Source: Eubacteriales bacterium
GTDB taxonomy: Bacteria; Bacillota; Clostridia; Oscillospirales; CAG-272
Length of the DNA: 64,000 nucleotides
Reading direction: 5' to 3'
Assembly (NCBI GenBank): GCA_045576095.1
Contig: JAZNFP010000055.1
Coordinates: forward strand, 8,247 to 72,246
This document shows, piece after piece, positions 1 through 64,000 of the stretch. The notes beneath the pieces are model-generated. The model did not search any database. It was not told the origin of the DNA and saw only the letters and a list, made by a program, of their open reading frames with translations. Numbering within the stretch: the stretch's first letter is position 1; the number at the start of each line of letters is the position of its first letter. A program made the translations under genes and the position numbers.

Positions 1-171
1 CGTGTCAAAAAGCCGTCCGATCTCCTCGACCAGCATCAAAAGCACGAGCACAATTCCTGCCAGCGAAACGAGCATCGCCTGCTCGTCGCGCCCCGACTTT
101 CCAAGAATCTGGCAGGCAACCGAAACGAGCATCCCCACTCCTGCCACGCGCAGAACCAATCCGACGTCCAT
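1..171 (-). CDS. spoIIIAC: stage III sporulation protein AC (3' end runs off the window)
   Basis: Own minus-strand translation from ATG at 171: MDVGLVLRVAGVGMLVSVACQILGKSGRDEQAMLVSLAGIVLVLLMLVEEIGRLFDT. This is a two-TM SpoIIIAC-type peptide directly downstream of spoIIIAA-AB. It is too short/partial for the ORF track. Confidence 0.7.
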   Translation of the reverse strand, partial: MDVGLVLRVAGVGMLVSVACQILGKSGRDEQAMLVSLAGIVLVLLMLVEEIGRLFDT

Positions 172-185
172 CCTCTCACATCCTC

Positions 186-668
186 TCAAATGAAAACGAT
201 CACCAGCATCAGCATCCCCGTTACCACAAGCGACCGATGCAGGCGCAGCCGCCTTGGCGCCGCCGCACGAAGCGCCGCCGCCTCACGCGAGAGCTCTCCG
301 ATATAATACTCACAAAGTTCTGCTGCCGAGCCGCTGTCTCCCCGTCCGACGGCATCCGCAAGCTCCTTGAGCCGCTCCCGCAGATCCTCGGAGAGAACGA
401 GCGCAGAATCGGCTGCCGACAGCGCCTCTCCGAGGCTCCCCCTCTCCCGCAGATCCCGAAGAAGCCCAAGCTCTGCAAGCTCGCCGTCCGAGGCACTGCG
501 GTAGATCTCGTCAAGCGGCATCCGATAGCAGAGAATCATCGTCTTCATCCGACGGAGCAGTGCGGCAAGGGCGTCCACGCTTCGGATTTTTTTCTCCTCG
601 TGCTCGGCAAGCGCCCGACAGAGAACGAGCGCCACGGCAAAGAGAGAGATGACGCCGATCAGCCGCAT
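186..668 (-). CDS. spoIIIAB: stage III sporulation protein AB
   Basis: 160-aa ORF with an N-terminal TM helix. Size and position (overlapping the stop of spoIIIAA by 10 nt) fit SpoIIIAB. Confidence 0.75.
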   Translation of the reverse strand: MRLIGVISLFAVALVLCRALAEHEEKKIRSVDALAALLRRMKTMILCYRMPLDEIYRSASDGELAELGLLRDLRERGSLGEALSAADSALVLSEDLRERLKELADAVGRGDSGSAAELCEYYIGELSREAAALRAAAPRRLRLHRSLVVTGMLMLVIVFI

Positions 669-1573
669 ACGACCTCCTCGGCAACGTCTGCAAACGGTCT
701 GTCGATTCTGTAACGGTACTCCCCCGAGGGCATCCGCTCAATCCCAAGGAGAATTTTGAACACGCCGCGCGAAAGAAGCTCTCCGATCGGACTTCCCCGA
801 GCAAAGGCGGCGGGGGAATCCCCGTGCGCCGAGGCGACGAGCGGCACGCCCGCATACTGCACCGAAAGGATCGCCTCGGCATCGGCAGCTGAGCCGATCT
901 CGTCGCAGATCACAAGCTCGGGCGCAAGCGTGCGAACGGCAAGCTCAATCCCCTTTGCCTTCGGATAATCGGTCAGAATATCGACGAGCGCGCCGCGCGG
1001 AAGCTGACCGCAGTCCAGCTCTCCCCTGCTGTCCACGATCGCGACGCGCCTGGCGCTCCGCCCGACAGACAGGCGTCCCGCAAGCTCTCGCAGCAGCGTG
1101 GTTTTTCCGACGCCGGGCTTTGAGTAGACGAGCATCCCGACGCGAAAATCGCTCTCGGCAAGCGCCTCGTAGGCAAAGCGCTCGGCGCCGACGATCCGCC
1201 GCGCAAGGCGCACCGAAAGCGAGCGAACGTCGCGTACCGAGCTGACCCGTCCCCCGTCAAGGACGGCTCTTCCCGCGACCCCGACGCGGCATCCGCCGCC
1301 GATGCTGACGTAGCCCTCGGCGAGCGTTTCGGTATAGGCGTAAACCGAGCCGCGGCAGAAATAAAGCAGAGCGTCGGCAATCTCGCGCTCGTCAAGGACG
1401 ACCGTCAGAGGAAAATTCCTGCCCTCCAGCGTCAGCGAGGCAAGGCGCCCCGCCCGTACCCGAAGCTCCGAGATTCGCTCAAAAAGCTGTCCGTGACTCA
1501 GCGAAAGCGCCTCGATCGCACGGCTGAGGCGAATGGGAAAAGCAGGTAAAACGAGCTCTCGCAATACGTCCAT
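659..1573 (-). CDS. spoIIIAA: stage III sporulation protein AA (AAA-type ATPase)
   Basis: Walker A SKPGVGKTTLLRE and Walker B VICDEIG. Length about 300 aa, first gene of the spoIIIA operon. ATG at 1573 preferred over the upstream TTG. Confidence 0.85.
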   Translation of the reverse strand: MDVLRELVLPAFPIRLSRAIEALSLSHGQLFERISELRVRAGRLASLTLEGRNFPLTVVLDEREIADALLYFCRGSVYAYTETLAEGYVSIGGGCRVGVAGRAVLDGGRVSSVRDVRSLSVRLARRIVGAERFAYEALAESDFRVGMLVYSKPGVGKTTLLRELAGRLSVGRSARRVAIVDSRGELDCGQLPRGALVDILTDYPKAKGIELAVRTLAPELVICDEIGSAADAEAILSVQYAGVPLVASAHGDSPAAFARGSPIGELLSRGVFKILLGIERMPSGEYRYRIDRPFADVAEEVVCG

Positions 1574-1744
1574 ACGCAACCTTTCTGAAAAACAGATGGC
1601 AAAAATGCAAAAAAACCGTGATGCTGTCTCGCTTTTTCGACAAAAGTCTTGACATTTCGGGGTGAGTGTGCTATAATCGCTCTATTCCAAAATCAGACAG
1701 CATAAAAGAGACTGCGTGAAAGAGAGAAAAGGAGATCCTGCCCT

Positions 1745-1990
1745 ATGAAAGCAACCGGTATTGTACGCAAGATTGACGCGCTTGGGCGCGTTGTGATCCC
1801 AAAGGAGCTACGTGACAAAATGTATATCGAAGACGGAGATCCTCTTGAGATTTTTGTCGAGAACGACGCCATCGTCATTCAGAAGTACGCCGCTGTATGT
1901 GTGTTCTGTGGCTCGGGCGAGGATCTGAGACACTATAAGGGCAGAAACGTTTGCCGCTCCTGCACCGCCGAGCTCAAGAGCGAAATTTGA
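1745..1990 (+). CDS. abrB: AbrB/SpoVT-family transition-state regulator
   Basis: MKATGIVRKIDALGRVVIPKELR is the canonical SpoVT-AbrB swapped-hairpin N-terminus. 81 aa. Confidence 0.9.
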   Translation: MKATGIVRKIDALGRVVIPKELRDKMYIEDGDPLEIFVENDAIVIQKYAAVCVFCGSGEDLRHYKGRNVCRSCTAELKSEI

Positions 1991-2041
1991 TGCGCGGACA
2001 GGACCCGATGCTTCACTATATTCGTTTGTGAAAGAAGGTAT

Positions 2042-2082
2042 GCCATCCTTTGACGGAAAAGCCGTCTGGGATGGCGTTTTTT
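2042..2082 (+). terminator. rho-independent terminator after abrB
   Basis: Nested GC hairpin GCCATCC...GACGG-AAAA-GCCGTC...GGATGGC followed by TTTTTT. Confidence 0.7.
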
Positions 2083-2172
2083 GATCAAAAAAGCGAGCCT
2101 GTCTCAAATGCGCCATGCATTTGGGACAGGCTCGCTTAAATGGAAAGCCGAGCGGCTCGAAAAAGGAATGCG

Positions 2173-2445
2173 TTACAGCAGCTCAACGAAAAAGAGCACG
2201 GTGGAAAAGAGGAGCAGGATCGAAACGAACATCAGCTTATACCCGAAATTCTGCCGACAGCTGTTTTCTTCCCTGTTCTTGATCGTCTGAAAGAGCATCG
2301 CGAGCTCCACCGACAAGCAGGTGATATACGTAAGCACCGCCGAGACGGCGGGCTTGATCTCAAGCGTAACGGTGCTGTTCACCATCGCCATCACGGCGAT
2401 CATGACAACGGCAAGGATGCGAAAAAGATTCGTCAGAGGCTTCAT
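2173..2445 (-). CDS. small membrane protein, unknown function
   Basis: About 90 aa from the internal ATG (MKPLTNLFRILAVVMIAVMAM...), three hydrophobic segments, abuts the pfkA stop. No family recognised. Confidence 0.45.
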   Translation of the reverse strand: MKPLTNLFRILAVVMIAVMAMVNSTVTLEIKPAVSAVLTYITCLSVELAMLFQTIKNREENSCRQNFGYKLMFVSILLLFSTVLFFVELL

Positions 2446-2446
2446 A

Positions 2447-3511
2447 TCAAAGATTGAGATCGCAGGCGGTTTCATAGAGCGAGGCGAGCGAGGCGCGCTT
2501 TTCCTCACAGAAGGCGCGCATTTCGGAAATCTCCGCCTCGGTGAAGGGCGCAAGATCCCCGTCCTTCAGCTTGCCCTTATACATGCGGTCGAGAACGAGC
2601 GCATAGTTGATGTCGCAGGAAACGATTGCGCCCTTGCGCGTGCAAACGACGATGTCCGAGCGGCCCATGAGCAGCTGCCCCACGGCAAACTCGCCCATAC
2701 GCGAGGAAAGCACGCGGTCGCGCAGGGTGGGCGTACCGCCGCGCACGACGTGTGCAAGACGGGCAAAGCGCGTCTCAATGCCGGTTTCCGACTCGATCTT
2801 CTTGGTCAGAGTGGGACCGAGATCGTGCCCGACGCCCTCGCTGACGATCACGATGAAGTTTCTCTTGCCGAGCTTCTTTGAGTGCTTCATCTTCTCGATG
2901 ACAGCGTTCTCGTCGAAGGGAAACTCGGGGATAACGGCGGCGGTTGCGCCCGAGGCAATCGCGGTATTGAGAGCAATATCTCCGGCGCCCCGTCCCATCA
3001 CCTCAACGACGTTGCACCGTGCGTGCGACTCGCAGGTGTCCCTCAGGCGATCCACCATCTCAATGACGGTATTCATCGCGGTATCAAAGCCGATCGTCTC
3101 GTCGGTCGAGGTAATATCGTTATCAATCGTGCCGGGCAGTCCTACGCAGGGAACTCCGTAATGAGTCAGCTCGGTTGCACCTCGGAAGGTTCCGTCTCCT
3201 CCGATGGCAACGATGCCGTCAATCCCGAAGCGGCGGCAGGTATCAACCGCTTTCTTCATTCCCTCCTCGGTCTTGAACTCGGGGCAACGGTCGGAATAAA
3301 GCATGGTTCCGCCGTGATTGATGCAGTTTGAAACGTCACGCAGACCGAGCGGACGGATGTCGCCGTTGATAAGTCCGCTGTAGCCGCGGTAAATGCCCAT
3401 CACCTCAACGCCGCGTGCAAGCGCGGTACGCGTAACGGCACGGATCGCCGCATTCATACCGGGAGCGTCTCCACCCGAGGTGAGAACGCCGATTCTTTTA
3501 AATTCTTTCAT
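2447..3511 (-). CDS. pfkA: ATP-dependent 6-phosphofructokinase
   Basis: MKEFKRIGVLTSGGDAPGMNAAIRAV and GLPGTIDND motifs. 354 aa from the internal ATG. The long N-terminal extension in the ORF track is Arg/Pro-rich junk. Confidence 0.93.
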   Translation of the reverse strand: MKEFKRIGVLTSGGDAPGMNAAIRAVTRTALARGVEVMGIYRGYSGLINGDIRPLGLRDVSNCINHGGTMLYSDRCPEFKTEEGMKKAVDTCRRFGIDGIVAIGGDGTFRGATELTHYGVPCVGLPGTIDNDITSTDETIGFDTAMNTVIEMVDRLRDTCESHARCNVVEVMGRGAGDIALNTAIASGATAAVIPEFPFDENAVIEKMKHSKKLGKRNFIVIVSEGVGHDLGPTLTKKIESETGIETRFARLAHVVRGGTPTLRDRVLSSRMGEFAVGQLLMGRSDIVVCTRKGAIVSCDINYALVLDRMYKGKLKDGDLAPFTEAEISEMRAFCEEKRASLASLYETACDLNL

Positions 3512-3533
3512 GGTTACTTGGTTCCTTTCAGGA

Positions 3534-4016
3534 TCAAAAAGCTTGATGATCTTGTAAATAGCGGAAAAGATGCGAGATGGCGGCGGAAACGGCTTGCCGA
3601 CGGATTCCGTCGCGGTCGCCCGGGAAGGTCTCGCGGAAAACCCTCGTTCCCCACTTTCCCGACACGCCGATAAAAACGCGGCCGACGGGAGTCTCGGGGG
3701 TACCGCCCAGAGGACCTGCCACTCCCGTGGTCGAGACGGCAAGGTCGCTTCCGAGCGCCCTTCGCGCCCCCTCTGCCATCGCCTCGGCAACCTCGCTTGA
3801 CACGACGCCGAAGCGCGAAATGCTCTCGGGGGAAACGCCGAGCAAACTCGACTTGACACGGGGATCGTACGCGACGATGCCGCCGCAAAAAACACGGCTT
3901 GCGCCCGAAACCGAGACGATCTCCGAGGCGATCGCGCCGCCCGTGCAGGATTCGGCACTTGAAAGCGTCAGGCCCGCATCGGCAAGTGCCTTCAGCAGCT
4001 TCTCTGTTTCAGTCAC
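3534..4016 (-). CDS. CinA C-terminal-domain protein / nicotinamide-nucleotide amidohydrolase PncC-like
   Basis: LTLSSAESCTGGAIAS...GVAGPLGG motifs of the CinA/PncC family. Stand-alone domain; GTG start at 4016 is inferred. Confidence 0.75.
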   Translation of the reverse strand: MTETEKLLKALADAGLTLSSAESCTGGAIASEIVSVSGASRVFCGGIVAYDPRVKSSLLGVSPESISRFGVVSSEVAEAMAEGARRALGSDLAVSTTGVAGPLGGTPETPVGRVFIGVSGKWGTRVFRETFPGDRDGIRRQAVSAAISHLFRYLQDHQAF

Positions 4017-4920
4017 GGCCCTCACAGACCCCTTTCTCACCGCGCAGAATCTCAATCATGCGAGACGCCGCAACCGATAGCGGCAGACGGCGAAGGTATA
4101 CCACGTAAAAGCGGCGCTCGGGGATCGGCTCGGCAAGATCAAGCCGCACCACCCGTCCCTCTCGCAGGGCGTCGAGGGCGAAATCCTCAACGATTGAGGC
4201 AACGCCGATGCCGCGCTCGGCAAAGGCGAGAAGAAGATCGCTCGTTGCCAGCTCGATCGAGGGCTTTGGAAAATCGGGACCGAGCCAGGTATCGACGTAC
4301 CGTCTCGTAGACGTATGCCGCTCGAGCATCATCAAGGGAAGCTCGGCAAGCCGTTGGCGCGAAACCCCGCGCTCCTCGGTCACCGAAAGCGTCGGCGCGG
4401 CGATAAAGATATCGCTGATGCTGCGGACGGCAAAGAGCTCAAGGTCGCGGTGGTCGCTTCCGGGAAGCGGCTCGCTGATAACGCCGAAGTCGATCAGCCC
4501 CGAGCGGATCGCGTCAAGGGTCTTTGGCGTCGGGTTGTTGGTAACGGTCAGGCGCACCTCGGGATACAGGCGGCGAAAGTCGGCGATATAGTCGAGCAAA
4601 AAGAATCGCAGCGTCATATCCGACGCGCCGATTCGGAGCGTACCGCTCCGAAGTCCGCCGATCTCGCGGAGCTTCTCCTCGCCTGCCTCAACGATGGAAA
4701 AGGCCTTCTTGATATAATCGTACAGCACGCTCCCCTCCTGCGTGAGCGTCACGCCGCGGTTGGAGCGGAAAAAGAGCTTGACCTTCAAGGCCGCCTCGAG
4801 TGCGGCGATCTCCGCACTGACGGCAGGCTGAGAAACGTAAAGCCTTTTCGCCGCCTCGGAGACGCTTTTGCTCTCGGCGGTTGCAAGGAAGGTGCGGTAA
4901 CGGTCAATATTGTCAATCAT
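4009..4920 (-). CDS. LysR-family transcriptional regulator
   Basis: N-terminal HTH ([24 protein letters not shown]) plus a LysR substrate-binding domain. The ATG overlaps the glyA stop (ATGA). Confidence 0.85.
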
Positions 4921-6167
4921 GCATTCGGATAAAGCGGAAAGCGGCGGCAAAGCTCGGCAACGGTTGCGCGAACCTCGTCGGCGGTGCCCTCAAAATCCGA
5001 TGCCGTCTTGGCGATGCAGTCGGCGATGATTCTCATCTCGGCCTCCTTCATGCCGCGGGTCGTGACGGCAGGAGTGCCGACGCGAATGCCGCTGGTGACA
5101 AAGGGCTTCTCGGGATCGTTCGGAATGGCGTTCTTATTGACGGTGATATGCACCTGGTCAAGACGCTTTTCCAGCTCCTTGCCCGTAATTGAGAAGGGAC
5201 GGAGATCGACGAGCATCAGATGGTTGTCGGTGCCGCCCGAAACGAGGCGGAATCCCTTTTCGAGAAGTGCCTCGGCAAGCGCCGCCGCGTTCTTTGCGAC
5301 CTGCTCCTGATAGGTGCGGAACTCCTCGGTCAATGCCTCTCCGAAGCAAACCGCCTTCGCGGCAATCACGTGAAGCAGAGGGCCACCCTGAATGCCGGGG
5401 AAAATCGCCTTGTTGATCTTCTTTGCAATCTCCTCGCTGTTGGTCAGAATCAGACCGCCGCGCGGACCGCGCAGAGTCTTATGGGTCGTTGTGGTAACGA
5501 CGTCGGCATAGGGGATCGGCGAGGGATGCACGCCTGCCGCAACGAGGCCTGCGATGTGCGCCATATCCACCATCAGAAGCGCGCCGTTGTCATGCGCGAT
5601 CTTGGCAAGACGCTCAAAGTCGATCACGCGGGGATATGCCGATGCGCCGGCAACGATCAGCTTCGGATGATGCTCCTTGGCAAGACGCTCGACCGCCTCG
5701 TAATCCAGACGCTCGCCGGCATCCAGGCCGTAGGAAATAAAGTTGTAATAGAGGCCCGAGAGGTTGACGGGGCTTCCGTGCGTGAGATGTCCGCCCTCCG
5801 CAAGGCTCATACCGAGCACCGTATCGCCCTTCTCAAGCAGCGCCACGTAAACGGCAGTGTTCGCCTGCGAGCCGCTATGGGGCTGGACGTTGGCATACGC
5901 CGCACCAAACAGCTTCTTTGCGCGCTCGATAGCAATATTCTCAACGACGTCCACGCACTCGCATCCGCCGTAATATCTCTTTCCGGGATAGCCCTCGGCA
6001 TACTTGTTGGTCAGAATCGTTCCCGCCGCCAGCAACACGGCCTCGGAAACGACGTTCTCGGAGGCGATCAGCTCAATGCCGTTGCACTCGCGCCGATACT
6101 CCGACTCCACTGCCGCGCCAATCTCGCCATCAAGGGACGAAAGCCTTTTCATCTGCTCGGTAATCAT
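4917..6167 (-). CDS. glyA: serine hydroxymethyltransferase
   Basis: [23 protein letters not shown] and [13 protein letters not shown] (PLP lysine) motifs. The second ATG is preceded by GGAGG. Confidence 0.95.
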
Positions 6168-6283
6168 AGTTTCCTCCATGCATTATGCATTTATTTTATC
6201 ATGTCCGAAATTACGTCAGGATATATTATACTACAACATTTAAGAAGTTGCAAGAAGAATACCGAAAAAAATGCGGAATTTTA

Positions 6284-6320
6284 AGAAAAAAAGCGCCGCA
6301 AAAGCGACGCTTCCTTTTTT
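6284..6320 (-). terminator. rho-independent terminator (diverged duplicate of the tRNA-Gly terminator)
   Basis: AAGCGUCGC-UUUU-GCGGCGCUU hairpin (one G-U pair on the minus strand) followed by a U-run. Confidence 0.65.
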
Positions 6321-6426
6321 GGAGCGGACTTGGGGGCTCGATTCTCGCGCGAACTGCGCGCTCGGTCTTCCTCGGTCGCGGACGTCCACCGGAAGTCCGC
6401 TCTGTACCGATTCCCTTTCGAGCCCC
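6320..6426 (-). ncRNA. tRNA-like structured element of unknown function (not a canonical tRNA)
   Basis: Ends in ...UCGAGCCCCCAAGUCCGCUCCA, close to the tRNA-Gly T-loop/acceptor 3' end. It has a 7-bp acceptor-like stem GCGGACU/AGUCCGC and its own terminator, but no foldable D or anticodon arm. Confidence 0.35.
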
Positions 6427-6433
6427 TTCATCT

Positions 6434-6470
6434 AAAAAGGAAGCGTCGCAAAAGCGACGCTTCCTTTTTT
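6434..6470 (-). terminator. rho-independent (bidirectional) terminator after tRNA-Gly
   Basis: Perfect hairpin GGAAGCGTCGC-AAAA-GCGACGCTTCC flanked by A-run and T-run. Confidence 0.8.
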
Positions 6471-6546
6471 TGGAGCGGATTACGGGGCTCGAACCCGCCA
6501 CCTTCGCCTTGGCAAGGCGACGCTCTACCAAATGAGCTAAATCCGC
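6471..6546 (-). tRNA. tRNA-Gly (GCC)
   Basis: Hand-folded cloverleaf. Anticodon loop UUGCCAA, T-loop UUCGAGC, encoded CCA. Confidence 0.9.
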
Positions 6547-6549
6547 ATA

Positions 6550-6625
<76 letters not shown>

Positions 6626-6630
6626 GAAGA

Positions 6631-6707
6631 TGGCGACCCGGATGGGGCTCGAACCCACGACCTCCGCCGTGACAGGGCGGCGCTCTAACCAACTGAGCTA
6701 CCAGGCC
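6631..6707 (-). tRNA. tRNA-Asp (GUC)
   Basis: Hand-folded cloverleaf. Anticodon stem CCGCC/GGCGG with loop CUGUCAC, encoded CCA. Confidence 0.9.
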
Positions 6708-6728
6708 ATATGCTCGGGACGATCCTTT

Positions 6729-6804
6729 TGGTGGGAACAACAGGGCTCGAACCTATGACCCTCTGCTTGTAAGGCAGATGCTCTCCCAACTGAGCTATGC
6801 TCCC
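6729..6804 (-). tRNA. tRNA-Val (UAC)
   Basis: Hand-folded cloverleaf. Anticodon loop CUUACAA, encoded CCA. Confidence 0.9.
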
Positions 6805-6876
6805 ATGTCGATCGTCCCGACAGCCTTGATATTATAACAATCTTTTTGGGTTTTGTCAATAGGTTTTCTGAAAAAA

Positions 6877-7440
6877 TTATTTTTCTTTAAGAAAAACGAT
6901 CCTGTCAATCACAACGTCGGTCTCCGGGAAGTCGCCTGAGTCGGTTTCCACGGCGGCGATGGCGTCAACGATCTCCATGCCCGAAAGCACGCGCCCGAAG
7001 GCGGCGTAATAGCCGTCGAGGTGCGGACTGTCGCTCTGCACGATAAAGAACTGCGAGCTCGCCGAATTCGGAAAGCTCGTTCTCGCCATTGAGATCACGC
7101 CGCGCGTATGGAGCAGATCGTTGGGATACCCGTTTGCGGCAAACTCGCCGTAGATCGCATCGGCTTTCTCCCCCTTTGCCGAGATGCCGCCCTGAATCAT
7201 GAAGTCGGCGATGACACGGTGAAAAAGGCTCCCCTCGTAAAAGCCGCTTGCAACGAGATTTTTGAAATTTTCAACCGTTTTCGGCGCCACGTCGGGATAG
7301 AGCGCGACGACGATGCTTCCGTAGTCACGCACGCAAATCTCAACGACGTTGCTCTTTTCGGGCTTCCCGCAGGAAACAAGCGGCACCGCGAGGGCACACA
7401 AAAGCAAAACGAGAAGAAAAAGCGAAACGACCTTGCGCAT
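6877..7440 (-). CDS. peptidyl-prolyl cis-trans isomerase (cyclophilin type), lipoprotein
   Basis: FHRVIADFMIQGG and SQFFI cyclophilin motifs. Signal peptide with lipobox LVSC. 187 aa from the internal ATG. Confidence 0.9.
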   Translation of the reverse strand: MRKVVSLFLLVLLLCALAVPLVSCGKPEKSNVVEICVRDYGSIVVALYPDVAPKTVENFKNLVASGFYEGSLFHRVIADFMIQGGISAKGEKADAIYGEFAANGYPNDLLHTRGVISMARTSFPNSASSQFFIVQSDSPHLDGYYAAFGRVLSGMEIVDAIAAVETDSGDFPETDVVIDRIVFLKEK

Positions 7441-7621
7441 ATTTTCATCCACCCCCAGCTTATATGCGCTTATTGTACCACAGCAAGAGAGAGCTGTCAA
7501 GAGAAGACGGCCGGCTTTTTGGCGGCAATCCTTGACTTCGGCGTGCCCGTATGGTACAATGGATGCAGAAGCCGAAAGCCGGCTCGGAGCCCGCGCAGCT
7601 CGATACGCAAAGGAGTGCTTC

Positions 7622-8308
7622 ATGAGAAAAAACGGTTTGGCAGCTTGTCTTGCCCTTTTACTTTTGTCCCTTTTTCTGCTCGCGTCCTGTGCCCTTCTGA
7701 CGCCGACCGAGACCACTTCGCCGAAGACCACGCCGCCCGAAACCGCACCGCCCGAGGAGGTCTCTGCCCTGACGGCTCTGCAGGCGCTTTTCGACGGAGC
7801 GAGCCCCGATACCGTCGTATGCACGGTCGTTTACGAGGATCCGAGGATCGGGTTTCCTCTCAGTGCCGAAACCGCCCTTTCCTTTGACGGAGAGCTCGGC
7901 GTTCTGACCTATCGCTATGACATGCCGAGCCCGATCGGCACGGGAGAGTTTCTCTCAAGCGTTTCGGGAAGTGCCTCGGGCAATCTTTCCGCCCTTTCAT
8001 CGGCGCTCTCGGGGGCGGCATCCTGGGTATGGAGCGCGACGGTCGGCGTATCGTATCCGAGCATCCGTCTCGAGCAAGCGTATCTCGAATCCGTACAAAT
8101 CACAGAGGATGCCGACGGTCTGCTTCTGACGGCGACTCCGACAGACGGGAGCGAGGCAAGCCTTGTCGGCATTGCGCTCAGCGGAGCCTCGAATATGACT
8201 CTCAAGGTTCGATTCACTGAGGACGAGATCACCGAGATCGGACTTGAATACACGCTCGACGGTGCCGCATACCGCGTAACGGCGGTCTTCTCCGAGTCCA
8301 ACGACTGA
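7622..8308 (+). CDS. putative lipoprotein, unknown function
   Basis: AAAGGAG RBS, MRKNGLAACLALLLLSLFLLASC lipobox, Thr/Pro-rich linker. No family recognised. Confidence 0.6.
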   Translation: MRKNGLAACLALLLLSLFLLASCALLTPTETTSPKTTPPETAPPEEVSALTALQALFDGASPDTVVCTVVYEDPRIGFPLSAETALSFDGELGVLTYRYDMPSPIGTGEFLSSVSGSASGNLSALSSALSGAASWVWSATVGVSYPSIRLEQAYLESVQITEDADGLLLTATPTDGSEASLVGIALSGASNMTLKVRFTEDEITEIGLEYTLDGAAYRVTAVFSESND

Positions 8309-8321
8309 AGCCCTCAAAAGC

Positions 8322-8363
8322 GGAGGCTGTCAAAATGAAGGAGTTTTCATTTTGACAGCCTCC
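8322..8363. terminator. bidirectional terminator between convergent genes
   Basis: Perfect long hairpin GGAGGCTGTCAAAATGAA...TTCATTTTGACAGCCTCC. Confidence 0.7.
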
Positions 8364-8370
8364 GTTCGGC

Positions 8371-9042
8371 TCAAAAATCGAAATCGTCGAGGTGCTCGCG
8401 GATATGGGAAAGGAGTGCATCCTCCACCGTGCGGCGGTGACGGGAAAGGGCACGCTTGACAGACTCCGGAGCTCCGCCCATGCTCCGCGCCGCTTGCGAA
8501 AGGATCTCGGCGGGAGCCGAAAGCCCAAAGCGCGAAAGCCCCTCGGTCAGCTCGAAAAGGAGCGTGCTCGGCTCAAAAAGCAGCCTCCGCCAATCCGCCT
8601 CGGATGCCGAATCGAGAAATACCAAAAGAAGATAGGGGGCGAGGATCGGCACGAGCGGCGGCAAAAGGTCCTGCCGCCTGCCCGAGCGCAGATAAGCACG
8701 GTAATATCCGTCGAGCCGCTCACGCACCAAAGTCACGTCAAGCGCCTCGATCGGCAGATTCCGCCCGGCTGCTCGGTCGTAGAGAAACAGATTCCGCCGC
8801 TCGCCTGCGGCGATCGCGGCGATAAGAGAAATCCAAAGCAGCGCTCCAAGAAGGGTGCAAAGAGCACCCCCGACCACCGCAAGAATGCGGCCGACGCTTC
8901 GGTCAAAGGAAAAGGCACCCCGAAAAAGAAGCACCGCGCAGACGGTCAGGGCGGCAGCCGTGAAAAAAAGGAGAAGGCTTGCCGAGGCTTTGCCGTTATC
9001 CGTTTTTCTTTTCATGCCGTCCTCTCCTTTCTCTTTCTTCAT
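8371..9042 (-). CDS. membrane protein, unknown function
   Basis: Two to three N-terminal TM helices, then a soluble Arg/Leu-rich domain. Start uncertain (ATG at 9042 or 9015). Confidence 0.5.
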   Translation of the reverse strand: MKKEKGEDGMKRKTDNGKASASLLLFFTAAALTVCAVLLFRGAFSFDRSVGRILAVVGGALCTLLGALLWISLIAAIAAGERRNLFLYDRAAGRNLPIEALDVTLVRERLDGYYRAYLRSGRRQDLLPPLVPILAPYLLLVFLDSASEADWRRLLFEPSTLLFELTEGLSRFGLSAPAEILSQAARSMGGAPESVKRALSRHRRTVEDALLSHIREHLDDFDF

Positions 9043-9179
9043 ATCTTTAAATAAATTGACGCAAGCCTTGCATTTTCGAAGAAAATCGATTATGATATAT
9101 ATGTTATATAAAAAAAGCGGCTCTGTCAAGAGCCTTTTTCGAAAAATCCGTTGCCGAAAACAAAGGAGGCGTTTACTGC

Positions 9180-10040
9180 TTGAAGATTACCGACATTATC
9201 CGAGGGGGCAAGCCAACTCTTTCCTTCGAGGTTTTTCCGCCCAAAACCGACTCCGCCCTTGAGAGCGTTCGCTTGGCCGCCGCCGAGATTGCCTCGCTCT
9301 CCCCTGCCTACATGAGCGTGACCTACGGTGCGGGGGGAAGCACGGCAGGCTATACCGCCGAGATCGCCTCGTCTCTGCTCGCGCTCGGCACGACGCCCCT
9401 CGCGCATCTCTCCTGCATCGGCGCCTCGCGCGAAAGCATCCGAGAAAAGCTGACCGATCTCAGGGCGCGCGGCATTGAGAACGTCCTGGCTCTGCGAGGC
9501 GATCTTCCCGAGGGCGCCTCGTCGGAGGGGCTTACCTACCGTTACGCCTCGTCGCTTGCTGAGGAGATTCGGGCATTCGGCGGATTTTGCATCGGCGGTG
9601 CCTGCTATCCCGAAAAGCATCCCGAGAGCATCGATTCAGACGCCGACATCGAGGCACTCAGGATCAAGGTCGAGTCGGGCTGCTCCTTTCTGACGACGCA
9701 GATGTTTTTCGACAACAACATTCTTTACAACTTCCTTTACCGCCTGCTCCGCCGCGGCATTGACGTGCCGGTCGTCGCAGGGATCATGCCGCTGACAAAC
9801 GCCGCTCAGATCAGGCGCATCTGCGCCATTTCGGGCACGGCGCTTCCCGCGCGTTTCCTGCGGATCGTCGATCGGTACGGCGATAGCCCCGCCGCCATGA
9901 AGCAGGCAGGCATCGCCTTTGCCACCGAGCAGATCGTCGATCTTTACGCAAACGGGGTGAACGCCGTACACGTCTATTCGATGAACAAGCCCGACGTTGC
10001 CGCAACGATTCGGGGCAATCTTTCGGAGATTCTCCGATGA
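9180..10040 (+). CDS. metF: methylenetetrahydrofolate reductase
   Basis: LSFEVFPPKT, VTYGAGGST and CYPEKHPE motifs. TTG start downstream of AAGGAGG. Confidence 0.88.
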   Translation: MKITDIIRGGKPTLSFEVFPPKTDSALESVRLAAAEIASLSPAYMSVTYGAGGSTAGYTAEIASSLLALGTTPLAHLSCIGASRESIREKLTDLRARGIENVLALRGDLPEGASSEGLTYRYASSLAEEIRAFGGFCIGGACYPEKHPESIDSDADIEALRIKVESGCSFLTTQMFFDNNILYNFLYRLLRRGIDVPVVAGIMPLTNAAQIRRICAISGTALPARFLRIVDRYGDSPAAMKQAGIAFATEQIVDLYANGVNAVHVYSMNKPDVAATIRGNLSEILR

Positions 10041-10618
10041 CACCGCTGACCGTCGTCTACCTTGCTTTAGGGGAACGGGAAATCGTCCCAAGCCGTCGAG
10101 AGCTCGCCGCGCGCTGTAAAGCCCCCGTTGGGGATCTGCCGAAGGACCTCGAAGAGCTCGTCCTTCGCCTTTCCGCCGTCTCGAGCCCTGCCGCCGTTTT
10201 TGCTCACGGTGAAAGGAGCCCCGAGATCACCTCGCTTCTGTCGCTTGAAAACGAGCCCTCTCTTTTGGGGGAACGGATTGCGCTCTTTGCCGTCACGCTC
10301 GGTTACGGAGTTGACCGACTGCTCGAGATTGAAAAAAGACGGAGCGTTGGGAGCGCCTATCTCCTTGACGCCGTTGCCTCGGCAATGGCGGAAGCGGCAG
10401 CCGACGCCGTTGACAGAGTCGTTCGAAAGCGATGCGCCGACTGCCTCTTCGGGCGCCGCTTCAGCCCCGGATATGGTGCGCTTCCGCTCTCGGCAAGCGC
10501 TCCCCTGCTCTCGCTTCTTGCTGCCGACAAGCACCTTGGCATCCGTCAGGGGGAAAGCCTCTTGATGCACCCCACCAAAACCATCACTGCCATTCTCGGA
10601 GGAAAAAATGAAGCCTGA
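10037..10618 (+). CDS. stand-alone methionine synthase (MetH) activation/reactivation-domain protein
   Basis: C-terminal RFSPGYGALPL...HPTKTITAI resembles the B12-dependent methionine synthase activation region. Translationally coupled (ATGA) between metF and metH. Confidence 0.7.
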   Translation: MTPLTVVYLALGEREIVPSRRELAARCKAPVGDLPKDLEELVLRLSAVSSPAAVFAHGERSPEITSLLSLENEPSLLGERIALFAVTLGYGVDRLLEIEKRRSVGSAYLLDAVASAMAEAAADAVDRVVRKRCADCLFGRRFSPGYGALPLSASAPLLSLLAADKHLGIRQGESLLMHPTKTITAILGGKNEA

Positions 10619-12983
10619 TCTCAAAAAAAGGCTCGCGCTGGGGCGCCTGTATTTTGACGGCGGCACGGGAACCGTGCTTGCCGCCCGCGGTCTGCCCCCC
10701 GGCAAGCCCCCTGCACTCTGGTCGATCGAAAATCCGCGCGAGGTGCTGTCGCTCTGCCGTGCCTATATCGAGGCAGGGGCAGACGTCGTAAAAACCAACA
10801 CCTTCGGGGTCACTCCCCTTGCCTACCCGAACGCAGACGAGCTGATTTCCTCTGCCCTTTCGATCGCGAAAGAGGCGAGAGGCACAAGGGATACTCTGAT
10901 CGCCTTTGATATCGGTCCGAGCGGACGGCTGCTCGGCCCCATGGGGGATCTCGACTTTGAGGTCGCCGCGGCTGCCTTTGGCGCGGCGGCGAAAATCGCC
11001 GAGCGTGAGGGCGCCGATCTCGTTCTGATTGAGACGATGAGCGATCTCTACGAGCTGAAGGCAGCCGTGCTCGGCGTCAAGGAGGCCTCTTCGCTTCCGA
11101 TTTTTGCGACCTGTGCCTTTGACCGAACGGGAAAGCTGATGACCGGAGCGGACGGCGCCACGGTTGCAGCCACCCTGGGGGGCCTCGGCGTTACGGCGCT
11201 CGGGCTCAACTGCTCCTTCGGTCCAAGGGAGATGCTTCCCATTCTGAAGGAGCTTCGGGCGGCGACCGATCTTCCCATCATTGCCAACCCCAACGCCGGG
11301 CTTCCGCGCGTTGAGAACGGAAAAACCGTCTACGATCTCTCCCCCCGCGAATTTGCCGAATACGGGAGACAGCTTGCCGAGGCGGGCGCATCCATCCTCG
11401 GGGGATGCTGCGGAACCGACCCCGACTATCTCGCGGCACTCATCGAGAAAACCAAGGATCTTCCGCTTCCCTCAAGGGTGGAGCCGCCCCCAACGCTCAT
11501 CACCTCGGGAACCCACAGCGTAAAGCTCGGGGGCGACCCGATTCTGATCGGCGAGCGTCTGAACCCCACCGGAAAAAAGCGCCTCAAGGACGCCCTTCGC
11601 GCAGGGGACGTCGAGTATTTAATCGGAGAGGCGGAGCGACAGGTTGCCTCGGGCGCCAAGGTCCTTGACGTCAACGTCGGGCTACCTGAGCTTGCCGAGT
11701 CAAGCGTTCTGCCGCAGGTGGTCAGCGAGCTGCAAACGGTGATTGATGCTCCGCTTTGCCTTGATTCGTCCTCGCCCGAGGCGCTTGAGCGTGCGATGCG
11801 CGTCTACTCGGGTAAGCCCCTTGTCAACTCGGTCACGGGAAAGGAAGCGAGCCTTTCCGCCGTTCTTCCGCTGGTGAAAAAATACGGCGGCGTTCTCATC
11901 GCCCTGACGATGGACGAGACGGGCATCCCCGAAACCGCCGAGGAGCGAGTTCTCATCGCCGAGCGGATTGCCGAGCGCGCCGCCGCTCTCGGAATCCCGA
12001 AAAGCGAGCTCCTGATTGATCCGCTCGCCCTGACGGTATCCGCAGACCCCATGGCACCGAGTGTAACGCTCAAGGCAATCCGACTTCTCACCGAGCGCGG
12101 CTTTCGGACCAGCCTCGGTGTCTCGAACGTTTCCTTCGGACTTCCGAAGCGCGATCTCGTCAACGCGGCCTTCTTTTCGGCGGCACTCTCGGCAGGTCTG
12201 TCCGCCGCGATCATGAACCCCGACTCGCTCCCGATGCAGGATACCTACCATGCGTACCGCGCCTTGACGGGGCTTGACGCCGCATGCGAGGAGTATATCG
12301 CCTACGCCGAGGCGCGTACCGAGGTACAAGGCACCGCAGCCCCCGTTTCCCCCGGGTTACGCGAAGCAGACGCCGCTCTGCCGATCGGTGAGGCGATTGA
12401 GGCGGGCCGCCCCGCTCCTGCCAAGGCGGCGGCAGAGCTCGACGGCCGCGATCCAATGTCGGTCATCCAAGACGAGATCGTTCCGGCGCTCGATCGCGTG
12501 GGGCGCGCCTTTGAGGAAAAGCGGGTCTATCTGCCGCGCTTGCTTCTCTCGGCAGACGCCGCCGTCGGGGCGCTTTCGGTTCTTCGTGAGCGCTTCCCCA
12601 AAAAGGGAGATCCCGGTAAGGGCACGATCATTCTTGCAACCGTCAAGGGAGATATTCACGACATCGGTAAGAATATCGTCCGCGTGCTTCTTGAAAGCTA
12701 CGGCTACGGGGTGCTTGATCTCGGCCGCGACGTTCCGCCCCGCCGCGTGCTCGACGCCGCGCGCGAGTGCGGCGCCGCGCTGGTTGGGCTCAGCGCCCTG
12801 ATGACGACGACGGTCCCCGCCATGCAGGAAACCGTTGAGCTGCTCCACCGCGAGCTCCCCTTCGTTCGCGTGATGGTCGGCGGTGCCGTCCTGACAGAGG
12901 AATATGCGCGCGAGATCGGCGCCGACGCCTACTGTGCCGACGCGATGGCGGCGGTCCGCTACGCCGAGTCGCTGAAAAGGTAA
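10608..12983 (+). CDS. metH: cobalamin-dependent methionine synthase (Hcy-methyltransferase, pterin-binding and B12-binding domains)
   Basis: YFDGGTGT, LGGCCGT, pterin-binding module and B12 motif GDIHDIGKNIV. Confidence 0.92.
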   Translation: MKPDLKKRLALGRLYFDGGTGTVLAARGLPPGKPPALWSIENPREVLSLCRAYIEAGADVVKTNTFGVTPLAYPNADELISSALSIAKEARGTRDTLIAFDIGPSGRLLGPMGDLDFEVAAAAFGAAAKIAEREGADLVLIETMSDLYELKAAVLGVKEASSLPIFATCAFDRTGKLMTGADGATVAATLGGLGVTALGLNCSFGPREMLPILKELRAATDLPIIANPNAGLPRVENGKTVYDLSPREFAEYGRQLAEAGASILGGCCGTDPDYLAALIEKTKDLPLPSRVEPPPTLITSGTHSVKLGGDPILIGERLNPTGKKRLKDALRAGDVEYLIGEAERQVASGAKVLDVNVGLPELAESSVLPQVVSELQTVIDAPLCLDSSSPEALERAMRVYSGKPLVNSVTGKEASLSAVLPLVKKYGGVLIALTMDETGIPETAEERVLIAERIAERAAALGIPKSELLIDPLALTVSADPMAPSVTLKAIRLLTERGFRTSLGVSNVSFGLPKRDLVNAAFFSAALSAGLSAAIMNPDSLPMQDTYHAYRALTGLDAACEEYIAYAEARTEVQGTAAPVSPGLREADAALPIGEAIEAGRPAPAKAAAELDGRDPMSVIQDEIVPALDRVGRAFEEKRVYLPRLLLSADAAVGALSVLRERFPKKGDPGKGTIILATVKGDIHDIGKNIVRVLLESYGYGVLDLGRDVPPRRVLDAARECGAALVGLSALMTTTVPAMQETVELLHRELPFVRVMVGGAVLTEEYAREIGADAYCADAMAAVRYAESLKR

Positions 12984-13087
12984 CCGCCTTCCCCGAAAAA
13001 GCCGCGGCAGGGCTTCCGCGCGGGAGCCCTGCCCGCGCCCTCAAAGCATAAAAAAGCTTCTCTGCGCGCTTTCCTTTGAAAAAACTC

Positions 13088-13116
13088 TTGACATTTCATT
13101 CGGAATGTGGTATCAT
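13088..13116 (+). promoter_or_regulatory. sigma-A-type promoter of tRNA-Lys
   Basis: TTGACA, 17 nt, then TGgTATCAT (extended -10) about 17 nt upstream of the mature tRNA 5' end. Confidence 0.6.
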
Positions 13117-13132
13117 ACTATGGCAAAAGAAC

Positions 13133-13208
13133 GCCCCTGTAGCTCAGTTGGCAGAGCATTTGACTTTTAATCAAAGGGTCCGGAGTTCGAATCTCCGCAG
13201 GAGCACCA
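13133..13208 (+). tRNA. tRNA-Lys (UUU), integration target
   Basis: Hand-folded cloverleaf. Anticodon loop CUUUUAA, T-arm CGGAG-UUCGAAU-CUCCG, encoded CCA. One C3-A70 mismatch in the acceptor stem. Confidence 0.88.
13164..13208 (+). repeat. attL: 45-bp direct repeat (anticodon loop to CCA of tRNA-Lys)
   Basis: CTTTTAATCAAAGGGTCCGGAGTTCGAATCTCCGCAGGAGCACCA is identical to 27995-28039. Confidence 0.9.
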
Positions 13209-13341
13209 CGCCGTCAAACGACCGTTTGGCGGCTTTTTATCTGACATTTCGAGAACATTAACCGGGGAACAATCCCCGGCTTTTTTCATGGAAAATCACA
13301 CCCTTTGATTTTTGGGAAAAGGGTGTGCGAAAAAAGAGCAG

Positions 13342-14244
13342 CTATTTGCCGTCCGAGAATCGGTCAAGCGGAGAAAAATTAACAAATTCGGAAACGATCC
13401 GTCGGTTCGCAAGATGAAGATACCTTTTAACCATCTCGAGCGACGTATGACCGAGAATCATCTGAAGAGAATAAATATTACCGCCATTCTCAAGATACCG
13501 AGTTGCAAACGTATGGCGCAAAAGATGAGGGTGCAACCGTTCAATACCGGATGCCGCCTTCAAATCTCGAAAAAGCATCTTAACGCCCGCCTCCTTAAGA
13601 GGCGCAACACCGCCACCGGAAAGCTGCTTAAGAAAGAAAAACGGAGATCCGCAAGAAAGCGGAATCAGATCGGCATAAAGCTGCAGCGCATCCCGAGTCT
13701 GATTTCCAAAAGGTACGGCTCTTTGTTTGTTGCCTTTGCCATCAACGATCACGTAACGCTCGCGAATGTGCAAACGATTGACTCGGATCGTGACGAGCTC
13801 GTTAAGGCGAAGGCCGCCATCGAGATAAAGCGAAAGGATCGCTCGGTTACGCCGATCGAGAAATCCGTCGCCAGGGAAAACGTCAAAGAGCTGACGGATC
13901 TCTTCATCCGTAAGCGTATCAATCACGTCGCGCCGAGCCTTGGGAAGCTTAAAGCGCGAACAAATATCAACCTCAATATAAACGTTGTGGTATAACCAAT
14001 TCAAAAACGCACGAAGCTGCCGAACATAAGTTTGAATCGAAACCGACGAGAGCTCTCTCTCGATCAAATACAGATAATAAGAACGGCAGAGCTCAAAAGA
14101 CAAATCACTTACGTTAAGCTCAGGTGTTGCGAAACCCAAAAAATACCTCAACTGTACTTCGTAATTACGCAAGGTCTTTTGGCTATTACCCTTTATCCGT
14201 TGCTCAATCAAAAACTCTCGAACCGCGTCCTCAAGAGTCATCAT
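13342..14244 (-). CDS. int: tyrosine recombinase / phage-type integrase
   Basis: C-terminal catalytic signature HLLRHTFATRY...LGHTSLEMVKRYLH (H-x-x-R and Tyr). N-terminal SAM-like core-binding domain. Confidence 0.9.
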   Translation of the reverse strand: MMTLEDAVREFLIEQRIKGNSQKTLRNYEVQLRYFLGFATPELNVSDLSFELCRSYYLYLIERELSSVSIQTYVRQLRAFLNWLYHNVYIEVDICSRFKLPKARRDVIDTLTDEEIRQLFDVFPGDGFLDRRNRAILSLYLDGGLRLNELVTIRVNRLHIRERYVIVDGKGNKQRAVPFGNQTRDALQLYADLIPLSCGSPFFFLKQLSGGGVAPLKEAGVKMLFRDLKAASGIERLHPHLLRHTFATRYLENGGNIYSLQMILGHTSLEMVKRYLHLANRRIVSEFVNFSPLDRFSDGK

Positions 14245-15796
14245 CGGCCTCCGTTCCTCGACGTCCAAGCACCGCCTCAAGCTGACGAGTCTTCCGACGC
14301 TTAAGCTCACTGTAAAGCACAGGGCATCGAGGCGCTACAGCCTCGCCGGTACTGCTGTCGATCAATCGACCGTACTGACGAGTATGTGCGTCGTTGTCGT
14401 TAATCTCGCAAAGAGCTGCAGAGAGATCCTCGGAAAGATCTGCAGATTCATAGTCATCCGTAATCAAAGCGGAAAGCCGGGCAACGTTAGAATACATGGA
14501 AATGCTCACCTTCTTTTTATCGACGTTCTGCTGATACGTGCGAAGCACGCCGCCGACGTCTCCGGTGTGATCGTCGATCTTGCATTCTCGGATCCTTTGC
14601 CACCACCATATCAGCTCAGGCTCTTTTGCCTTCCGATCCTTCACAAACTGCAAAGACGTTGACGTTAAATAAGTACAAACAGATTTACGAATAGAAAGAA
14701 GCTTCTCAAGATGCGCAAGATCCGGGAACTCAAGATCGTCCGGTTTCGGCAAACCGTCAACGAGATCCTGCATGCCAGCATACAAACGTCGCTGGGTCTG
14801 AAACTCAAAATTGACAATCGTCGTCACCTCGGGGACAATTCCCTTGATGGCTTCCTCGAGATGAATGTTGTTGTCACTCTTGATATAATATTTCTCGCGA
14901 AGATCTCGGATCCTCCTTTGAAGCACCGGATCCTTGCCATACCGCAGATACCATTCAGAGCGGCCCCAAAGAATGCCGGAGCGGTAGCACCCAAGCTCGT
15001 AAGCACTCTCAAGGCAGAAGCGATCAAACGCCGAAATCAGCCCGTTTTGGCGCCAACGTTCAAAGAAAAATGACTTGTATTTAAGGCAAACAACCTCGTT
15101 TGTCTTATCATAGCAACGAAAAAACACGGTATGAGACTTACGATTTCCAAGCTGCAGCGTCTCTATCTTGAGCTTGTCCGAAAGCTTAAAAAACTTTACC
15201 CCGGAACGGAATTTTGATTTAACGCGCTTTTCAATAGCACAGTCGTGCAGCACTCGAGTCGGATCCGAAATACAGTTGGTATGAAAAGCATAATCAATAC
15301 GGTTTTCCATAACACAAGCAATCTGCAAATTGTTGCGTTCGATAAACTCACGAACAACTTCATACGATTCGCGTATCGCCTTCTTTACCCCCTCGAGGAC
15401 GAGATACCTCGAGCGAAGCTGCACCACCACCCGAGGCGTCTGCACGTTGGGTAGATTCGTGCAGATAAATATATCAAAATCCTCGCCCCGGGCCAAGCAG
15501 ATATCATAATTCGAAAAAGACCTGATCTCAAGGCAAAGCCCAAGATCCTCATAGCGAAGCTCACGGCTCCGATCTGTTTTCTTTTCAGCCTTCAGCTCAC
15601 GCAAACGATTGAGAAAGGACCAAAGTATGATCCATGCTTCCTCATCATCCGCATCGGGCTCCTTGAGATAAACCGAATAATAAAGAGTATCGATGTGATG
15701 CAGCACAGCCTTATCACGAACGTCAAACCATTCAAGACGCTCAAGATCAGACATTTCATTAAAGGCTTTCGTTTGCTTAACACTGATCTTAATCAT
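14231..15796 (-). CDS. Rep_trans-family rolling-circle replication initiator / MOBT-type relaxase
   Basis: LGNRKSHTVFFRCYDKT matches the G-x-R-x-S-x4-R-x-YDK motif of the Rep_trans family (pT181 RepC, filamentous phage Rep, Tn916 Orf20). 521 aa. Confidence 0.7.
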   Translation of the reverse strand: MIKISVKQTKAFNEMSDLERLEWFDVRDKAVLHHIDTLYYSVYLKEPDADDEEAWIILWSFLNRLRELKAEKKTDRSRELRYEDLGLCLEIRSFSNYDICLARGEDFDIFICTNLPNVQTPRVVVQLRSRYLVLEGVKKAIRESYEVVREFIERNNLQIACVMENRIDYAFHTNCISDPTRVLHDCAIEKRVKSKFRSGVKFFKLSDKLKIETLQLGNRKSHTVFFRCYDKTNEVVCLKYKSFFFERWRQNGLISAFDRFCLESAYELGCYRSGILWGRSEWYLRYGKDPVLQRRIRDLREKYYIKSDNNIHLEEAIKGIVPEVTTIVNFEFQTQRRLYAGMQDLVDGLPKPDDLEFPDLAHLEKLLSIRKSVCTYLTSTSLQFVKDRKAKEPELIWWWQRIRECKIDDHTGDVGGVLRTYQQNVDKKKVSISMYSNVARLSALITDDYESADLSEDLSAALCEINDNDAHTRQYGRLIDSSTGEAVAPRCPVLYSELKRRKTRQLEAVLGRRGTEADDDS

Positions 15797-18089
15797 TCGA
15801 GATATCCCTTCTATTGTTGATTTTCAAAAGCTTATCTCCAAAGCGGGAATGCTGGGCCTTGATCTCGTCGGGTGACGCGACAGGGCCCGAATACGTCCGC
15901 GACGTATCATGCTCCCACCAGGATTCGTATTCGTCCTTTTCTTCCTTGGTCAGATCCTCGCCCTCGACGAGCTTGGAATAGATCTTCGGATTGAACTTTG
16001 CCGCACGCTCGGCGAGCACGTCGGCATAGCAGTCGGTACCGTATCTGCCGGCACGGACCTTTTTGTATGCGACCGGGAGCTTAAGCAGCTCAGGCTCTGC
16101 ATCCATATCCTCGCCGTCCTTGAGATGCACGTCCAGCAGCTCAAAGCCGAACAGCTGCTGCTGTCGGCGGATACTCGGGTAAAAGCGGTCCATAAGGCGC
16201 ATGAGCGCGAACGTCGGAAGATCCACGTCGGCGCGGTTGACCGATCGGTCGGCGTAAAAGCCATGCCAAAGCGAGAGAAGAAGATCTCTTAAGAAGCGCT
16301 CGATCAAAAACAGATGATAGGTCGATCTCGGCCCGCTCGAGCCCTTGATGCAAAGAACGTTCGTCAGCTCAAGGACGTCAGCCTGAAGCGAGCTCGGGCG
16401 CTGCTCGTCCCCGATGTACTGCGCGTAAGGCGTATAGCACGCCGTCGAGGAATGCCGCTTGATCTTCAGACGATCGACGATGAGATCGTTCTTGACGTTC
16501 GACGTCGGCGCCGACTCCTTCAGATCCTTGTTGGTGAGGCTATTTCCGTAGTCCTTCCCCATCTCGGTATGACTCCAAATACCGAATTCCCACGCGCCGG
16601 CGGGAGAGGCGGGATCGACCGTCTTGCCAAGGCGGAGAAGATCAAAGTCAGAGACGTGCGCTCTCTCGGCCTCGCCTCGGGGATCGAAGGGCGCCGAACG
16701 GAAGTAATCAGAGGTCCACGCGGGGAACTTCCCCTTGTCAACGTACTTCGCATCGACCCGAAGCGAATAGGACGAAAAAACCGTACACTGCACGCGATAC
16801 ATGTACTGAAGCTCGGCGTAATCGACGATCCGATCGCGGAGATGCGAGACGGTAACGCCATCGGTGAATTTTCTTCTGCCGACGTAGCCGTAGAAAAGGG
16901 CGTCGTCCTCGCGAAGAAGCGAGGTAAAAAGGCTGCGTGTATATGCCTTGCCCTTGAGATCACCCATAAAATACATGATCCCGATCTGCTGATCAAGCAG
17001 GGCCCAGGGATAATCGGGGAACTCGGCGCGGATCTCGAGCATCGACTCCTTCTGTCGGTCGCGGTGCGCGTCCTGGAAGGAAAGAGTCAGGTTGACGTTC
17101 GTTTGCGTTTTGCCGACACCGACCTTGCCGGTAAGTAGAACCAAGAGCGGAAGCCGAGAAACAACGTCGCGAACGGCCTCCTCGAACGTATCAAGCCGCT
17201 TATAAGCAAGATACTGTCGGATCTTAACCGAAAGAACGTACCCGATCACAAGCCAGACCAAAAGCGGCAAAGCGTCGAAAGCTACGGTCAGATCAAGCGC
17301 AAGCTTATAGAGCTGCAGATAAAGGCTCTTGTAATCTGCCGACACCGAAAGATGCAAGAGCAGTGCCACCGCCTCGAGCCCGACCGTCAGAAGATTCGTT
17401 CCGGCAAAAAACAGAAGCGAGAGCCAAACGAGATAAGAGAGCGAGGCACGATACCACAGCTCGCGCACGATCAGCAAGATCGGGGAAAGCCCTCTGCCGA
17501 GCCACCTAAGGAATCGGACCGACCGCGTGCATTTTTCGAAATCGTCATTTTCATCGGTCACAGATCCGCGAATAAGAATCGTCCCGACAAGACAAAGCAG
17601 CAGCACCGGGAGCGCGAGCTGCGAGAGGTACATCGCCAGGATCACGACCTGAACGAAATATGCGAGGAAATGCTCCTTATGAAAGAGAAGCGAGAAGAAT
17701 CTCGACCAAAGGCCCTCGAGCTCCGAGGGGTCGATCGGGAGAAAGGGAACGTACGGAACGTCGGGAACGTCGTTGATGCGGATCGGCAGGCTCCCGGCGT
17801 CAAGATGCATCACGCACAAAAGATATTCCGCCACCGAGAGAAGCAAATCGTAGACCGCACCGCCGAGACGGTAGAAGGACCAGGTGCCGTTGAAGGCGAA
17901 ATACAAGGCGATAAGGACAAATACCGTCGGATAGGCGATCCTTTCAAAGAGGGAGCGGCGGCGCTTTGGAGGCTTTGGCTTCTTGATCTTATAACGCCGA
18001 AGCACCGTTCCGTCGTCAAGCCGGATTCGCTTTGCCGGGTGCAAATGCTTCAAAGGGTCACGACGAGACCGAAGACGGCGGAATAACAT
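15789..18089 (-). CDS. polytopic membrane P-loop NTPase (pI/Zot-like morphogenesis ATPase or TcpA/FtsK-like coupling protein)
   Basis: About six N-terminal TM helices, Walker A LLTGKVGVGKTQ, candidate Walker B YIGDEQ. The start abuts the stop of the 34-aa ORF, and its stop overlaps the Rep start by 8 nt. Confidence 0.65.
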   Translation of the reverse strand: MLFRRLRSRRDPLKHLHPAKRIRLDDGTVLRRYKIKKPKPPKRRRSLFERIAYPTVFVLIALYFAFNGTWSFYRLGGAVYDLLLSVAEYLLCVMHLDAGSLPIRINDVPDVPYVPFLPIDPSELEGLWSRFFSLLFHKEHFLAYFVQVVILAMYLSQLALPVLLLCLVGTILIRGSVTDENDDFEKCTRSVRFLRWLGRGLSPILLIVRELWYRASLSYLVWLSLLFFAGTNLLTVGLEAVALLLHLSVSADYKSLYLQLYKLALDLTVAFDALPLLVWLVIGYVLSVKIRQYLAYKRLDTFEEAVRDVVSRLPLLVLLTGKVGVGKTQTNVNLTLSFQDAHRDRQKESMLEIRAEFPDYPWALLDQQIGIMYFMGDLKGKAYTRSLFTSLLREDDALFYGYVGRRKFTDGVTVSHLRDRIVDYAELQYMYRVQCTVFSSYSLRVDAKYVDKGKFPAWTSDYFRSAPFDPRGEAERAHVSDFDLLRLGKTVDPASPAGAWEFGIWSHTEMGKDYGNSLTNKDLKESAPTSNVKNDLIVDRLKIKRHSSTACYTPYAQYIGDEQRPSSLQADVLELTNVLCIKGSSGPRSTYHLFLIERFLRDLLLSLWHGFYADRSVNRADVDLPTFALMRLMDRFYPSIRRQQQLFGFELLDVHLKDGEDMDAEPELLKLPVAYKKVRAGRYGTDCYADVLAERAAKFNPKIYSKLVEGEDLTKEEKDEYESWWEHDTSRTYSGPVASPDEIKAQHSRFGDKLLKINNRRDISND

Positions 18090-18194
18090 TTAGAGGACCT
18101 CCAAAAACGTTGTCGCGGCGTAGCCGCCAAAGAAGAGAGCGACGAGAAGCAGAAGAAACCGAAGGACGTAATATCCGAGCCTTAGCTTCTTCAT
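18090..18194 (-). CDS. 34-aa single-TM peptide (pVI-like position)
   Basis: MKKLRLGYYVLRFLLLLVALFFGGYAATTFLEVL. Its ATG overlaps the stop of the 628-aa gene (ATGA), and its stop abuts the ATPase ATG. Confidence 0.5.
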   Translation of the reverse strand: MKKLRLGYYVLRFLLLLVALFFGGYAATTFLEVL

Positions 18195-20077
18195 CCGCCG
18201 CCTCCGCGTCTGCCGAAGGCGTCTCGGATCATTGCAATCAGCTTCAGCACACAGATCACGATCAACACCAGAACCGTCGCTGCACCGATCAGAGCGGCGA
18301 TCTGAAGAAGCTCCTTCAGGGCTGCAAGAAGCTTCATCCACCAGGGATCATCGTCATCCTTAATCGGAGAAACCACTTCGGGCGACTGCGGCGCCTTAAT
18401 AAAGGTCATTGTCTCCATTACGACAGGAACGGTGTGAAGCTTCTCATTTTCACCGAACGCAATCGAGATGATCTTAAAATCGTCTACGATTGCATTCTCG
18501 CAATAATACGTGGTTTCGCTGAAACCCTCCCAATCCGGAAAAAGCAGTGCTTGATCATGCTCGCGCCAATACTCGGCGGAATGAACGAAATATTCCGTCT
18601 TGAGGTAATGAAAAACGACCAGGGTCTGATCCTCCAATGAGGAGACACATGAATTCATAAGAGAGCGAAAGGTTCCGAGTCCGTCATCATCCAACGCGTA
18701 CTGTGTTTTCAAATCCTCGTCGCTTTTCGTCCCGTCGCCTACAGACGCAATTTGAATAGCCGAAACGCTCACGGAATCGTCCGAAACCTTATGCCCCGTG
18801 AGCTTATAAAGCCATTCTACAAAGCCCGATATGGAATCTTCAAAGCTTTTGGTCTCAAAAAGATCGTTCGGAGTTTTCGTATAAGTATCTAAGGGGGTAC
18901 ATGAAGATGCACGAAGATAGTCACTCATGGCGAAAAGCTTATCGCCTGCTACAGAAGAAATAGACTCCTTCAGCTTGAGATAACGCTCAAGCACGTCGTC
19001 GTCCGACAGCTCGGGAAGCCCCTTATCATCGGTCTTAATCTGGTCAACCATGAACAAGAACGTTTCTTTCGCATCAGGGTGGGATGCCCACTTGCCGAAT
19101 GGCATTTTAGTGGGGCTTCCCAAAGCGCTAACGTTATAAGCAAACGGTGCTTCTGCCCCTTTTTTCCAAAGATTGAAAAAGCTTCCCTCAACGGTCAGAT
19201 CGTCACGGTCACATTCGGTCACGAGCATCGGTACGCCCTCGAGCAAGGAATACTGATACTTGATTTGATCAATCCGCTTCCAATCCTCGAGATACTCCGT
19301 CGGGATCAGAAACATCGCGGTATTGATCTGATCGTAATAACCAAGATTGGAGGTAGAATATCTGCTCGCCGTAAGATGAACGTCGAGATAAAGCTCGTCG
19401 GACAGGCTCCAGCCTTCCAGCTCGCCTTCATTGGAAAAGGTCAATTGAATATCCGAGTGCAAACTGCCGCCGGCAATGCTGCTTTGTTGGCCGGTGTACG
19501 CCACCGTCTTGGTCCTCAATGAGGACGAGGGATCGCGGTACGTAATCTCAAAGAGCCGCACCGTCAGCTCGTAGCTATCGCCGACGCGGAAGGACTCATA
19601 CTCGCTCTTGGTAAGATTGACACGGTACTTCACAAGCGTTTCGGTCGTTGAGACCTGCTTTGCGCTCTTGTAATAGGTTCTGCCTCCCGCCTCAAGCGTG
19701 AAGGCGGCCGAAAGGGCCGACTCGGTTCCGCCGGGAACGTAAACGTAAAAAAACACGTTGCATCCGTTTGTGCTCGTCTCGACGGTCGACGTGATCACCG
19801 AGGCGTCGGCGGTTCCGAGCGCCGCATTCTTCGGATAACTCTCAAGCAGCGTTGCCGCCGCTGCTTCCTCTCCCGCCTTGATCTCGGCTGCTGTTTTCCC
19901 CTCGGCATAGATCTCGGGGTCCACAAGATCTGCATAGACCGTCGTTTTGGAAAACGAGACGTGATCCCGGGGCGCCCCCGATTCCTCTGCACCCGCTGCC
20001 GTGCAGGGAAGAAAAGACAAAAAAAGCTGAAGCGCGAGCAGACATGCAACGGCGACAGCTTTCAGCTTTGTTTTCAT
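18191..20077 (-). CDS. large exported protein with C-terminal membrane anchor (pIII-like architecture)
   Basis: Signal peptide MKTKLKAVAVACLLALQLFLSFLPCTAAGA. C-terminal TM IAALIGAATVLVLIVICVL followed by a basic/Gly tail. RBS GGAGGAAAGGA. Confidence 0.65.
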   Translation of the reverse strand: MKTKLKAVAVACLLALQLFLSFLPCTAAGAEESGAPRDHVSFSKTTVYADLVDPEIYAEGKTAAEIKAGEEAAAATLLESYPKNAALGTADASVITSTVETSTNGCNVFFYVYVPGGTESALSAAFTLEAGGRTYYKSAKQVSTTETLVKYRVNLTKSEYESFRVGDSYELTVRLFEITYRDPSSSLRTKTVAYTGQQSSIAGGSLHSDIQLTFSNEGELEGWSLSDELYLDVHLTASRYSTSNLGYYDQINTAMFLIPTEYLEDWKRIDQIKYQYSLLEGVPMLVTECDRDDLTVEGSFFNLWKKGAEAPFAYNVSALGSPTKMPFGKWASHPDAKETFLFMVDQIKTDDKGLPELSDDDVLERYLKLKESISSVAGDKLFAMSDYLRASSCTPLDTYTKTPNDLFETKSFEDSISGFVEWLYKLTGHKVSDDSVSVSAIQIASVGDGTKSDEDLKTQYALDDDGLGTFRSLMNSCVSSLEDQTLVVFHYLKTEYFVHSAEYWREHDQALLFPDWEGFSETTYYCENAIVDDFKIISIAFGENEKLHTVPVVMETMTFIKAPQSPEVVSPIKDDDDPWWMKLLAALKELLQIAALIGAATVLVLIVICVLKLIAMIRDAFGRRGGGG

Positions 20078-20133
20078 TGTTTTGACTTCCTTTCCTCCCC
20101 CCCGACCGTAGCCGGGAGGGAGCATTTTTTGAA

Positions 20134-20646
20134 TTACTTGTAGAACGAAACGTCGATGGATGCACCCGAAATCACCGGAGTGATCTTGTCTGCAAAGAGT
20201 CCGAAGTCGTGACCTTCCTTAACCACGATCACAACATCATAGGTACCCGGCTCCGTGATCGCGATCGGGTCCTTGTCCGAACGCTTCACCTCTCCGTCTA
20301 CGACGAGACCGAGATAATAGGTGTTCGCCGAGCCGTGCTTGGCGCCGGTCAGCTTGACCGTTCCGATCGGAAGATACACAGAGGCATAAACGAGCTCAAC
20401 GTCCGTCTTGGCCTCGCCCTTGAGCTTGACGGCTCCGTTTTCGTCTACCGTCACCTCAAGCCCGCTCTCCTTGTCGGTTTGCGTCTCAAGCACTACGTCC
20501 TCGAGCGTGATCAGGTTCTTGTCGTTGCGCTCGCGCTTCACAAGCCCCGAGCCGAGCGAGGTTCCAATTCCAAGGAGCAGCACTCCCGCCACGACCGCAC
20601 ACACGATCGCGAGCGTCTTCTTGCTTTTTCCGCGTCTTCTGCTCAT
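20134..20646 (-). CDS. N-terminally anchored exported protein
   Basis: Basic N-terminus plus TM (TLAIVCAVVAGVLLLGIG), then a beta-rich ectodomain. Confidence 0.6.
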   Translation of the reverse strand: MSRRRGKSKKTLAIVCAVVAGVLLLGIGTSLGSGLVKRERNDKNLITLEDVVLETQTDKESGLEVTVDENGAVKLKGEAKTDVELVYASVYLPIGTVKLTGAKHGSANTYYLGLVVDGEVKRSDKDPIAITEPGTYDVVIVVKEGHDFGLFADKITPVISGASIDVSFYK

Positions 20647-20661
20647 GCTTTACTCCTCCTC

Positions 20662-21249
20662 TCAATAAAGATACTTGTTCCCCGTGAACTGAATCGCGCG
20701 GGGCGCATAAATCGTCTGCTCAACGTCAGGGCCCTTGTCCTGATAATAGATCACGAGGCAAACCGCATCGGCAGGGATCGGAACCATGACGGAATCGCTC
20801 GTGCTCTGACGAAGCTCGTTATAGCCGATCGCGTAGGATACCTCTTCCCCGAGCTCCGGCATCTCGCTCAGAAATGCAAACGCCATGTAACGATCGCCGT
20901 TCGCATCCTTGCTGGCGGAAAGAGTAACCTTGGTGAAAACACAGTCGGTCAGGTCAATGAAGGCAACCTTGTTTTCCTCGTCGACAATGTACTTGTGCGC
21001 GTCACCGTCGTTATCGGGATCGGCGTCGCGGAGAAAATAGTTCGGGATCACGCCCTCGGCTGCCTTCAGCTCCTCAACCGGATAGTCGTAGGCGGCGAAC
21101 AGAGGGTTCGTCAGACTCGGCTTCTGATCCTGATCCGCACCGCCCGGATTGAACACCGCCGGGTTGATTGACGCCAGCGTTCCGATCAAGAGCAGCAGCG
21201 ACACGATCGAGAGCGCAAGCGCAAGTGTCGTTTTCGTTTTGCTTTTCAT
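20662..21249 (-). CDS. N-terminally anchored exported protein
   Basis: MKSKTKTTLALALSIVSLLLLIGTLA signal/anchor, acidic ectodomain. Confidence 0.6.
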   Translation of the reverse strand: MKSKTKTTLALALSIVSLLLLIGTLASINPAVFNPGGADQDQKPSLTNPLFAAYDYPVEELKAAEGVIPNYFLRDADPDNDGDAHKYIVDEENKVAFIDLTDCVFTKVTLSASKDANGDRYMAFAFLSEMPELGEEVSYAIGYNELRQSTSDSVMVPIPADAVCLVIYYQDKGPDVEQTIYAPRAIQFTGNKYLY

Positions 21250-21318
21250 TTTTTGCTCCTTGTTGATACTCCTATTGTTTTATTTTCCTCACTGCCCTGC
21301 AGTGCCGTGAGCTTTTTA

Positions 21319-22356
21319 TCAAAAGATGATGCTCGTTTGGTTAAGGCTCAGAGACGTCGCAGCCTCAACGATCATCGACGAGTCAAAGCAGAGATAGAAA
21401 TTGTGAACCTGTGTTTCAAATGCTGTCTTCACAGTGACCTCGATGCAGATCGCACGTCCGTTTCCGAACGCCTTAACCGCACGGTTGAACGCATTGACGG
21501 TTTCAAGATAATTCTCCGCATTTTCCTCAGACTCCGGAATCAACACACTCATGTTCGAACGGTTGAAGACGTCCGCAAACGTGACGTCGTCAATAGAAAT
21601 CGGATCGGTTGGCGTGTGGCCCACGTCGATGTAATCCCGAACAACGTTCGCAAATTCATCCGTCGGGTAAAAGCGAACCGTCGCCGTTGCATCGGCTCCG
21701 ATTGTGTAATGTTCGCTTGTAAGAACCGTGAAATGGATTTTCTCTTCATAAACAGACGACATGTGCGTGCTAAACACGATCGGATTCACGACGAAATCCG
21801 TCCCCGAATAAACCAAGCTATCCGACTGAAAGATCGTAGTCACCTTGGACGGCCGAATGTAAGTTTCCTCAATCTTTTGGCGGAAATCGACCGTGCAGCT
21901 CGCCTTCGCATTCGAATTGCTGTTCGCAAAAACGGTTATCACGATCTGCTCCCCAAACGATGCGAGCAGCTCAACGCTGCAGCTCGTTCCGTTCGGAGTC
22001 AGACGGATGAATTCACCGACGTCGGTATGCGCTTTGGCAAAGCTCGAGGAAGAATCCTTCCAGACTGCCGTCCAGGTCAGTCCTGCCGCCTCGGCTCCCG
22101 AGGGCGTAACGGTTGCAAGAAGTGTCACCACTCCGTCCCGCGGCTCTTCCGCCATCAGGCTCATCAACGTGCTCTCGTGGATCCCACCGATCGAAAGCTC
22201 CCCGGCGCCGGGCGACTCGTTTCCGCTGCCGTTCCATCTCAAGACGACACGCGCCGTTCCCACCGAAAAAATCGCGGCGCACAGAAGAACCGATGCGATC
22301 AGGATCGCCCACTTCTTCCTCGAGCTCTGTTCATTGATTCTGTTCATTTTTTTCAC
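21319..22356 (-). CDS. N-terminally anchored exported protein (Ig-like repeat suspected)
   Basis: Anchor WAILIASVLLCAAIFSV. The TVTPSGAEAAGLTWTAVW segment resembles bacterial Ig-like (Big_2) modules. Confidence 0.6.
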   Translation of the reverse strand: MKKMNRINEQSSRKKWAILIASVLLCAAIFSVGTARVVLRWNGSGNESPGAGELSIGGIHESTLMSLMAEEPRDGVVTLLATVTPSGAEAAGLTWTAVWKDSSSSFAKAHTDVGEFIRLTPNGTSCSVELLASFGEQIVITVFANSNSNAKASCTVDFRQKIEETYIRPSKVTTIFQSDSLVYSGTDFVVNPIVFSTHMSSVYEEKIHFTVLTSEHYTIGADATATVRFYPTDEFANVVRDYIDVGHTPTDPISIDDVTFADVFNRSNMSVLIPESEENAENYLETVNAFNRAVKAFGNGRAICIEVTVKTAFETQVHNFYLCFDSSMIVEAATSLSLNQTSIIF

Positions 22357-22359
22357 TCC

Positions 22360-22545
22360 TTAAAAATAAACGTGATCGGGATTCAATACAATCCCGGATA
22401 CCGGCACGATGCCCGGGTCCGTCACCTCAGGCGTTGTCTGTGAGGATCCGCCCGGATCGCTCCTTGGCAGCTCGATCGACGAGAACGTGCCAAGCAAGAG
22501 CAGGATGGCGAAAATCACCGCCAAAATCGCTATACCTTTTTTCAT
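22360..22545 (-). CDS. 61-aa single-TM protein (candidate coat-like/small membrane protein)
   Basis: MKKGIAILAVIFAILLLLGTF followed by a Pro/Thr-rich tail. 3-nt gap to the next gene. Confidence 0.5.
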   Translation of the reverse strand: MKKGIAILAVIFAILLLLGTFSSIELPRSDPGGSSQTTPEVTDPGIVPVSGIVLNPDHVYF

Positions 22546-22648
22546 TTTCTCACCATTTCTTTTCCGAGAAAGCCTCAAACGGTCCCCCGGGCTTTTTGAT
22601 CTGACCTAAACTCGGAAGGAAAGTAGAACACCCGCGCCGATGAAACGC

Positions 22649-22930
22649 TTAGCTCGGCAAAGGGGCTTTTTCTTTTTTGCGCTCCTCGGGATCGAGGGCC
22701 AGTGTTGCGCCGACATAAAGCCAGAGCGCAAAGACATCATCATGAAAATCCTCAAAAGAGGTGTATCCGAGTAAAGACGGCAAACCGATGAAGGTGCGGC
22801 CGACGGCATCAAAATCGTGCAGCCGCATCACAAGACGCTTCACACGAAGCTTAAGCTTTTCATCCTCGGATAACTTTTGTATCAGCTCAAGCTCACGCTC
22901 CCACGCGGGGGCTTTTCTTTTTGCCTTCAT
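22649..22930 (-). CDS. hypothetical protein (93 aa)
   Basis: Coding-like composition. C-terminal hydrophobic helix FALWLYVGATLAL followed by the basic tail EERKKEK. Confidence 0.45.
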   Translation of the reverse strand: MKAKRKAPAWERELELIQKLSEDEKLKLRVKRLVMRLHDFDAVGRTFIGLPSLLGYTSFEDFHDDVFALWLYVGATLALDPEERKKEKAPLPS

Positions 22931-22954
22931 GATCCGCCTCCTCAGGGTGGAGGC

Positions 22955-23269
22955 TTAATCGTTGTCTGAGAATAGCCCTAAGAATTTACCATCCTTCCAA
23001 TTACCGAATTTCCGTCGCATATGGGACAAATAGGAATCAACAGCTACACGATCCGATACACGTTTACCATCAACCTTACCATACTCTTCGCGAATCGACC
23101 GCAATGTACTTTGACTTATTCTTTTCGGTTTGCGAAAATTGGTATCGTAAAATTTACCGCCCACATATGAAGGCCCCAAATACCGAGGCTTGGAACTCGA
23201 GCTTTTACGCGACTTCTTCTGCATCGCCGTTTTGTACCCGAACTTAAACATCTGCGAAAGTTTAGACAT
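22955..23269 (-). CDS. hypothetical highly basic protein (104 aa)
   Basis: Lys/Arg/Ser-rich N-terminal half, consistent with nucleic-acid binding. No family recognised. Confidence 0.45.
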   Translation of the reverse strand: MSKLSQMFKFGYKTAMQKKSRKSSSSKPRYLGPSYVGGKFYDTNFRKPKRISQSTLRSIREEYGKVDGKRVSDRVAVDSYLSHMRRKFGNWKDGKFLGLFSDND

Positions 23270-23296
23270 TTTATTATCTCCTTTTGAAAATTAAAT

Positions 23297-23656
23297 TCAT
23301 CCCAGCACCTCACACAAGGGGCATTGCTCACACATCTCGTCCAGCTCGTCCTGGTCCCGGCACTCTAAAGAATGCCGGCAGAGATCTTCACAGATCGCGC
23401 ACTTCACCTTCTCTGTAAAATCAAAGGTGATCGAGCTGATCGACGAAGAATGGTTGCACCGAAAAATCTTCTGACGAACAAATTTATACGGTTCGCGAAC
23501 ATGATAAAAGCGATCCTCACCTCTCAAACCACGTCCGTCATAGGTTACCAAAACGGTACCCCCTTTTTCATGTGGAGAAACAAATTCAATACGATCAATA
23601 TTGATCAAAGCGACGTCGCCACCATCAAAATTCGTCAGCTCAATAAAGTTACTCAT
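23297..23656 (-). CDS. hypothetical protein with C-terminal Cys cluster
   Basis: CAICEDLC...CRDQ...CEQCPLC suggests a Zn-binding tail. Overlaps its upstream neighbour by 8 nt. Confidence 0.5.
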   Translation of the reverse strand: MSNFIELTNFDGGDVALINIDRIEFVSPHEKGGTVLVTYDGRGLRGEDRFYHVREPYKFVRQKIFRCNHSSSISSITFDFTEKVKCAICEDLCRHSLECRDQDELDEMCEQCPLCEVLG

Positions 23657-24026
23657 CGGGAGCTAAGTACCTCCTATGATAACGTTCTTCGCATACTGCG
23701 CAGATACCGTCAAGCTCTTCCGGCGTTAAACGTCCATCCGCAACCGCCTTTGTATTCGCGCAAGATATGCACTGCTTGGCGCGCTCGGCGCTCTCATCGC
23801 TCACAGGAATCGGAACAAAAACTACCCCGCCGCCAACGTGAGACGCGACAACCGTCGAGGTAAAAGAATCTGCGATGATCGTACAAAGAGCAAGAATATC
23901 GACCTGCAGCTGCCCGGGAACATAATTCAATACAGACGCCAAGCGTTGCAGATCTATACCATCAAAACGACGTTCCAAGGCTCCGGCAAGCCGTTTTGCA
24001 TTATCAAACACACTTAAGTCAATCAT
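23649..24026 (-). CDS. hypothetical protein with CxxC pairs
   Basis: CISC...CAVC motif. Overlaps its upstream neighbour (ATGA). Confidence 0.5.
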   Translation of the reverse strand: MIDLSVFDNAKRLAGALERRFDGIDLQRLASVLNYVPGQLQVDILALCTIIADSFTSTVVASHVGGGVVFVPIPVSDESAERAKQCISCANTKAVADGRLTPEELDGICAVCEERYHRRYLAPDE

Positions 24027-24952
24027 GCGCTTGCCTCCTTCTGTTCGGCATATACGATCACAGCCGGGCGCTTCTTCTGAAGATAATCGATGATCTCGCT
24101 CATCGCATTCCCGCCGGGGTTCCAGTGGGAACGGTAACCGGTTTGCTCAAGCAAATGCCAATGACGGTCGATGCCCTCCTTGTTATACGTTGCCTTCGGG
24201 ACCTCAACCTCATCTACGATCACCGAATCACCGTTGCCGAAATCGTAACGGTAATAGGTCATACCAAGCTGCGGCACCCGGAGCCATACGCCCCAGGCGC
24301 GGTAATTTTCAAGCCATGCCTTGCGCCTCTTCTCGTTCGGAAGCACCTCGGTCGTAGCTCGTCCGCCCTTCGTCTCGGGTTCACACTCGATCACGATCGG
24401 CTGACGCTGCTCGGGAGCTGCGGGAGCTGCTTGCTCCTTTGGCTCGGGCTTTTCCTTTTTCGGCTCAAGCGATGCCTTATATGCCCGGATCTCCTTGACT
24501 GTCATTTTTGGGGTAATATCACGCCGATGCTCAAGGTCCATCGGCAGGATCTCAACGAGCTGCGAATGAGAATAGCCCTCGTATTCGGGCTTGAGCACCG
24601 GCAGAGCCGATTCCTTATCGTTGATGCAAAATGCCTCATACGCTGAAATCGCCGCATAAAGCGCGCTTTTCTTCAGCTTAAATTCTTGCTCAGCCCAGGC
24701 GAAGAGCTCGCGCGAACAGCCGTCTTCGAGATACACGTAATACATGTATGCAGACTTTGCAGTGAAAAGGATCTTACCGATCAGAAGATAATTCAGCTTT
24801 ACCGCCTGAACGGCAGTACGCAAAGACTTTACGATCATCGCGGATCGGGTGTAAATATCTGCCCGAAGACTTGCCTCGGGCATTTTCCAGACGTCTGGAA
24901 AATCGTAATCCTTTGCGTATTCTTCCTTCAGGCGCTCACGATAGGTTGCCAT
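24023..24952 (-). CDS. hypothetical phage/plasmid-type protein (DUF3102-like N-terminal domain suspected)
   Basis: 309 aa. Helical N-domain, Pro/Glu/Lys linker, C-terminal globular domain. The family call is from memory only. Confidence 0.5.
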   Translation of the reverse strand: MATYRERLKEEYAKDYDFPDVWKMPEASLRADIYTRSAMIVKSLRTAVQAVKLNYLLIGKILFTAKSAYMYYVYLEDGCSRELFAWAEQEFKLKKSALYAAISAYEAFCINDKESALPVLKPEYEGYSHSQLVEILPMDLEHRRDITPKMTVKEIRAYKASLEPKKEKPEPKEQAAPAAPEQRQPIVIECEPETKGGRATTEVLPNEKRRKAWLENYRAWGVWLRVPQLGMTYYRYDFGNGDSVIVDEVEVPKATYNKEGIDRHWHLLEQTGYRSHWNPGGNAMSEIIDYLQKKRPAVIVYAEQKEASA

Positions 24953-24956
24953 TATC

Positions 24957-25457
24957 TCATGCCTCCGACGCCTGGAACATCAAATCAATGACGTTGGAAG
25001 GATTGACGTGGATCTCAGCAATCTCGTCCGTGCCGTAGTCATTCACAAAGGTCATGACACTGATACCGTGCAGGAAAAAATCGCGTACAAAATTTGCCTT
25101 AAAGTCCGCGAGGCTGCATCCAAGCAGCTTCTCAACGTCGCCGACACGAATACTGTAAGCGTTGTCATAACGGCCAACGTGTACGCCGTTTTTATAACCC
25201 GGATGATTCGGGTCGTTTGCAAATTTGTTGTCCTGCAGATCTCGAATCGGCACCCACATGCGAGATCGTCCTCGAAAGCCGCCGCCGGAGATCACCTGTT
25301 CAAACTCGCTCTCCTGACTCGGTGCCGAATCATACGTCGGCTTCTCAACATTGAGATTCTGAACGTACAGGATCAGTCGCTCATACGGAACCTTCTCGTC
25401 GGTCCCGCGCTTCGTGTACTTCCCTGCTGCTACCTCAAACTTTACTAATACTTCCAT
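24957..25457 (-). CDS. hypothetical protein, first gene of the element's long operon
   Basis: 166 aa with coding-like composition. Divergent from the XRE regulator across an AT-rich 290-bp region. Confidence 0.5.
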   Translation of the reverse strand: MEVLVKFEVAAGKYTKRGTDEKVPYERLILYVQNLNVEKPTYDSAPSQESEFEQVISGGGFRGRSRMWVPIRDLQDNKFANDPNHPGYKNGVHVGRYDNAYSIRVGDVEKLLGCSLADFKANFVRDFFLHGISVMTFVNDYGTDEIAEIHVNPSNVIDLMFQASEA

Positions 25458-25777
25458 GAATAGATCCTCCTGCGTTTATCGGCGCCCCGAATTTTATCTC
25501 GAAATCGGAATTTCCATTTTCACTTGCTCAAACTTCGGCACAGGTGGCGCATTGGCAACCCGAACCTTCTCAAGCAAAGCTCGACACTTACGCCCAATCG
25601 TTCCGGATGAAGAACAGTCTTTTAACATTTGAGCCTCACATAAGTTTCTTATTCGGAAACATTATAGCAATAAAAAAGTACACTGTCAAGATATTTGATC
25701 AAAAAAATTCCATTTAGGAAACTTGAATTGAAATTAAATAGCGTAAAATGTATAATTTTTTTCAAGGAGGTGATAGC

Positions 25778-26158
25778 TTGAAAAACTTAAAGATTGCACG
25801 AAAAGCCATGCAATTGACGCAAGAAGAGCTTGGTGAAAAAATAAACATCAGAAAAAGCGCTATATCAAAATACGAAAACGGCAAAGCAGAACCAAGCCAA
25901 ACAATTCTAATTCAACTATCACAAGTATTAAATGTGTCAGTGGATTATTTGCTCGGTCTCGAACCTTCAAGCACGCAAAACGAATTTGCTCTTTTGCCAA
26001 TCGAAAGAGCTCTAATTGAAAACTTCCGATCGAGCTCAACCGAAATAAAAAAAGCAACGCTAAGAATACTCAATGTAAAAGAAACAAGCAAAAACAAAAA
26101 AACGCTTGGCGAAGATATTGCCGAAGCATTTCAAAAGCAATCGGTACATCAAAATTAA
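25778..26158 (+). CDS. XRE-family HTH regulator (cI-like position)
   Basis: LTQEELGEKINIRKSAISKYENGKAEPSQTILIQLSQVLNVSVDYLLG. TTG start 7 nt after AAGGAGG. Confidence 0.85.
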   Translation: MKNLKIARKAMQLTQEELGEKINIRKSAISKYENGKAEPSQTILIQLSQVLNVSVDYLLGLEPSSTQNEFALLPIERALIENFRSSSTEIKKATLRILNVKETSKNKKTLGEDIAEAFQKQSVHQN

Positions 26159-26206
26159 CATTCTGCACCGAATATTCATCTATATCGTTAAATAAGGAGA
26201 ATCATC

Positions 26207-26953
26207 ATGGCAAAAACATGTGCGATCTGCGGCAAGGGTTCAGGTATCTATCCACTTTGCATTTCTTGCTTCAAGCTTAGAGATGCCGGTGAAATAGAAA
26301 AATGCGAAAAGTGCGGAGCCTGGCACTATACTAACGAATCTTGCCAATGCAAAACACCAGAAAAAGATTCGTTCAAAACCGCAGAAAATAAACGCCATGA
26401 AGAGCAAGAACCCGATGACTATGAACATTCTAAAAACGAATGCATCATATGTCAAGAACCGAGCGAAAATCACTATTTTTGCAAATCATGTTACTACAAA
26501 TACAAAAATAAATCCCTACTAATCAGAATAACAAAATGCAAAAATGTAGAATTATTAGACGACTCTTATGAAGGAGCATACAAATGCAAGGACGGACACA
26601 TCGTAAAAAGTAAATCCGAGCGGGATATTGACAACTACTTTTTCGATCACGATATCGCTCATGCATACGAAAAACCGTTACACATTGATGAAGAAACACT
26701 ACACCCCGATTTTTATCTCCCAAAATTAAACATCTACTTAGAACATTGGGGTTATGGAAAATCGAACAAAGAATATCAAGAAATGAAAAATTACAAAATT
26801 CCTCTTTACAAAAAAGCAGGAATAACTCTAATCTGCACCTACGAATCAAGCGACGCAAAGGATATAGAAAGCGCACTAGATAAAAAATTAAGCACTTACA
26901 AAAAAGGACAAATCAACTTTTTAGAAAAAGAAGATATTTTCCCAGCGAAATAA
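26207..26953 (+). CDS. triple Zn-ribbon protein with C-terminal PD-(D/E)xK (Vsr/restriction-endonuclease-like) domain
   Basis: CAIC...CISC, CEKC...CQC and CIIC...CKSC motifs. These are followed by SKSERDIDNYF...YEKPL...HPDFYLPKLNIYLEHWGY, an E...PD...E-x-W pattern of REase-like nucleases. GC is far below the genome average. Confidence 0.6.
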   Translation: MAKTCAICGKGSGIYPLCISCFKLRDAGEIEKCEKCGAWHYTNESCQCKTPEKDSFKTAENKRHEEQEPDDYEHSKNECIICQEPSENHYFCKSCYYKYKNKSLLIRITKCKNVELLDDSYEGAYKCKDGHIVKSKSERDIDNYFFDHDIAHAYEKPLHIDEETLHPDFYLPKLNIYLEHWGYGKSNKEYQEMKNYKIPLYKKAGITLICTYESSDAKDIESALDKKLSTYKKGQINFLEKEDIFPAK

Positions 26954-26965
26954 ATGAATAAAAAT

Positions 26966-27003
26966 AAACGAAGCAGATCCGCTTTTGCGGAGCTGCTTCG
27001 TTC
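26966..27003 (+). terminator. terminator after the nuclease gene
   Basis: Hairpin CGAAGCAG-ATCCGCTTTTGCGGAG-CTGCTTCG followed by TTCG. Confidence 0.5.
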
Positions 27004-27089
27004 GTCCCCATTACCTTCGGAACGCCTGACAAAAGAGGCCTTCCGTGATTTTTAATGCACGACAGACTGCACGGAAGGAGGTGAATTGA

Positions 27090-27179
27090 ATGCTTGGATA
27101 TCGTATTCACGAATGGTTGATTACATACGGCAATATGATAATTGACCAGATTGTGATGATTCTCATCGCAATCACTTAA
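27090..27179 (+). CDS. 29-aa hydrophobic peptide (type I toxin-like candidate)
   Basis: GGAGGTG RBS 6 nt upstream. Peptide MLGYRIHEWLITYGNMIIDQIVMILIAIT. The upstream hairpin includes part of the SD, and a strong terminator follows. Confidence 0.35.
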   Translation: MLGYRIHEWLITYGNMIIDQIVMILIAIT

Positions 27180-27195
27180 CCACACTCCCGGCAGT

Positions 27196-27230
27196 CTGCC
27201 GTGGTTATTTTACCACGGCAGGTCTCTTTT
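27196..27230 (+). terminator. rho-independent terminator
   Basis: CTGCCGTGG-TTATTTTA-CCACGGCAG followed by GTCTCTTTTG. Confidence 0.7.
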
Positions 27231-27780
27231 GTCAAGACTTTGCACGCAAAGTCCCTCTACCGCCCCTCCACCAACGAATAAATTTTTATCCATTATTTTT
27301 TTCGTAGACAAACTCTCTACGAAACTTTTTTAAGGCGATAGAACCGCATGAGGGCTGGAAAAACAGAGGAATTATGTAGGGGGCGTGTTACAGACCCGCC
27401 CCCCTTGCCCGGAAAAACCGAAAATTTGACCACTCAGGCCGGGCCGCCTGAGTAGATCCATGCGGCGGAGATCCATCGGCGCCGCGCGCTGGCGCTTGCC
27501 GCGAGCGCCGATGGAGAACGTCCGCACGGCGGGGCAAGGTCTCGCCGGGAGACTTGCCGAGCTCAGCGAGACGGCTCCTCGATCCGGCGAGGAGCCTCTG
27601 AGCTCGTCTGCGGGCTCTGCGGAGCCTCGCTCACTTGCCAACCCTTCCCACAGGCGCGAACGAGGGAGCGCCTATGGAAAGCGTTGACAACCGCGATCTC
27701 TCGATGCACCGGCGAGACGTAGAGAAAAACAAAATTGTTTTTCGAAGGAAGGAACGCCCGCCACGAGGCGGGGAAAGCAA

Positions 27781-27978
27781 TCAGACAGCGAGCTGCAGCG
27801 ACGTCTGCCCACACTCCAGGCAGACACCTTCCCACGTGCATGCGCTGCATTCATGCGCCGACCAAAAGGACCGATCCTGCGCGAGCCGATGCTGCCGTTT
27901 CGGCGATTGGCTTTGGAAATAGGCAATCTTCGCCATATGATCCGCGTTGATGCGTGCTATAACCTCCGACTTACTCAT
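27781..27978 (-). CDS. 65-aa Zn-ribbon protein adjacent to attR
   Basis: Strong RBS (AGGAGG, 6-nt spacer, ATG). MSKSEVIARINADHMAKIAYF...HECSACTWEGVCLECGQ carries CxxC-x6-CxxC. Confidence 0.6.
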   Translation of the reverse strand: MSKSEVIARINADHMAKIAYFQSQSPKRQHRLAQDRSFWSAHECSACTWEGVCLECGQTSLQLAV

Positions 27979-27994
27979 TTGAAACCTCCTATTT

Positions 27995-28039
27995 CTTTTA
28001 ATCAAAGGGTCCGGAGTTCGAATCTCCGCAGGAGCACCA
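27995..28039 (+). repeat. attR: 45-bp direct repeat (displaced 3' portion of tRNA-Lys)
   Basis: Identical to 13164-13208, but without the 5' half of the tRNA. Confidence 0.9.
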
Positions 28040-28171
28040 AAAAAGAACGTTGCGTTGCAACGGTCTTTTTTGCCGAAGGAGCTTCGAGACGGGCGATTTC
28101 CGACTTGACAAAAACCGAAAAATCCTGTATCCTTATAGTAGTATAGAATCCGCATGGGAGGTGAACCCTGG

Positions 28172-28885
28172 ATGAGCAAGACTGTTTTAAGCTGCAGAAA
28201 TCTCACCAAGCGCTATCAATTTCCGGTTCTCACGAATCTGAATCTTGATCTGCCGAGCGGCAGGATCATCGGACTGCTCGGTCCGAACGGCTGTGGAAAA
28301 TCGACGCTTTTGAAGCTCCTGTCGGGACTTCTCGTTCCGGATGAGGGGCAAATCTCTGTTTGCGGCAAGCCGAGAAGCGACGAGACGAACGCATGGATCT
28401 CGTATCTCCCCGAGCGCACCTATTTCAGCGGCGGCATGCGCGTCAACGAGCTGATCGCTTATTTTTCAGATTTTTATGCCGATTTCGACACCGCCCTTGC
28501 AAGGGATATGATGGCCGATCTCAAAATCGATCCGACCGCCAAGCTCAAGACCCTCTCAAAGGGAACAAAGGAGAAGGTTCAGCTGATTTTGGTCATGGCG
28601 CGCCGTGCGAGGCTTTATCTGCTCGACGAGCCGATCGCGGGAGTTGATCCCGCTGCACGCGATTACATTCTGAAAACCATTATTAAAAGCCGAAGCCCCG
28701 AGGCAACGGTTCTGATTACCACGCATCTGATCTACGACATTGAGCCGGCTCTCGACGACTTTCTGTTTATGGGTCCGGGCGGCCGGATCCTTTTGTCGGG
28801 CAACGCCGACGAGGTGCGCCAACAGAGCGGAAAATCGCTGGATATGCTCTTTCGGGAGGTGTTTTCATGCTTAGGAAGCTACTGA
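28172..28885 (+). CDS. ABC transporter ATP-binding protein
   Basis: Walker A GPNGCGKST, signature LSKGTKEKV, Walker B LYLLDEP. ATG after GGGAGGTG. Confidence 0.9.
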   Translation: MSKTVLSCRNLTKRYQFPVLTNLNLDLPSGRIIGLLGPNGCGKSTLLKLLSGLLVPDEGQISVCGKPRSDETNAWISYLPERTYFSGGMRVNELIAYFSDFYADFDTALARDMMADLKIDPTAKLKTLSKGTKEKVQLILVMARRARLYLLDEPIAGVDPAARDYILKTIIKSRSPEATVLITTHLIYDIEPALDDFLFMGPGGRILLSGNADEVRQQSGKSLDMLFREVFSCLGSY

Positions 28886-29736
28886 AATACGACCTGTCTG
28901 CCGTTGCAAGGCTCTTTTGGATCGGCGCTGTCCTGTCGGTGGCCGGGGGTATCCTCGGAGGGGTTTTGATCCGCACCTTCAGCTGGATTGCCGATCTTGA
29001 CACCGATAACCTGATCCTCAACCTCTCCGCCCTGTTCTTTATAATGACGGGGCTCGTATGTCTCTTTGCCGTTGCCGTTTCCTTTCTGATGACGAAGATC
29101 TTGGTGTACGTGCGATTCTACAAGCATTTCTTTACCGACGAGGGATATCTCACCTTCACCCTTCCCGTCAAGAGAAGCACCCTGCTTCTGAGCAAAACGC
29201 TGAACGCTGTCATCTGGTTTTCGGCACAGTTCGTCCTGACGGCTCTGTCGGTGCTTCTCTTCATCCTGCTCGTCACACCCGCCGAGCCGGGCGGCGGTCC
29301 TCTCAACCCCATGGTGCTTGAGGGCATCGCCGAGCTGCTTGCGATCGCATGGACGGAGATCGGCGCGTGGCTGCTCGTCTATCTCCTTGAGGCGCTGCTC
29401 ATCGGGCTCGCCTATCTCGTTTTTTCGACGCTTCTCGTTTATTTTTGCATAACGGTCGGCGCTGTGCTTGTCAAGCGCGCCAAGATTCTTCTCTCGATCG
29501 GTATTTACTATGCCGTTTCCTCCGCGCTGTCAATCCTGCGGCAGCTCTTATTGCTTGTGCTCGGTCCGTCTCTCCTTGACGGTCTCAGTCTCCTCGCTCT
29601 GCACACCACGAAAAATCAGTTCTCGGCAATTTCCGCCCTTCTTATCCTCTTGATCCCCACCGTGCTTGCGGCTTTGGGGGCGCTTCTTTACCTCTTCACA
29701 CAGCGCTTGCTTGACCGCAAGCTGAATCTGGCGTAA
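28867..29736 (+). CDS. ABC-2-type transporter permease
   Basis: 289 aa, about six TM helices, overlaps the ATPase gene stop. Confidence 0.7.
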   Translation: MLRKLLKYDLSAVARLFWIGAVLSVAGGILGGVLIRTFSWIADLDTDNLILNLSALFFIMTGLVCLFAVAVSFLMTKILVYVRFYKHFFTDEGYLTFTLPVKRSTLLLSKTLNAVIWFSAQFVLTALSVLLFILLVTPAEPGGGPLNPMVLEGIAELLAIAWTEIGAWLLVYLLEALLIGLAYLVFSTLLVYFCITVGAVLVKRAKILLSIGIYYAVSSALSILRQLLLLVLGPSLLDGLSLLALHTTKNQFSAISALLILLIPTVLAALGALLYLFTQRLLDRKLNLA

Positions 29737-29819
29737 GGGCGATCGCATGAAAGCAAAATCCGCAATAAAAGGCGGTCTGAAATGCATTTTGCATTTCAGA
29801 CCGCCTTTTTGTTTTACGG

Positions 29820-30415
29820 TTAAGGCTTATCTACGTGCAGATTCGGGAAATACTTGCAGAACTCGGCGATCTCGCGGTCGATGCGCGACACGGTATATAC
29901 GCCGTCGCGCGCGCGGAACCACTCTCTCTGATTGACAAGTCTTGCCTCACAGTCGGGAGCCTTGCAGGAAAGCGAGAACGGAATATGGTATCTCTGCATC
30001 TGTCTTGAAACGCCGAACAGACCGCACTGCGAGTCGGTCGGACGCATTCCGTCAACGTAATACTCGTCGTCAAGCGGAGCCCAGAGAAGCACGGGCTTGC
30101 CGAGCGCCTTGGCGATGTCTGCCGCTGCCTCCTCGTTTCCGAAGTTGCAGTTGATGATCATGAAGGCGTCGACCTTCTCGCTCTTAAAGCGCTCGATGAC
30201 CTCGGCGGCACTCTTGTCGTCGAAAACGAGGTCCTCGATGCCGATTCCCTTGTTGTCAACGAAGCTCACCTTGTCGGTGGCGAAGTTCTCCTCGATGTAT
30301 TTGACGAATCTCTTCCTCTCTGCTCGGCGGAATACCAGGTCAGAAAGGTTCCTCTCGGACGGTCGGTAGCGTTTCTCCGCATAGCGACGAGTCCGATCTT
30401 GACGTTATAGTTCAA
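29820..30415 (-). pseudogene. L-fucose/arabinose-isomerase-family remnant (frameshifted N-terminus, truncated C-terminus)
   Basis: The N-terminal piece NYNVKIGLVAMRRNATDRPRGTFLTW is in one frame. AERKRFVKYIEENF...IINCNFGNEEAAADIAKALGKPVLLW continues in another. The total is about 195 aa, against about 480 aa for the family. Confidence 0.55.
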
Positions 30416-30435
30416 AGCACAAGTGACTCCTTTTT

Positions 30436-31809
30436 TCAAAAGGTATCTACGATACCGTAATCGGCATAATCGAAAATCGGAGCGTTTCTGTCGGGATTGA
30501 TGGCAATAACGGTTCCCGCGCGCTCCATTCCCACGATGTGGTGCACCGCGCCCGAGATCCCGACGGCGATATAGACGGGAGGGCTGACCTTCTTTCCCGT
30601 CAGTCCGACCTGCGTCTCGTAGCGCGCGATCCCCGCGTCAACGAGCTTTCTCGAGGCGGCAAGATCGGCACCGAGCCGCTCGGCAAACGCCGAAACGGCA
30701 TCCATCTGATTCTGCACGCCAAAGCCCGCCGCCACGACGATCTCGCGTGCACCGCCCTCGTCGGTACGGACGGTTGCCATCGCAGGGCGCGTCAGGCTTC
30801 GGATCTTGGCGATCACGCTTCCCGAGAGTGCAGGACGGTACATGGCAAGCTCGCCTACCTCGCACTCAAGGCGCGTACAGTCGGCGCAAAGCCCAAGTCC
30901 CATCCTTGCGGCAACGAGCGAGGAAAGGCGCTTGGATTTCGGATCGCTTCCCCAAAGCACCGCGTCGGGGGAAAGTGCTTCGATCTCCCTCGCAAGCGTA
31001 TCCGCATCCGAGAGGGCAAGCTCGGTGATCGACTCGGCAACCGTCTCGGCATAGCTGCGAGGCGCGGCACCGACGATACAAACGTGCGGAAGGCGCTCGT
31101 CGCTGTCTCCCCGTTCTTCCTCGCAAACGGCTTTGGCGCTCAAGATCGCCGCGGCGATCACAGCATCAAGCTCGTCGCGCGAGATAAAGCGGCAACGGCG
31201 CCTGCCCGATTGGTTCTCAAAGGTTTTGGCGACCCGCGTCGGCGAGCCGCGGAGTCCGCATCTTGCGGGATCTGCGCCGACCTCACAGGCGCTGAGCGTT
31301 ACAAGCTCGCCTGTGCGCGAGCCAATGCGAGGCAGACGAAGCTCAAAGACTCTCTCAAGGGTCAGGAGCGCGGGCAGAGCCGCCTTCGTCTCCCCTTCCC
31401 TCGTCTGGCAGGTGACACTGCCGTCCGAGAGCGAGTCGATCCTCATGACGTTCGTCAAAAGCGAAAGCCCTGCAAGCTCGGCAAGCATCGGGCCGGTCTG
31501 CGCCGTATCTCCCACAAGGGTTTGCCGTCCGCAGAAAACGAGGTCGGGAGAGATCATCTGAAGCGCTCTTGAAAGGGCGTACGCCGTTGCCAGCGTATCC
31601 GCCCCGGCAAAGACGGAGTCGGTCAGAAGATACGCCCTTTTCGCACCGAGTCTCGTCAGGCGGAGAAGGAACTCCCCCGTCCTTGGCGTTCCCATGCTGA
31701 GAAGCACCACCTCGGCGCCCTCAATCCGAAGCGCCGCCTCGTAGGCGGCCGCATCAAAGGGACCGAGCTCTCCGTCAAGCCCCTGACGGAGGCAAACCGC
31801 GATCCTCAT
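30436..31809 (-). CDS. fused electron-transfer flavoprotein (EtfB-like N-domain plus EtfA-like FAD domain)
   Basis: N-terminal EtfB-like segment VLLSMGTP...GRQTLVGDTAQTGPMLAELAG. C-terminal EtfA FAD-binding signature PPVYIAVGISGAVHHIVGM...IAINPDRNAPIF. Single 457-aa ORF. Confidence 0.8.
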   Translation of the reverse strand: MRIAVCLRQGLDGELGPFDAAAYEAALRIEGAEVVLLSMGTPRTGEFLLRLTRLGAKRAYLLTDSVFAGADTLATAYALSRALQMISPDLVFCGRQTLVGDTAQTGPMLAELAGLSLLTNVMRIDSLSDGSVTCQTREGETKAALPALLTLERVFELRLPRIGSRTGELVTLSACEVGADPARCGLRGSPTRVAKTFENQSGRRRCRFISRDELDAVIAAAILSAKAVCEEERGDSDERLPHVCIVGAAPRSYAETVAESITELALSDADTLAREIEALSPDAVLWGSDPKSKRLSSLVAARMGLGLCADCTRLECEVGELAMYRPALSGSVIAKIRSLTRPAMATVRTDEGGAREIVVAAGFGVQNQMDAVSAFAERLGADLAASRKLVDAGIARYETQVGLTGKKVSPPVYIAVGISGAVHHIVGMERAGTVIAINPDRNAPIFDYADYGIVDTF

Positions 31810-33284
31810 CCCTCTCCCTCCCCATGATAGATGGGAGCGAGCGCATCGTGGATCTTTTTGTATGTTTTGAAAATCTCCGCATAGCGAAGGGTATTTTCAA
31901 GGCAGGGCTCAACCTCTGCCCTCGGCTTGACGCAAAGCGCCGCCGCCGCCTTAGGATCCGAGAAGATTCCGACCGCCACTCCTGCCAGCATGGCAGAGCC
32001 GAGCGACGAGTCGCTGCTCTCGGTGACGCGAAGCGGAATGCCCAGAACGTCCGAGGCAATCTGCCGCCAAAGCGGACTCTTGGCACCGCCGCCGATCAGG
32101 GTCGCCCTCCCCTGCACCGAAATGCCGATCGACTCGAGATATCTCTTGCTCTCAAGCAACGAAAAGGCAACGCCCTCCAGCACCGCACGGGTGAAATGTC
32201 CGCGGCTGTGGGTTGCGCGGATGCCGACAAAGCTTCCCGAAAGAAGCGGATCGGCATAGGGGGTCAGCTCGCCGTTAATGTAAGGATGGAAAAAGAGTCC
32301 CTCGGCACCGATCGGCGTTGCCGCCGCCTCCTCGTCAAGGACGCGGTACTCTCCCCCGAAGGTGTCGCGGTACCAGCGAAGGCTGGACGCCGCCGCCTTG
32401 GTGGCGGTTCCGGGATACCAAAGCCCCTTGACGACGTGGGAATAGTTGACCAGATGCCGATCGGGGCAGGCACGGTCGGTGATCACGCAAACGCGCCCCG
32501 CCGTTGCAAGCTTGACCGTCACGTCCCCCGTCTCGACCGCACCCGAGGCAAAGACCTCCATGACGGTATCGGTGGTTCCGCAGATGACGGGAGTACCGAC
32601 GGCAAGTCCGGTTGCCGCCGCCGCCTCGGGGGTTACCGAGCCGATGAGATCGGTCGGCGCCTTGATCTCGGGGAGCATCTCGGGCGTAATCCCCGCAAGA
32701 GCGCAAAGCTCGGGGTCCCACTGCATCCTGCGAAGGTCGAAGAGCATGCTTCCCTCTGCCTCGATGTAGTCGGTGCAGAAAACGCCGGTCAAAAAATAAC
32801 GGACGTAATCCTTCTCAAAAAGGACGTAGCGTGCGCGAGCAAAGATCTCAGGCTCGTTGCTTTTGAGCCAGATCAGCTGCGGCAGTGTCCAGATGGTATC
32901 GGGGCTGTGGAAGGTCTTTTCAAAGATTTCCCGTCCGTGCGTTTTGCGAAGCTCCGCCGCCTCCCGTCTGCTGCGCGAATCGGTCCAATGCATCGCATAG
33001 CGAAGCGGACGGAAGTCCCCGTCGCAGACAAGAGACGTATGGGTCGCGGAATCCACCGCAATTGCTGCGATGGATTCCGGCTTAATCTGTGATTTTTTAA
33101 GAATCGCCCCCGTACATTCCGAGAGTGCGGAAATCCAGTCGGCGGGGTTCTGCTCGCAAGCGTCTGCCGTCGGATGCAGAGTGGGATACTCCACCGTATG
33201 CTCCGCAGCGATCACGCCCTTCTCGGAGAGCAGGGTCGCCTTGGCGGCACCGCCTCCGAAATCGATTCCAAGGAGATATCTCAT
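31806..33284 (-). CDS. FGGY-family carbohydrate kinase
   Basis: MRYLLGIDFGGGAAKATL N-terminus and C-terminal GGGAKSPLWRQI motif. Confidence 0.88.
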   Translation of the reverse strand: MRYLLGIDFGGGAAKATLLSEKGVIAAEHTVEYPTLHPTADACEQNPADWISALSECTGAILKKSQIKPESIAAIAVDSATHTSLVCDGDFRPLRYAMHWTDSRSRREAAELRKTHGREIFEKTFHSPDTIWTLPQLIWLKSNEPEIFARARYVLFEKDYVRYFLTGVFCTDYIEAEGSMLFDLRRMQWDPELCALAGITPEMLPEIKAPTDLIGSVTPEAAAATGLAVGTPVICGTTDTVMEVFASGAVETGDVTVKLATAGRVCVITDRACPDRHLVNYSHVVKGLWYPGTATKAAASSLRWYRDTFGGEYRVLDEEAAATPIGAEGLFFHPYINGELTPYADPLLSGSFVGIRATHSRGHFTRAVLEGVAFSLLESKRYLESIGISVQGRATLIGGGAKSPLWRQIASDVLGIPLRVTESSDSSLGSAMLAGVAVGIFSDPKAAAALCVKPRAEVEPCLENTLRYAEIFKTYKKIHDALAPIYHGEGEG

Positions 33285-33296
33285 ATTCTTCTCCTA

Positions 33297-33942
33297 TCAG
33301 TAATTGATCTTGTAATTCTCTCCGTACACGCCGGGCACAACCCCTCTTGCAAGAAGCGAGGCGTTCTCCTCGTGCGAGATGATCCGCTTGTTCCGACGGA
33401 AGAGCAGCGGATCGCTGACCTCGCCCTCCAGGGGAGTATTGGTCCCTCTCGGAAGCCCAACGACCATACCGAAGCCCTCGTCGCTGACCTGGCAGGGACA
33501 GAAGTGCAGGGTCGTCGCATACACCTCAAGCACCGTTCCGCGCGGAACGTAGAACGCCTTCATGGTTGCCGAATCGAGCCGTCCGTCCGAGAGATCGCAC
33601 CGTCTGCCGAGAATGAGCACGAGCGGCGTGACGGCAACGTTGAGCCGACGATGCGTGCCATTCGGTGCCGCCAAGGGTCTCGCTGTGCCCCCAGCAGTAG
33701 CCAAGCTCGGTGTCGAGCGTTCCGAAAACGCTCTCGCAGATCTCCCCCGCCACACGGGTCGCCTCAAAGGAATCGACCGAGGGAAGGTACGCCGAGCCGC
33801 TCTCGGGATTTTCGATTTTCCTCGCCGCCTCGACAAGCTACGAGCAGTCGAGGGAAAGGACCCTGCCGTACTCCGAAAACGCCTCGTCGAAGACGTCGTA
33901 AAAGCGAAGGCTCGGATTTTTCTCTCTGAGCATTTTAAGCAT
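33297..33942 (-). pseudogene. DUF4867-family (cupin-like) gene with in-frame TAG and a frameshift
   Basis: MLKMLREKNPSLRFYDVFDEAFSEYGRVLSLDCS-TAG-LVEAARKIENPESG...GYCWGHSETLGGTEWHASS is in one frame. LNVAVTPLVLILGR...MKAFYVPRGTVLEVYATTLHFCPCQ continues in another. Confidence 0.6.
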
Positions 33943-33952
33943 AGGATGCCTC

Positions 33953-34753
33953 TCAGCGCTTTTCGATCCAAGCGTGCTCGGGATCGCTTGAGCGGTTAAA
34001 GCCCTGATAATCGCCTGCCATCAGCCACAGGAAGTAGCTCTTGTAGCCCGGGGTCGAAACCGTCGTATGATACCCATAGGGGAACTCGACCAGCTCGTCG
34101 TTCTTGACGCGATAAGCCTCGTCGATCGAGCCGTCGGCGGTATAAAGGCACTGCACGGCAAAGCCCTGCTTCGGCTCGAACAGGAAGTAGTAGATCTCCT
34201 CGGCAATGCACTCGCGCGGCATATCGTTGACGTCGTGCTTGTGCGGCGGGAAGCCCGCCCAGTTGCCCTCGGTGCAGTACGCCTCGCCGATGGTCAGAAC
34301 CTTGGCGTTGGTCGTACCGTCGATGAGAAAGCTCGTCTCGCGCTGGAAGGGGACCTCGCCGAGAAGCTTGAGGAGAACGCGATCCCCTCTCAGAAGCTGG
34401 GGCTCGGTCTTCTCGGAAACGGGGGTAGCGCAGACGGCGATCTTCACGCTGTCAAGCGCGATGATCTCAAGGCTCGTCTCGCGAGGCATATAGAAGCTCT
34501 CGGCGCGACGGTTCTCAAAAACGCTCATGCGGTTTCCGACATTCTCCCAAAGCTCAGAGCCAACCTTGACGTTGCAGTGGCCCTCGAGCATGATGAAGGC
34601 GGTCTCCTTGTCGGCGGTATCAAAGGTGAGGGTCTCGGCGGCGCCGAGCTCGATGATACCGAACTCGAGCTTCTTCAGACTGCACTCGCCGATCTTGCAG
34701 ATCGGGGTGTAGCCCTTCGCCGGCGTATAGGTCTTCTTGTAATTATAGCTCAT
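33953..34753 (-). CDS. iolB: 5-deoxy-glucuronate isomerase (IolB/KduI family)
   Basis: 266 aa double cupin. The GNWAGFPPHKHD...EEIYYF motif is typical of IolB. Confidence 0.8.
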   Translation of the reverse strand: MSYNYKKTYTPAKGYTPICKIGECSLKKLEFGIIELGAAETLTFDTADKETAFIMLEGHCNVKVGSELWENVGNRMSVFENRRAESFYMPRETSLEIIALDSVKIAVCATPVSEKTEPQLLRGDRVLLKLLGEVPFQRETSFLIDGTTNAKVLTIGEAYCTEGNWAGFPPHKHDVNDMPRECIAEEIYYFLFEPKQGFAVQCLYTADGSIDEAYRVKNDELVEFPYGYHTTVSTPGYKSYFLWLMAGDYQGFNRSSDPEHAWIEKR

Positions 34754-35654
34754 AGCCGTTCTCCTTCATATAATTCTTGACGGTCTCAAAGCTCGGCGTG
34801 CTCTCTCTCGCTCCGACGCCCATGCACTTGATGGCAGAGGTCGCGGAGGCGATATGACAGCAGGTCTCGGGCGCATAGCCCTTGACGTATGCCGCGGCAA
34901 AGGCGCCGTGGAAAACGTCGCCCGCGCCGTTCGAGTCAAGCACCTCGGCGGGATAGATCGGATAGCGACGGATCTTGCTTCCGTCGTAAAGCAAACCGCC
35001 GCGCTTTCCGTCGGTAATTACGACCACCTCGGGAGAGTAGCGCTCGTAAAGCGCTTTTGCGGCTGACTCGATATCCGCACAGCCGGTATGCCCCATGGCA
35101 AACTCCGCTGAGGGGATCATGAGATCGGTTACGGCAAGCAGACGGTCAACGTTCGGGTAAAGCCCGCCGCAATCGTAAAGCACCTTGCCGCCGCTTTCGC
35201 GGACGATGCGGGCAGCCTCAACGGCAGCGTCAAGCTCGTTGCCGTCAACCATCAGAAGCGCCGCCTCGGAAAGCGCCTTCTTCTGCTCCTCGTTCAGAGT
35301 GAGCGCGGGCAGATCGCCCTTATCGAACACGCAGGTACGCGTGGCGCTGTCCTTTGCGAGCCAAAGCACCGAGGCAAAGGAGCGGTATCCGCTCATCACG
35401 CTGACGAGCGAGGTATCGACTCCGTACTTTTCAAAATCCTTTTGCAGGAACGCGCCGCCGCCGTCATCCGAGAGAACGCCGATATACGACGCCGACTCTC
35501 CGAGCTTTGCCGCCGCGACGAGCCCGGTCGCAACCGGGCCGCCGCCTGCCGCCTGAGACGTGACGGCGCGCATCTTCGTATCCTCGGTGGGATAGGTAGG
35601 AAGCGTGTAGAGCGTATCGTACACGCACGCACCGATGCCAACGATTCTTTTCAT
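34743..35654 (-). CDS. PfkB/ribokinase-family sugar kinase
   Basis: GGGPVATG N-terminal motif and C-terminal DSNGAGDVFHGAF (the GAGD anion hole). Confidence 0.85.
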   Translation of the reverse strand: MKRIVGIGACVYDTLYTLPTYPTEDTKMRAVTSQAAGGGPVATGLVAAAKLGESASYIGVLSDDGGGAFLQKDFEKYGVDTSLVSVMSGYRSFASVLWLAKDSATRTCVFDKGDLPALTLNEEQKKALSEAALLMVDGNELDAAVEAARIVRESGGKVLYDCGGLYPNVDRLLAVTDLMIPSAEFAMGHTGCADIESAAKALYERYSPEVVVITDGKRGGLLYDGSKIRRYPIYPAEVLDSNGAGDVFHGAFAAAYVKGYAPETCCHIASATSAIKCMGVGARESTPSFETVKNYMKENGYEL

Positions 35655-35655
35655 A

Positions 35656-36498
35656 TCAGTCTACCCTTCCGTTCGCTCCGACGAGACGAATGCGGGTGAT
35701 GCAGAAATCGCGGACCGCCTCGATCGGCTTCTTCATGAAGGTATCGACCGCAACGGGACGGCTTGGCGAGTCGAGCACCGCCTTGCACGCATCAAGGAAC
35801 GCGTAGCAGACGTCGGTCGCAAAGTTCATCTTGCGAACGCCTGCCGCAACGGCGCGGCGGATCTCCTCGTCGGGAACGCCCGAGCCGCCGTGCAGAACGA
35901 GCGCGGCGTTCCCCGTTGCCTTGCGGATCGCGCAGATACGCTCAATGTCGAGCTTCGGGGGCTTCGCATACCGTCCGTGCGCCGTACCGACGGCAACGGC
36001 AAGGCAGGTAACGCCGGTCTCCTCGACAAAGCGCCTCGCATCCTCGGGAGTCGTGAACTCATCCATATCGCTGTCGCTCGTCATCCCGACGTGGCCAAGC
36101 TCGCCCTCAACCTGAACGCCGACGTACGAGCAGGTCTCGACGACCCTTTTCGTCAGGGCGATGTTCTCCTCGAAGGGCAGGGTCGAGCCGTCGAGCATGA
36201 TACCGGTCGCACCGTAGCGGAGCGAGCGGGTCGTCTCAAGCTCGGAGGGTCCGTGATCAAGATGGAAGCAGACGGGGACCGTCGCCGCCTTTGCCGCCGC
36301 CAGAATGACGGGAGCCAGATAGTATCCGGTCTCCTCCTTCATCAGACGGGGATAGACCTGCATGATGATGGGCGCGCGCTCGGCCTCGGCGGCCTTGATA
36401 ACGCCCATTGCGGTCTCCATGTTGTATACGTTAAACGCAGGGATGCAGTAGCCGCCCTTTTCGGCGAGCTCCAAAACGGCTTTCAGAGATACCAGCAT
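35656..36498 (-). CDS. class II ketose-bisphosphate aldolase (FBA/tagatose-bisphosphate/IolJ family)
   Basis: PAFNVYNMETAMGVIKAAE, HLDHG and LVLHGGSG motifs. 280 aa from the internal ATG. Confidence 0.85.
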   Translation of the reverse strand: MLVSLKAVLELAEKGGYCIPAFNVYNMETAMGVIKAAEAERAPIIMQVYPRLMKEETGYYLAPVILAAAKAATVPVCFHLDHGPSELETTRSLRYGATGIMLDGSTLPFEENIALTKRVVETCSYVGVQVEGELGHVGMTSDSDMDEFTTPEDARRFVEETGVTCLAVAVGTAHGRYAKPPKLDIERICAIRKATGNAALVLHGGSGVPDEEIRRAVAAGVRKMNFATDVCYAFLDACKAVLDSPSRPVAVDTFMKKPIEAVRDFCITRIRLVGANGRVD

Positions 36499-36508
36499 AC
36501 TCTTCTCC

Positions 36509-37597
36509 TTACTCTCCGAGAACGAGCTCCTCGATCGAAAGGATCTCGACCTCATTTTGCTCAACCGACTTCAGCGCGGTGTACTCCGAAACCGACGCCG
36601 TCACGATGACCTTCGCGCCGATGCTCGTTGCGTTGAAGATCCGGCGCTCGGCAACCTTTTTAATGGTCTCGGGCATATACTGTGCCATGAGGATGTTTCC
36701 TGCCCAGACCGTCTCGGCACGGCAAAGCAGCATCTCGTCAAGCTCGGCATATGCCGAAATGACGGCACGCGCCTCGTCGCACTCGCCGAGATCGCGGGAA
36801 AGCTGGAAGGGATCCTGGTAAACGACGCGCAGATCGGTCTTCTTTGCGGCAAGCTTCTTCTCGGCGACGAGCGAAGCGAGGTATGCCGTGAAGGTCACGG
36901 CGTTTGCCGAGGTTTCGATTCCGAACTCGGGATACTTCTGCTTGATCGCCTTTGCATCGGTGGGATCGAAGACAACGACGGTCTTGTAGCCATCCATCAC
37001 CGAGGCGGCTGCCTTCATCTGACTCTTGGTCTCCTCTGCGGCGCCGATCAGATACTCAAGCTGTGCGCCCGAGGCAGGCTCGTCGGCGAGAACCGTGAAG
37101 GCAACGCCTGCCTTCTCGAGCACGCGGATCGCGCGCTTCGCGCTCTCGGGAGCCATATAGCGTGCATCGGCACCGAGGAAGAGCAGAAGATCGGTCTTCT
37201 CGGCGTGCTTTGCGATCGCCTCGGCGAGGCACTCGCAGAGAGCGGTCTTTCCGTAAGCGTTGCCCGTATTCAGGCAATTCTCAACGAGGGTGTTGATGTA
37301 TGCGGGAAGAACGCCCTCAAGCGCCGCCTCAAGACGGACCTCGCTCGAGAACATGACGGGATCCCAGCCGGTGACGCACTCGTGTACGCAGCCTCCGCAG
37401 GCGGCGCACTCGTAAATGTTATCCATGATCTCACGAAGCTCCATTGCGCCGCGGTTGACAAGCGAAATGCCGAGCGCTCTCGCGCGGGGCGTGCTTCTCT
37501 CATGTCCCGTTGCGTTGCCGATCGGGCAGATGTGATGACACATCCAGCAGAAACGGCAGGAATCAACGTGCTGCTTGCTCTTTTCAGACATCATCAT
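36509..37597 (-). CDS. (Fe-S)-binding protein with CCG-type domains (GlcF/HdrD-like)
   Basis: Two ferredoxin-like Cys clusters (CRFCWMCHHICP, CAACGGCVHEC) plus a C-terminal Cys-poor CCG-like region. Confidence 0.75.
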   Translation of the reverse strand: MMMSEKSKQHVDSCRFCWMCHHICPIGNATGHERSTPRARALGISLVNRGAMELREIMDNIYECAACGGCVHECVTGWDPVMFSSEVRLEAALEGVLPAYINTLVENCLNTGNAYGKTALCECLAEAIAKHAEKTDLLLFLGADARYMAPESAKRAIRVLEKAGVAFTVLADEPASGAQLEYLIGAAEETKSQMKAAASVMDGYKTVVVFDPTDAKAIKQKYPEFGIETSANAVTFTAYLASLVAEKKLAAKKTDLRVVYQDPFQLSRDLGECDEARAVISAYAELDEMLLCRAETVWAGNILMAQYMPETIKKVAERRIFNATSIGAKVIVTASVSEYTALKSVEQNEVEILSIEELVLGE

Positions 37598-37612
37598 AAT
37601 CGTTTACCTCAC

Positions 37613-39049
37613 TCAAAGACCCAGCTTAAAGGGGTTCATAATTCCGTTCGGGTCAAGCTGCTTTTTCAGACCCTCGAATACCTGCATGGCAGGACCGTAC
37701 TGCTCTTTCATCAGGCGGCCGAGCTTGATACCGACGCCGTGATGGTCGTTGACGACACCTCCGTGCGCCAGAGCCGCACGAACGCCGCAGCTCCAGACGG
37801 ACTGGTGCAGACGCAGTGCCTCAACGGGATCCTTCGGAACGTCCTTGCCGTCGATGATGAAGCGGTCGTACACCATGGCGCCCCACTCGTACCAGTGCGA
37901 GAAGTGCGCGATGAACTTCGCCTGCGGGAAGTTCGACTCGATCGCCTTCTTCATTGCCCAGTAGATCTCCTCGATCTTACCGTAGGGAGCGATGGTATCC
38001 ATTGTACCGAACATCTGGGGAATATCCATCATATGGCCGGGATAGAAGAACGTAATCTTCTCCTTCCACCACTTCTCACCGTACTCGCTTCCGAGATCCT
38101 CGGCGCCGTACTTGGCAAAGGTCTCGAGCAGGATCTTCTCCTCGACGGCAACGAGATCGCGGCAGCCCTCGATGGCAACGTTCATGAAGGCGCCCTTTCT
38201 CTCGACGCCGACGATCTTCTTGATGAGCGAGCCGGTCTCGGCCTCGTCGTACAGACGCATAACCGAGGGCTTGAACTTCTGAAGGAGATCGCGAGCCGCC
38301 TTGAAGGCACCGCTCATATCGGCAAACAGGAAGCCGCGGAAGCGTCTCTCCTCAGGCTGATCGTAAATACGCATCTGCGCCTTGGTAATGACGCCGAGCG
38401 TTCCCTCCGAGCCGATGAAGATCTGGTTCAGGTCGGGACCTGCAGCGTGCTTCGGTGCCGGGCAGGTGTTGATGATATCGCCGTTCGGCAGAACGACCTC
38501 CATCCCGAGCACCATGTCGTCGATCTTGCCGTACTTGGTCGAGCAAACGCCGATGCCGCGATGGGCAAGGAAGCCGCCGACGGTCGAGCAGGTGAGCGAG
38601 GAGGGATAGTGCATGGTTGCCTTGCCAACCTCGTTTGCAGCCCACTCGACGTGCTTGTAGATCGAGCCGGTACCGCACTCTATGTACATACCGTTGGTGT
38701 TGACCTCGAAGATCTGGTTCATGCGCTTGGTATCAAGCAGAATACCGCCGCAAACCGGAATGGCGCCGCCCTGGGTTCCGCCGCCGGCACCCCAGGTCGT
38801 CACGGGGAGCTTGTAGTAGTTGGCGATCTTCAGAACCTTGGAGACCTCGCTTGCATCCTTGGGGCAAACGACGAAGTCGGCCTCGGGCATACGGCATCCT
38901 CTGTCCGCCCACATACGGGAGAGCCAGTAGTAGTCGACGCTGTGCGTCACCTTGTCGATCGGGCGAACCGAGCAGTTCTCCTTACCGACCGCATCCTCCA
39001 GCTCTGTGAGGATCATGGCAAACAAAAAATCGTTCATTTGGTAATTCAC
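37613..39049 (-). CDS. FAD-linked oxidase/dehydrogenase (GlcD / D-lactate dehydrogenase / AGPS family)
   Basis: PCMH-type FAD-binding domain (VTTWGAGGGTQGG...) and a C-terminal FAD-oxidase_C domain. GTG start 7 nt after AAGGAG. Confidence 0.85.
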   Translation of the reverse strand: MNYQMNDFLFAMILTELEDAVGKENCSVRPIDKVTHSVDYYWLSRMWADRGCRMPEADFVVCPKDASEVSKVLKIANYYKLPVTTWGAGGGTQGGAIPVCGGILLDTKRMNQIFEVNTNGMYIECGTGSIYKHVEWAANEVGKATMHYPSSLTCSTVGGFLAHRGIGVCSTKYGKIDDMVLGMEVVLPNGDIINTCPAPKHAAGPDLNQIFIGSEGTLGVITKAQMRIYDQPEERRFRGFLFADMSGAFKAARDLLQKFKPSVMRLYDEAETGSLIKKIVGVERKGAFMNVAIEGCRDLVAVEEKILLETFAKYGAEDLGSEYGEKWWKEKITFFYPGHMMDIPQMFGTMDTIAPYGKIEEIYWAMKKAIESNFPQAKFIAHFSHWYEWGAMVYDRFIIDGKDVPKDPVEALRLHQSVWSCGVRAALAHGGVVNDHHGVGIKLGRLMKEQYGPAMQVFEGLKKQLDPNGIMNPFKLGL

Positions 39050-39235
39050 GTATTTTCTCCTTTCCGTTACCAAAAAATTGCTTGGAACTTCCTTTTTAAA
39101 GATACAGTTTTATTTTAGCACACGCCGCAGCCCTTGAAAATGGAAAAAAGATTATTTTTTTGTAAAAACCGATACAATTCCTGCGTTTTTGTGATATAAT
39201 AGGATCAACAACCCCACACGAAAGAGGAAGTCGCC

Positions 39236-40063
39236 ATGAAGCATCTCTCCTTTGAACAGCTCTACCATACCGATTTTCAGATCAGCGAGCCGCTTGCCAA
39301 GCAGCAATCCTGGGCAACGCGGGGAAACCTCTACAGCGCGCTCGGGAAGCCGAAGATCTCGCATACCCTGCTTTGGTTCAAGAACTGCGAGGCGTCGATC
39401 TCGCTTCCGAGCGGCGAGCAGATCCCCTGCGGACGAAATTCGCTCGTCTATATGGCAAAGGGGATTGAATACGCCGTGCATTTTTCGAGCACCGGAGCGG
39501 ATATCGAGGATACCGTCGTCGTACATTTTCAAATGACCGACAAGAGCGGCGAGGATATCTGCCCCTCGGACCGACCGGTCGTTTGTCTCCGAAGCGTGGA
39601 CTCGGCAACGGCGATGCTGCTCGACTCGATGGTTGAGGAGTGCAAAAAGAACGTCGTCTGCATCCCCGAGGTTTCCTCGGGCGTATACAAGCTGCTTGCC
39701 ATCGCCTGCCAAAAGCAGAAATCCCGCACCACCAAGCATAAATTCGCGCGAATCCGCACGGGCATCGAGCTGCTTGAGGGCGAAAACGATCTCAGCGTTG
39801 CCGAAATCGCCGAGCGCTGCGGCGTCAGCGAATGCTATTTCCGACGGCTGTTCCAGGCGTACAGCGGCGAAAGCCCGATGCGCTTCAGACAGCGGGTGCG
39901 AATCGAGCGCGCCAAGCAGCTTTTGCTCTCGGACGAGCACTACACCGTCGGAGAGATCGCCGCAGAGCTGCATTTTCTTGACGTCTACCATTTCAGTAAA
40001 ACCTTCAAAAAATTCTGCGGCGTATCCCCAAACAAGTTTCAGCGCGCCTCCGAGACGGAATAA
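39236..40063 (+). CDS. AraC-family transcriptional regulator
   Basis: C-terminal double HTH: LSVAEIAERCGVSECYFRRLFQ...YTVGEIAAELHFLDVYHFSKTFKKFCGVSPNKF. Confidence 0.9.
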   Translation: MKHLSFEQLYHTDFQISEPLAKQQSWATRGNLYSALGKPKISHTLLWFKNCEASISLPSGEQIPCGRNSLVYMAKGIEYAVHFSSTGADIEDTVVVHFQMTDKSGEDICPSDRPVVCLRSVDSATAMLLDSMVEECKKNVVCIPEVSSGVYKLLAIACQKQKSRTTKHKFARIRTGIELLEGENDLSVAEIAERCGVSECYFRRLFQAYSGESPMRFRQRVRIERAKQLLLSDEHYTVGEIAAELHFLDVYHFSKTFKKFCGVSPNKFQRASETE

Positions 40064-40064
40064 A

Positions 40065-40094
40065 GGTGCTGCTTCCTTTCGGCATAACCGAACG
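40065..40094 (-). repeat. intergenic repeat motif copy 1 (CGTTCGGTTATGCC-N-AAAGGAAGC family)
   Basis: The reverse complement reads CGTTCGGTTATGCCGAAAGGAAGCAGCACC. It matches copies at 40206, 62797 and 63023. Confidence 0.6.
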
Positions 40095-40205
40095 AAAAAC
40101 AAAGAAAACAGGTGCTGCGCGTAAGGCACAACACCTGGCTTTTTCTTTATGTATCCTGTTTTTTAAGGCAGAAAACCTTCGGGGTTTCTCCTTTTTATCG
40201 TTTTT

Positions 40206-40235
40206 CGTTCGGTTATGCCGAAATCAAGCGAGCCC
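40206..40235 (+). repeat. intergenic repeat motif copy 2
   Basis: CGTTCGGTTATGCCGAAATCAAGCGAGCCC, inverted relative to copy 1 at about 110-nt spacing. Confidence 0.6.
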
Positions 40236-40377
40236 AAAAGGGACCTCGCACTGAGAATTCGGCGTTTTTGCTTTTTTCAATCTCAAAAGCGATGATAACG
40301 CCCAATTCTTAGTGACTCGGCCCCTTTGCGACAGGGTGCATCGGATTTCGGCGAGACCGAAAAATCCGAACGCTTTT

Positions 40378-41790
40378 TTACACCGTTTCGACCTTGATGA
40401 CGTTGGTATTGCCCGATCGGCCGTTGATCATACCGCCCGTGACGACGATGCGATCGCCCGTGGCAAGAGAAAAGTGCTTTTTGGCAAGCTTCTGCGCTGC
40501 GTAAAAGACGACGTCGAGCGAATGCACGAGCTCGCTCATCGCGGGAGTGACGCCCCAGGAGAGCGCCAGCTTGCGCCAGGTCTTTTCCTCGGTCGTTACG
40601 CCGAGAATGTCGATGGGACAGCGGAAGCGCGAGACCATGCGCGCCGTCATTCCCGAGATGGAGCAAACCGCGATCGCCTTGGCGCCGATGTCGATCGCCA
40701 TGCCGCAGGTCGCGTGGGAAATGGCGTCAACGGTGTTCTTCATAATGAAATCGGAGTTGCGGAACATCTTGCTGTAATCAATGGTCCGCTCGGTTTGCAG
40801 AGCAATTCTCGCCATGGTGGCAACCGTCTGCACGGGGTATTTCCCCGCCGCCGTCTCACCCGAGAGCATAATGGCGCTCGTTCCGTCGTACACGGCGTTG
40901 GCAACGTCGGAGATCTCGGCACGGGTGGGACGGGGATTGTAAATCATCGACTCCAGCATTTCGGTCGCGGTAATCACGCGCTTTCCGAGCAAGCGGCAGG
41001 TGGTAATCAGATGCTTCTGAATCCCGGGCAGCTCCTCAAAGGGAACCTCGACACCCATGTCGCCGCGAGCAACCATAATGCCGTCGCACTCCTCGCAGAT
41101 CTCGCGGATATGATCGACTCCCGAGCGGTTCTCGATCTTGGCAATGATGTCAAGATCCTCTCCGCCGTTTGCAGAAAGGAACTCCTTGACGTCCAGCAGA
41201 TCCTGCTTTCTCGAAACGAAGGAGCAGGCGATAAAGTCAACGCCCTCCTTGATTCCGAAGAGCAGATCGCGCCGATCGTCCTCGCTGAGGTAGGGCTGGG
41301 AGAGGACCTTGCCGGGAAAGCTCATGCTCTTGCGGTTCGATAGCTCGCCGCCCGCAACGACACGGCAGGAAATCTCGCATCCGCAGATCTCCTCAACCTC
41401 AAAAATCAGAAGTCCGTTGTTGAGCAGAATCCGATCCCCCGGCTCCATCTCGGAGGGGAGCGCCGCGTAATTGACCGAAACGCGCCCCTCGTCGCCAACC
41501 ACGTCCTCGGTGGTGAAAACGAAGCGGGCCCCCTCCTTCAGCTCGACCTTGCCGTTTGCAAAGGTCTTGATGCGGTACTCGGGCCCCTTGGTATCGAGCA
41601 GGATGGCGATCGGCAGTCCGAGCTTCTCGCGCACCCGCTTGATGAGGTCGATGTTCTTTTTATGATCCTCGTGCGTCCCGTGCGAGAAATTGAGTCTCGC
41701 TACGTTCATGCCCGCCTTGCACATTTCGCTTAAAATTTCCTCGGTGTTACACGCCGGTCCGATCGTACAAACAATCTTGGTTTTTCGCAT
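40378..41790 (-). CDS. pyk: pyruvate kinase
   Basis: MRKTKIVCTIGPA, NFSHG, TKGPEYR and MVARGDMGVE motifs. Confidence 0.95.
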   Translation of the reverse strand: MRKTKIVCTIGPACNTEEILSEMCKAGMNVARLNFSHGTHEDHKKNIDLIKRVREKLGLPIAILLDTKGPEYRIKTFANGKVELKEGARFVFTTEDVVGDEGRVSVNYAALPSEMEPGDRILLNNGLLIFEVEEICGCEISCRVVAGGELSNRKSMSFPGKVLSQPYLSEDDRRDLLFGIKEGVDFIACSFVSRKQDLLDVKEFLSANGGEDLDIIAKIENRSGVDHIREICEECDGIMVARGDMGVEVPFEELPGIQKHLITTCRLLGKRVITATEMLESMIYNPRPTRAEISDVANAVYDGTSAIMLSGETAAGKYPVQTVATMARIALQTERTIDYSKMFRNSDFIMKNTVDAISHATCGMAIDIGAKAIAVCSISGMTARMVSRFRCPIDILGVTTEEKTWRKLALSWGVTPAMSELVHSLDVVFYAAQKLAKKHFSLATGDRIVVTGGMINGRSGNTNVIKVETV

Positions 41791-42133
41791 GCTTTTTCTC
41801 TCCTATCCGATGCAACCGCATTCTCCCTCATGATAAGTATACCACAAAACATACGCAAAGTCAATCGCGGCGCAATAATATTTGCAAACCTGTTTTTCGA
41901 AAAGCGCAACCGTCTTGTTTTCAGTATATCGCTTTGTTTTTTAATCCCGCCCCCCCAAAAAAAGCACCCCTCGTTTGAGGACGCCGATTCCAATCCCTGC
42001 CGCTCGGGGGTCGGACGATCGCCGTGCAAGGGGCGCGGGCCGAGCATTACTCCGAGTTATGCCGCACACCCTCGTTATACGATCCGGTTATATCTGCATT
42101 ATAAAATCGTATAGCCTGATTTGTCGAAAACGC

Positions 42134-42163
42134 TTGACGAAAACTCGCTTTATCTGTTATAAT
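42134..42163 (+). promoter_or_regulatory. sigma-A-type promoter of the pur operon leader
   Basis: TTGACG, 18 nt, then TGtTATAAT (extended -10). Confidence 0.55.
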
Positions 42164-42190
42164 AACAGATGTAGAAAGTTGTCCGCGTCG

Positions 42191-42233
42191 GGGGCAGTCG
42201 CGCCGATGCGGCGCGACTGCCCCACTCTTTTTG
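42191..42233 (+). terminator. intrinsic terminator/attenuator in the purE leader
   Basis: 14-bp perfect stem GGGGCAGTCGCGCC-GATGC-GGCGCGACTGCCCC followed by ACTCTTTTT, 30 nt upstream of the purE ATG. Confidence 0.65.
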
Positions 42234-42262
42234 ATGAAAAACCGAGAAAGGATAAAAAACAG

Positions 42263-42757
42263 ATGAAAAAAGTCGGGATTTTGATGGGAAGCGACAGCGA
42301 TCTTCCCGTCGTTGAGAAAGCAATTGAGCAGCTCAAGGCGCTCGCGATCCCCTTTGAGGTGCACGTCTGGAGCGCACACCGCACGCCCCTTGAGGTCAAG
42401 GAGTTCACCGAAAAGGCAAGAGAGCGAGGCTTTGGCGTTCTGATCTGCGCCGCGGGGAAGGCGGCGCATCTCGCAGGCGCGGTTGCCGCATCGACGACGC
42501 TGCCCGTGATCGGAATCCCGATCAAGAGCTCGACCCTTGACGGTCTCGACGCCCTGCTCTCGACCGTACAGATGCCCGGGGGCATTCCGGTTGCCACGGT
42601 TGCCATCGACGGCGCGCAGAACGCCGCGCTCCTTGCCGCAGAGATGCTTGCCATCGGCGACGAGGTTCTCTCCGCCAAGCTCGGCGAGGCTCGCCTTGCG
42701 GGTGCCGAGAAGGTGCGCCGCGCAAACGCCGAGATTGAAGCCAAATACAACGCTTGA
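42263..42757 (+). CDS. purE: 5-(carboxyamino)imidazole ribonucleotide mutase
   Basis: [13 protein letters not shown]...SAHRTP...AGKAAHLAG...GIPVATVAI motifs. Confidence 0.93.
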
Positions 42758-42796
42758 TGATTATTTTGTGAATATACGTGAAGAAAGGAAAGCATT

Positions 42797-43837
42797 ATGA
42801 ACAATTCCTACAGTGAAAGCTACAAGGCGGCGGGCGTTGACATCACTGCCGGCTACCGCGCCGTTGAGCTGATGAAAAAGCACATCGCCAGAACCGAAAA
42901 CGAGGGATGCGTCTCCGATATCGGCGGATTCGGAGGGCTCTTCGTTCCCTCGCTTGCGGGCATGCGCGAGCCGGTTCTCGTTTCCGGCACCGACGGCGTC
43001 GGCACCAAGCTGAAGATTGCCTTCCTGCTCGACCGTCACGATACGGTCGGCATCGACTGCGTTGCCATGTGTGTCAACGACGTTATCTGCTGCGGCGCAA
43101 AGCCCCTGTTCTTCCTTGACTATATCGCCTGCGGAAAGAACGTCCCCGAGAAGATCGCCGCGATCGTTTCGGGCGTTGCCGAGGGCTGCGTGCAGTCGGG
43201 TGCCGCTCTGATTGGCGGAGAGACCGCCGAGATGCCCGGCTTCTATCCGATCGACGAATACGATCTTGCCGGCTTTGCCGTCGGTATCGTCGATAAGAGC
43301 CGCGTGCTCGACAAGACGAAAACCGCCGTTGGCGACGTCGTGATCGCTCTCCCCTCCTCGGGCGTGCATTCCAACGGCTTTTCGCTCGTTCGCCGCGTCT
43401 TCGACGTTGAAAAGAACGACATCAAGGCCCCCGTCGCCGAGCTCGGCGGAAAGTCGGTCGGCGAGACGCTGCTCACCCCGACGAGGATCTACGTCAAGCC
43501 CATGCTTTCGCTCTTCGACGCCGTTTCGGTCAAGGGCGTTTCGCACATCACGGGCGGCGGCTTTTACGAGAACGTTCCGCGCGCGATTCCCAAGGGACTC
43601 GGCGCCAAGATCGAAAAAAGCGCAATTCGCACTCTCCCCATCTTCGACCTTCTTCAGAAGACCGGGAATATCGACAGCCGTGATATGTTCAACACCTTCA
43701 ATATGGGTGTCGGCATGAGCATCACGGTGGCAAAGGAGGATGCCGACCGCGCGATCGAGGTGCTCCGCGCCGCCGGCGAGGATCCCTATATCATCGGCGA
43801 GATCATCGCAAGCGACGAGGGGTGCGTGCTATGCTAA
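42797..43837 (+). CDS. purM: phosphoribosylformylglycinamidine cyclo-ligase (AIR synthetase)
   Basis: YKAAGVDI, GGFGGLF, DGVGTK and SHITGGG motifs. Confidence 0.93.
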   Translation: MNNSYSESYKAAGVDITAGYRAVELMKKHIARTENEGCVSDIGGFGGLFVPSLAGMREPVLVSGTDGVGTKLKIAFLLDRHDTVGIDCVAMCVNDVICCGAKPLFFLDYIACGKNVPEKIAAIVSGVAEGCVQSGAALIGGETAEMPGFYPIDEYDLAGFAVGIVDKSRVLDKTKTAVGDVVIALPSSGVHSNGFSLVRRVFDVEKNDIKAPVAELGGKSVGETLLTPTRIYVKPMLSLFDAVSVKGVSHITGGGFYENVPRAIPKGLGAKIEKSAIRTLPIFDLLQKTGNIDSRDMFNTFNMGVGMSITVAKEDADRAIEVLRAAGEDPYIIGEIIASDEGCVLC

Positions 43838-44448
43838 AGCGCATTCGTACCGCCGTTCTGGTTTCGGGCGGCGGTACCAACCTGCAGGCGATCATCGACG
43901 CCGCGGAAAGCGGCAGAATCCGCCACGCCGAGCTGGCCTTGGTTGCCGCCTCGAACCCCGACGCCTACGCGCTGGTGCGCGCCGAGCGTGCGGGAATCCC
44001 GACGGCGGTCGTTTCGCGCAAGTCCTATTCCGAGCCCGCTGCTTTTGAGCGCGCACTTCTTGCTGTTCTCGAGGAGCACGGCATCGAGCTCATCGTTCTG
44101 GCAGGCTTTATGACGATTCTCAGCGCCGATTTTATCCGTCGCTACGACAACCGCATCATCAACGTACATCCCTCGCTCATTCCGTCCTTTTGCGGAAAGG
44201 GCTTTTACGGCTTGCGCGTCCACGAGGCAGCCCTCTCCTACGGGGTGAAGGTGACCGGTGCGACGGTGCATTTCGTTAACGAGATCCCCGACGGCGGCGC
44301 GATCATCGCGCAGAAATCGGTCGCTATCCGTAAAGGCGACACCCCCGAGACCCTGCAGCGCCGCGTGATGGAGAGAGCGGAATGGAAGCTTCTCCCCCGC
44401 GCGCTTGAGCTCGTTTCGATCGAGCTTGCAAAATCAAAGCAGAAATAA
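43831..44448 (+). CDS. purN: phosphoribosylglycinamide formyltransferase
   Basis: AVLVSGGGTNLQAIID, INVHPSLIP and GATVHFV motifs. Confidence 0.9.
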   Translation: MLKRIRTAVLVSGGGTNLQAIIDAAESGRIRHAELALVAASNPDAYALVRAERAGIPTAVVSRKSYSEPAAFERALLAVLEEHGIELIVLAGFMTILSADFIRRYDNRIINVHPSLIPSFCGKGFYGLRVHEAALSYGVKVTGATVHFVNEIPDGGAIIAQKSVAIRKGDTPETLQRRVMERAEWKLLPRALELVSIELAKSKQK

Positions 44449-44461
44449 AGGAGTCAACTTG

Positions 44462-47400
44462 ATGAAAATCATGGTCATCGGCGGCGGCGGTCGCGAGCAC
44501 GCGATCATCCGCAAGCTGAAGGAAAGCCCCCTCGCGGGGGAGATCTATGCGCTTCCCGGAAACGGCGGTATTGCCTGTGACGCAACCTGCGTTCCGATCG
44601 GTGCAAAGGAGATCGACAGGATCGTTGCCTTTGCCAAGGAAAATGCCATTGAATACGCCGTCGTCGCTCCCGACGATCCGCTGGTGCTCGGTGCGGTCGA
44701 TGCGCTGGAGGCGGCAGGGGTTCCCTGCTTTGGACCGAACGCCGCCGCCGCACGGATTGAGGGAAGCAAGGTCTTCTCAAAGAATCTGATGAAGAAATAC
44801 GGAATTCCCACCGCGGCGTTCGAGGTCTTTACCGACCTTGATGCGGCGCTCGCCTATCTTGAGACGGCGCCGCTTCCCACCGTTATCAAGGCGGACGGCC
44901 TTGCTCTCGGTAAGGGAGTTGTGATCGCCGAAACGCGCGAGGATGCAAGAGCCGCCGTCATCGGTATGATGCGTGACGGAATGTTCGGCAAAAGCGGAAG
45001 CCGCGTCGTCATCGAGGAGCACCTGACGGGGCCCGAGGTTTCGGTGCTTTCCTTCACCGACGGCGAGACGGTCGTTCCGATGGTTTCCTCGATGGACCAC
45101 AAGAGGGCGCTCGACGGCGACAAGGGTCTGAATACCGGCGGCATGGGAACGGTCGCACCCAACCCCTACTATACCGAAGAGATTGCCGAGCGCTGTATGC
45201 GTGAGATCTTCGTTCCGACGATCGCCGCCATGAAGGCGGAGGGCTCGCCCTTTAAGGGCTGCCTTTACTTCGGACTCATGCTGACGCCGTGCGGCCCGAA
45301 GGTTATCGAATACAACTGCCGCTTCGGCGATCCCGAAACGCAGGTGGTTCTTCCTCTTCTCGAGTCGGACCTCCTCTCAATCATGCGCGCCACTACCGAC
45401 GGTACGCTCACGCCCGAGATGGTCAAATTCTCGGACGGCGCCGCCTGCTGCGTCGTGATGGCGTCAAGCGGCTACCCGGTTGCCTACGAAAGCGGCTATC
45501 CGATCACGATTGACGGGGATGCCGAGGGAACGGTTTACTATGCGGGAGCCAAGCTCGACGGGAACGGCACGCTACTCTCCTCGGGCGGCCGCGTGCTCGG
45601 CGCCGTTGCCACCGCGCCGACCCTTGCCGAGGCAATCAAGGACGCCTACGCCCTGTCGGACAAGATCCACTTTGAAAACGCCTACCGCAGAAGCGACATC
45701 GGCGCGCGTGCTCTTGCCGCCGGGAGCGAGGTCTACCGCATCTTCGTCGAGAAAAAGCCGGGGCTCGAAAACGAGGCAAACGCGCTCCGCTCCGATATTG
45801 TCTCACTGCTCGGCATCAAGGGGCTGAAGAGGCTTCGCATTCTCAATCGCTACGACGTGCAGGACATCTCCCGAGAGCTGTTTTTGCGCTCGGTCGATAC
45901 CGTATTCTCCGAGCCGCAGCTTGATCTTGCCTGTGAGTCGCTCGATACGGCAGGCTACACCGCCTTTGCGGTCGAGTATCTGCCCGGTCAGTTCGATCAG
46001 CGCGCCGACTCCGCCGCACAGTGCATCCAGATCATCTCCTGCGGAAACCGCCCCTTGGTACGCGGTGCCAAGGTGTATCTGCTTGAGGGGGATCTCACCG
46101 AAAGCGAAATCTCCCAGATCAAAAAGTACGTCATCAACCCCGTCGAGAGCCGCGAGGCGTCGATGGATAAGCCCGAGACGCTGGTCATGGACTATACCGC
46201 GCCCGAGGACGTCGCGGTGCTTCGGGGCTTTTGCGACATGAAGGACTCGGAGCTGTCCGAGCAGATCGCACGCTACGGGCTTGCCATGGACGAGGACGAT
46301 CTCGCCTTCTGCCGCGACTATTTCCGCTCGGAGAAGCGCGACCCCACCATCACCGAGCTTCGCATGATCGACACCTATTGGTCGGATCACTGCCGTCATA
46401 CCACCTTCCTTACCACCATCGACTCGGTTCGCTTTGACGATCCGCTCGCCGAGCACGCCTACGAGTCCTATCTTGAGAGCCGCCACGCCCTCGGACGCAC
46501 CAAGCCCGTCAACCTCATGGACGTGGCAACCATGGCCGTGCGTTACCTTAAGAGCACCGGCAAGCTTCCTCGCCTTGACGAGTCGGAGGAGATCAACGCC
46601 TGCACCGTCAAGATCACCGTCACGGTTGACGGGGAGGATCAGGAATGGTTGCTCCTGTTCAAGAACGAAACGCACAATCACCCGACCGAGATCGAGCCGT
46701 TCGGCGGTGCGGCAACCTGCATCGGCGGCGCCATCCGCGATCCGCTTTCGGGGCGCTCCTACGTCTATGCCGCAATGCGCGTCACCGGCGCGGCAAACCC
46801 GCTCCGCCCCGTTTCCGAAACGCTCGCGGGCAAGCTCCCCCAGAGAAAGATCGTCACCACAGCCGCCGCCGGCTACTCGTCCTACGGAAACCAGATCGGT
46901 CTTGCAACCGGTCTGGTCGATGAAATCTATCACGAGGGCTACGCCGCCAAGCGCCTTGAGATCGGCGCCGTGGTTGCTGCCGCTCCCGCCGAGAACGTTC
47001 GCCGCGAGCGCCCCGATCCCGACGACGTCGTGATCCTGCTCGGCGGACGCACGGGCCGTGACGGCTGCGGCGGAGCAACCGGCTCCTCCAAGTCGCACAC
47101 CGAGGGATCGCTCTCGTCCTGCGGCGCAGAGGTACAGAAGGGGAACGCCCCCGAGGAGCGCAAGCTCCAGCGTCTGTTCCGCTCTCCCGAGGCGTCGCGC
47201 CTTGTCAAGCGCTGCAACGACTTCGGCGCAGGCGGCGTTTCGGTCGCGGTCGGCGAGCTTGCCGACGGCCTCTACATCAACCTTGATAAGGTTCCTAAAA
47301 AGTACGAGGGCCTTGACGGCACCGAGCTTGCCATCAGCGAATCCCAGGAGCGCATGGCGGTCGTCGTCGCGCCCGAGGACGTCAAGCGCTTCTCCGAGCT

Positions 47401-49420
47401 TGCCGAAGCGGAAAACCTTGAGGCAACCGTGATTGCCACCGTGACCGCCGCACCGCGGCTTGTGATGCAGTGGCGCGGACGCACCATCGTTGACCTCTCG
47501 CGCGAATTTTTGAATTCCAACGGTGCCGAAAAGCACGTAAGCGCCGAGGTTGCAAGCCCCGCACCGATCGAAAAGCCCATCCCGAGCAGCTTCTCGGACG
47601 GCATGAAGGCGCTCGTCGGAGACCTCAATGTCTGCTCCAAGCGCGGACTCTGTGAGCGCTTTGACTCGACCATCGGTGCAGGAACGGTTCTGATGCCCTT
47701 CGGCGGAAAGAATCAGATGACGCCGATTCAGGCCATGGTTCAGAAGGTTTCGGTCGAAAAGGGGCATACGAACGATTGCTCGGTCATGTCCTTCGGCTAC
47801 AACCCCTTCATTACCGAGGCGGACCCCTTCAGAGGCGCCTACCTTGCCGTTTTCGAGTCGGTTTCCAAGCTCGTTGCGGCAGGCGCAGATCTCGGCGACA
47901 CCTACCTTACCTTCCAGGAATACTTTGAGAAGCCCCGTCGCGAGGCAAAGCGCTTCGGCAAGCCCCTTGCGGCTCTGCTCGGTGCCTACCGCGCGCAGAT
48001 GGAGCTCGGCATCGCCTCGATCGGCGGCAAGGACTCGATGAGCGGAAGCTTTGAAAAGCTCGACGTTCCGCCGACCCTCGTTTCCTTTGCCGTTACGACC
48101 GCAAAGGTCGATGACGTCATTTCCCCCGAGCTCAAGGCAAAAGGGCACAAGCTCGTGCTCATCTCTCCCGACTGCGGAGAGGACGGTCTGCCGACCGCCG
48201 AATCCTTCCTCGAGACGGCAGGCAGGGTCAGAGCTCTGGTGCAGAGCGGCAAGGTCCATTCGATCTGGACGCCAACCTACGGCGGAATCGCCGAAGGTCT
48301 TGTCAAGTGCGCGATCGGTAACGGCATCGGCGTTCGCCTTGCCGACACGGTTTCGCTCGACACCCTCTTCGGCTACCGCTATGCAAGCTTCGTCCTTGAG
48401 CTCGATGCCGACGCCGTCTGCGACGGCACGGTTCTTGGCGAGACGCTCTCCGACCCCGCCATCCTCTACCGCAGCGAGCGCGTCACCCTCGCCGAGCTGC
48501 TTTCGATCTACGAGGGCAAGCTTGAATCGGTCTACCCGACGCAGGCGGGCAAATCGAAGGGCTCGCACCTGAGCCTTGCGTCAAGCGCCGCACCTGCCGC
48601 ACCCGCCAAGCTCGGTATTGCGCGTCCGCGCGTTCTGATCCCCGTGTTCCCCGGAACCAACTGTGAGTACGACTCCGCCAAGGCGTTTGCCGATGCGGGA
48701 GCCGAGCCCGAGATCTTCGTCATCAAGAACCTCACCGCCAAGGGGATTGCCGAGTCGGTCGAGGCATTTGCAAGAAAGGTCAAGGAATCGCAGATCGTCT
48801 TTATCCCCGGAGGATTTTCGGGTGGAGACGAGCCTGACGGAAGCGGCAAGTTCATTACCGCCTTCTTCCGCTCGGGTGCCGTTAAGGACGAGGTCAACGA
48901 GCTGCTCAAGAATCGTGACGGTCTGCTTGCCGGTATCTGCAACGGCTTCCAGGCGATCATCAAGCTGGGACTCGTTCCCTACGGCGAGATCCGCGACACC
49001 AAGGCGAGCGATCCTACCCTGACCTTCAACACCATCGGTCGCCATCAGTCGCGCATCGTGCACACTGCCGTTGCCTCGGTCAAGTCTCCCTGGCTCTCGG
49101 CGTGCAAGGTCGGCGACATCTTCAAGGTGCCGATCTCGCACGGTGAGGGACGCTTCCTTGCCGATGAGGAAACGGTACGCGCCCTTGCCGCAAACGGTCA
49201 GATTGCAACGCAGTACGTTGATCTATCGGGCAAGCCCACCGACGATATCCTCTTCAATCCGAACGGAAGCGTCTATGCAATCGAGGGCATCACCTCGCCC
49301 GACGGTCGCGTGCTCGGAAAGATGGGACACTCGGAGCGTAAGGGCTATGGGCTCTACAAGAACGTTCCCGGTGAGATTGACATGAAGCTCTTTGAGTCTG
49401 CCACCCTGTATTTCAAATAA
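44462..49420 (+). CDS. purD-purL: fusion of phosphoribosylamine-glycine ligase (PurD) with single-chain FGAM synthase (PurS-PurL-PurQ)
   Basis: The first 423 aa are a PurD ATP-grasp (MKIMVIGGGGREHAI...). They are joined without a stop to YRIFVEKKPG..., the start of Clostridial large PurL, which includes the C-terminal glutaminase GICNGFQ. The ORF is uninterrupted in the track. Confidence 0.8.
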   Translation: MKIMVIGGGGREHAIIRKLKESPLAGEIYALPGNGGIACDATCVPIGAKEIDRIVAFAKENAIEYAVVAPDDPLVLGAVDALEAAGVPCFGPNAAAARIEGSKVFSKNLMKKYGIPTAAFEVFTDLDAALAYLETAPLPTVIKADGLALGKGVVIAETREDARAAVIGMMRDGMFGKSGSRVVIEEHLTGPEVSVLSFTDGETVVPMVSSMDHKRALDGDKGLNTGGMGTVAPNPYYTEEIAERCMREIFVPTIAAMKAEGSPFKGCLYFGLMLTPCGPKVIEYNCRFGDPETQVVLPLLESDLLSIMRATTDGTLTPEMVKFSDGAACCVVMASSGYPVAYESGYPITIDGDAEGTVYYAGAKLDGNGTLLSSGGRVLGAVATAPTLAEAIKDAYALSDKIHFENAYRRSDIGARALAAGSEVYRIFVEKKPGLENEANALRSDIVSLLGIKGLKRLRILNRYDVQDISRELFLRSVDTVFSEPQLDLACESLDTAGYTAFAVEYLPGQFDQRADSAAQCIQIISCGNRPLVRGAKVYLLEGDLTESEISQIKKYVINPVESREASMDKPETLVMDYTAPEDVAVLRGFCDMKDSELSEQIARYGLAMDEDDLAFCRDYFRSEKRDPTITELRMIDTYWSDHCRHTTFLTTIDSVRFDDPLAEHAYESYLESRHALGRTKPVNLMDVATMAVRYLKSTGKLPRLDESEEINACTVKITVTVDGEDQEWLLLFKNETHNHPTEIEPFGGAATCIGGAIRDPLSGRSYVYAAMRVTGAANPLRPVSETLAGKLPQRKIVTTAAAGYSSYGNQIGLATGLVDEIYHEGYAAKRLEIGAVVAAAPAENVRRERPDPDDVVILLGGRTGRDGCGGATGSSKSHTEGSLSSCGAEVQKGNAPEERKLQRLFRSPEASRLVKRCNDFGAGGVSVAVGELADGLYINLDKVPKKYEGLDGTELAISESQERMAVVVAPEDVKRFSELAEAENLEATVIATVTAAPRLVMQWRGRTIVDLSREFLNSNGAEKHVSAEVASPAPIEKPIPSSFSDGMKALVGDLNVCSKRGLCERFDSTIGAGTVLMPFGGKNQMTPIQAMVQKVSVEKGHTNDCSVMSFGYNPFITEADPFRGAYLAVFESVSKLVAAGADLGDTYLTFQEYFEKPRREAKRFGKPLAALLGAYRAQMELGIASIGGKDSMSGSFEKLDVPPTLVSFAVTTAKVDDVISPELKAKGHKLVLISPDCGEDGLPTAESFLETAGRVRALVQSGKVHSIWTPTYGGIAEGLVKCAIGNGIGVRLADTVSLDTLFGYRYASFVLELDADAVCDGTVLGETLSDPAILYRSERVTLAELLSIYEGKLESVYPTQAGKSKGSHLSLASSAAPAAPAKLGIARPRVLIPVFPGTNCEYDSAKAFADAGAEPEIFVIKNLTAKGIAESVEAFARKVKESQIVFIPGGFSGGDEPDGSGKFITAFFRSGAVKDEVNELLKNRDGLLAGICNGFQAIIKLGLVPYGEIRDTKASDPTLTFNTIGRHQSRIVHTAVASVKSPWLSACKVGDIFKVPISHGEGRFLADEETVRALAANGQIATQYVDLSGKPTDDILFNPNGSVYAIEGITSPDGRVLGKMGHSERKGYGLYKNVPGEIDMKLFESATLYFK

Positions 49421-49454
49421 TCCGAGGGACGGCAACTCCCAAACGAATACCCCC

Positions 49455-49494
49455 GCGCGGAGATCAAGCACCCCGATCTCCGCGCCCTCTTTTA
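49455..49494 (+). terminator. terminator after purD-purL
   Basis: GCGCGGAGATC-N9-GATCTCCGCGC followed by CCTCTTTTAT. Confidence 0.65.
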
Positions 49495-49669
49495 TCCCGC
49501 ATTTGGTATCACGAGATCAAAAGCAGGAGCCGAGGCAAGCGGAGCCGAGCGGAGCAGAGTTGAGAGAAACAAAACCGAGCAAAGCCAAAAACGCAAAAGA
49601 AAAAAGGGCGTTCTCAAATGCAGGCTGCATTTGAGAACGCCTTTTCAAAAGAAGGACGCGGAATTGAAT

Positions 49670-50968
49670 TTAAGCGAGACGGACTGCGCGGCCGCCTGCG
49701 AGAGTCAGCATCTTGACGGCAACCGGCGAGAAATCGGCGGCCTCAACCATCAGGGGCTTATCGACGGTTCCGTGATGCACGACCATAATCGCGCTCGCAT
49801 TCTCGGGGATAAGACCGAGACGGCGAAGAATCTTTGCGTTAATGTAGGAGTAGGGCTTAAAGTTCGCAGCGAGGCAATCCACGCCGATCTTCACGAGCGG
49901 TCCGCCCTTGGCACCGTCATAAACGACGGCGGTCAGCTCCTCGGCGAGCTCGTCGCTCATGCCAAAGGAAGCGTCAAGTCCTGCCACACCGGTGGCAAGC
50001 GAGTAGCCGTCGCGCTTCGGATCGGTAAAATCAACGATATCGAAGATTGCGCTCGGAATCGGCATAAAGACGGGAGTCTCCAGCATCGGATAGTCGTCAA
50101 GAGAGCTCTCAATCTCCTCGATCGCTTCCTCCTCGATCGCTTCCTCCTCGGATGCACAAGCCTCGGCAGTCTCCTCGGCGGCAGGCGCATCGGCAGACTC
50201 GGCGACGGCTTCGGCAGCAGGTGCGGAGGTCTCCTCGGCAACCGGTGTCTCCTCCTCGGGGCTCTCAAGAGCTTCGGTCTCGGATGCGGCAGCCAAGACA
50301 GCCTCTGCCTCGGCGGCAGTGGCGGCGGCGCGATCTGCAGCCTTGCGGCGAGCCTTCTTCTTCGAGGATCTGATGACGATCGCCGAAAGCACGATGATCA
50401 GGACGAGAGCTGCAAGGAAGACGAGCGGCAGGAGCCAGGGCTGCTTACCGTCAACGAAGGCGGGAACCTTTGCGGCAAGCTCATAAAGCGAGGTCATCAA
50501 GGCAGCCATGCTTGCATGGAAGGCAAAGCAAACATCCTCAAAGGTAAAGGAAACGCCTGCCTTGATCGCATCGACGATCAGACGGACGAGCACCGACAGA
50601 AAGGAAACGCCCCAGATCACGGTACACCACAGCACCGTTCTCGCCAAGGCACGGACGAAGCTCCCCTTGAAGAGCGAGATCACGAGCAAAACGAAAACGA
50701 CTGCAATTGCGAGAAGAACCGCGCCCAAAACGGCGTAATGAACCACGGGCTCTGCGATCTCCGCAAGCTCCGGAACGACACCGTACACATAAGTAAAGAC
50801 GGGGGTAAAGTTCTCGGCAAACCAATCGTACGCATCCCCTACGTACCCGAGAATGCCCTCCTGTGAGCCGCTGTCCGTACCCGCTGCCATGGCAGAGATC
50901 CCAAAGCAGGATGCCACAAGGCAAACGAGAACGAGAAGCATCGACAGCTTAGCGAGATTCTTCTTCAT
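49670..50968 (-). CDS. membrane protein with acidic low-complexity linker and uL15-like C-terminal domain
   Basis: Signal peptide, four to five TM helices and an Ala/Glu-rich linker. The C-terminus KILRRLGLIPENA...LMVEAADFSPVAVKMLTLAGGRA resembles the C-terminal half of ribosomal protein uL15. Confidence 0.6.
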   Translation of the reverse strand: MKKNLAKLSMLLVLVCLVASCFGISAMAAGTDSGSQEGILGYVGDAYDWFAENFTPVFTYVYGVVPELAEIAEPVVHYAVLGAVLLAIAVVFVLLVISLFKGSFVRALARTVLWCTVIWGVSFLSVLVRLIVDAIKAGVSFTFEDVCFAFHASMAALMTSLYELAAKVPAFVDGKQPWLLPLVFLAALVLIIVLSAIVIRSSKKKARRKAADRAAATAAEAEAVLAAASETEALESPEEETPVAEETSAPAAEAVAESADAPAAEETAEACASEEEAIEEEAIEEIESSLDDYPMLETPVFMPIPSAIFDIVDFTDPKRDGYSLATGVAGLDASFGMSDELAEELTAVVYDGAKGGPLVKIGVDCLAANFKPYSYINAKILRRLGLIPENASAIMVVHHGTVDKPLMVEAADFSPVAVKMLTLAGGRAVRLA

Positions 50969-51121
50969 CACGAAACCTCCCAAGCGGCGTTCTGCCGCTG
51001 AATTTTTAGTACTAATAGTATAGCATAGCGGATTGTAAAAATCAACCTTTTTACCGAGAAATATCGTCCCGGAGGCCAAAAAAAACCGATCTGCCGCGCT
51101 TTTGCGGCAGATCGGCAGGAC

Positions 51122-51379
51122 CTATTTCCATGCAAAATCGGTGGAGAGAAGCCGAACAGCCTCGGGGGTGACTGTTAAGAAACCGCCGGACAGCTCGGCG
51201 CGTCGGATCTTTCCGTCAACGTACACGCGGCATTCCCCCTTGGCAAGCGCCGTCACGTAGGGGATATGTCCGTACAGGACCGAAAGCTCCCCGTCGATCG
51301 AGCGGACCGAGAGCTGCTCGGCATCTCCCGAAAAGCGCATCCCGTCGGGTGCGGCAATCTCAAGATGAAACGACCTCAT
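51122..51379 (-). CDS. atpC: F-type ATP synthase epsilon subunit (beta-sandwich domain only)
   Basis: 85 aa (HLEIAAPDG...LSGGFLTV), last gene of the atp operon. Confidence 0.8.
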   Translation of the reverse strand: MRSFHLEIAAPDGMRFSGDAEQLSVRSIDGELSVLYGHIPYVTALAKGECRVYVDGKIRRAELSGGFLTVTPEAVRLLSTDFAWK

Positions 51380-51400
51380 GGCAGAACTCCTTTCGACGCC

Positions 51401-53651
<2,251 letters not shown>

Positions 53652-53678
53652 CTCCTGCCTCCTTTCCTTTTTTCAGCT

Positions 53679-55196
<1,518 letters not shown>

Positions 55197-55220
55197 GATT
55201 TCATCCCCTTTCTGTTTTTG

Positions 55221-55757
55221 TCAGAGCGTCAGCTCGGAAAGCGACGCGCGGATTCCGTCGATTCGGCGGCGAAGCGTTCCGTCGTAAAGAACGCCGTCCA
55301 CCTCAACGCGAATGCCGCCCAAAAGCCCCGGGCAGACCTCAAATTCGGGGGAAATCCTCTTCCCCGTCCGTGCGGCGAGCGCGTTGACGAGCCGCTGCGC
55401 TTCGTCCTCGGATAGCGCCGCGGCGCTTACGATGCGTGCCACGGCGATGCCGCTGTTCTCGTGATAAAGCCGCGTGTATTCGGAAAGCGCATCGCAAATC
55501 TCCCGTCCGTATCCAAGCGACACCATCATCCGCAAAAAGCGGAGAAGATAGGGGTGAGCCCCCGAAAACGCCGCGGCGATCGCCTCCTCGCGCTCCTTTC
55601 GCTGAAGCTCGGGAGAGGTGAGAAGCCCGATATACGCGGGATTCTCGCAAAGGACCTGCCGCGCCGTCTCGACCTCGGCAAGAAGCTCGGTTGCAAGCCC
55701 CTCGTCGGCGGCAAGCTCGTAAAGCGCTTTCCCGTATTCCCTTGAGACGTCATTCAT
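55221..55757 (-). CDS. atpH: F-type ATP synthase delta (OSCP) subunit
   Basis: YGKALYELA N-terminus. Position between atpF and atpA. Confidence 0.8.
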   Translation of the reverse strand: MNDVSREYGKALYELAADEGLATELLAEVETARQVLCENPAYIGLLTSPELQRKEREEAIAAAFSGAHPYLLRFLRMMVSLGYGREICDALSEYTRLYHENSGIAVARIVSAAALSEDEAQRLVNALAARTGKRISPEFEVCPGLLGGIRVEVDGVLYDGTLRRRIDGIRASLSELTL

Positions 55758-56286
55758 GAGAGTCGTCCCCCAGCTCGCCGATGAATCGGTTGACAAGTGC
55801 CTCGTGATCCTCGGGGCGTATCTCTCTTGCTACAATCTGCTCCGCAATCTCAATCGAGAGCTCGGAGATATCGTTTTTGATTTCGTTGAGCGCCTTTTTC
55901 CTTTCCTGGGCGATCTCCCTTTCTGCGCGACGGCGAAGCAACTCGGCCTCGTCTCTTGCCTCGGCGACGATCTCCTCTCCTCGCTCACTCGCCTTCGCTT
56001 CGGCGCGGCGAAGAAGCTCCTCAGCCTCGGCCTCGGCAGAGGCGAGCCTTGCGCCGTATTCGGCACGTGCGCTCTCGGCCTCGCCCTTTGCGGCTTCGGC
56101 ATCGGTATAAATCTGCCGGATCTCCTCGCCTCGCTTGGCGAGAATCCTTTGCACCGGGCGGAACAGAAAATGCTTCAGGATCAGAAACAGGATCAGAAGA
56201 TTGGCAAGAGAGATCAGCATTTGCCAGAAATTCACCGAAATCACGTCAAGATACTTGACGTCGGCTTCGAGCAGCATAGCTGTCAT
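55750..56286 (-). CDS. atpF: F-type ATP synthase subunit b
   Basis: Single N-terminal TM followed by a long charged coiled coil (AEAAKGEAESARAEY...). Confidence 0.8.
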   Translation of the reverse strand: MTAMLLEADVKYLDVISVNFWQMLISLANLLILFLILKHFLFRPVQRILAKRGEEIRQIYTDAEAAKGEAESARAEYGARLASAEAEAEELLRRAEAKASERGEEIVAEARDEAELLRRRAEREIAQERKKALNEIKNDISELSIEIAEQIVAREIRPEDHEALVNRFIGELGDDSHE

Positions 56287-56358
56287 ATCGTATTCCTGCT
56301 TTCTCCGTCGCACAAATCGCAAGCCCGTCATGCGACGGTAAGACGGGCATTTGCAGAA

Positions 56359-57587
<1,229 letters not shown>

Positions 57588-57595
<8 letters not shown>

Positions 57596-58058
57596 TGTCT
57601 TGGTCTTCGTTTGAAATCTCCTCCTCTCTCTTGGCGGCAGCCGCCGCTCTGTTTCTCTTCGCAAGCACCGCCCGCCTCACGATGAGCGTCATGCGCGGAA
57701 AAAAGATCGAAACGATCACGGCAACACTCGAAAACACGTCAAGCGCGACGCCGACGGCAAGCACCGCGAGAAGTCCGAGCATCCGAAGCCTCTGCGAGAG
57801 CCGCAGCGCCGCCTTCGCACGCTCGGGATCTCCCATCGCCAGCGCCCTTTGCACTGTGACTCCGAGCAAAAGAAAATTCAAAACCCCCGCGCCCGACGAA
57901 AGAAGCGTTCCGAGGAGCACCGAGAGGTCCCACGCCGAAACGGCAAGATGCGCGAGCTGAAGAAGCGCCGCGAAAAAGACGGTTCCCACCGCGACAAATC
58001 GCGTTTCTCGCCAAACGACCCGATCAATTTTCATTGTCCAACTCTCCTTCTCCGTCAT
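57588..58058 (-). CDS. atpI: ATP synthase protein I-like membrane protein
   Basis: Four hydrophobic helices immediately upstream of atpB. Start uncertain (58058 or 58034). Confidence 0.6.
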
Positions 58059-58299
58059 GCGGCGTCCCTTCCTTTTCGAGGCGGATAAACGTCCGAGCGA
58101 AGCGGTAAAAGCCGCATCCGCCGCTGACAAGACCGACGGCAAGAAGCAAAACGACGAGCCACTCCCCGACCCCAAAGCGCAGATTCAGCCAAACGCCGAC
58201 GAAAACGCACAGAACGATCGGCGAGATCACCGACAGTCCGAGCTGGGTCAGGTAGGTCAGCAGTCGAAGCGTTTTCATCAGAGAACGGGGATCGTTCAT
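58024..58299 (-). CDS. AtpZ/AtpR-like small membrane protein
   Basis: Two TM helices, first gene of the atp operon. Confidence 0.55.
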   Translation of the reverse strand: MNDPRSLMKTLRLLTYLTQLGLSVISPIVLCVFVGVWLNLRFGVGEWLVVLLLAVGLVSGGCGFYRFARTFIRLEKEGTPHDGEGELDNEN

Positions 58300-58416
58300 G
58301 CGCGCTCCCTCCATCGAAATCAGCCTGTCCGATTACCAAAACGTACCGCTATTTATTATAGCATCTCTCCCGGCGCTTTGGCAAGACCTTTCGGGAGAAA
58401 AAGATCGGTATTTTTT

Positions 58417-58806
58417 TCACAAAGAAGCCTCGTCCAACACCCCATAAAGCCCCGTCTCGGAGCAATCCCAAAGCACCCTCTCCGCGTGCAGGAGCCGCGA
58501 GCCGCGACGGAGCGTCACCTCTCTGATCAGGCGCGACGGCGGGCGCACCTCGCAAAGCAATCGGTAGCTTGCGCGGCGGAAGGTAAAGCGCTTATGCCGC
58601 TCCCCCGATGCCAGATACTCCGCGCGCAGGCGATCGGCAAGGATGCCCTTCAGATACGCCTCGGTTCGGTCGGCAATTGCCGTAAGGGCTCGGCGCAAGG
58701 GACAATCGACGGCGACGGTCGGGATCCGAATGAGATATTCAACAAGGACCACGCCGTCCTCGCAAAGGAGGTCGCGGCGCAGATCGAATTCGTCCGAAAA
58801 CAGCAT
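58417..58806 (-). CDS. hypothetical protein
   Basis: 129-aa ORF with plausible composition. No family recognised. Confidence 0.4.
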   Translation of the reverse strand: MLFSDEFDLRRDLLCEDGVVLVEYLIRIPTVAVDCPLRRALTAIADRTEAYLKGILADRLRAEYLASGERHKRFTFRRASYRLLCEVRPPSRLIREVTLRRGSRLLHAERVLWDCSETGLYGVLDEASL

Positions 58807-58914
58807 TTTCCGCCTCCGAAAAAATCGTCGGGGCGATCGGCCTCCTGCCTCGCTTGACGCAGGTTCCGCCGATCTCCCCGACCGTATTGTATGCAGCCTT
58901 CGGTGTTTTGATGC

Positions 58915-59265
58915 CTACCGCAGCTCGTCCTGCCGTCCAAGGTAAAGCCGGATGACCGACTCAAGAGTGGACAAAAGCGCCTGCCGCTCGGCGAGCGGCA
59001 AATGTGCGGCTCCCCGCCAAAGCCAAAGCAGCCGCGCCTCGGCAGCATCCTCCTCCTCTGAGGGAAGCAGAGCGGATGCCCGCACGCCGAGCACCGCCGA
59101 AAGCTCGGGAAGCATCTTCATAAAGGACGACGAGCGACCGAGCCTCCAGTTGCTGACCGTCTTCGGCGTCAGCCCCGCCGCCTCCTCAAAGGCGGCGTCG
59201 GTACCAAAGCGCTCGGAAAGGAGATTCAGCAGCTCGGCCCGGGTTCTCTCGGTGTGCTCGTTCAT
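58915..59265 (-). CDS. XRE-family HTH protein
   Basis: AGLTPKTVSNWRLGRSSSFMKMLPELSAVLGV HTH. Start overlaps the flavin reductase stop. Confidence 0.7.
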   Translation of the reverse strand: MNEHTERTRAELLNLLSERFGTDAAFEEAAGLTPKTVSNWRLGRSSSFMKMLPELSAVLGVRASALLPSEEEDAAEARLLWLWRGAAHLPLAERQALLSTLESVIRLYLGRQDELR

Positions 59266-59864
59266 TTTCGTCTCTCCTCTTTTCTTTTACCGCCGCTTTT
59301 CTTCTTCCTTGCCGAAAAGCCAAAGCTCCCCAGGCGACGCCCAAGGCTGTAGTAATCCCCATGCGCGTAGGCAAGAAGATCGGCGCGCTCAACGTGCAGC
59401 TTCCCCGTCTCGTCAAAGAGACGCTCGTCTGCCGTCACGCGCAGGATATCGGCGAAAAAGACGTCGTGCGAGCCCATTTCAACAACCTCGCGCACCCGAC
59501 ATTCGATGGCAATCGGACACTCGTCGATCGTCGGTGCGCCAACCGCCACCGACGGGACCGCCGTAAAGCCGCACCGCTCAAGCTTCTTCACCTTCGCCCC
59601 CGTATACATCCCGCAAAAATCAACCTCGCGCACGTGGGATGCCGAGGGAAGATGAATGACGAACTCGCCGTGACGGACGAGCAAGGCGTGCGAATGACGC
59701 CGCTTGCGTACCGAAATATAGGTGCGCGGCGGAACGGTTGCCAAAATCCCCGTCCAAGCCACCGTCAAAACGTTTGCCCCGTCGCCCTCACCCACCGTTA
59801 CGAGCGCGGGCGGAAGCGGAGCCGTCAGGGCGCCGCCCTTCAGTTCGATTCTGCTCATGGCCAC
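59262..59864 (-). CDS. flavin reductase-like FMN-binding protein
   Basis: PPALVTVGEGDGANVLTVAWTG...GSHDVFFADI pattern of the flavin reductase family. Lys-rich tail. Confidence 0.75.
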   Translation of the reverse strand: MAMSRIELKGGALTAPLPPALVTVGEGDGANVLTVAWTGILATVPPRTYISVRKRRHSHALLVRHGEFVIHLPSASHVREVDFCGMYTGAKVKKLERCGFTAVPSVAVGAPTIDECPIAIECRVREVVEMGSHDVFFADILRVTADERLFDETGKLHVERADLLAYAHGDYYSLGRRLGSFGFSARKKKSGGKRKEERRK

Positions 59865-59999
59865 CTCCCCGCCCCTCGGCGGTCTATTATTTTACCGCTA
59901 TTATAGCACACGCGCGCCGCGCTGTCAAGCAAGCCCCCCACGGTATAAGCCTCCTCGCGCTTTGCCATCCTCCCTTCCCGAGCACCCCCCTCGCGAGAA

Positions 60000-60026
60000 T
60001 TAGCACTCTCGCTTGCCGAGTGCTAA
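60000..60026 (+). promoter_or_regulatory. CIRCE operator (HrcA binding site)
   Basis: Perfect TTAGCACTC-N9-GAGTGCTAA about 105 nt upstream of the clpB ATG. Confidence 0.85.
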
Positions 60027-60133
60027 CATTTACGGTTTGTTCACGAATTTTCAATACGACGTTCAAATATGAGGGGTACACTAAAGACGAAGGTCAAGAA
60101 AGGTCAAACGGCCTTGAAAGGAGGGTTCCGCCA

Positions 60134-62743
<2,610 letters not shown>

Positions 62744-62756
62744 AGGCACAAAAAAC

Positions 62757-62790
62757 GGGTGCTGCGCCTACGCGCAGCACCCAATTTCTT
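62757..62790 (+). terminator. terminator after clpB
   Basis: GGGTGCTGCGC-CTAC-GCGCAGCACCC followed by AATTTCTT. Confidence 0.6.
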
Positions 62791-62796
62791 CGTTTC

Positions 62797-62824
62797 CGTT
62801 CGGTTATGCCCAAAGGAAGCGGCC
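62797..62824 (+). repeat. intergenic repeat motif copy 3
   Basis: CGTTCGGTTATGCCCAAAGGAAGCGGCC. Confidence 0.6.
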
Positions 62825-63022
62825 CCGGGCTCGCTTGATTTGGAGCAGAAAGCGCCGCTTTGCGTCCCGAAGTCGTATTCACATACGTCGAGAGGGCGCA
62901 AGCGGCGATAGAAAAGAGCCCGGATGAAAGGAAGAAATCCGCAGGATTTCCACCCTTAAACACAAGCAAAAAGAAAATTTCAGAGCGGAGAAGAAGATGC
63001 TTTCCCATCAAAAGCTCCGCTC

Positions 63023-63050
63023 TTTTCGGTTGTGCCCAAAGGAAGCAGCC
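63023..63050 (+). repeat. intergenic repeat motif copy 4
   Basis: TTTTCGGTTGTGCCCAAAGGAAGCAGCC. Confidence 0.55.
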
Positions 63051-63057
63051 CGTCAGA

Positions 63058-63960
63058 TCAAGACATCAGGCGAACCATTACCGCCTTCTGTGCGTGCAGG
63101 CGGTTCTCCGCCTCCTCGAAGATCTCGTCGGCGTGCGCCTCAAGGACCTGTGCCGTGATTTCCTCTCCGCGATGCGCGGGCAGGCAGTGCAGAACCATCG
63201 CGTCGGACTTTGCCGCTGCCATAACCTCGGCGTTGACCTGGTAGCCAAGGAAGGCTCGGCGGCGCTCTGCCGCCTCATCCTCCTGTCCCATCGACGCCCA
63301 GACGTCGGTATAGACGGCGTCGGCATCGCGAGCGGCAGAAAGAACGTCCTCGGTGCAAAGGAAGTCGCCGTTCTCGCTTGCCCACCGCATCAGCTCGGCA
63401 TCGGGCTCATAGCCCTTCGGGCAGGCAACGGCAACCCTCATGCCGACCTTGATGCAGCCGGCGATCAGGGAGTTTGCCATATTGTTTCCGTCGCCGACGA
63501 AGGTCAGCTTCCGCCCCTTCAGATCCCCCTTCCGCTCGCGGATGGTCATAAGATCCGCCAGCACCTGGCAGGGATGTGCGTAATCGGTCAGGCCGTTGAT
63601 AATCGGAATCGAGCCGTACTTGGCGAGATCCTCAACCTCCGACTGTGCAAAGGTGCGGATCATAATGCCGTCAAGGTAGCGCGAGAGCACGCGCGCGGTA
63701 TCCTCAATCGGCTCGCCGCGCCCGATCTGCAGATCGCGCGGAGAGAGGAAGAGCGCCTGCCCTCCGAGCTGGTACATCCCCACCTCAAAGGAGACGCGGG
63801 TACGGGTCGAGGACTTCTGAAAGATCATGCCGAGGCTCTTGCCGGCAAGATAGGGATGCGAGATCCCGCGCTTATTTTCGTCCTTGAGCCGATCGGCAAG
63901 ATCGAGAAGATCGAGGATCTCCGCCTCGGTCAAATCGGATAGCTTTAACAGATGCTTCAT
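63058..63960 (-). CDS. argF: ornithine carbamoyltransferase
   Basis: FQKSSTRTRVSFE, HPCQ and HCLPAHRGEE motifs. Confidence 0.93.
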   Translation of the reverse strand: MKHLLKLSDLTEAEILDLLDLADRLKDENKRGISHPYLAGKSLGMIFQKSSTRTRVSFEVGMYQLGGQALFLSPRDLQIGRGEPIEDTARVLSRYLDGIMIRTFAQSEVEDLAKYGSIPIINGLTDYAHPCQVLADLMTIRERKGDLKGRKLTFVGDGNNMANSLIAGCIKVGMRVAVACPKGYEPDAELMRWASENGDFLCTEDVLSAARDADAVYTDVWASMGQEDEAAERRRAFLGYQVNAEVMAAAKSDAMVLHCLPAHRGEEITAQVLEAHADEIFEEAENRLHAQKAVMVRLMS

Positions 63961-64000
63961 ACAATCATCCTTTCGTTTCAGTCATCGGCAAGAGCCGATT

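Follow-up and report, generated by a model that had tools for sequence, protein, structure and literature searches.

The locus raises the question of what kind of mobile element has entered a tRNA gene in the window, by which we mean the whole 64,000-nt stretch of DNA analysed here, taken from an uncultured Clostridia bacterium of the gut. The sequence-only reading had described a site-specific integrative element, bounded by a perfect 45-bp direct repeat in tRNA-Lys and with a tyrosine integrase adjoining the intact tRNA, and all of this holds. ARAGORN and Rfam both identify an intact tRNA-Lys(UUU) at 13133-13208 (+). The repeat copy formed by its 3' 45 nt (13164-13208) is attL, and attR lies at 27995-28039 (+). 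The two are identical over exactly 45 nt, neither side being extendable, and by an arithmetic estimate a perfect 45-mer repeat is expected by chance about 1e-18 times in 64 kb. The 14.8 kb between the repeats have a GC content of 50.1%, compared with 59% in both flanks. The integrase gene (13342-14244, -; 300 aa from its ATG, in an ORF running to 14310) matches PF00589 at 1.5e-33 and phrog_1 at 5e-51, and it adjoins the att repeat that restores the 3' end of the tRNA, the arrangement expected of tRNA-gene integration by a tyrosine recombinase. An integrase of the same family adjoins tRNA-Lys(UUU) in five relatives (loci L001, L006, L008, L009 and L174); a further relative, L173, has another integrase and is bounded by a different, tRNA-derived 24-nt repeat. 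We conclude that the window carries a small temperate replicon, integrated as an intact copy at the 3' end of tRNA-Lys(UUU) via a tyrosine recombinase.

The gene content is almost entirely one-directional. The integrase and 15 further genes lie on the minus strand (16 of 18 element genes), and an operon of 15 genes is closely packed, as first described, with junctions of -14, -8, -8, -4, -4 and 0 to 70 nt and GGAGG ribosome-binding sites at most genes. Six soluble proteins (p93, p104, p119, p125, p309 and p166; 22649-25457, -) include the very basic p104 (25 K/R), p119 of the C14 family, and p309, which corresponds to phrog_15077 and has an N-terminal domain in common with an inovirus gene. 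The membrane proteins follow, and transmembrane (TM) and signal-peptide predictions agree with the pattern originally noted for them. The small p72 (22360-22578, -; 61 aa from ATG) has a single N-terminal TM segment and is basic at its N-terminus, acidic and rich in proline at its C-terminus. Three exported proteins with N-terminal TM anchors are p345 (cluster C3; 21319-22356, -; C3 profile 3e-30, conserved family-wide), p195 (20662-21249, -) and p170 (20134-20646, -; phrog_35108 at 3.6e-4). Then come p644 (cluster C2; 18191-20125, -), with a signal peptide, a large ectodomain, a C-terminal TM segment and a short basic tail, and p34 (18090-18194, -), a 34-aa peptide with one TM segment that abuts the start of the ATPase gene and is conserved across the family.

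Upstream of the operon lies a region (25642-25756) with two predicted divergent promoters and a flanking 17-nt inverted repeat. A sigma-70 promoter with an extended -10 element (25689-25661, -; 12/12 match) faces the long operon, and the divergent promoter (25728-25756, +; 11/12 match) faces away from it. The gene divergent from the operon encodes an HTH_3 (Cro/CI-type) regulator (25748-26158, +; PF01381 at 3.8e-19, with matches to the phrog_8 and phrog_3 repressors), which gives the element a predicted divergent repressor/operon switch. The right-end plus-strand genes had been taken for cargo; there are indeed two, this regulator and p248 (26207-26953, +), a defence-like nuclease that recurs in relatives. 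It combines CxxC zinc ribbons with a PD-(D/E)xK nuclease and resembles defence candidates (PADLOC PDC-S69 at 1.5e-24, HEAT_CxxC_PD-DEXK at 7e-12); its module has a GC content of 34-38%, and homologues occur in at least 13 distant loci. The earlier inventory was right about the minus-strand run and overlooked two features at the right end. One is a 65-aa Cys-rich ORF (27781-27978, -), the first gene inside attR, which shares 42% identity with the first ORF in L173. The other is an ultra-conserved non-coding block (27505-27780, -), which is 96-99% identical to L173 although the neighbouring genes diverge and which folds as single-stranded DNA at -106.8 kcal/mol (z = -7.1), a candidate minus-strand origin or packaging signal.

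No capsid, terminase, portal, tail or lysin family came up when every ORF was searched against Pfam, PHROG and NCBIfam, in keeping with the initial view that tailed-phage genes are lacking. The want of recognisable capsid genes would suit a satellite or defective remnant that needs a helper phage for its particles, and many satellites likewise carry a defence-like nuclease. We regard this as highly improbable, given that every ORF is intact, the att repeats match perfectly, helper prophage genes are not found next to the element, and the large conserved membrane/ATPase module is without counterpart in known satellites.

The nature of the element turns largely on its ATPase (15789-18089, -), a 766-aa protein in which an N-terminal polytopic domain of ~310 aa, with ~4 predicted TM segments, is joined to a P-loop domain (Walker A GKVGVGKT; Walker B-like YIGDEQR). 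It is the single membrane ATPase gene that had been proposed. Its structural model is confident (pLDDT 92.7) and Foldseek returned no significant match to the PDB: the best matches, none of them significant, were HerA (4d2i; E 0.095, prob 0.51) and the STIV2 B204 packaging NTPase (prob 0.5-0.6), and no Zot structure was found among them. Because HerA and the STIV2 NTPase belong to the FtsK-HerA superfamily, which also includes pI (PMC6813254), we count these weak matches toward a virus-like reading. The expectation that Zot (PF05707) or inovirus coat profiles might match proteins of the element was disappointed. Zot gave no match to the window ATPase at E<=0.1 and none at E<=10 to 65 family members, none of which has a Pfam match to Zot/pI, and hhalign of a profile built from 122 sequences with a real Zot aligned 16 residues, Walker A only. 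By these comparisons the ATPase is not detectably Zot/pI. The proposal of an FtsK/TcpA-like coupling protein fares no better: FtsK_SpoIIIE matches one of 65 members, weakly (5.9e-4), hhalign with pCW3 TcpA yielded no alignment of the ATPase, and none of the curated profile libraries names it. As judged by profiles, the ATPase founds a large uncharacterised family that is neither Zot/pI nor FtsK/TcpA.

The neighbouring 521-aa protein (14231-15796, -) had been called a Rep_trans-type rolling-circle protein, which survives in the form of a divergent relative of Rep_trans. The window protein itself scores below the Pfam cut-off (E 0.012; 15.6 bits against 29.6), it matches phrog_20614 'replication initiation' at 3.8e-6, nine of its 26 homologues match Rep_trans (best 1e-5), and its NRIDYAFH and RxYxKxxE motifs align to canonical Rep_trans (hhalign, E 3.5e-4, prob 37%); its profile found no match in the PDB. 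The element thus encodes a putative rolling-circle-type initiator. In Tn916 orf20/21, too, a Rep_trans protein adjoins an ATPase, and the ATPase gene lies directly upstream of the Rep_trans-like gene in the window copy. An integrative mobilisable element (IME) of that kind would have a TcpA/Orf21-type coupling protein, a MOBT (Rep_trans) relaxase in the 521-aa protein and a T4SS supplied in trans. The analogy breaks down in relatives. In L001, L173, L174 and L175 the integrase directly follows the ATPase and a canonical replicative, 4CIJ-like Rep_trans stands at the opposite end, 46 distant loci have a G2P-type Rep instead, and most family members lack a relaxase, using non-relaxase Reps. The ATPase is not FtsK_SpoIIIE- or TcpA-like, no T4SS or VirB4 gene is found among the element genes, which include a single ATPase gene, and five to six conserved exported or membrane proteins would be superfluous for an IME. 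We find no support for a conjugative or mobilisable element of the Tn916/pCW3 type and hold the Tn916-like IME to be very unlikely.

A comparison of ~84 loci shows what is constant in the family. The core is made up of two or three N-anchored exported proteins, a counterpart of p644 (large, with a signal peptide and anchored at the C-terminus), the TM peptide of ~30 aa and the ATPase, and the order read from the window alone proves to be family-wide. In 48 of 72 loci the gene for the peptide (consensus MKKxFKxILKVLLGIVVLxVxGYFIYTG) either runs up to the ATPase start or overlaps it. Around this core the replication and integration modules interchange. The Reps, all of rolling-circle (RCR) type, are Rep_trans-like, canonical Rep_trans (matching PDB 4CIJ at 5e-27), the PF23343 filamentous-phage G2P/ORF2 type, found directly after the ATPase in most family members, or Rep_OBD accompanied by an SF3 helicase; integration is by tyrosine recombinases or by IS30-like DDE (rve) enzymes. 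Roux et al. 2019 (PMC6813254) described the same swapping of Reps and integrases in cryptic inoviruses. Between L173 and the window, the ATPase is 91% and p309, p125 and p93 are 90-95% identical, whereas the exported proteins share 38-69% identity and p644 only 41%, a divergence to be expected of host-recognition proteins.

The likeness to filamentous phages extends to shared genes. Bajarodino virus 74 (PQ006121.1), an Inoviridae record with Zot, has in common with the family a DDE integrase (E 1e-84), a Rep (E 1e-9 to 1e-14) and, at 1e-12, a gene resembling that of p309. Its genes also stand in the family order, from the large C-anchored protein through the small TM protein and the ATPase to Rep and integrase. 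Among the features by which Roux et al. 2019 recognise inoviruses, the window element shows short proteins of 30-90 aa with a single TM domain (p34, p72), as inovirus structural proteins are, and a small genome on one strand with a rolling-circle Rep (14.8 kb, 16 of 18 genes, Rep_trans-like); it shows neither a detectable pI/Zot nor a recognisable coat, pIII or pVI protein, no small or exported ORF having a Pfam or PHROG match to the inovirus major coat, pIII or pVI families. The inovirus-like reading is in part supported, by gene order, RCR Reps and small TM proteins, and not by detectable homology to Zot/pI, coat, pIII or pVI. More broadly, integrative filamentous phages (Tubulavirales; PMC6813254) share with the family a small genome, one-directional packing, swapping Reps (Rep_trans, G2P, HUH+SF3), tyrosine or DDE integration, 30-90-aa single-TM proteins, and the order of large C-anchored protein, small TM protein and membrane-associated ATPase. 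They differ in that the window family has no detectable pI/Zot or coat, an ATPase two to three times larger with an N-terminal polytopic domain, and genomes of 12-15 kb. The known gut Clostridiales inoviruses (Sugimoto et al. 2021, PMC8530359) encode Zot as a stand-alone protein along with a coat that can be recognised, and the window family has neither.

The same combination of parts invites a comparison with plasmids. Actinomycete elements of the pSAM2 type (AICEs) combine an integrase and an RCR Rep with small membrane proteins and a single membrane ATPase whose TM domain is N-terminal, and they resemble the window element also in tRNA integration. An integrative plasmid of rolling-circle type, not viral and moved between cells in contact by a novel, minimal DNA-transfer apparatus, would mirror this architecture, its ATPase pumping DNA as TraB does in pSAM2 and its exported proteins acting as mating adhesins or spread proteins. 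The weak affinities of the ATPase to the FtsK-HerA superfamily, including the one FtsK_SpoIIIE match, the near-absence of the family from virus collections, and Listeria-Bacteroides surface repeats in an exported protein of some relatives all speak for such a plasmid. Yet compared with AICEs and Tn916/pCW3 the family lacks an FtsK_SpoIIIE domain, TcpA similarity and VirB4, as well as a relaxase in most members; it is absent from 72,556 plasmid records (PLSDB); some of its modules and its gene order recur in an inovirus that encodes Zot; and Reps of the G2P type or with an SF3 helicase, as it has, are characteristic of ssDNA viruses. TraB-type transfer, moreover, is known only from mycelial actinomycetes. 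We consider the plasmid rather unlikely, and were it right, the elements would represent a new minimal DNA-transfer system in Firmicutes.

A different viral solution is offered by Acholeplasma phage L2 (Plasmaviridae; NC_001447), like the family temperate, ~12 kb in size and devoid of capsid genes. Its order is the same (envelope proteins with signal peptide and C-terminal anchor, a small TM protein, the TM-linked P-loop ATPase ORF3, tyrosine integrase, attP), and in close relatives of the window element the integrase gene comes right behind that of the ATPase, which is also its position in L2. If the element were a virus of the Plasmavirus L2 or pleolipovirus kind, pleomorphic, enveloped in lipid and released by budding, p644 would be its spike or fusion protein, the small TM proteins would be internal membrane proteins and the ATPase a virion-associated NTPase, and the lack of a recognisable coat protein would be accounted for. 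The ATPase also occurs in bins labelled Acholeplasmatales, Anaeroplasmataceae and Erysipelotrichaceae, taxon labels that are unreliable for metagenomic bins. When all L2 proteins were compared with 1,661 family-locus proteins (phmmer), however, only the integrase matched, leaving no detectable homology to the L2 envelope proteins, ATPase or ORF1, and hhalign of the ATPase profile with ORF3 aligned the P-loop only. L2 further differs in its smaller ATPase (312 aa), its DnaA-box origins in place of an RCR Rep and its wall-less host; the family's hosts are mostly walled Clostridia, from which the budding of enveloped particles would be mechanistically hard. We judge this virus type improbable.

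The element is most likely a non-lytic, filamentous-phage-like virus. That the family forms a new lineage of inovirus-like, membrane-assembled temperate elements we put at about an even chance. Somewhat more tentatively, non-tailed temperate viruses of Clostridia in human and animal guts may here form an abundant lineage, so far unrecognised and of family or order rank. A new class of P-loop ATPase, polytopic and translationally coupled to a 30-aa subunit, would take the place of Zot/pI in assembling their particles at the membrane; they would exchange replication and integration modules with true inoviruses and may link inoviruses and plasmaviruses. The excised circle would replicate by a rolling-circle mode; the displaced single strand, with its structured block, would pass to the membrane ATPase complex and leave the cell, without lysis, in a particle of membrane-inserted proteins, with p644 as a variable host-recognition protein and candidate adsorption or spike protein. 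Such a scheme would follow the assembly logic of filamentous (inovirus-type) phages, pIII-pVI-pI, with an ATPase and structural proteins that lack detectable homology to Tubulavirales hallmarks. Against the filamentous-phage-like reading count the ATPase topology (N-terminal membrane domain, 720-770 aa), which is unlike pI, the lack of a convincing major coat protein, the charge polarity of both small TM proteins, which is inverted with respect to Ff pVIII, the family's near-absence from IMG/VR and GenBank phages, and the non-significance of the HerA matches. The Dehalococcoides IME1 elements, proposed as filamentous or budding viruses (bioRxiv 10.64898/2026.09.15.751708), are likewise integrative and capsid-less, with a tyrosine recombinase, membrane module, ATPase and divergent repressor; they differ in size (21-28 kb), in a detectable pI-like ATPase, in a primase-helicase instead of RCR Reps and in their restriction to Chloroflexota. 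The ATPase of the window family, whose fold is modelled with confidence and has no significant PDB match, would add a new way of coupling DNA export to the membrane.

The ATPase family is large. Clustering at 50% identity gives at least 1,053 clusters, its members come from at least 96 GTDB species (for the most part Clostridia of the gut or rumen), and more than 413 matches are among those listed in a metagenome scan. It is carried by only 2 of 2.9 million IMG/VR contigs and only 1 of 50,697 GenBank phage records, and if the elements make particles, gut viromics misses a whole lineage. The elements live in health-associated taxa (Christensenellales and related uncultured Clostridia) from which almost no phages are known. 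One carrier, Pumilibacter intestinalis CLA-AA-M10 (L024), is in culture, which makes the readings testable. Another family member, L117, is circular at 14.5 kb with a 55-bp SPAdes overlap, and L125 spans the junction colinearly.

The element is integrated in a tRNA-Lys(UUU) gene (13133-13208, plus strand; ARAGORN and Rfam), the 45-nt 3' end of which (13164-13208, attL) recurs as a perfect copy at 27995-28039 (attR) that cannot be extended by one base either way. By our own calculation, the chance expectation of such a perfect 45-nt repeat in 64 kb is ~1e-18. Directly next to the intact tRNA lies a minus-strand tyrosine integrase gene (13342-14244; PF00589, 1.5e-33), and GC content is 50.1% between the repeats versus 59% in both flanks, which carry ordinary host genes, a MetH-type methionine synthase on the left and an ABC ATPase on the right. 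Four further tRNA genes (Gly, Phe, Asp, Val; 6471-6804, minus strand), 6.3 kb upstream of the element, are likewise ordinary host context. Directly past attR, a hairpin whose perfect 16-nt stem is flanked on each side by T/A runs (28038-28072) is the tRNA-Lys gene's own bidirectional terminator, displaced 14.8 kb from the tRNA by the integration. No empty attB was found: the ABC-gene flank is recorded only on a 1.9-kb contig broken within the repeat, no database record was found for the MetH flank, whose MetH has its best database relatives among 'Clostridia bacterium' MAG proteins of at most 83% identity, and synteny is missing from the nearest genome that has a MetH homologue. In GCA_052848795.1 (source of loci L177 and L175), which has the closest MetH homologue of named source (67% identity), neither tRNA-Lys nor an element lies downstream of metH, and host synteny is therefore not conserved there; this genome has its own element of the family on a different contig, with an ATPase of 65% identity.

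Along the window minus strand, the direction in which it is transcribed (attR to attL), the element begins with a 65-aa Cys-rich ORF (HxC...CxxCG; 27978-27781, minus strand) that matches no family and was absent from the first gene list, followed by a 275-nt conserved non-coding block (27780-27505, minus strand) and a further non-coding stretch of ~550 nt that includes a hairpin resembling a terminator. At 27027-27234, two 67-nt arms, 72% complementary to each other and separated by a 74-nt spacer, make up a long imperfect inverted repeat, which overlaps a strong hairpin of terminator type (27194-27223); close relatives have a canonical Rep_trans gene at this position, so the repeat could be the scar of a deletion or replacement. 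Two plus-strand genes come next: p248 (26207-26953; proteins are named by length in amino acids), a CxxC zinc-ribbon and PD-(D/E)xK nuclease with a match (1.5e-24) to PDC-S69, a defence candidate in PADLOC, and beside it an HTH_3 regulator (25748-26158), on the strand opposite to the operon. The two genes form a 34-38% GC patch within the 50% GC element, so that 'cargo', as the right-end genes had been called, is a fair label for p248; yet at least 13 distant loci have a p248 homologue adjoining their ATPase module, and so does L175, in which a HicAB toxin-antitoxin pair lies beside it. Between the HTH gene and the operon, a switch region (25642-25756) contains a perfect 12/12 sigma-70 promoter with a TG-extended -10 directed at the 15-gene operon and, pointing the other way, an 11/12 promoter that serves the HTH gene, both bracketed by a 17-nt inverted repeat, a layout that resembles a lysogeny switch.

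The operon then encodes the soluble proteins p166, p309, p125, p119, p104 (very basic) and p93; p72, small with one TM helix; the N-anchored, exported p345, p195 and p170; p644, with a signal peptide, C-terminal TM helix and basic tail; p34, with one TM helix; and at its end the 766-aa membrane ATPase, a 521-aa Rep-like protein and the integrase next to attL and the tRNA, all on the minus strand. Beyond the integrase there are 15 further minus-strand genes, with junctions of -14, -8, -8, -4, -4 or 0 to 70 nt and GGAGG ribosome-binding sites upstream of most. In Pfam, PHROG and NCBIfam, no profile of a capsid, terminase, portal, tail or lysis protein matches any element ORF, and NCBIfam returned nothing for ten of the proteins. 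The repeat with its adjoining integrase, the tight gene packing, the membrane topologies and the lack of tailed-phage profiles therefore confirm what the sequence-only reading had observed; its interpretation, an inovirus-like integrative element, is supported only in part.

The membrane ATPase has about four N-terminal TM helices, a Walker A motif (GKVGVGKT) and a Walker B-like motif (YIGDEQR), and falls in no Pfam, PHROG, NCBIfam or PADLOC family. An exhaustive HMMER search with it returned at least 1,053 clusters at 50% identity (E<=1e-3), 535 with E<=1e-30, and nearly all of the 150 clusters listed are 700-800 aa long. A Pfam scan (E<=10) of 65 diverse members gave only scattered generic P-loop matches: Zot (PF05707), the profile of the inovirus morphogenesis ATPase proposed earlier as a check, matched 0/65, and FtsK_SpoIIIE a single member (5.9e-4). 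Profiles of 20 and 122 sequences found nothing meaningful among PDB sequences. A first AF2 model from the 20-sequence alignment was poor (pLDDT 65), and Foldseek searches with it against PDB and BFVD were uninformative; the AlphaFold model from 122 sequences (pLDDT 92.7, pTM 0.85) had no significant PDB match in Foldseek, the best non-significant ones being HerA 4d2i at E 0.095 and B204, the packaging NTPase of STIV2. Alignment of the ATPase profile by hhalign with Zot, ORF3 of Acholeplasma phage L2 and the pCW3 coupling protein TcpA recovered the P-loop at most, these being weak negatives from single-sequence templates. The ATPase is therefore a new family, and at family level these profiles do not support the earlier description of it as FtsK/TcpA-like. 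The inovirus ATPase pI belongs to the FtsK-HerA superfamily (PMC6813254); the weak signals from HerA, B204 and FtsK would fit that superfamily without establishing membership.

Homologues of this ATPase occur in at least 96 GTDB species, nearly all of them MAGs of Clostridia from gut or rumen (Christensenellales and related groups), with Pumilibacter intestinalis CLA-AA-M10 as the one cultured carrier, and a metagenome scan gave more than 413 matches, predominantly from human gut. The ATPase was found in 2 of 2.9 million IMG/VR contigs (the same two with either of two ATPase alignments), in 1 of 50,697 GenBank phage records and in 0 of 72,556 plasmid records; literature searches found no description of the family. 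Clustering of the predicted proteins of 84 loci defines a core consisting of C14 (related to p119), C3 (p345), C5 or C25, C2 or C7 (p644), a ~30-aa TM peptide (consensus MKKxFKxILKVLLGIVVLxVxGYFIYTG) and the ATPase, whose start codon the peptide abuts or overlaps in 48 of 72 loci. C25 comprises p170 homologues, and C5, in the same position, is a ~195-aa N-anchored protein with no detectable similarity to p195 or p170. The architecture and the near-absence from virus collections would fit a new AICE/TraB-type system for transfer by cell contact. We consider this reading rather unlikely; it comes without any FtsK or TcpA signal and leaves unexplained the modules and gene order shared with the inovirus described below.

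Replication and integration modules are swapped around this core. A PF23343 'ORF2/G2P' HUH Rep lies immediately 3' of the ATPase in 46 loci and a Rep_OBD+SF3-helicase Rep is present in 13, and in the closest relatives of the window the far end of the element carries a canonical Rep_trans of 417 aa, which matches the replicative RepSTK1 structure 4CIJ at 5e-27. The 521-aa protein of the window, earlier called Rep_trans-type, itself scores under the Pfam threshold; 9 of 26 homologues match Rep_trans (best 1e-5), and its invariant NRIDYAFH and RxYxKxxE motifs align to RIDxAF and R-I-Y-D-K of canonical Rep_trans, so that it appears to be a divergent member of that superfamily. It has more than 193 homologues, none annotated, and its profile found nothing meaningful among PDB sequences. 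A Tn916-like IME, in which the ATPase and Rep would correspond to the orf21-orf20 pair of coupling protein and MOBT relaxase, was the alternative offered at first; it is contradicted by the unconserved ATPase-Rep adjacency, the replicative type of the Reps, the lack of coupling-protein similarity and the large membrane module, and we regard it as highly improbable.

Tyrosine integrases at tRNA-Lys(UUU) are found in the window, L001, L006, L008, L009 and L174, and an IS30-like rve DDE enzyme in 34 loci. The 12,791-bp relative L173 has a different integrase, and its two ends repeat 24 nt from the T-arm/acceptor stem of a tRNA other than tRNA-Lys; it thus represents the same cargo with a different integrase and att site. 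This contig either runs from attL to attR or is a circle, as the terminal repeat fits both. Among about 170 contigs tested for terminal overlap, the sole clear circle is L117, a 14,576-bp SPAdes contig whose 55-bp terminal overlap indicates circularity, with a junction spanned colinearly by contig L125; it contains only the core, a Rep_OBD+SF3 Rep, a DDE integrase and small genes. To the element being a satellite or remnant we give very little credence. Rep-carrying contigs of ~11.3 kb were rejected as complete circles, since L085 and L086 are overlapping pieces of a longer element.

Comparison with L173 reveals a mosaic. Identity is 91% for the ATPase, 95% for p309, 93% for p125 and 90% for p93, but only 41% for p644, 38% for p345, 54% for p72, 59% for p195, 69% for p170 and 49% for the integrase; exported proteins therefore diverge much faster, a pattern expected of host-recognition proteins. 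The most conserved segment is non-coding: 27505-27780 is 96-99% identical to L173:231-509, whereas the 65-aa ORF next to it shares only 42% identity with the first ORF of L173, flanking genes range from 38 to 95%, and Rep and integrase are different. Folded as ssDNA, the coding strand of the block is very stable, at -106.8 kcal/mol (z = -7.1). Since the two elements have different Reps and near-identical ATPase, p309 and p125, we infer that the block is a cis site independent of the Rep, with complementary-strand origin and packaging signal as its candidate functions. No exact copy of it turned up in IMG/VR.

Genes and gene order also connect the family with true inoviruses. Bajarodino virus 74 (PQ006121.1), recorded under Inoviridae as a circle of 10.2 kb, encodes a 245-aa Zot and a typical coat-like protein of 69 aa. 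Three of its genes are shared with the family, namely a DDE integrase (E between 1e-84 and 1e-61 for the 34 loci), a C13-type Rep and a p309-like gene, and its order of 557-aa C-anchored protein, 96-aa two-TM protein, Zot, Rep, p309-like gene and integrase is that of the family, with Zot where the family has a 720-aa ATPase. Swapped RCR Reps, swapped integrases and 30-90-aa single-TM proteins form the cryptic-inovirus signature of Roux et al. (PMC6813254), and the family matches all three. The inoviruses known from gut Clostridiales, however, encode Zot as a stand-alone protein together with a coat protein that can be recognised (PMC8530359), and the family has neither. The gene logic of the element works like that of an integrative filamentous phage, which upholds this much of the inovirus-like reading, but the element fails the homology-based tests of Tubulavirales membership. 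That it stands for a new lineage of viruses infecting gut Clostridia seems to us a real possibility, somewhat short of an even chance. A budding virus akin to plasmaviruses or pleolipoviruses is improbable: the synteny with L2 is striking, but the integrase alone of the L2 proteins is homologous and most hosts have cell walls.

The mechanism we regard as likeliest would be that the HTH repressor silences the strong operon promoter until, upon induction, the integrase excises a circle that Rep would nick for rolling-circle synthesis. The displaced strand with its structured block would be passed to a membrane complex of ATPase and p34 and cross the envelope, with membrane-inserted proteins coating or accompanying it. 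The data show where the element integrates, its genes and their conservation, the swapping of modules and one circular form; from these we infer the export, the type of particle and the ssDNA state. In this scheme p644 would be the adsorption protein, and the p248 nuclease may serve an accessory defence or exclusion function. Among the exported module proteins of some relatives, those of cluster C34 (L021:4870-6564 and others) carry Listeria-Bacteroides (Flg_new) surface repeats (3e-33), which suggests cell-surface binding.

Follow-up and report, generated by a model that had tools for sequence, protein, structure and literature searches.

Organization of the locus

The window, by which we mean the whole 64,000-nucleotide stretch of DNA that was analysed, holds a 14.8 kb element (13209-28039) whose two limits are marked by copies of a 45-nt segment from the 3' end of a tRNA-Lys gene (Table 1). 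The genes for a 766-aa putative ATPase and a 521-aa Rep are parts of this element, which has been inserted in tRNA-Lys by a tyrosine integrase. Its status as an integrated element follows from the 45-nt att repeat, the integrase, the GC contrast with the host (50% versus 59%), the divergent XRE repressor and the single operon. The right-hand att copy is followed by a host terminator hairpin (28038-28072). The minus-strand genes form one tight 15-gene operon with intergenic spacings of -8 to +103 nt and a GGAGG-like ribosome-binding site before most genes. The repressor and the Zn-ribbon protein are transcribed divergently from it, and 12 of the 13 members of the latter's cluster are encoded on the opposite strand. 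The longest ORF of the integrase shares 80 nt with the 3' end of the Rep gene, so its true start is probably further downstream.

The original prediction described a 766-aa and a 521-aa ORF overlapping at stop and start, and this holds. Both ORFs are real rather than chance, since the ATPase has 25 close homologues and a family of 1,053 representative protein clusters at E <= 0.001 and the Rep has at least 193 homologues.

Table 1. Positions of the features of the element in the window.
Feature	Position	Strand	Basis or remark
tRNA-Lys(UUU)	13133-13208	+	ARAGORN; Rfam tRNA 70.7 bits
attL, 3' 45 nt of tRNA-Lys	13164-13208	+	Direct repeat D1, exact 45-nt identity
Tyrosine integrase	13342-14310	-	Pfam Phage_integrase 1.5e-33; phrog_1 integrase 5e-51
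Rep ORF, 521 aa	14231-15796	-	Predicted divergent Rep_trans-type rolling-circle initiator
Putative ATPase ORF, 766 aa	15789-18089	-	Stop overlaps Rep start by 8 nt
ATPase residues 296-766, predicted P-loop NTPase domain with large insertions	15789-17204	-	Alignments, AF2
ATPase residues 1-295, predicted polytopic helical membrane domain	17205-18089	-	Hydropathy, AF2, family conservation
34-aa single-TM protein, MKKLRLGYYVLRFLLLLVALFFGGYAATTFLEVL	18090-18194	-	Abuts ATPase start; 4-nt overlap with end of 644-aa gene
644-aa ORF, signal and C-terminal anchor	18191-20125	-	Constant partner of ATPase
170-aa N-terminally anchored or secreted protein	20134-20646	-	phrog_35108, E 3.6e-4
195-aa N-terminally anchored or secreted protein	20662-21249	-	Sequence features
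345-aa N-terminally anchored or secreted protein	21319-22356	-	Sequence features
61-aa N-terminally anchored or secreted protein	22360-22545	-	Sequence features
Upstream half of operon	22649-25457	-	Small soluble proteins of 93, 104, 119 and 125 aa; 309 aa; 166-aa first gene
XRE/RstR-like repressor, 136 aa	25748-26158	+	NCBIfam RstR-family 9.3e-18, below the cut-off of that model
Zn-ribbon protein, 248 aa	26207-26953	+	Cluster 8, 13 loci
Non-coding region with strong single-strand structure, candidate origin/packaging region	27015-27740	-	Folding, inverted repeats, GC
Candidate double-strand origin (nick-site hairpin), GGCGGGTCTGTAACACGCC	27382-27400	-	Motif-Rep association; hairpin I8
attR, partial copy of tRNA-Lys 3' end	27974-28039	+	Exact 45 nt at 27995-28039

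The 644-aa ORF, which is probably translated as 628 aa from Met17 (nt 20077), has an N-terminal signal peptide, a C-terminal TM helix and a short basic tail, and has no match in Pfam or the PDB. By position and topology it may be regarded as an analogue of pIII/CoaA, and the 34-aa TM protein that separates it from the ATPase as a positional analogue of pVI. Gene calling gives a 34-aa gene in the equivalent position in loci L001 and L002, and in L054, L062, L066, L068, L070 and L085 the ATPase is immediately preceded by a TM ORF of 32-40 aa beginning 'MKK..'. The positions equivalent to 20134-22545 are taken in relatives by N-terminally anchored proteins of ~365 and ~195 aa (clusters 4 and 5), which we liken by position. 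In the upstream half of the operon, the 104-aa protein is very basic and soluble and the 309-aa protein matches phrog_15077; relatives hold a DUF3102 protein near the latter in size, a likeness of size. No pVIII-like major coat protein (signal, TM segment and basic tail) was found in the window or, by a crude screen, in 79 genome loci; the coat-protein position holds the N-terminally anchored proteins of 170-345 aa, unlike in known inoviruses.

Architecture and conservation of the ATPase

The N-terminus of the 766-aa protein is basic (20 Lys or Arg residues among the first 50) and hydropathy peaks lie at about residues 51-69, 75-93, 134-173, 211-229, 233-251 and 267-285; the AF2 model is helical through residues 47-312 (pLDDT 65-88). 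The membrane domain is predicted to have about 5-6 hydrophobic helices, and 88 family members show 4-6 hydrophobic peaks ahead of Walker A (median position 291). The earlier figure of about six TM helices agrees with the six peaks and the helical model but is approximate.

Translation confirmed the Walker A motif GKVGVGKT (residues 321-328, nt 17106-17129) and the sequence YIGDEQ (residues 558-563, nt 16401-16418), which had been put forward as a DE-type Walker B. Asp561 is kept in 58 of 60 diverse family members, whereas the adjoining Glu562 is a glutamate in only 31 of them, and the 'DE' part of the assignment does not extend to the family. Lys327, Arg444, Arg486, Glu509, Lys512, Asn516, Asn531 and Arg564 are invariant or nearly so among the same 60 proteins, and the family has motifs of its own: R486-L-G, TE509xGKxxGN (here TEMGKDYGN), N531xxND and DxQR564. 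In some members Walker A is degenerate. Judged by its sequence, the protein is a member of a large family, as yet unannotated, that joins a predicted polytopic membrane domain of ~290 aa to a putative P-loop ATPase of ~470 aa.

The protein has no match in Pfam, PHROGs, NCBIfam or the PDB sequences, and no homologue among 72,556 plasmids. The Pfam Zot family (PF05707) is matched neither by it nor by any of the 60 diverse relatives, and in hhalign comparisons with M13 pI, an alignment of Zot proteins from four phages and three morphogenesis proteins of plectroviruses the P-loop alone was aligned (probability 6-44%). FtsK_SpoIIIE is matched by one of the 60 relatives (E 6e-4) and not by the 766-aa protein, and TraG/T4CP is not among the Pfam families listed for the 60.

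The AF2 model of the ATPase domain has a pLDDT of 94.1 and a pTM of 0.89. Foldseek against the PDB gave nothing significant; the weak top matches include SIR2-HerA (defence-associated HerA complexes), AAA+ membrane extractases, and HerA and the STIV2 packaging ATPase B204, whose superfamily is that to which pI is assigned (PMC6813254). FtsK is absent from the top 50. Among viral models in BFVD, the best match is the unnamed protein A0A894JLK1 (E 1.9e-6, prob 1.0), with the unnamed A0A345MYA4 (prob 0.94) and 'Zonular occludens toxin [Inoviridae sp.]' (prob 0.90, TM 0.51) also found. The structural comparison proposed earlier thus places viral Zot-like proteins among the best BFVD matches, but the fold matches are weak, with TM-scores of <=0.51 and an r.m.s.d. 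of ~10 Å.

The Rep protein and a candidate origin

The signature GNRKSHTVFFRCYDKT was confirmed by translation (residues 217-232, nt 15101-15148) and contains the candidate catalytic Tyr229 in FFRCYDK (nt 15110-15112). This motif and a second, ENRIDYAFHTN (residues 164-174), are both invariant across 29 relatives. The protein scores 15.6 bits against Pfam Rep_trans (PF02486; E 0.012), below the cut-off of 29.6; 10 of the 29 relatives match the family (best 1e-5), phrog_20614 'replication initiation protein' is matched at 3.8e-6, and hhalign with the PF02486-annotated Rep of Cellulophaga phage phi12:2 gave 90% / 1.4e-6. The Rep_trans assignment of the original prediction holds as a case of remote homology, by which the protein is a putative divergent rolling-circle initiator of this type. 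It has core motifs of the RIDxAxH type and xxRxYxK in common with pT181 RepC/RepD, ssDNA phage Reps and MobT, but differs from this set in its sub-cut-off Pfam score, its ~280-aa C-terminal extension and its relatives on non-mobilizable episomes. The only annotated relatives belong to two Clostridioides difficile episomes of 6.5-6.8 kb, one of which, pCd1_4, has an ORF with 33% identity over 90% of the length; in the search of 72,556 plasmids, those bearing Rep relatives were typed as non-mobilizable. The absence of an NCBIfam MobT match and of an N-terminal HTH rules against a MobT relaxase.

The non-coding region comprises an imperfect palindrome with 67-nt arms (27015-27245) and a stretch of 63% GC with several hairpins (27340-27740). 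Inverted repeats I1, I2, I7 and I8 map within it, and its folding as ssDNA gave z = -7.0 and -8.95. An origin had been sought between 27240 and 27780, and a candidate is present there: GGCGGGTCTGTAACACGCC sits within a GGGGGGCG/CGCCCCC stem that is followed by TACATAA. The plasmid pT181 uses a GC-stem hairpin origin, and the candidate is of the same kind. Each of the seven sequences with a Rep of this family has the motif once, on the Rep-coding strand (in L098-L102, 130-180 nt upstream of Rep), and the 3.05 Mb of fetched loci contain it nowhere else; pCd1_4 carries the same hairpin. This hairpin, specific to the Rep family, is our candidate origin.

Synteny and module exchange

The ATPase was the query gene, and 80 of 82 loci have it. 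Immediately before it, 57 of the 82 encode a ~630-aa protein with a signal and a C-terminal TM segment, all in a single blastp cluster, and a TM protein of 32-62 aa lies between the two in the window and at least eight relatives. Rep types vary: G2P/ORF2 (PF23343) in 44 loci, HUH-OBD with an SF3 helicase in 12, Rep_1 in L004 and a Rep_trans-like protein in the window element and L098/L102. Every type identified is of a rolling-circle or HUH family. The integrase is also exchanged, being either a tyrosine integrase or, in 31 loci, an IS30-like DDE transposase such as is carried by Spiroplasma plectrovirus SpV1-R8A2B. It had been proposed that the ATPase and Rep together decide what kind of element this is; their pairing is in fact interchangeable, and the conserved pair is the ATPase and the ~630-aa anchored protein. 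In L098 the order is Rep, ~100 aa, basic 87 aa, anchored proteins, 620 aa, 508 aa and ATPase, which by analogy follows the pII...pIII...pI order.

Comparison with filamentous phages

The arrangement 644-34-766 mirrors, as an analogy, pIII-pVI-pI of filamentous phages, which in M13 is the order III-VI-I. With the Rep included, the window order 644-34-766-521 is that of Orf6 (485 aa)-Orf7 (90 aa)-Orf8 (Zot)-Orf9 (Rep_1) in Propionibacterium phage B5 (Paulinoviridae). The inovirus B5 and the inovirus-like episome pCd1_4 have Gram-positive, monoderm hosts and no secretin, as here; they are 5.8-6.8 kb in size with a small pVIII-type coat protein, in contrast to the 14.8 kb element with none recognizable. 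The 84-aa protein of pCd1_4 matches Inovirus Coat protein B (4.8e-4), and pIII-like and pVI-like proteins are also present, but pCd1_4 has no P-loop ATPase, whereas the ATPase of B5 is a true Zot domain, unlike ours.

In Tubulavirales, pI/Zot (PF05707) is likewise a membrane-anchored P-loop ATPase encoded after a large signal/anchor protein and a tiny TM protein, and small size, a rolling-circle Rep and a tyrosine integrase or IS30-like transposase are common to both groups. There is no detectable sequence homology between pI/Zot and the window ATPase past the P-loop. The latter is more than twice as long (766 versus 308-424 aa), with about 5-6 predicted TM helices rather than 1-2, a ~470-aa ATPase domain that has large insertions and invariant motifs peculiar to it, and no conserved glutamate after Walker B. 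Its N-terminal TM helices had been considered foreign to pI. This is correct for classical Inoviridae, but the plectrovirus proteins SpV1 ORF2, SVGII3 ORF2 and SVTS2 p01 (Plectroviridae) also have N-terminal TM segments followed by Walker A/B, and TM domains at either end have been accepted for inovirus morphogenesis ATPases (Roux et al., 2019; PMC6813254).

Interpretation and alternatives

We consider it somewhat better than an even chance that the 766-aa protein serves as morphogenesis/export ATPase in a new lineage of the inovirus/plectrovirus kind; its family would then probably be the particle-export motor of overlooked filamentous-phage-like elements in gut Clostridia. This reading is favoured because the conserved core and gene order are as in M13 and B5, the exchanged Reps are all rolling-circle/HUH, the transposase is common to SpV1-R8A2B and the Rep relative pCd1_4 bears an inovirus-type coat protein. 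The integrated-element anatomy, the gene order of L098, the (weak) Zot-like viral fold matches, the N-terminal-TM/P-loop topology of plectroviruses, the ssDNA-folding region with its Rep-family hairpin and the absence of the ATPase from 72,556 plasmids also argue for it. Against the export ATPase we count the lack of a sequence link to Zot/pI and of a pVIII-like protein, the variable Glu562, the degenerate Walker A of some members, the weak fold matches with an unnamed protein as the best, and an element larger than the fetched filamentous-phage genomes (4.5-8.3 kb); in addition, no circular contigs were found and a pattern-limited scan of IMG/VR gave only one related locus. The pI/Zot-like half of the original prediction is thus the better supported by synteny, membrane features and the weak fold match, but detectable Zot membership is not part of it.

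In such a system, the Rep would nick the hairpin of the excised circle via the tyrosine in FFRCYDK and give rise to single-stranded copies of the element. The 766-aa protein would take the role of pI/Zot in a non-lytic, membrane-assembled virus, presumably filamentous in shape: ATP hydrolysis by a cytoplasmic domain at the inner face of the membrane would drive the DNA through a channel of the enlarged membrane domain, and in transit the DNA would gather virion proteins inserted there, which would be the signal/anchor protein of 628 aa, the 34-aa protein with its TM segment and the set anchored at the N-terminus. Monoderm hosts lack the pXI/pIV partners, and the larger membrane domain may stand in for these.

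A pleomorphic or enveloped (plasmavirus- or pleolipovirus-like) budding virus or vesicle-borne element appears unlikely, although several features would suit it. On this view the anchored proteins would make up an envelope or its spikes, condensation of the DNA would fall to the basic ~100-aa protein, and the ATPase would load it into buds instead of extruding a filament. Type I and type II membrane proteins of 170-650 aa are found where a small helical coat would be expected, very basic soluble proteins are present (104 aa in the window, 87 aa in L098), the 13-15 kb size is near that of Acholeplasma phage L2 (12 kb, with an integrase), and many hosts come from wall-less or wall-reduced lineages (Acholeplasmatales, Anaeroplasmatales, 'Coproplasma', 'Onthoplasma'). 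The conserved core of pleolipoviruses has the order spike, membrane protein(s), NTPase, which the element also fits. A 2026 preprint notes that archaeal budding viruses have pI-like ATPases and small TM proteins in common with such viruses (bioRxiv 10.64898/2026.09.15.751708). However, L2 ORF13 and ORF1 show no similarity (hhalign probability <1%), the Reps are all rolling-circle/HUH with G2P types and IS30-like transposases that indicate Tubulavirales, the window Rep family is common to an episome with an inovirus coat protein, and budding is difficult to envisage from the window host and most others, which are walled Clostridia.

We regard as improbable an integrative mobilizable or conjugative element, with the ATPase as a TcpA/FtsK-like coupling protein or a TraB-like single-protein DNA translocase and the Rep as a MOBT-type relaxase acting at an oriT; a coupling protein plus MOBT relaxase was the other half of the original prediction. 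Type IV coupling proteins (TcpA and VirD4 types) and Streptomyces TraB do have N-terminal TM helices followed by a C-terminal P-loop domain, as here; Rep_trans enzymes act as relaxases in Tn916/ICESt3-type elements; and actinomycete AICEs such as pSAM2 resemble this gene set in combining an integrase, a rolling-circle Rep, a large membrane ATPase and membrane proteins. The single FtsK_SpoIIIE match and a PcfJ-like gene in some relatives point the same way. Against this, FtsK_SpoIIIE is unmatched by the window ATPase and 59 of the 60 relatives, FtsK is outside the top 50 PDB folds for the confident model, and the Rep lacks the MobT features. No other gene of the element matches T4SS families in Pfam, PHROGs or NCBIfam, and none matches VirB4, VirB6 or cell-wall hydrolases. 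Unlike FtsK/HerA-superfamily pumps, the ATPase has neither T4SS partners nor plasmid homologues; the plasmids with Rep relatives are of non-mobilizable type, and in most relatives phage-type G2P or HUH+SF3 Reps would need to have taken the place of the 'relaxase'.

It is very improbable that the ATPase is cargo or has a role in host interaction (for instance in superinfection exclusion, as a defence ATPase or as a membrane transporter) and simply travels with rolling-circle elements. Its lack of an annotated family, the SIR2-HerA and extractase fold matches and the degenerate Walker motifs of some members would be in keeping with this, but it is the most conserved gene of elements whose Rep, integrase and regulators vary, as expected of a hallmark gene, and its translation is coupled to that of the structural-looking genes before it and of Rep after it.

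The IME1 elements of Dehalococcoides, first read as mobilizable and since put forward as non-lytic viruses of a filamentous or budding type, are likewise integrated and combine an ATPase with many small TM or signal-peptide proteins; they differ from the window element in belonging to Chloroflexota, in their size (21-28 kb), in being proposed to be dsDNA and in having an ATPase that is pI-like by sequence (bioRxiv 10.64898/2026.09.15.751708).

The integrated element

The two genes singled out by the original prediction, coding for proteins of 766 and 521 residues, are present as it described, as judged from the ORF coordinates and by translation, and the stop of the ATPase gene overlaps the start of the Rep gene by 8 nt. 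Both lie between a tRNA-Lys(UUU) gene and an exact duplicate of its final 45 nt, with a GC content of 50% between these 45-nt repeats versus 59% outside. A tyrosine integrase (Pfam E = 1.5e-33) adjoins tRNA-Lys and is followed by Rep and then by the ATPase. With an integrase next to a tRNA gene, a duplication of the tRNA 3' end at the far end and a deviating base composition, this is a tRNA-integrated element.

Upstream of the ATPase the same strand carries a closely packed operon. Nearest to the ATPase are a 34-aa single-transmembrane (TM) ORF and a protein of 644 aa, which bears a signal peptide and is anchored by a C-terminal TM helix; its start is probably further in, giving 628 aa. The operon continues upstream with four N-terminally anchored proteins (170, 195, 345 and 61 aa) and, beyond these, with four small soluble proteins, one of which is very basic, and then proteins of 309 aa (phrog_15077) and 166 aa. 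The genes for an XRE/RstR-like repressor and a zinc-ribbon protein of 248 aa are read in the opposite, divergent direction, and ∼1.1 kb directly before attR is non-coding. An Rfam scan of the element returned nothing besides the tRNA. Neither an att junction nor a circular form was seen in contigs from five low-depth gut/rumen metagenomes, and the fetched loci had no terminal overlaps that would mark circular contigs.

Features of the element and its surroundings (positions in the window)
Feature	Position	Strand	Description
tRNA genes (Gly, Phe, Asp, Val)	6471-6804	-	four genes upstream of the element; ordinary host content
tRNA-Lys(UUU)	13133-13208		integration site
attL	13164-13208		3' 45 nt of tRNA-Lys
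Element	13209-28039		14.8 kb
Rep	14231-15796	-	521 aa
ATPase	15789-18089	-	766 aa
Large anchored protein	18191-20125	-	644 aa
Very basic protein	22955-23269	-	non-membrane, in the operon
XRE repressor	25748-26158	+	
Zinc-ribbon protein	26207-26953	+	248 aa, multi-CxxC
Folded non-coding segment	27015-27245		ssDNA folding z = -7.0
Folded non-coding segment	27340-27740		ssDNA folding z = -8.95
Candidate origin hairpin	27382-27400		inside the second folded segment
attR	27995-28039		exact copy of attL

Gene context across relatives

The strongest evidence in this analysis is the gene context of the ATPase in related loci. A pattern-limited scan gave 79 genome loci from 79 species, to which three further loci were added, and the neighbouring ORFs of the resulting 82 were clustered. 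The hosts of the 79 loci are gut/rumen Clostridia, Christensenellales, 'Coproplasma', Acholeplasmatales and Anaeroplasmatales, with a single cultured isolate, Pumilibacter intestinalis. The ATPase is present in 80 of the 82 loci and has a ∼630-aa protein with a signal and a C-terminal TM directly upstream in 57; before the latter, the relatives encode N-terminally anchored proteins of ∼195 and ∼365 aa. In at least eight relatives, as in the window, a TM ORF of 32-62 aa separates the gene for the large protein from that for the ATPase, and the order in the window is 644 aa (signal and C-terminal TM), 34 aa (TM), ATPase and Rep. This is a Zot-type genomic context, with adsorption-protein-like and small TM genes before the ATPase and a replication initiator in the element.

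The partners of this module vary. Replication proteins of RCR/HUH-family types were identified in most loci: a REP_ORF2-G2P protein (∼334 aa, PF23343, a Rep domain of filamentous phages and microviruses) in 44 loci, a Rep_OBD-like domain with an SF3 helicase in 12, Rep_1 in one (L004) and the Rep_trans-like protein in the window. For integration, 31 loci have an IS30-like transposase (HTH_38 and rve), 12 loci and the window have a tyrosine integrase, and L100, an element with the Rep family of the window, has a serine recombinase. Two elements of 13-15 kb found from Rep relatives, L098 and L102, carry an integrase and a repressor. The order in L098 is Rep, ∼100 aa, basic 87 aa, 178-aa anchored, 620 aa, 508 aa and 713 aa; the gene set of L102 resembles it and ends in a 712-aa protein. 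By hhalign these two final proteins belong to the ATPase family, at a probability of 100% (E = 1e-84 and 1e-88), so the ATPase and a Rep_trans-like Rep occur together in at least three lineages, in differing orders. The ATPase is the hallmark gene of these elements and Rep is exchangeable.

Similar arrangements are known from phages. In M13, genes III-VI-I have the same order of a large signal/anchor protein, a small TM protein and a membrane ATPase as the window, and in phage B5, which has a Gram-positive host, Orf6-Orf7-Orf8 (Zot, 1.5e-5) are followed by Orf9 (Rep_1), placing an RCR Rep after the ATPase as in the window. SpV1 has a 715-aa protein with a signal and a C-terminal TM as well as an IS30-family transposase, both of which have parallels in the ATPase-family loci. 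The Dehalococcoides IME1 elements (2026 preprint, 10.64898/2026.09.15.751708) come closest in concept. Searching PDB sequences with a profile of the ∼630-aa family gave no match, nor did an hhalign comparison of this family with SpV1 ORF1. For a small major coat protein (30-90 aa, single TM), no window ORF combines a signal, a TM helix and a basic C-terminal tail; the small membrane proteins of the window are just those of 34 and 61 aa, both with an N-terminal TM. Nor did a crude screen for a pVIII-like coat protein bring one up in the 79 genome loci; its output was mostly noise from AT-rich genomes. L098 and L102 carry type I proteins of 156-508 aa with a basic tail.

The ATPase family

Translation places the Walker A motif GKVGVGKT at residues 321-328 of the ATPase and YIGDEQ at residues 558-563. 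The N-terminus is very basic, with 20 Lys or Arg within 50 residues. 'About six TM helices' had been predicted for the N-terminal part, and this is a fair description: hydropathy peaks in the first ∼295 residues lie at ∼51-69, 75-93, 134-173, 211-229, 233-251 and 267-285, and residues 47-312 are helical in the AF2 model; the count comes to ∼5-6.

The window ATPase matched nothing in Pfam, PHROGs or NCBIfam, and three profiles of its family found nothing among PDB sequences. Sixty diverse relatives gave scattered P-loop noise in Pfam and no annotated PHROG, there were no homologues among 72,556 plasmids, and we found no description of the family in the literature. An exhaustive profile search nevertheless returned 1053 representative clusters (defined at 50% identity) at E ≤ 0.001, 535 of them at E ≤ 1e-30; the best 150 are nearly all of 680-840 aa, with the match spanning almost the whole length. 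A direct homologue search gave 25 close relatives, to which one with the ATPase alignment A3 added none. A pattern-limited scan of IMG/VR gave one related locus, and the single significant match in 50,697 phage records was L007 (MT835493.1, 'Bacteriophage sp.'), an unannotated human faecal contig of 57 kb, which probably represents a piece of chromosome carrying an integrated element and not the genome of a phage. L007 also has host-like genes for an impB/UmuC-type polymerase, a PAPS-reductase-domain protein, DUF4007 and a class-V aminotransferase.

Across the 60 diverse members K327, R444, R486, E509, K512, N516, N531 and R564 are invariant. The Walker B residue D561 is kept in 58 of 60, but the next residue is Glu in only 31, which makes the invariant E509 the better candidate for the catalytic base. 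One family member (L098, 15496-17637) has a degenerate Walker A motif (GPTGSSKT) and DMQR in place of DEQR, and some members may therefore be catalytically altered.

The AF2 model of the full-length ATPase was poor (pLDDT 67) and a Foldseek search with it was uninformative. A model of residues 295-766, built instead from a deeper alignment of 73 sequences, was confident (pLDDT 94.1, pTM 0.89). Against the PDB this domain matched nothing below E = 0.06, with AAA+ proteins, HerA and the STIV2 packaging ATPase B204 as weak top matches and no Zot or FtsK structures in the top 50. In BFVD the best match was an unnamed 269-aa protein, A0A894JLK1 (E = 1.9e-6, probability 1.0, TM-score 0.46); the next high-probability matches were another unnamed protein (probability 0.94) and then 'Zonular occludens toxin [Inoviridae sp. 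ctDDr4]' (probability 0.90, TM-score 0.51, E = 0.13). Sequence comparison with Zot (PF05707) gave no match for the window ATPase at E ≤ 0.1, and the families listed for the 60 relatives at E ≤ 1 do not include Zot; the controls matched PF05707 as follows: M13 pI 3e-53, Pf1 1e-74 and B5 Orf8 1.5e-5. An hhalign comparison with an alignment of four phage Zot proteins aligned 21 columns at the P-loop only (probability 21.6%), and comparisons with M13 pI, SpV1 ORF2 and three plectrovirus morphogenesis proteins were likewise confined to the P-loop. The ATPase appears to be a strongly divergent ASCE-type P-loop domain, the nearest structural neighbours of which are Zot-like; these comparisons do not establish it as a Zot family member.

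Roux et al. (2019; PMC6813254) define pI-like proteins by Walker A and Walker B motifs and one or two TM segments, which may be N- or C-terminal, and assign pI to the FtsK-HerA superfamily. Compared with this definition, the ATPase family has an invariant Walker A lysine, the Walker B Asp in 58 of 60 members and N-terminal TM segments, numbering ∼5-6 rather than one or two. The plectrovirus morphogenesis proteins SpV1 ORF2, SVGII3 ORF2 and SVTS2 p01 also have N-terminal TM helices followed by Walker A and B, as in the window ATPase. The objection that pI/Zot proteins have the opposite topology consequently holds for classical Inoviridae and not for plectroviruses.

The original prediction had named a match to an ABC ATPase or AAA+ protease as the outcome that would speak against it; such chains appeared solely as non-significant fold matches (E ≥ 0.06), and we reject both identities. 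Homology to Plasmaviridae proteins was not found either: hhalign gave probabilities of 0.3% and 0.1% to ORF13 and ORF1 of Acholeplasma phage L2, respectively, and a tblastn search of the 50,697 phage records did not match L2.

The Rep protein

The segment GNRKSHTVFFRCYDKT, checked by translation, occupies residues 217-232 of Rep and had been taken as a Rep_trans signature. The match of Rep to Rep_trans (PF02486) covers residues 166-237 with E = 0.012 and 15.6 bits, which does not reach the gathering cut-off of 29.6; the PHROGs match is to 'replication initiation protein' (3.8e-6). Metagenomes of Clostridia contain at least 193 relatives, and no Pfam domains are precomputed for any of them. In 29 relatives, R166, D168, H172, G217, S221, R227, Y229 and K231 of the motifs ENRIDYAFHTN and GNRKSxxxFFRxYxK are invariant, and 10 of the 29 match PF02486 at E ≤ 0.1 (best 1e-5). 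The family profile aligns both motifs with the PF02486-annotated Rep of Cellulophaga phage phi12:2 (hhalign probability 90.3%, E = 1.4e-6). By its core motifs, active-site Tyr and this profile match, Rep is a remote Rep_trans homologue, so the family call stands at the level of the profile comparison while falling below the Pfam threshold. This delimits a divergent subfamily of Rep_trans and, with it, the hairpin that is a candidate for its origin.

A MOBT relaxase, the other identity considered originally, is not borne out: Rep has no NCBIfam match at E ≤ 0.1, including the MobT model (NF041493), a Pfam scan gave no HTH domain, and Pfam, PHROGs and NCBIfam scans found no T4SS genes in the element.

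The only annotated relatives of Rep are ORFs on two small C. difficile 'plasmids', NZ_CP037847 (pCd1_4) and NZ_ON887052, with 33% identity over ∼90% of the length; both plasmids are typed as non-mobilizable. pCd1_4 has 6830 bp with every gene on one strand. It encodes an 84-aa protein with a signal peptide, a mature N-terminus AEGD, a TM helix and a basic tail, which matches Inovirus Coat protein B (4.8e-4) and Phage_coatGP8 (2.7e-3), and additionally a 421-aa protein with a signal and a C-terminal TM and an 89-aa TM protein; a P-loop ATPase is absent. Judged by this gene set, at least this one among the small C. difficile 'plasmids' is probably the replicative form of an inovirus, replicating by means of the Rep family of the window.

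Interpretation

Integrated RCR elements with a membrane ATPase for morphogenesis are already known, and the element in the window would be of this kind. Its ATPase is new as a variant, being twice the usual size, with a polytopic membrane domain and invariant motifs of its own and no match in Pfam, PHROGs or NCBIfam. The most economical reading, to which we incline somewhat, is that it is the assembly/export motor of a non-lytic, membrane-assembled inovirus- or plectrovirus-like virus and that the 521-aa protein is the replication initiator of this virus. Our confidence is moderate because the ATPase has no sequence-level link to Zot and the element no recognizable small major coat protein, because the proteins standing where a coat protein would be expected are unusually large, with N-terminal anchors, and the element is large for an inovirus, and because particles and ssDNA were not seen in the material, which consists of metagenome contigs and fetched loci. 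For circular ssDNA packaged into extruded filaments, the RCR Rep and the strongly folded non-coding DNA are indirect indications. A pleomorphic, budding virus is a different, unlikely explanation. That the pair is a coupling protein with a MOBT relaxase, as also proposed originally, seems quite improbable: none of the tested features of such a pair was present, the ATPase having no FtsK_SpoIIIE (PF01580) or T4CP domain and no plasmid homologues and Rep not matching MobT. Among the 60 ATPase relatives one does match FtsK_SpoIIIE (E = 5.9e-4), and T4CP is not among the 25 families listed for them. A cargo function of the ATPase fits poorly with its being the most conserved gene of the elements, and we give it very little weight.

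Beyond the assembly-motor reading, we suggest tentatively that the ATPase marks an unrecognized lineage, at family level or deeper, of non-lytic membrane-assembled viruses, widespread in gut/rumen Clostridia and Mollicutes-like Bacillota, in which pI/Zot has been replaced or has diverged beyond recognition into a fusion of a polytopic channel with an expanded ATPase. Pfam, PHROGs and inovirus searches based on pI would all have missed such elements, and IMG/VR is nearly devoid of them as far as the pattern-limited scan extends. Filamentous and other chronic non-lytic phages have been found almost wholly through a single conserved marker, the pI/Zot ATPase. If the present family is a functional counterpart of pI, many chronic viruses of gut Clostridia (Christensenellales, Oscillospirales and relatives) are missing from virome catalogues, and marker-based methods would keep overlooking them. 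The ATPase would then be a new solution to the export of a DNA filament from a monoderm cell without a secretin, with the channel fused to the motor, which would make the question of secretin-less export directly testable. The cultured carrier Pumilibacter intestinalis CLA-AA-M10 (L026) offers an experimental entry point.

Candidate origin and minor features

A search for a nick site or dso had been suggested for positions 27240-27780 in the non-coding region, and a candidate hairpin was found there. A 39-nt stretch of the non-coding region also matches the segment directly upstream of the Rep gene in L098 and in a further relative, L099. Alignment with four other lineages shows a hairpin, GGGGCG-N4-TGTA(A/G)(C/T)A-CGCCCC, common to the regions upstream of Rep, followed directly after the GC stem by (T/A)ACATAA in four of the five lineages; the stem in L102 shows one compensatory change at its base, from G..C to A..T. 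In each of the seven Rep-encoding sequences a single copy of the pattern GGCR-N4-5-TGTARYACGCC lies on the Rep-coding strand, and the 3.05 Mb of fetched loci contain no other; as the pattern was built from the same sequences, its informative parts are the absence elsewhere and the fixed position. We regard the hairpin as a candidate origin of the Rep family. The surrounding 400-nt block has 63% GC and several long hairpins, compared with 43-50% GC in the rest of the element, and within it a putative function could be tied to this hairpin only.

The 248-aa zinc-ribbon protein has a weak Holliday-junction-resolvase-like PHROG match (8e-4). Its cluster occurs in 13 related loci, on the strand opposite to the ATPase in 12 of 13 members, and the gene stands beside the XRE repressor in the window and in relatives L002 and L003; the protein may be a regulator, a nuclease or an excision factor. 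Gut metagenome contigs of runs X1 and X4 join window position 15317, within Rep, to 26467, within the 248-aa gene, with 19 unrelated nt at the junction, which points to a related element with another gene order or one without the module of structural genes and ATPase. The operons of the window and of L098 (10883-11146) encode very basic proteins of ∼87-104 aa that are not membrane proteins; these could coat or condense DNA, which would be unusual for an inovirus. PcfJ-like (PF14284) and DUF3102 genes lie side by side in five relatives, early in the operon and upstream of Rep in L100 and L101 and beyond the regulatory genes in L001-L003. The window has no PcfJ, and its 309-aa protein is a candidate counterpart of the DUF3102 protein of the relatives.
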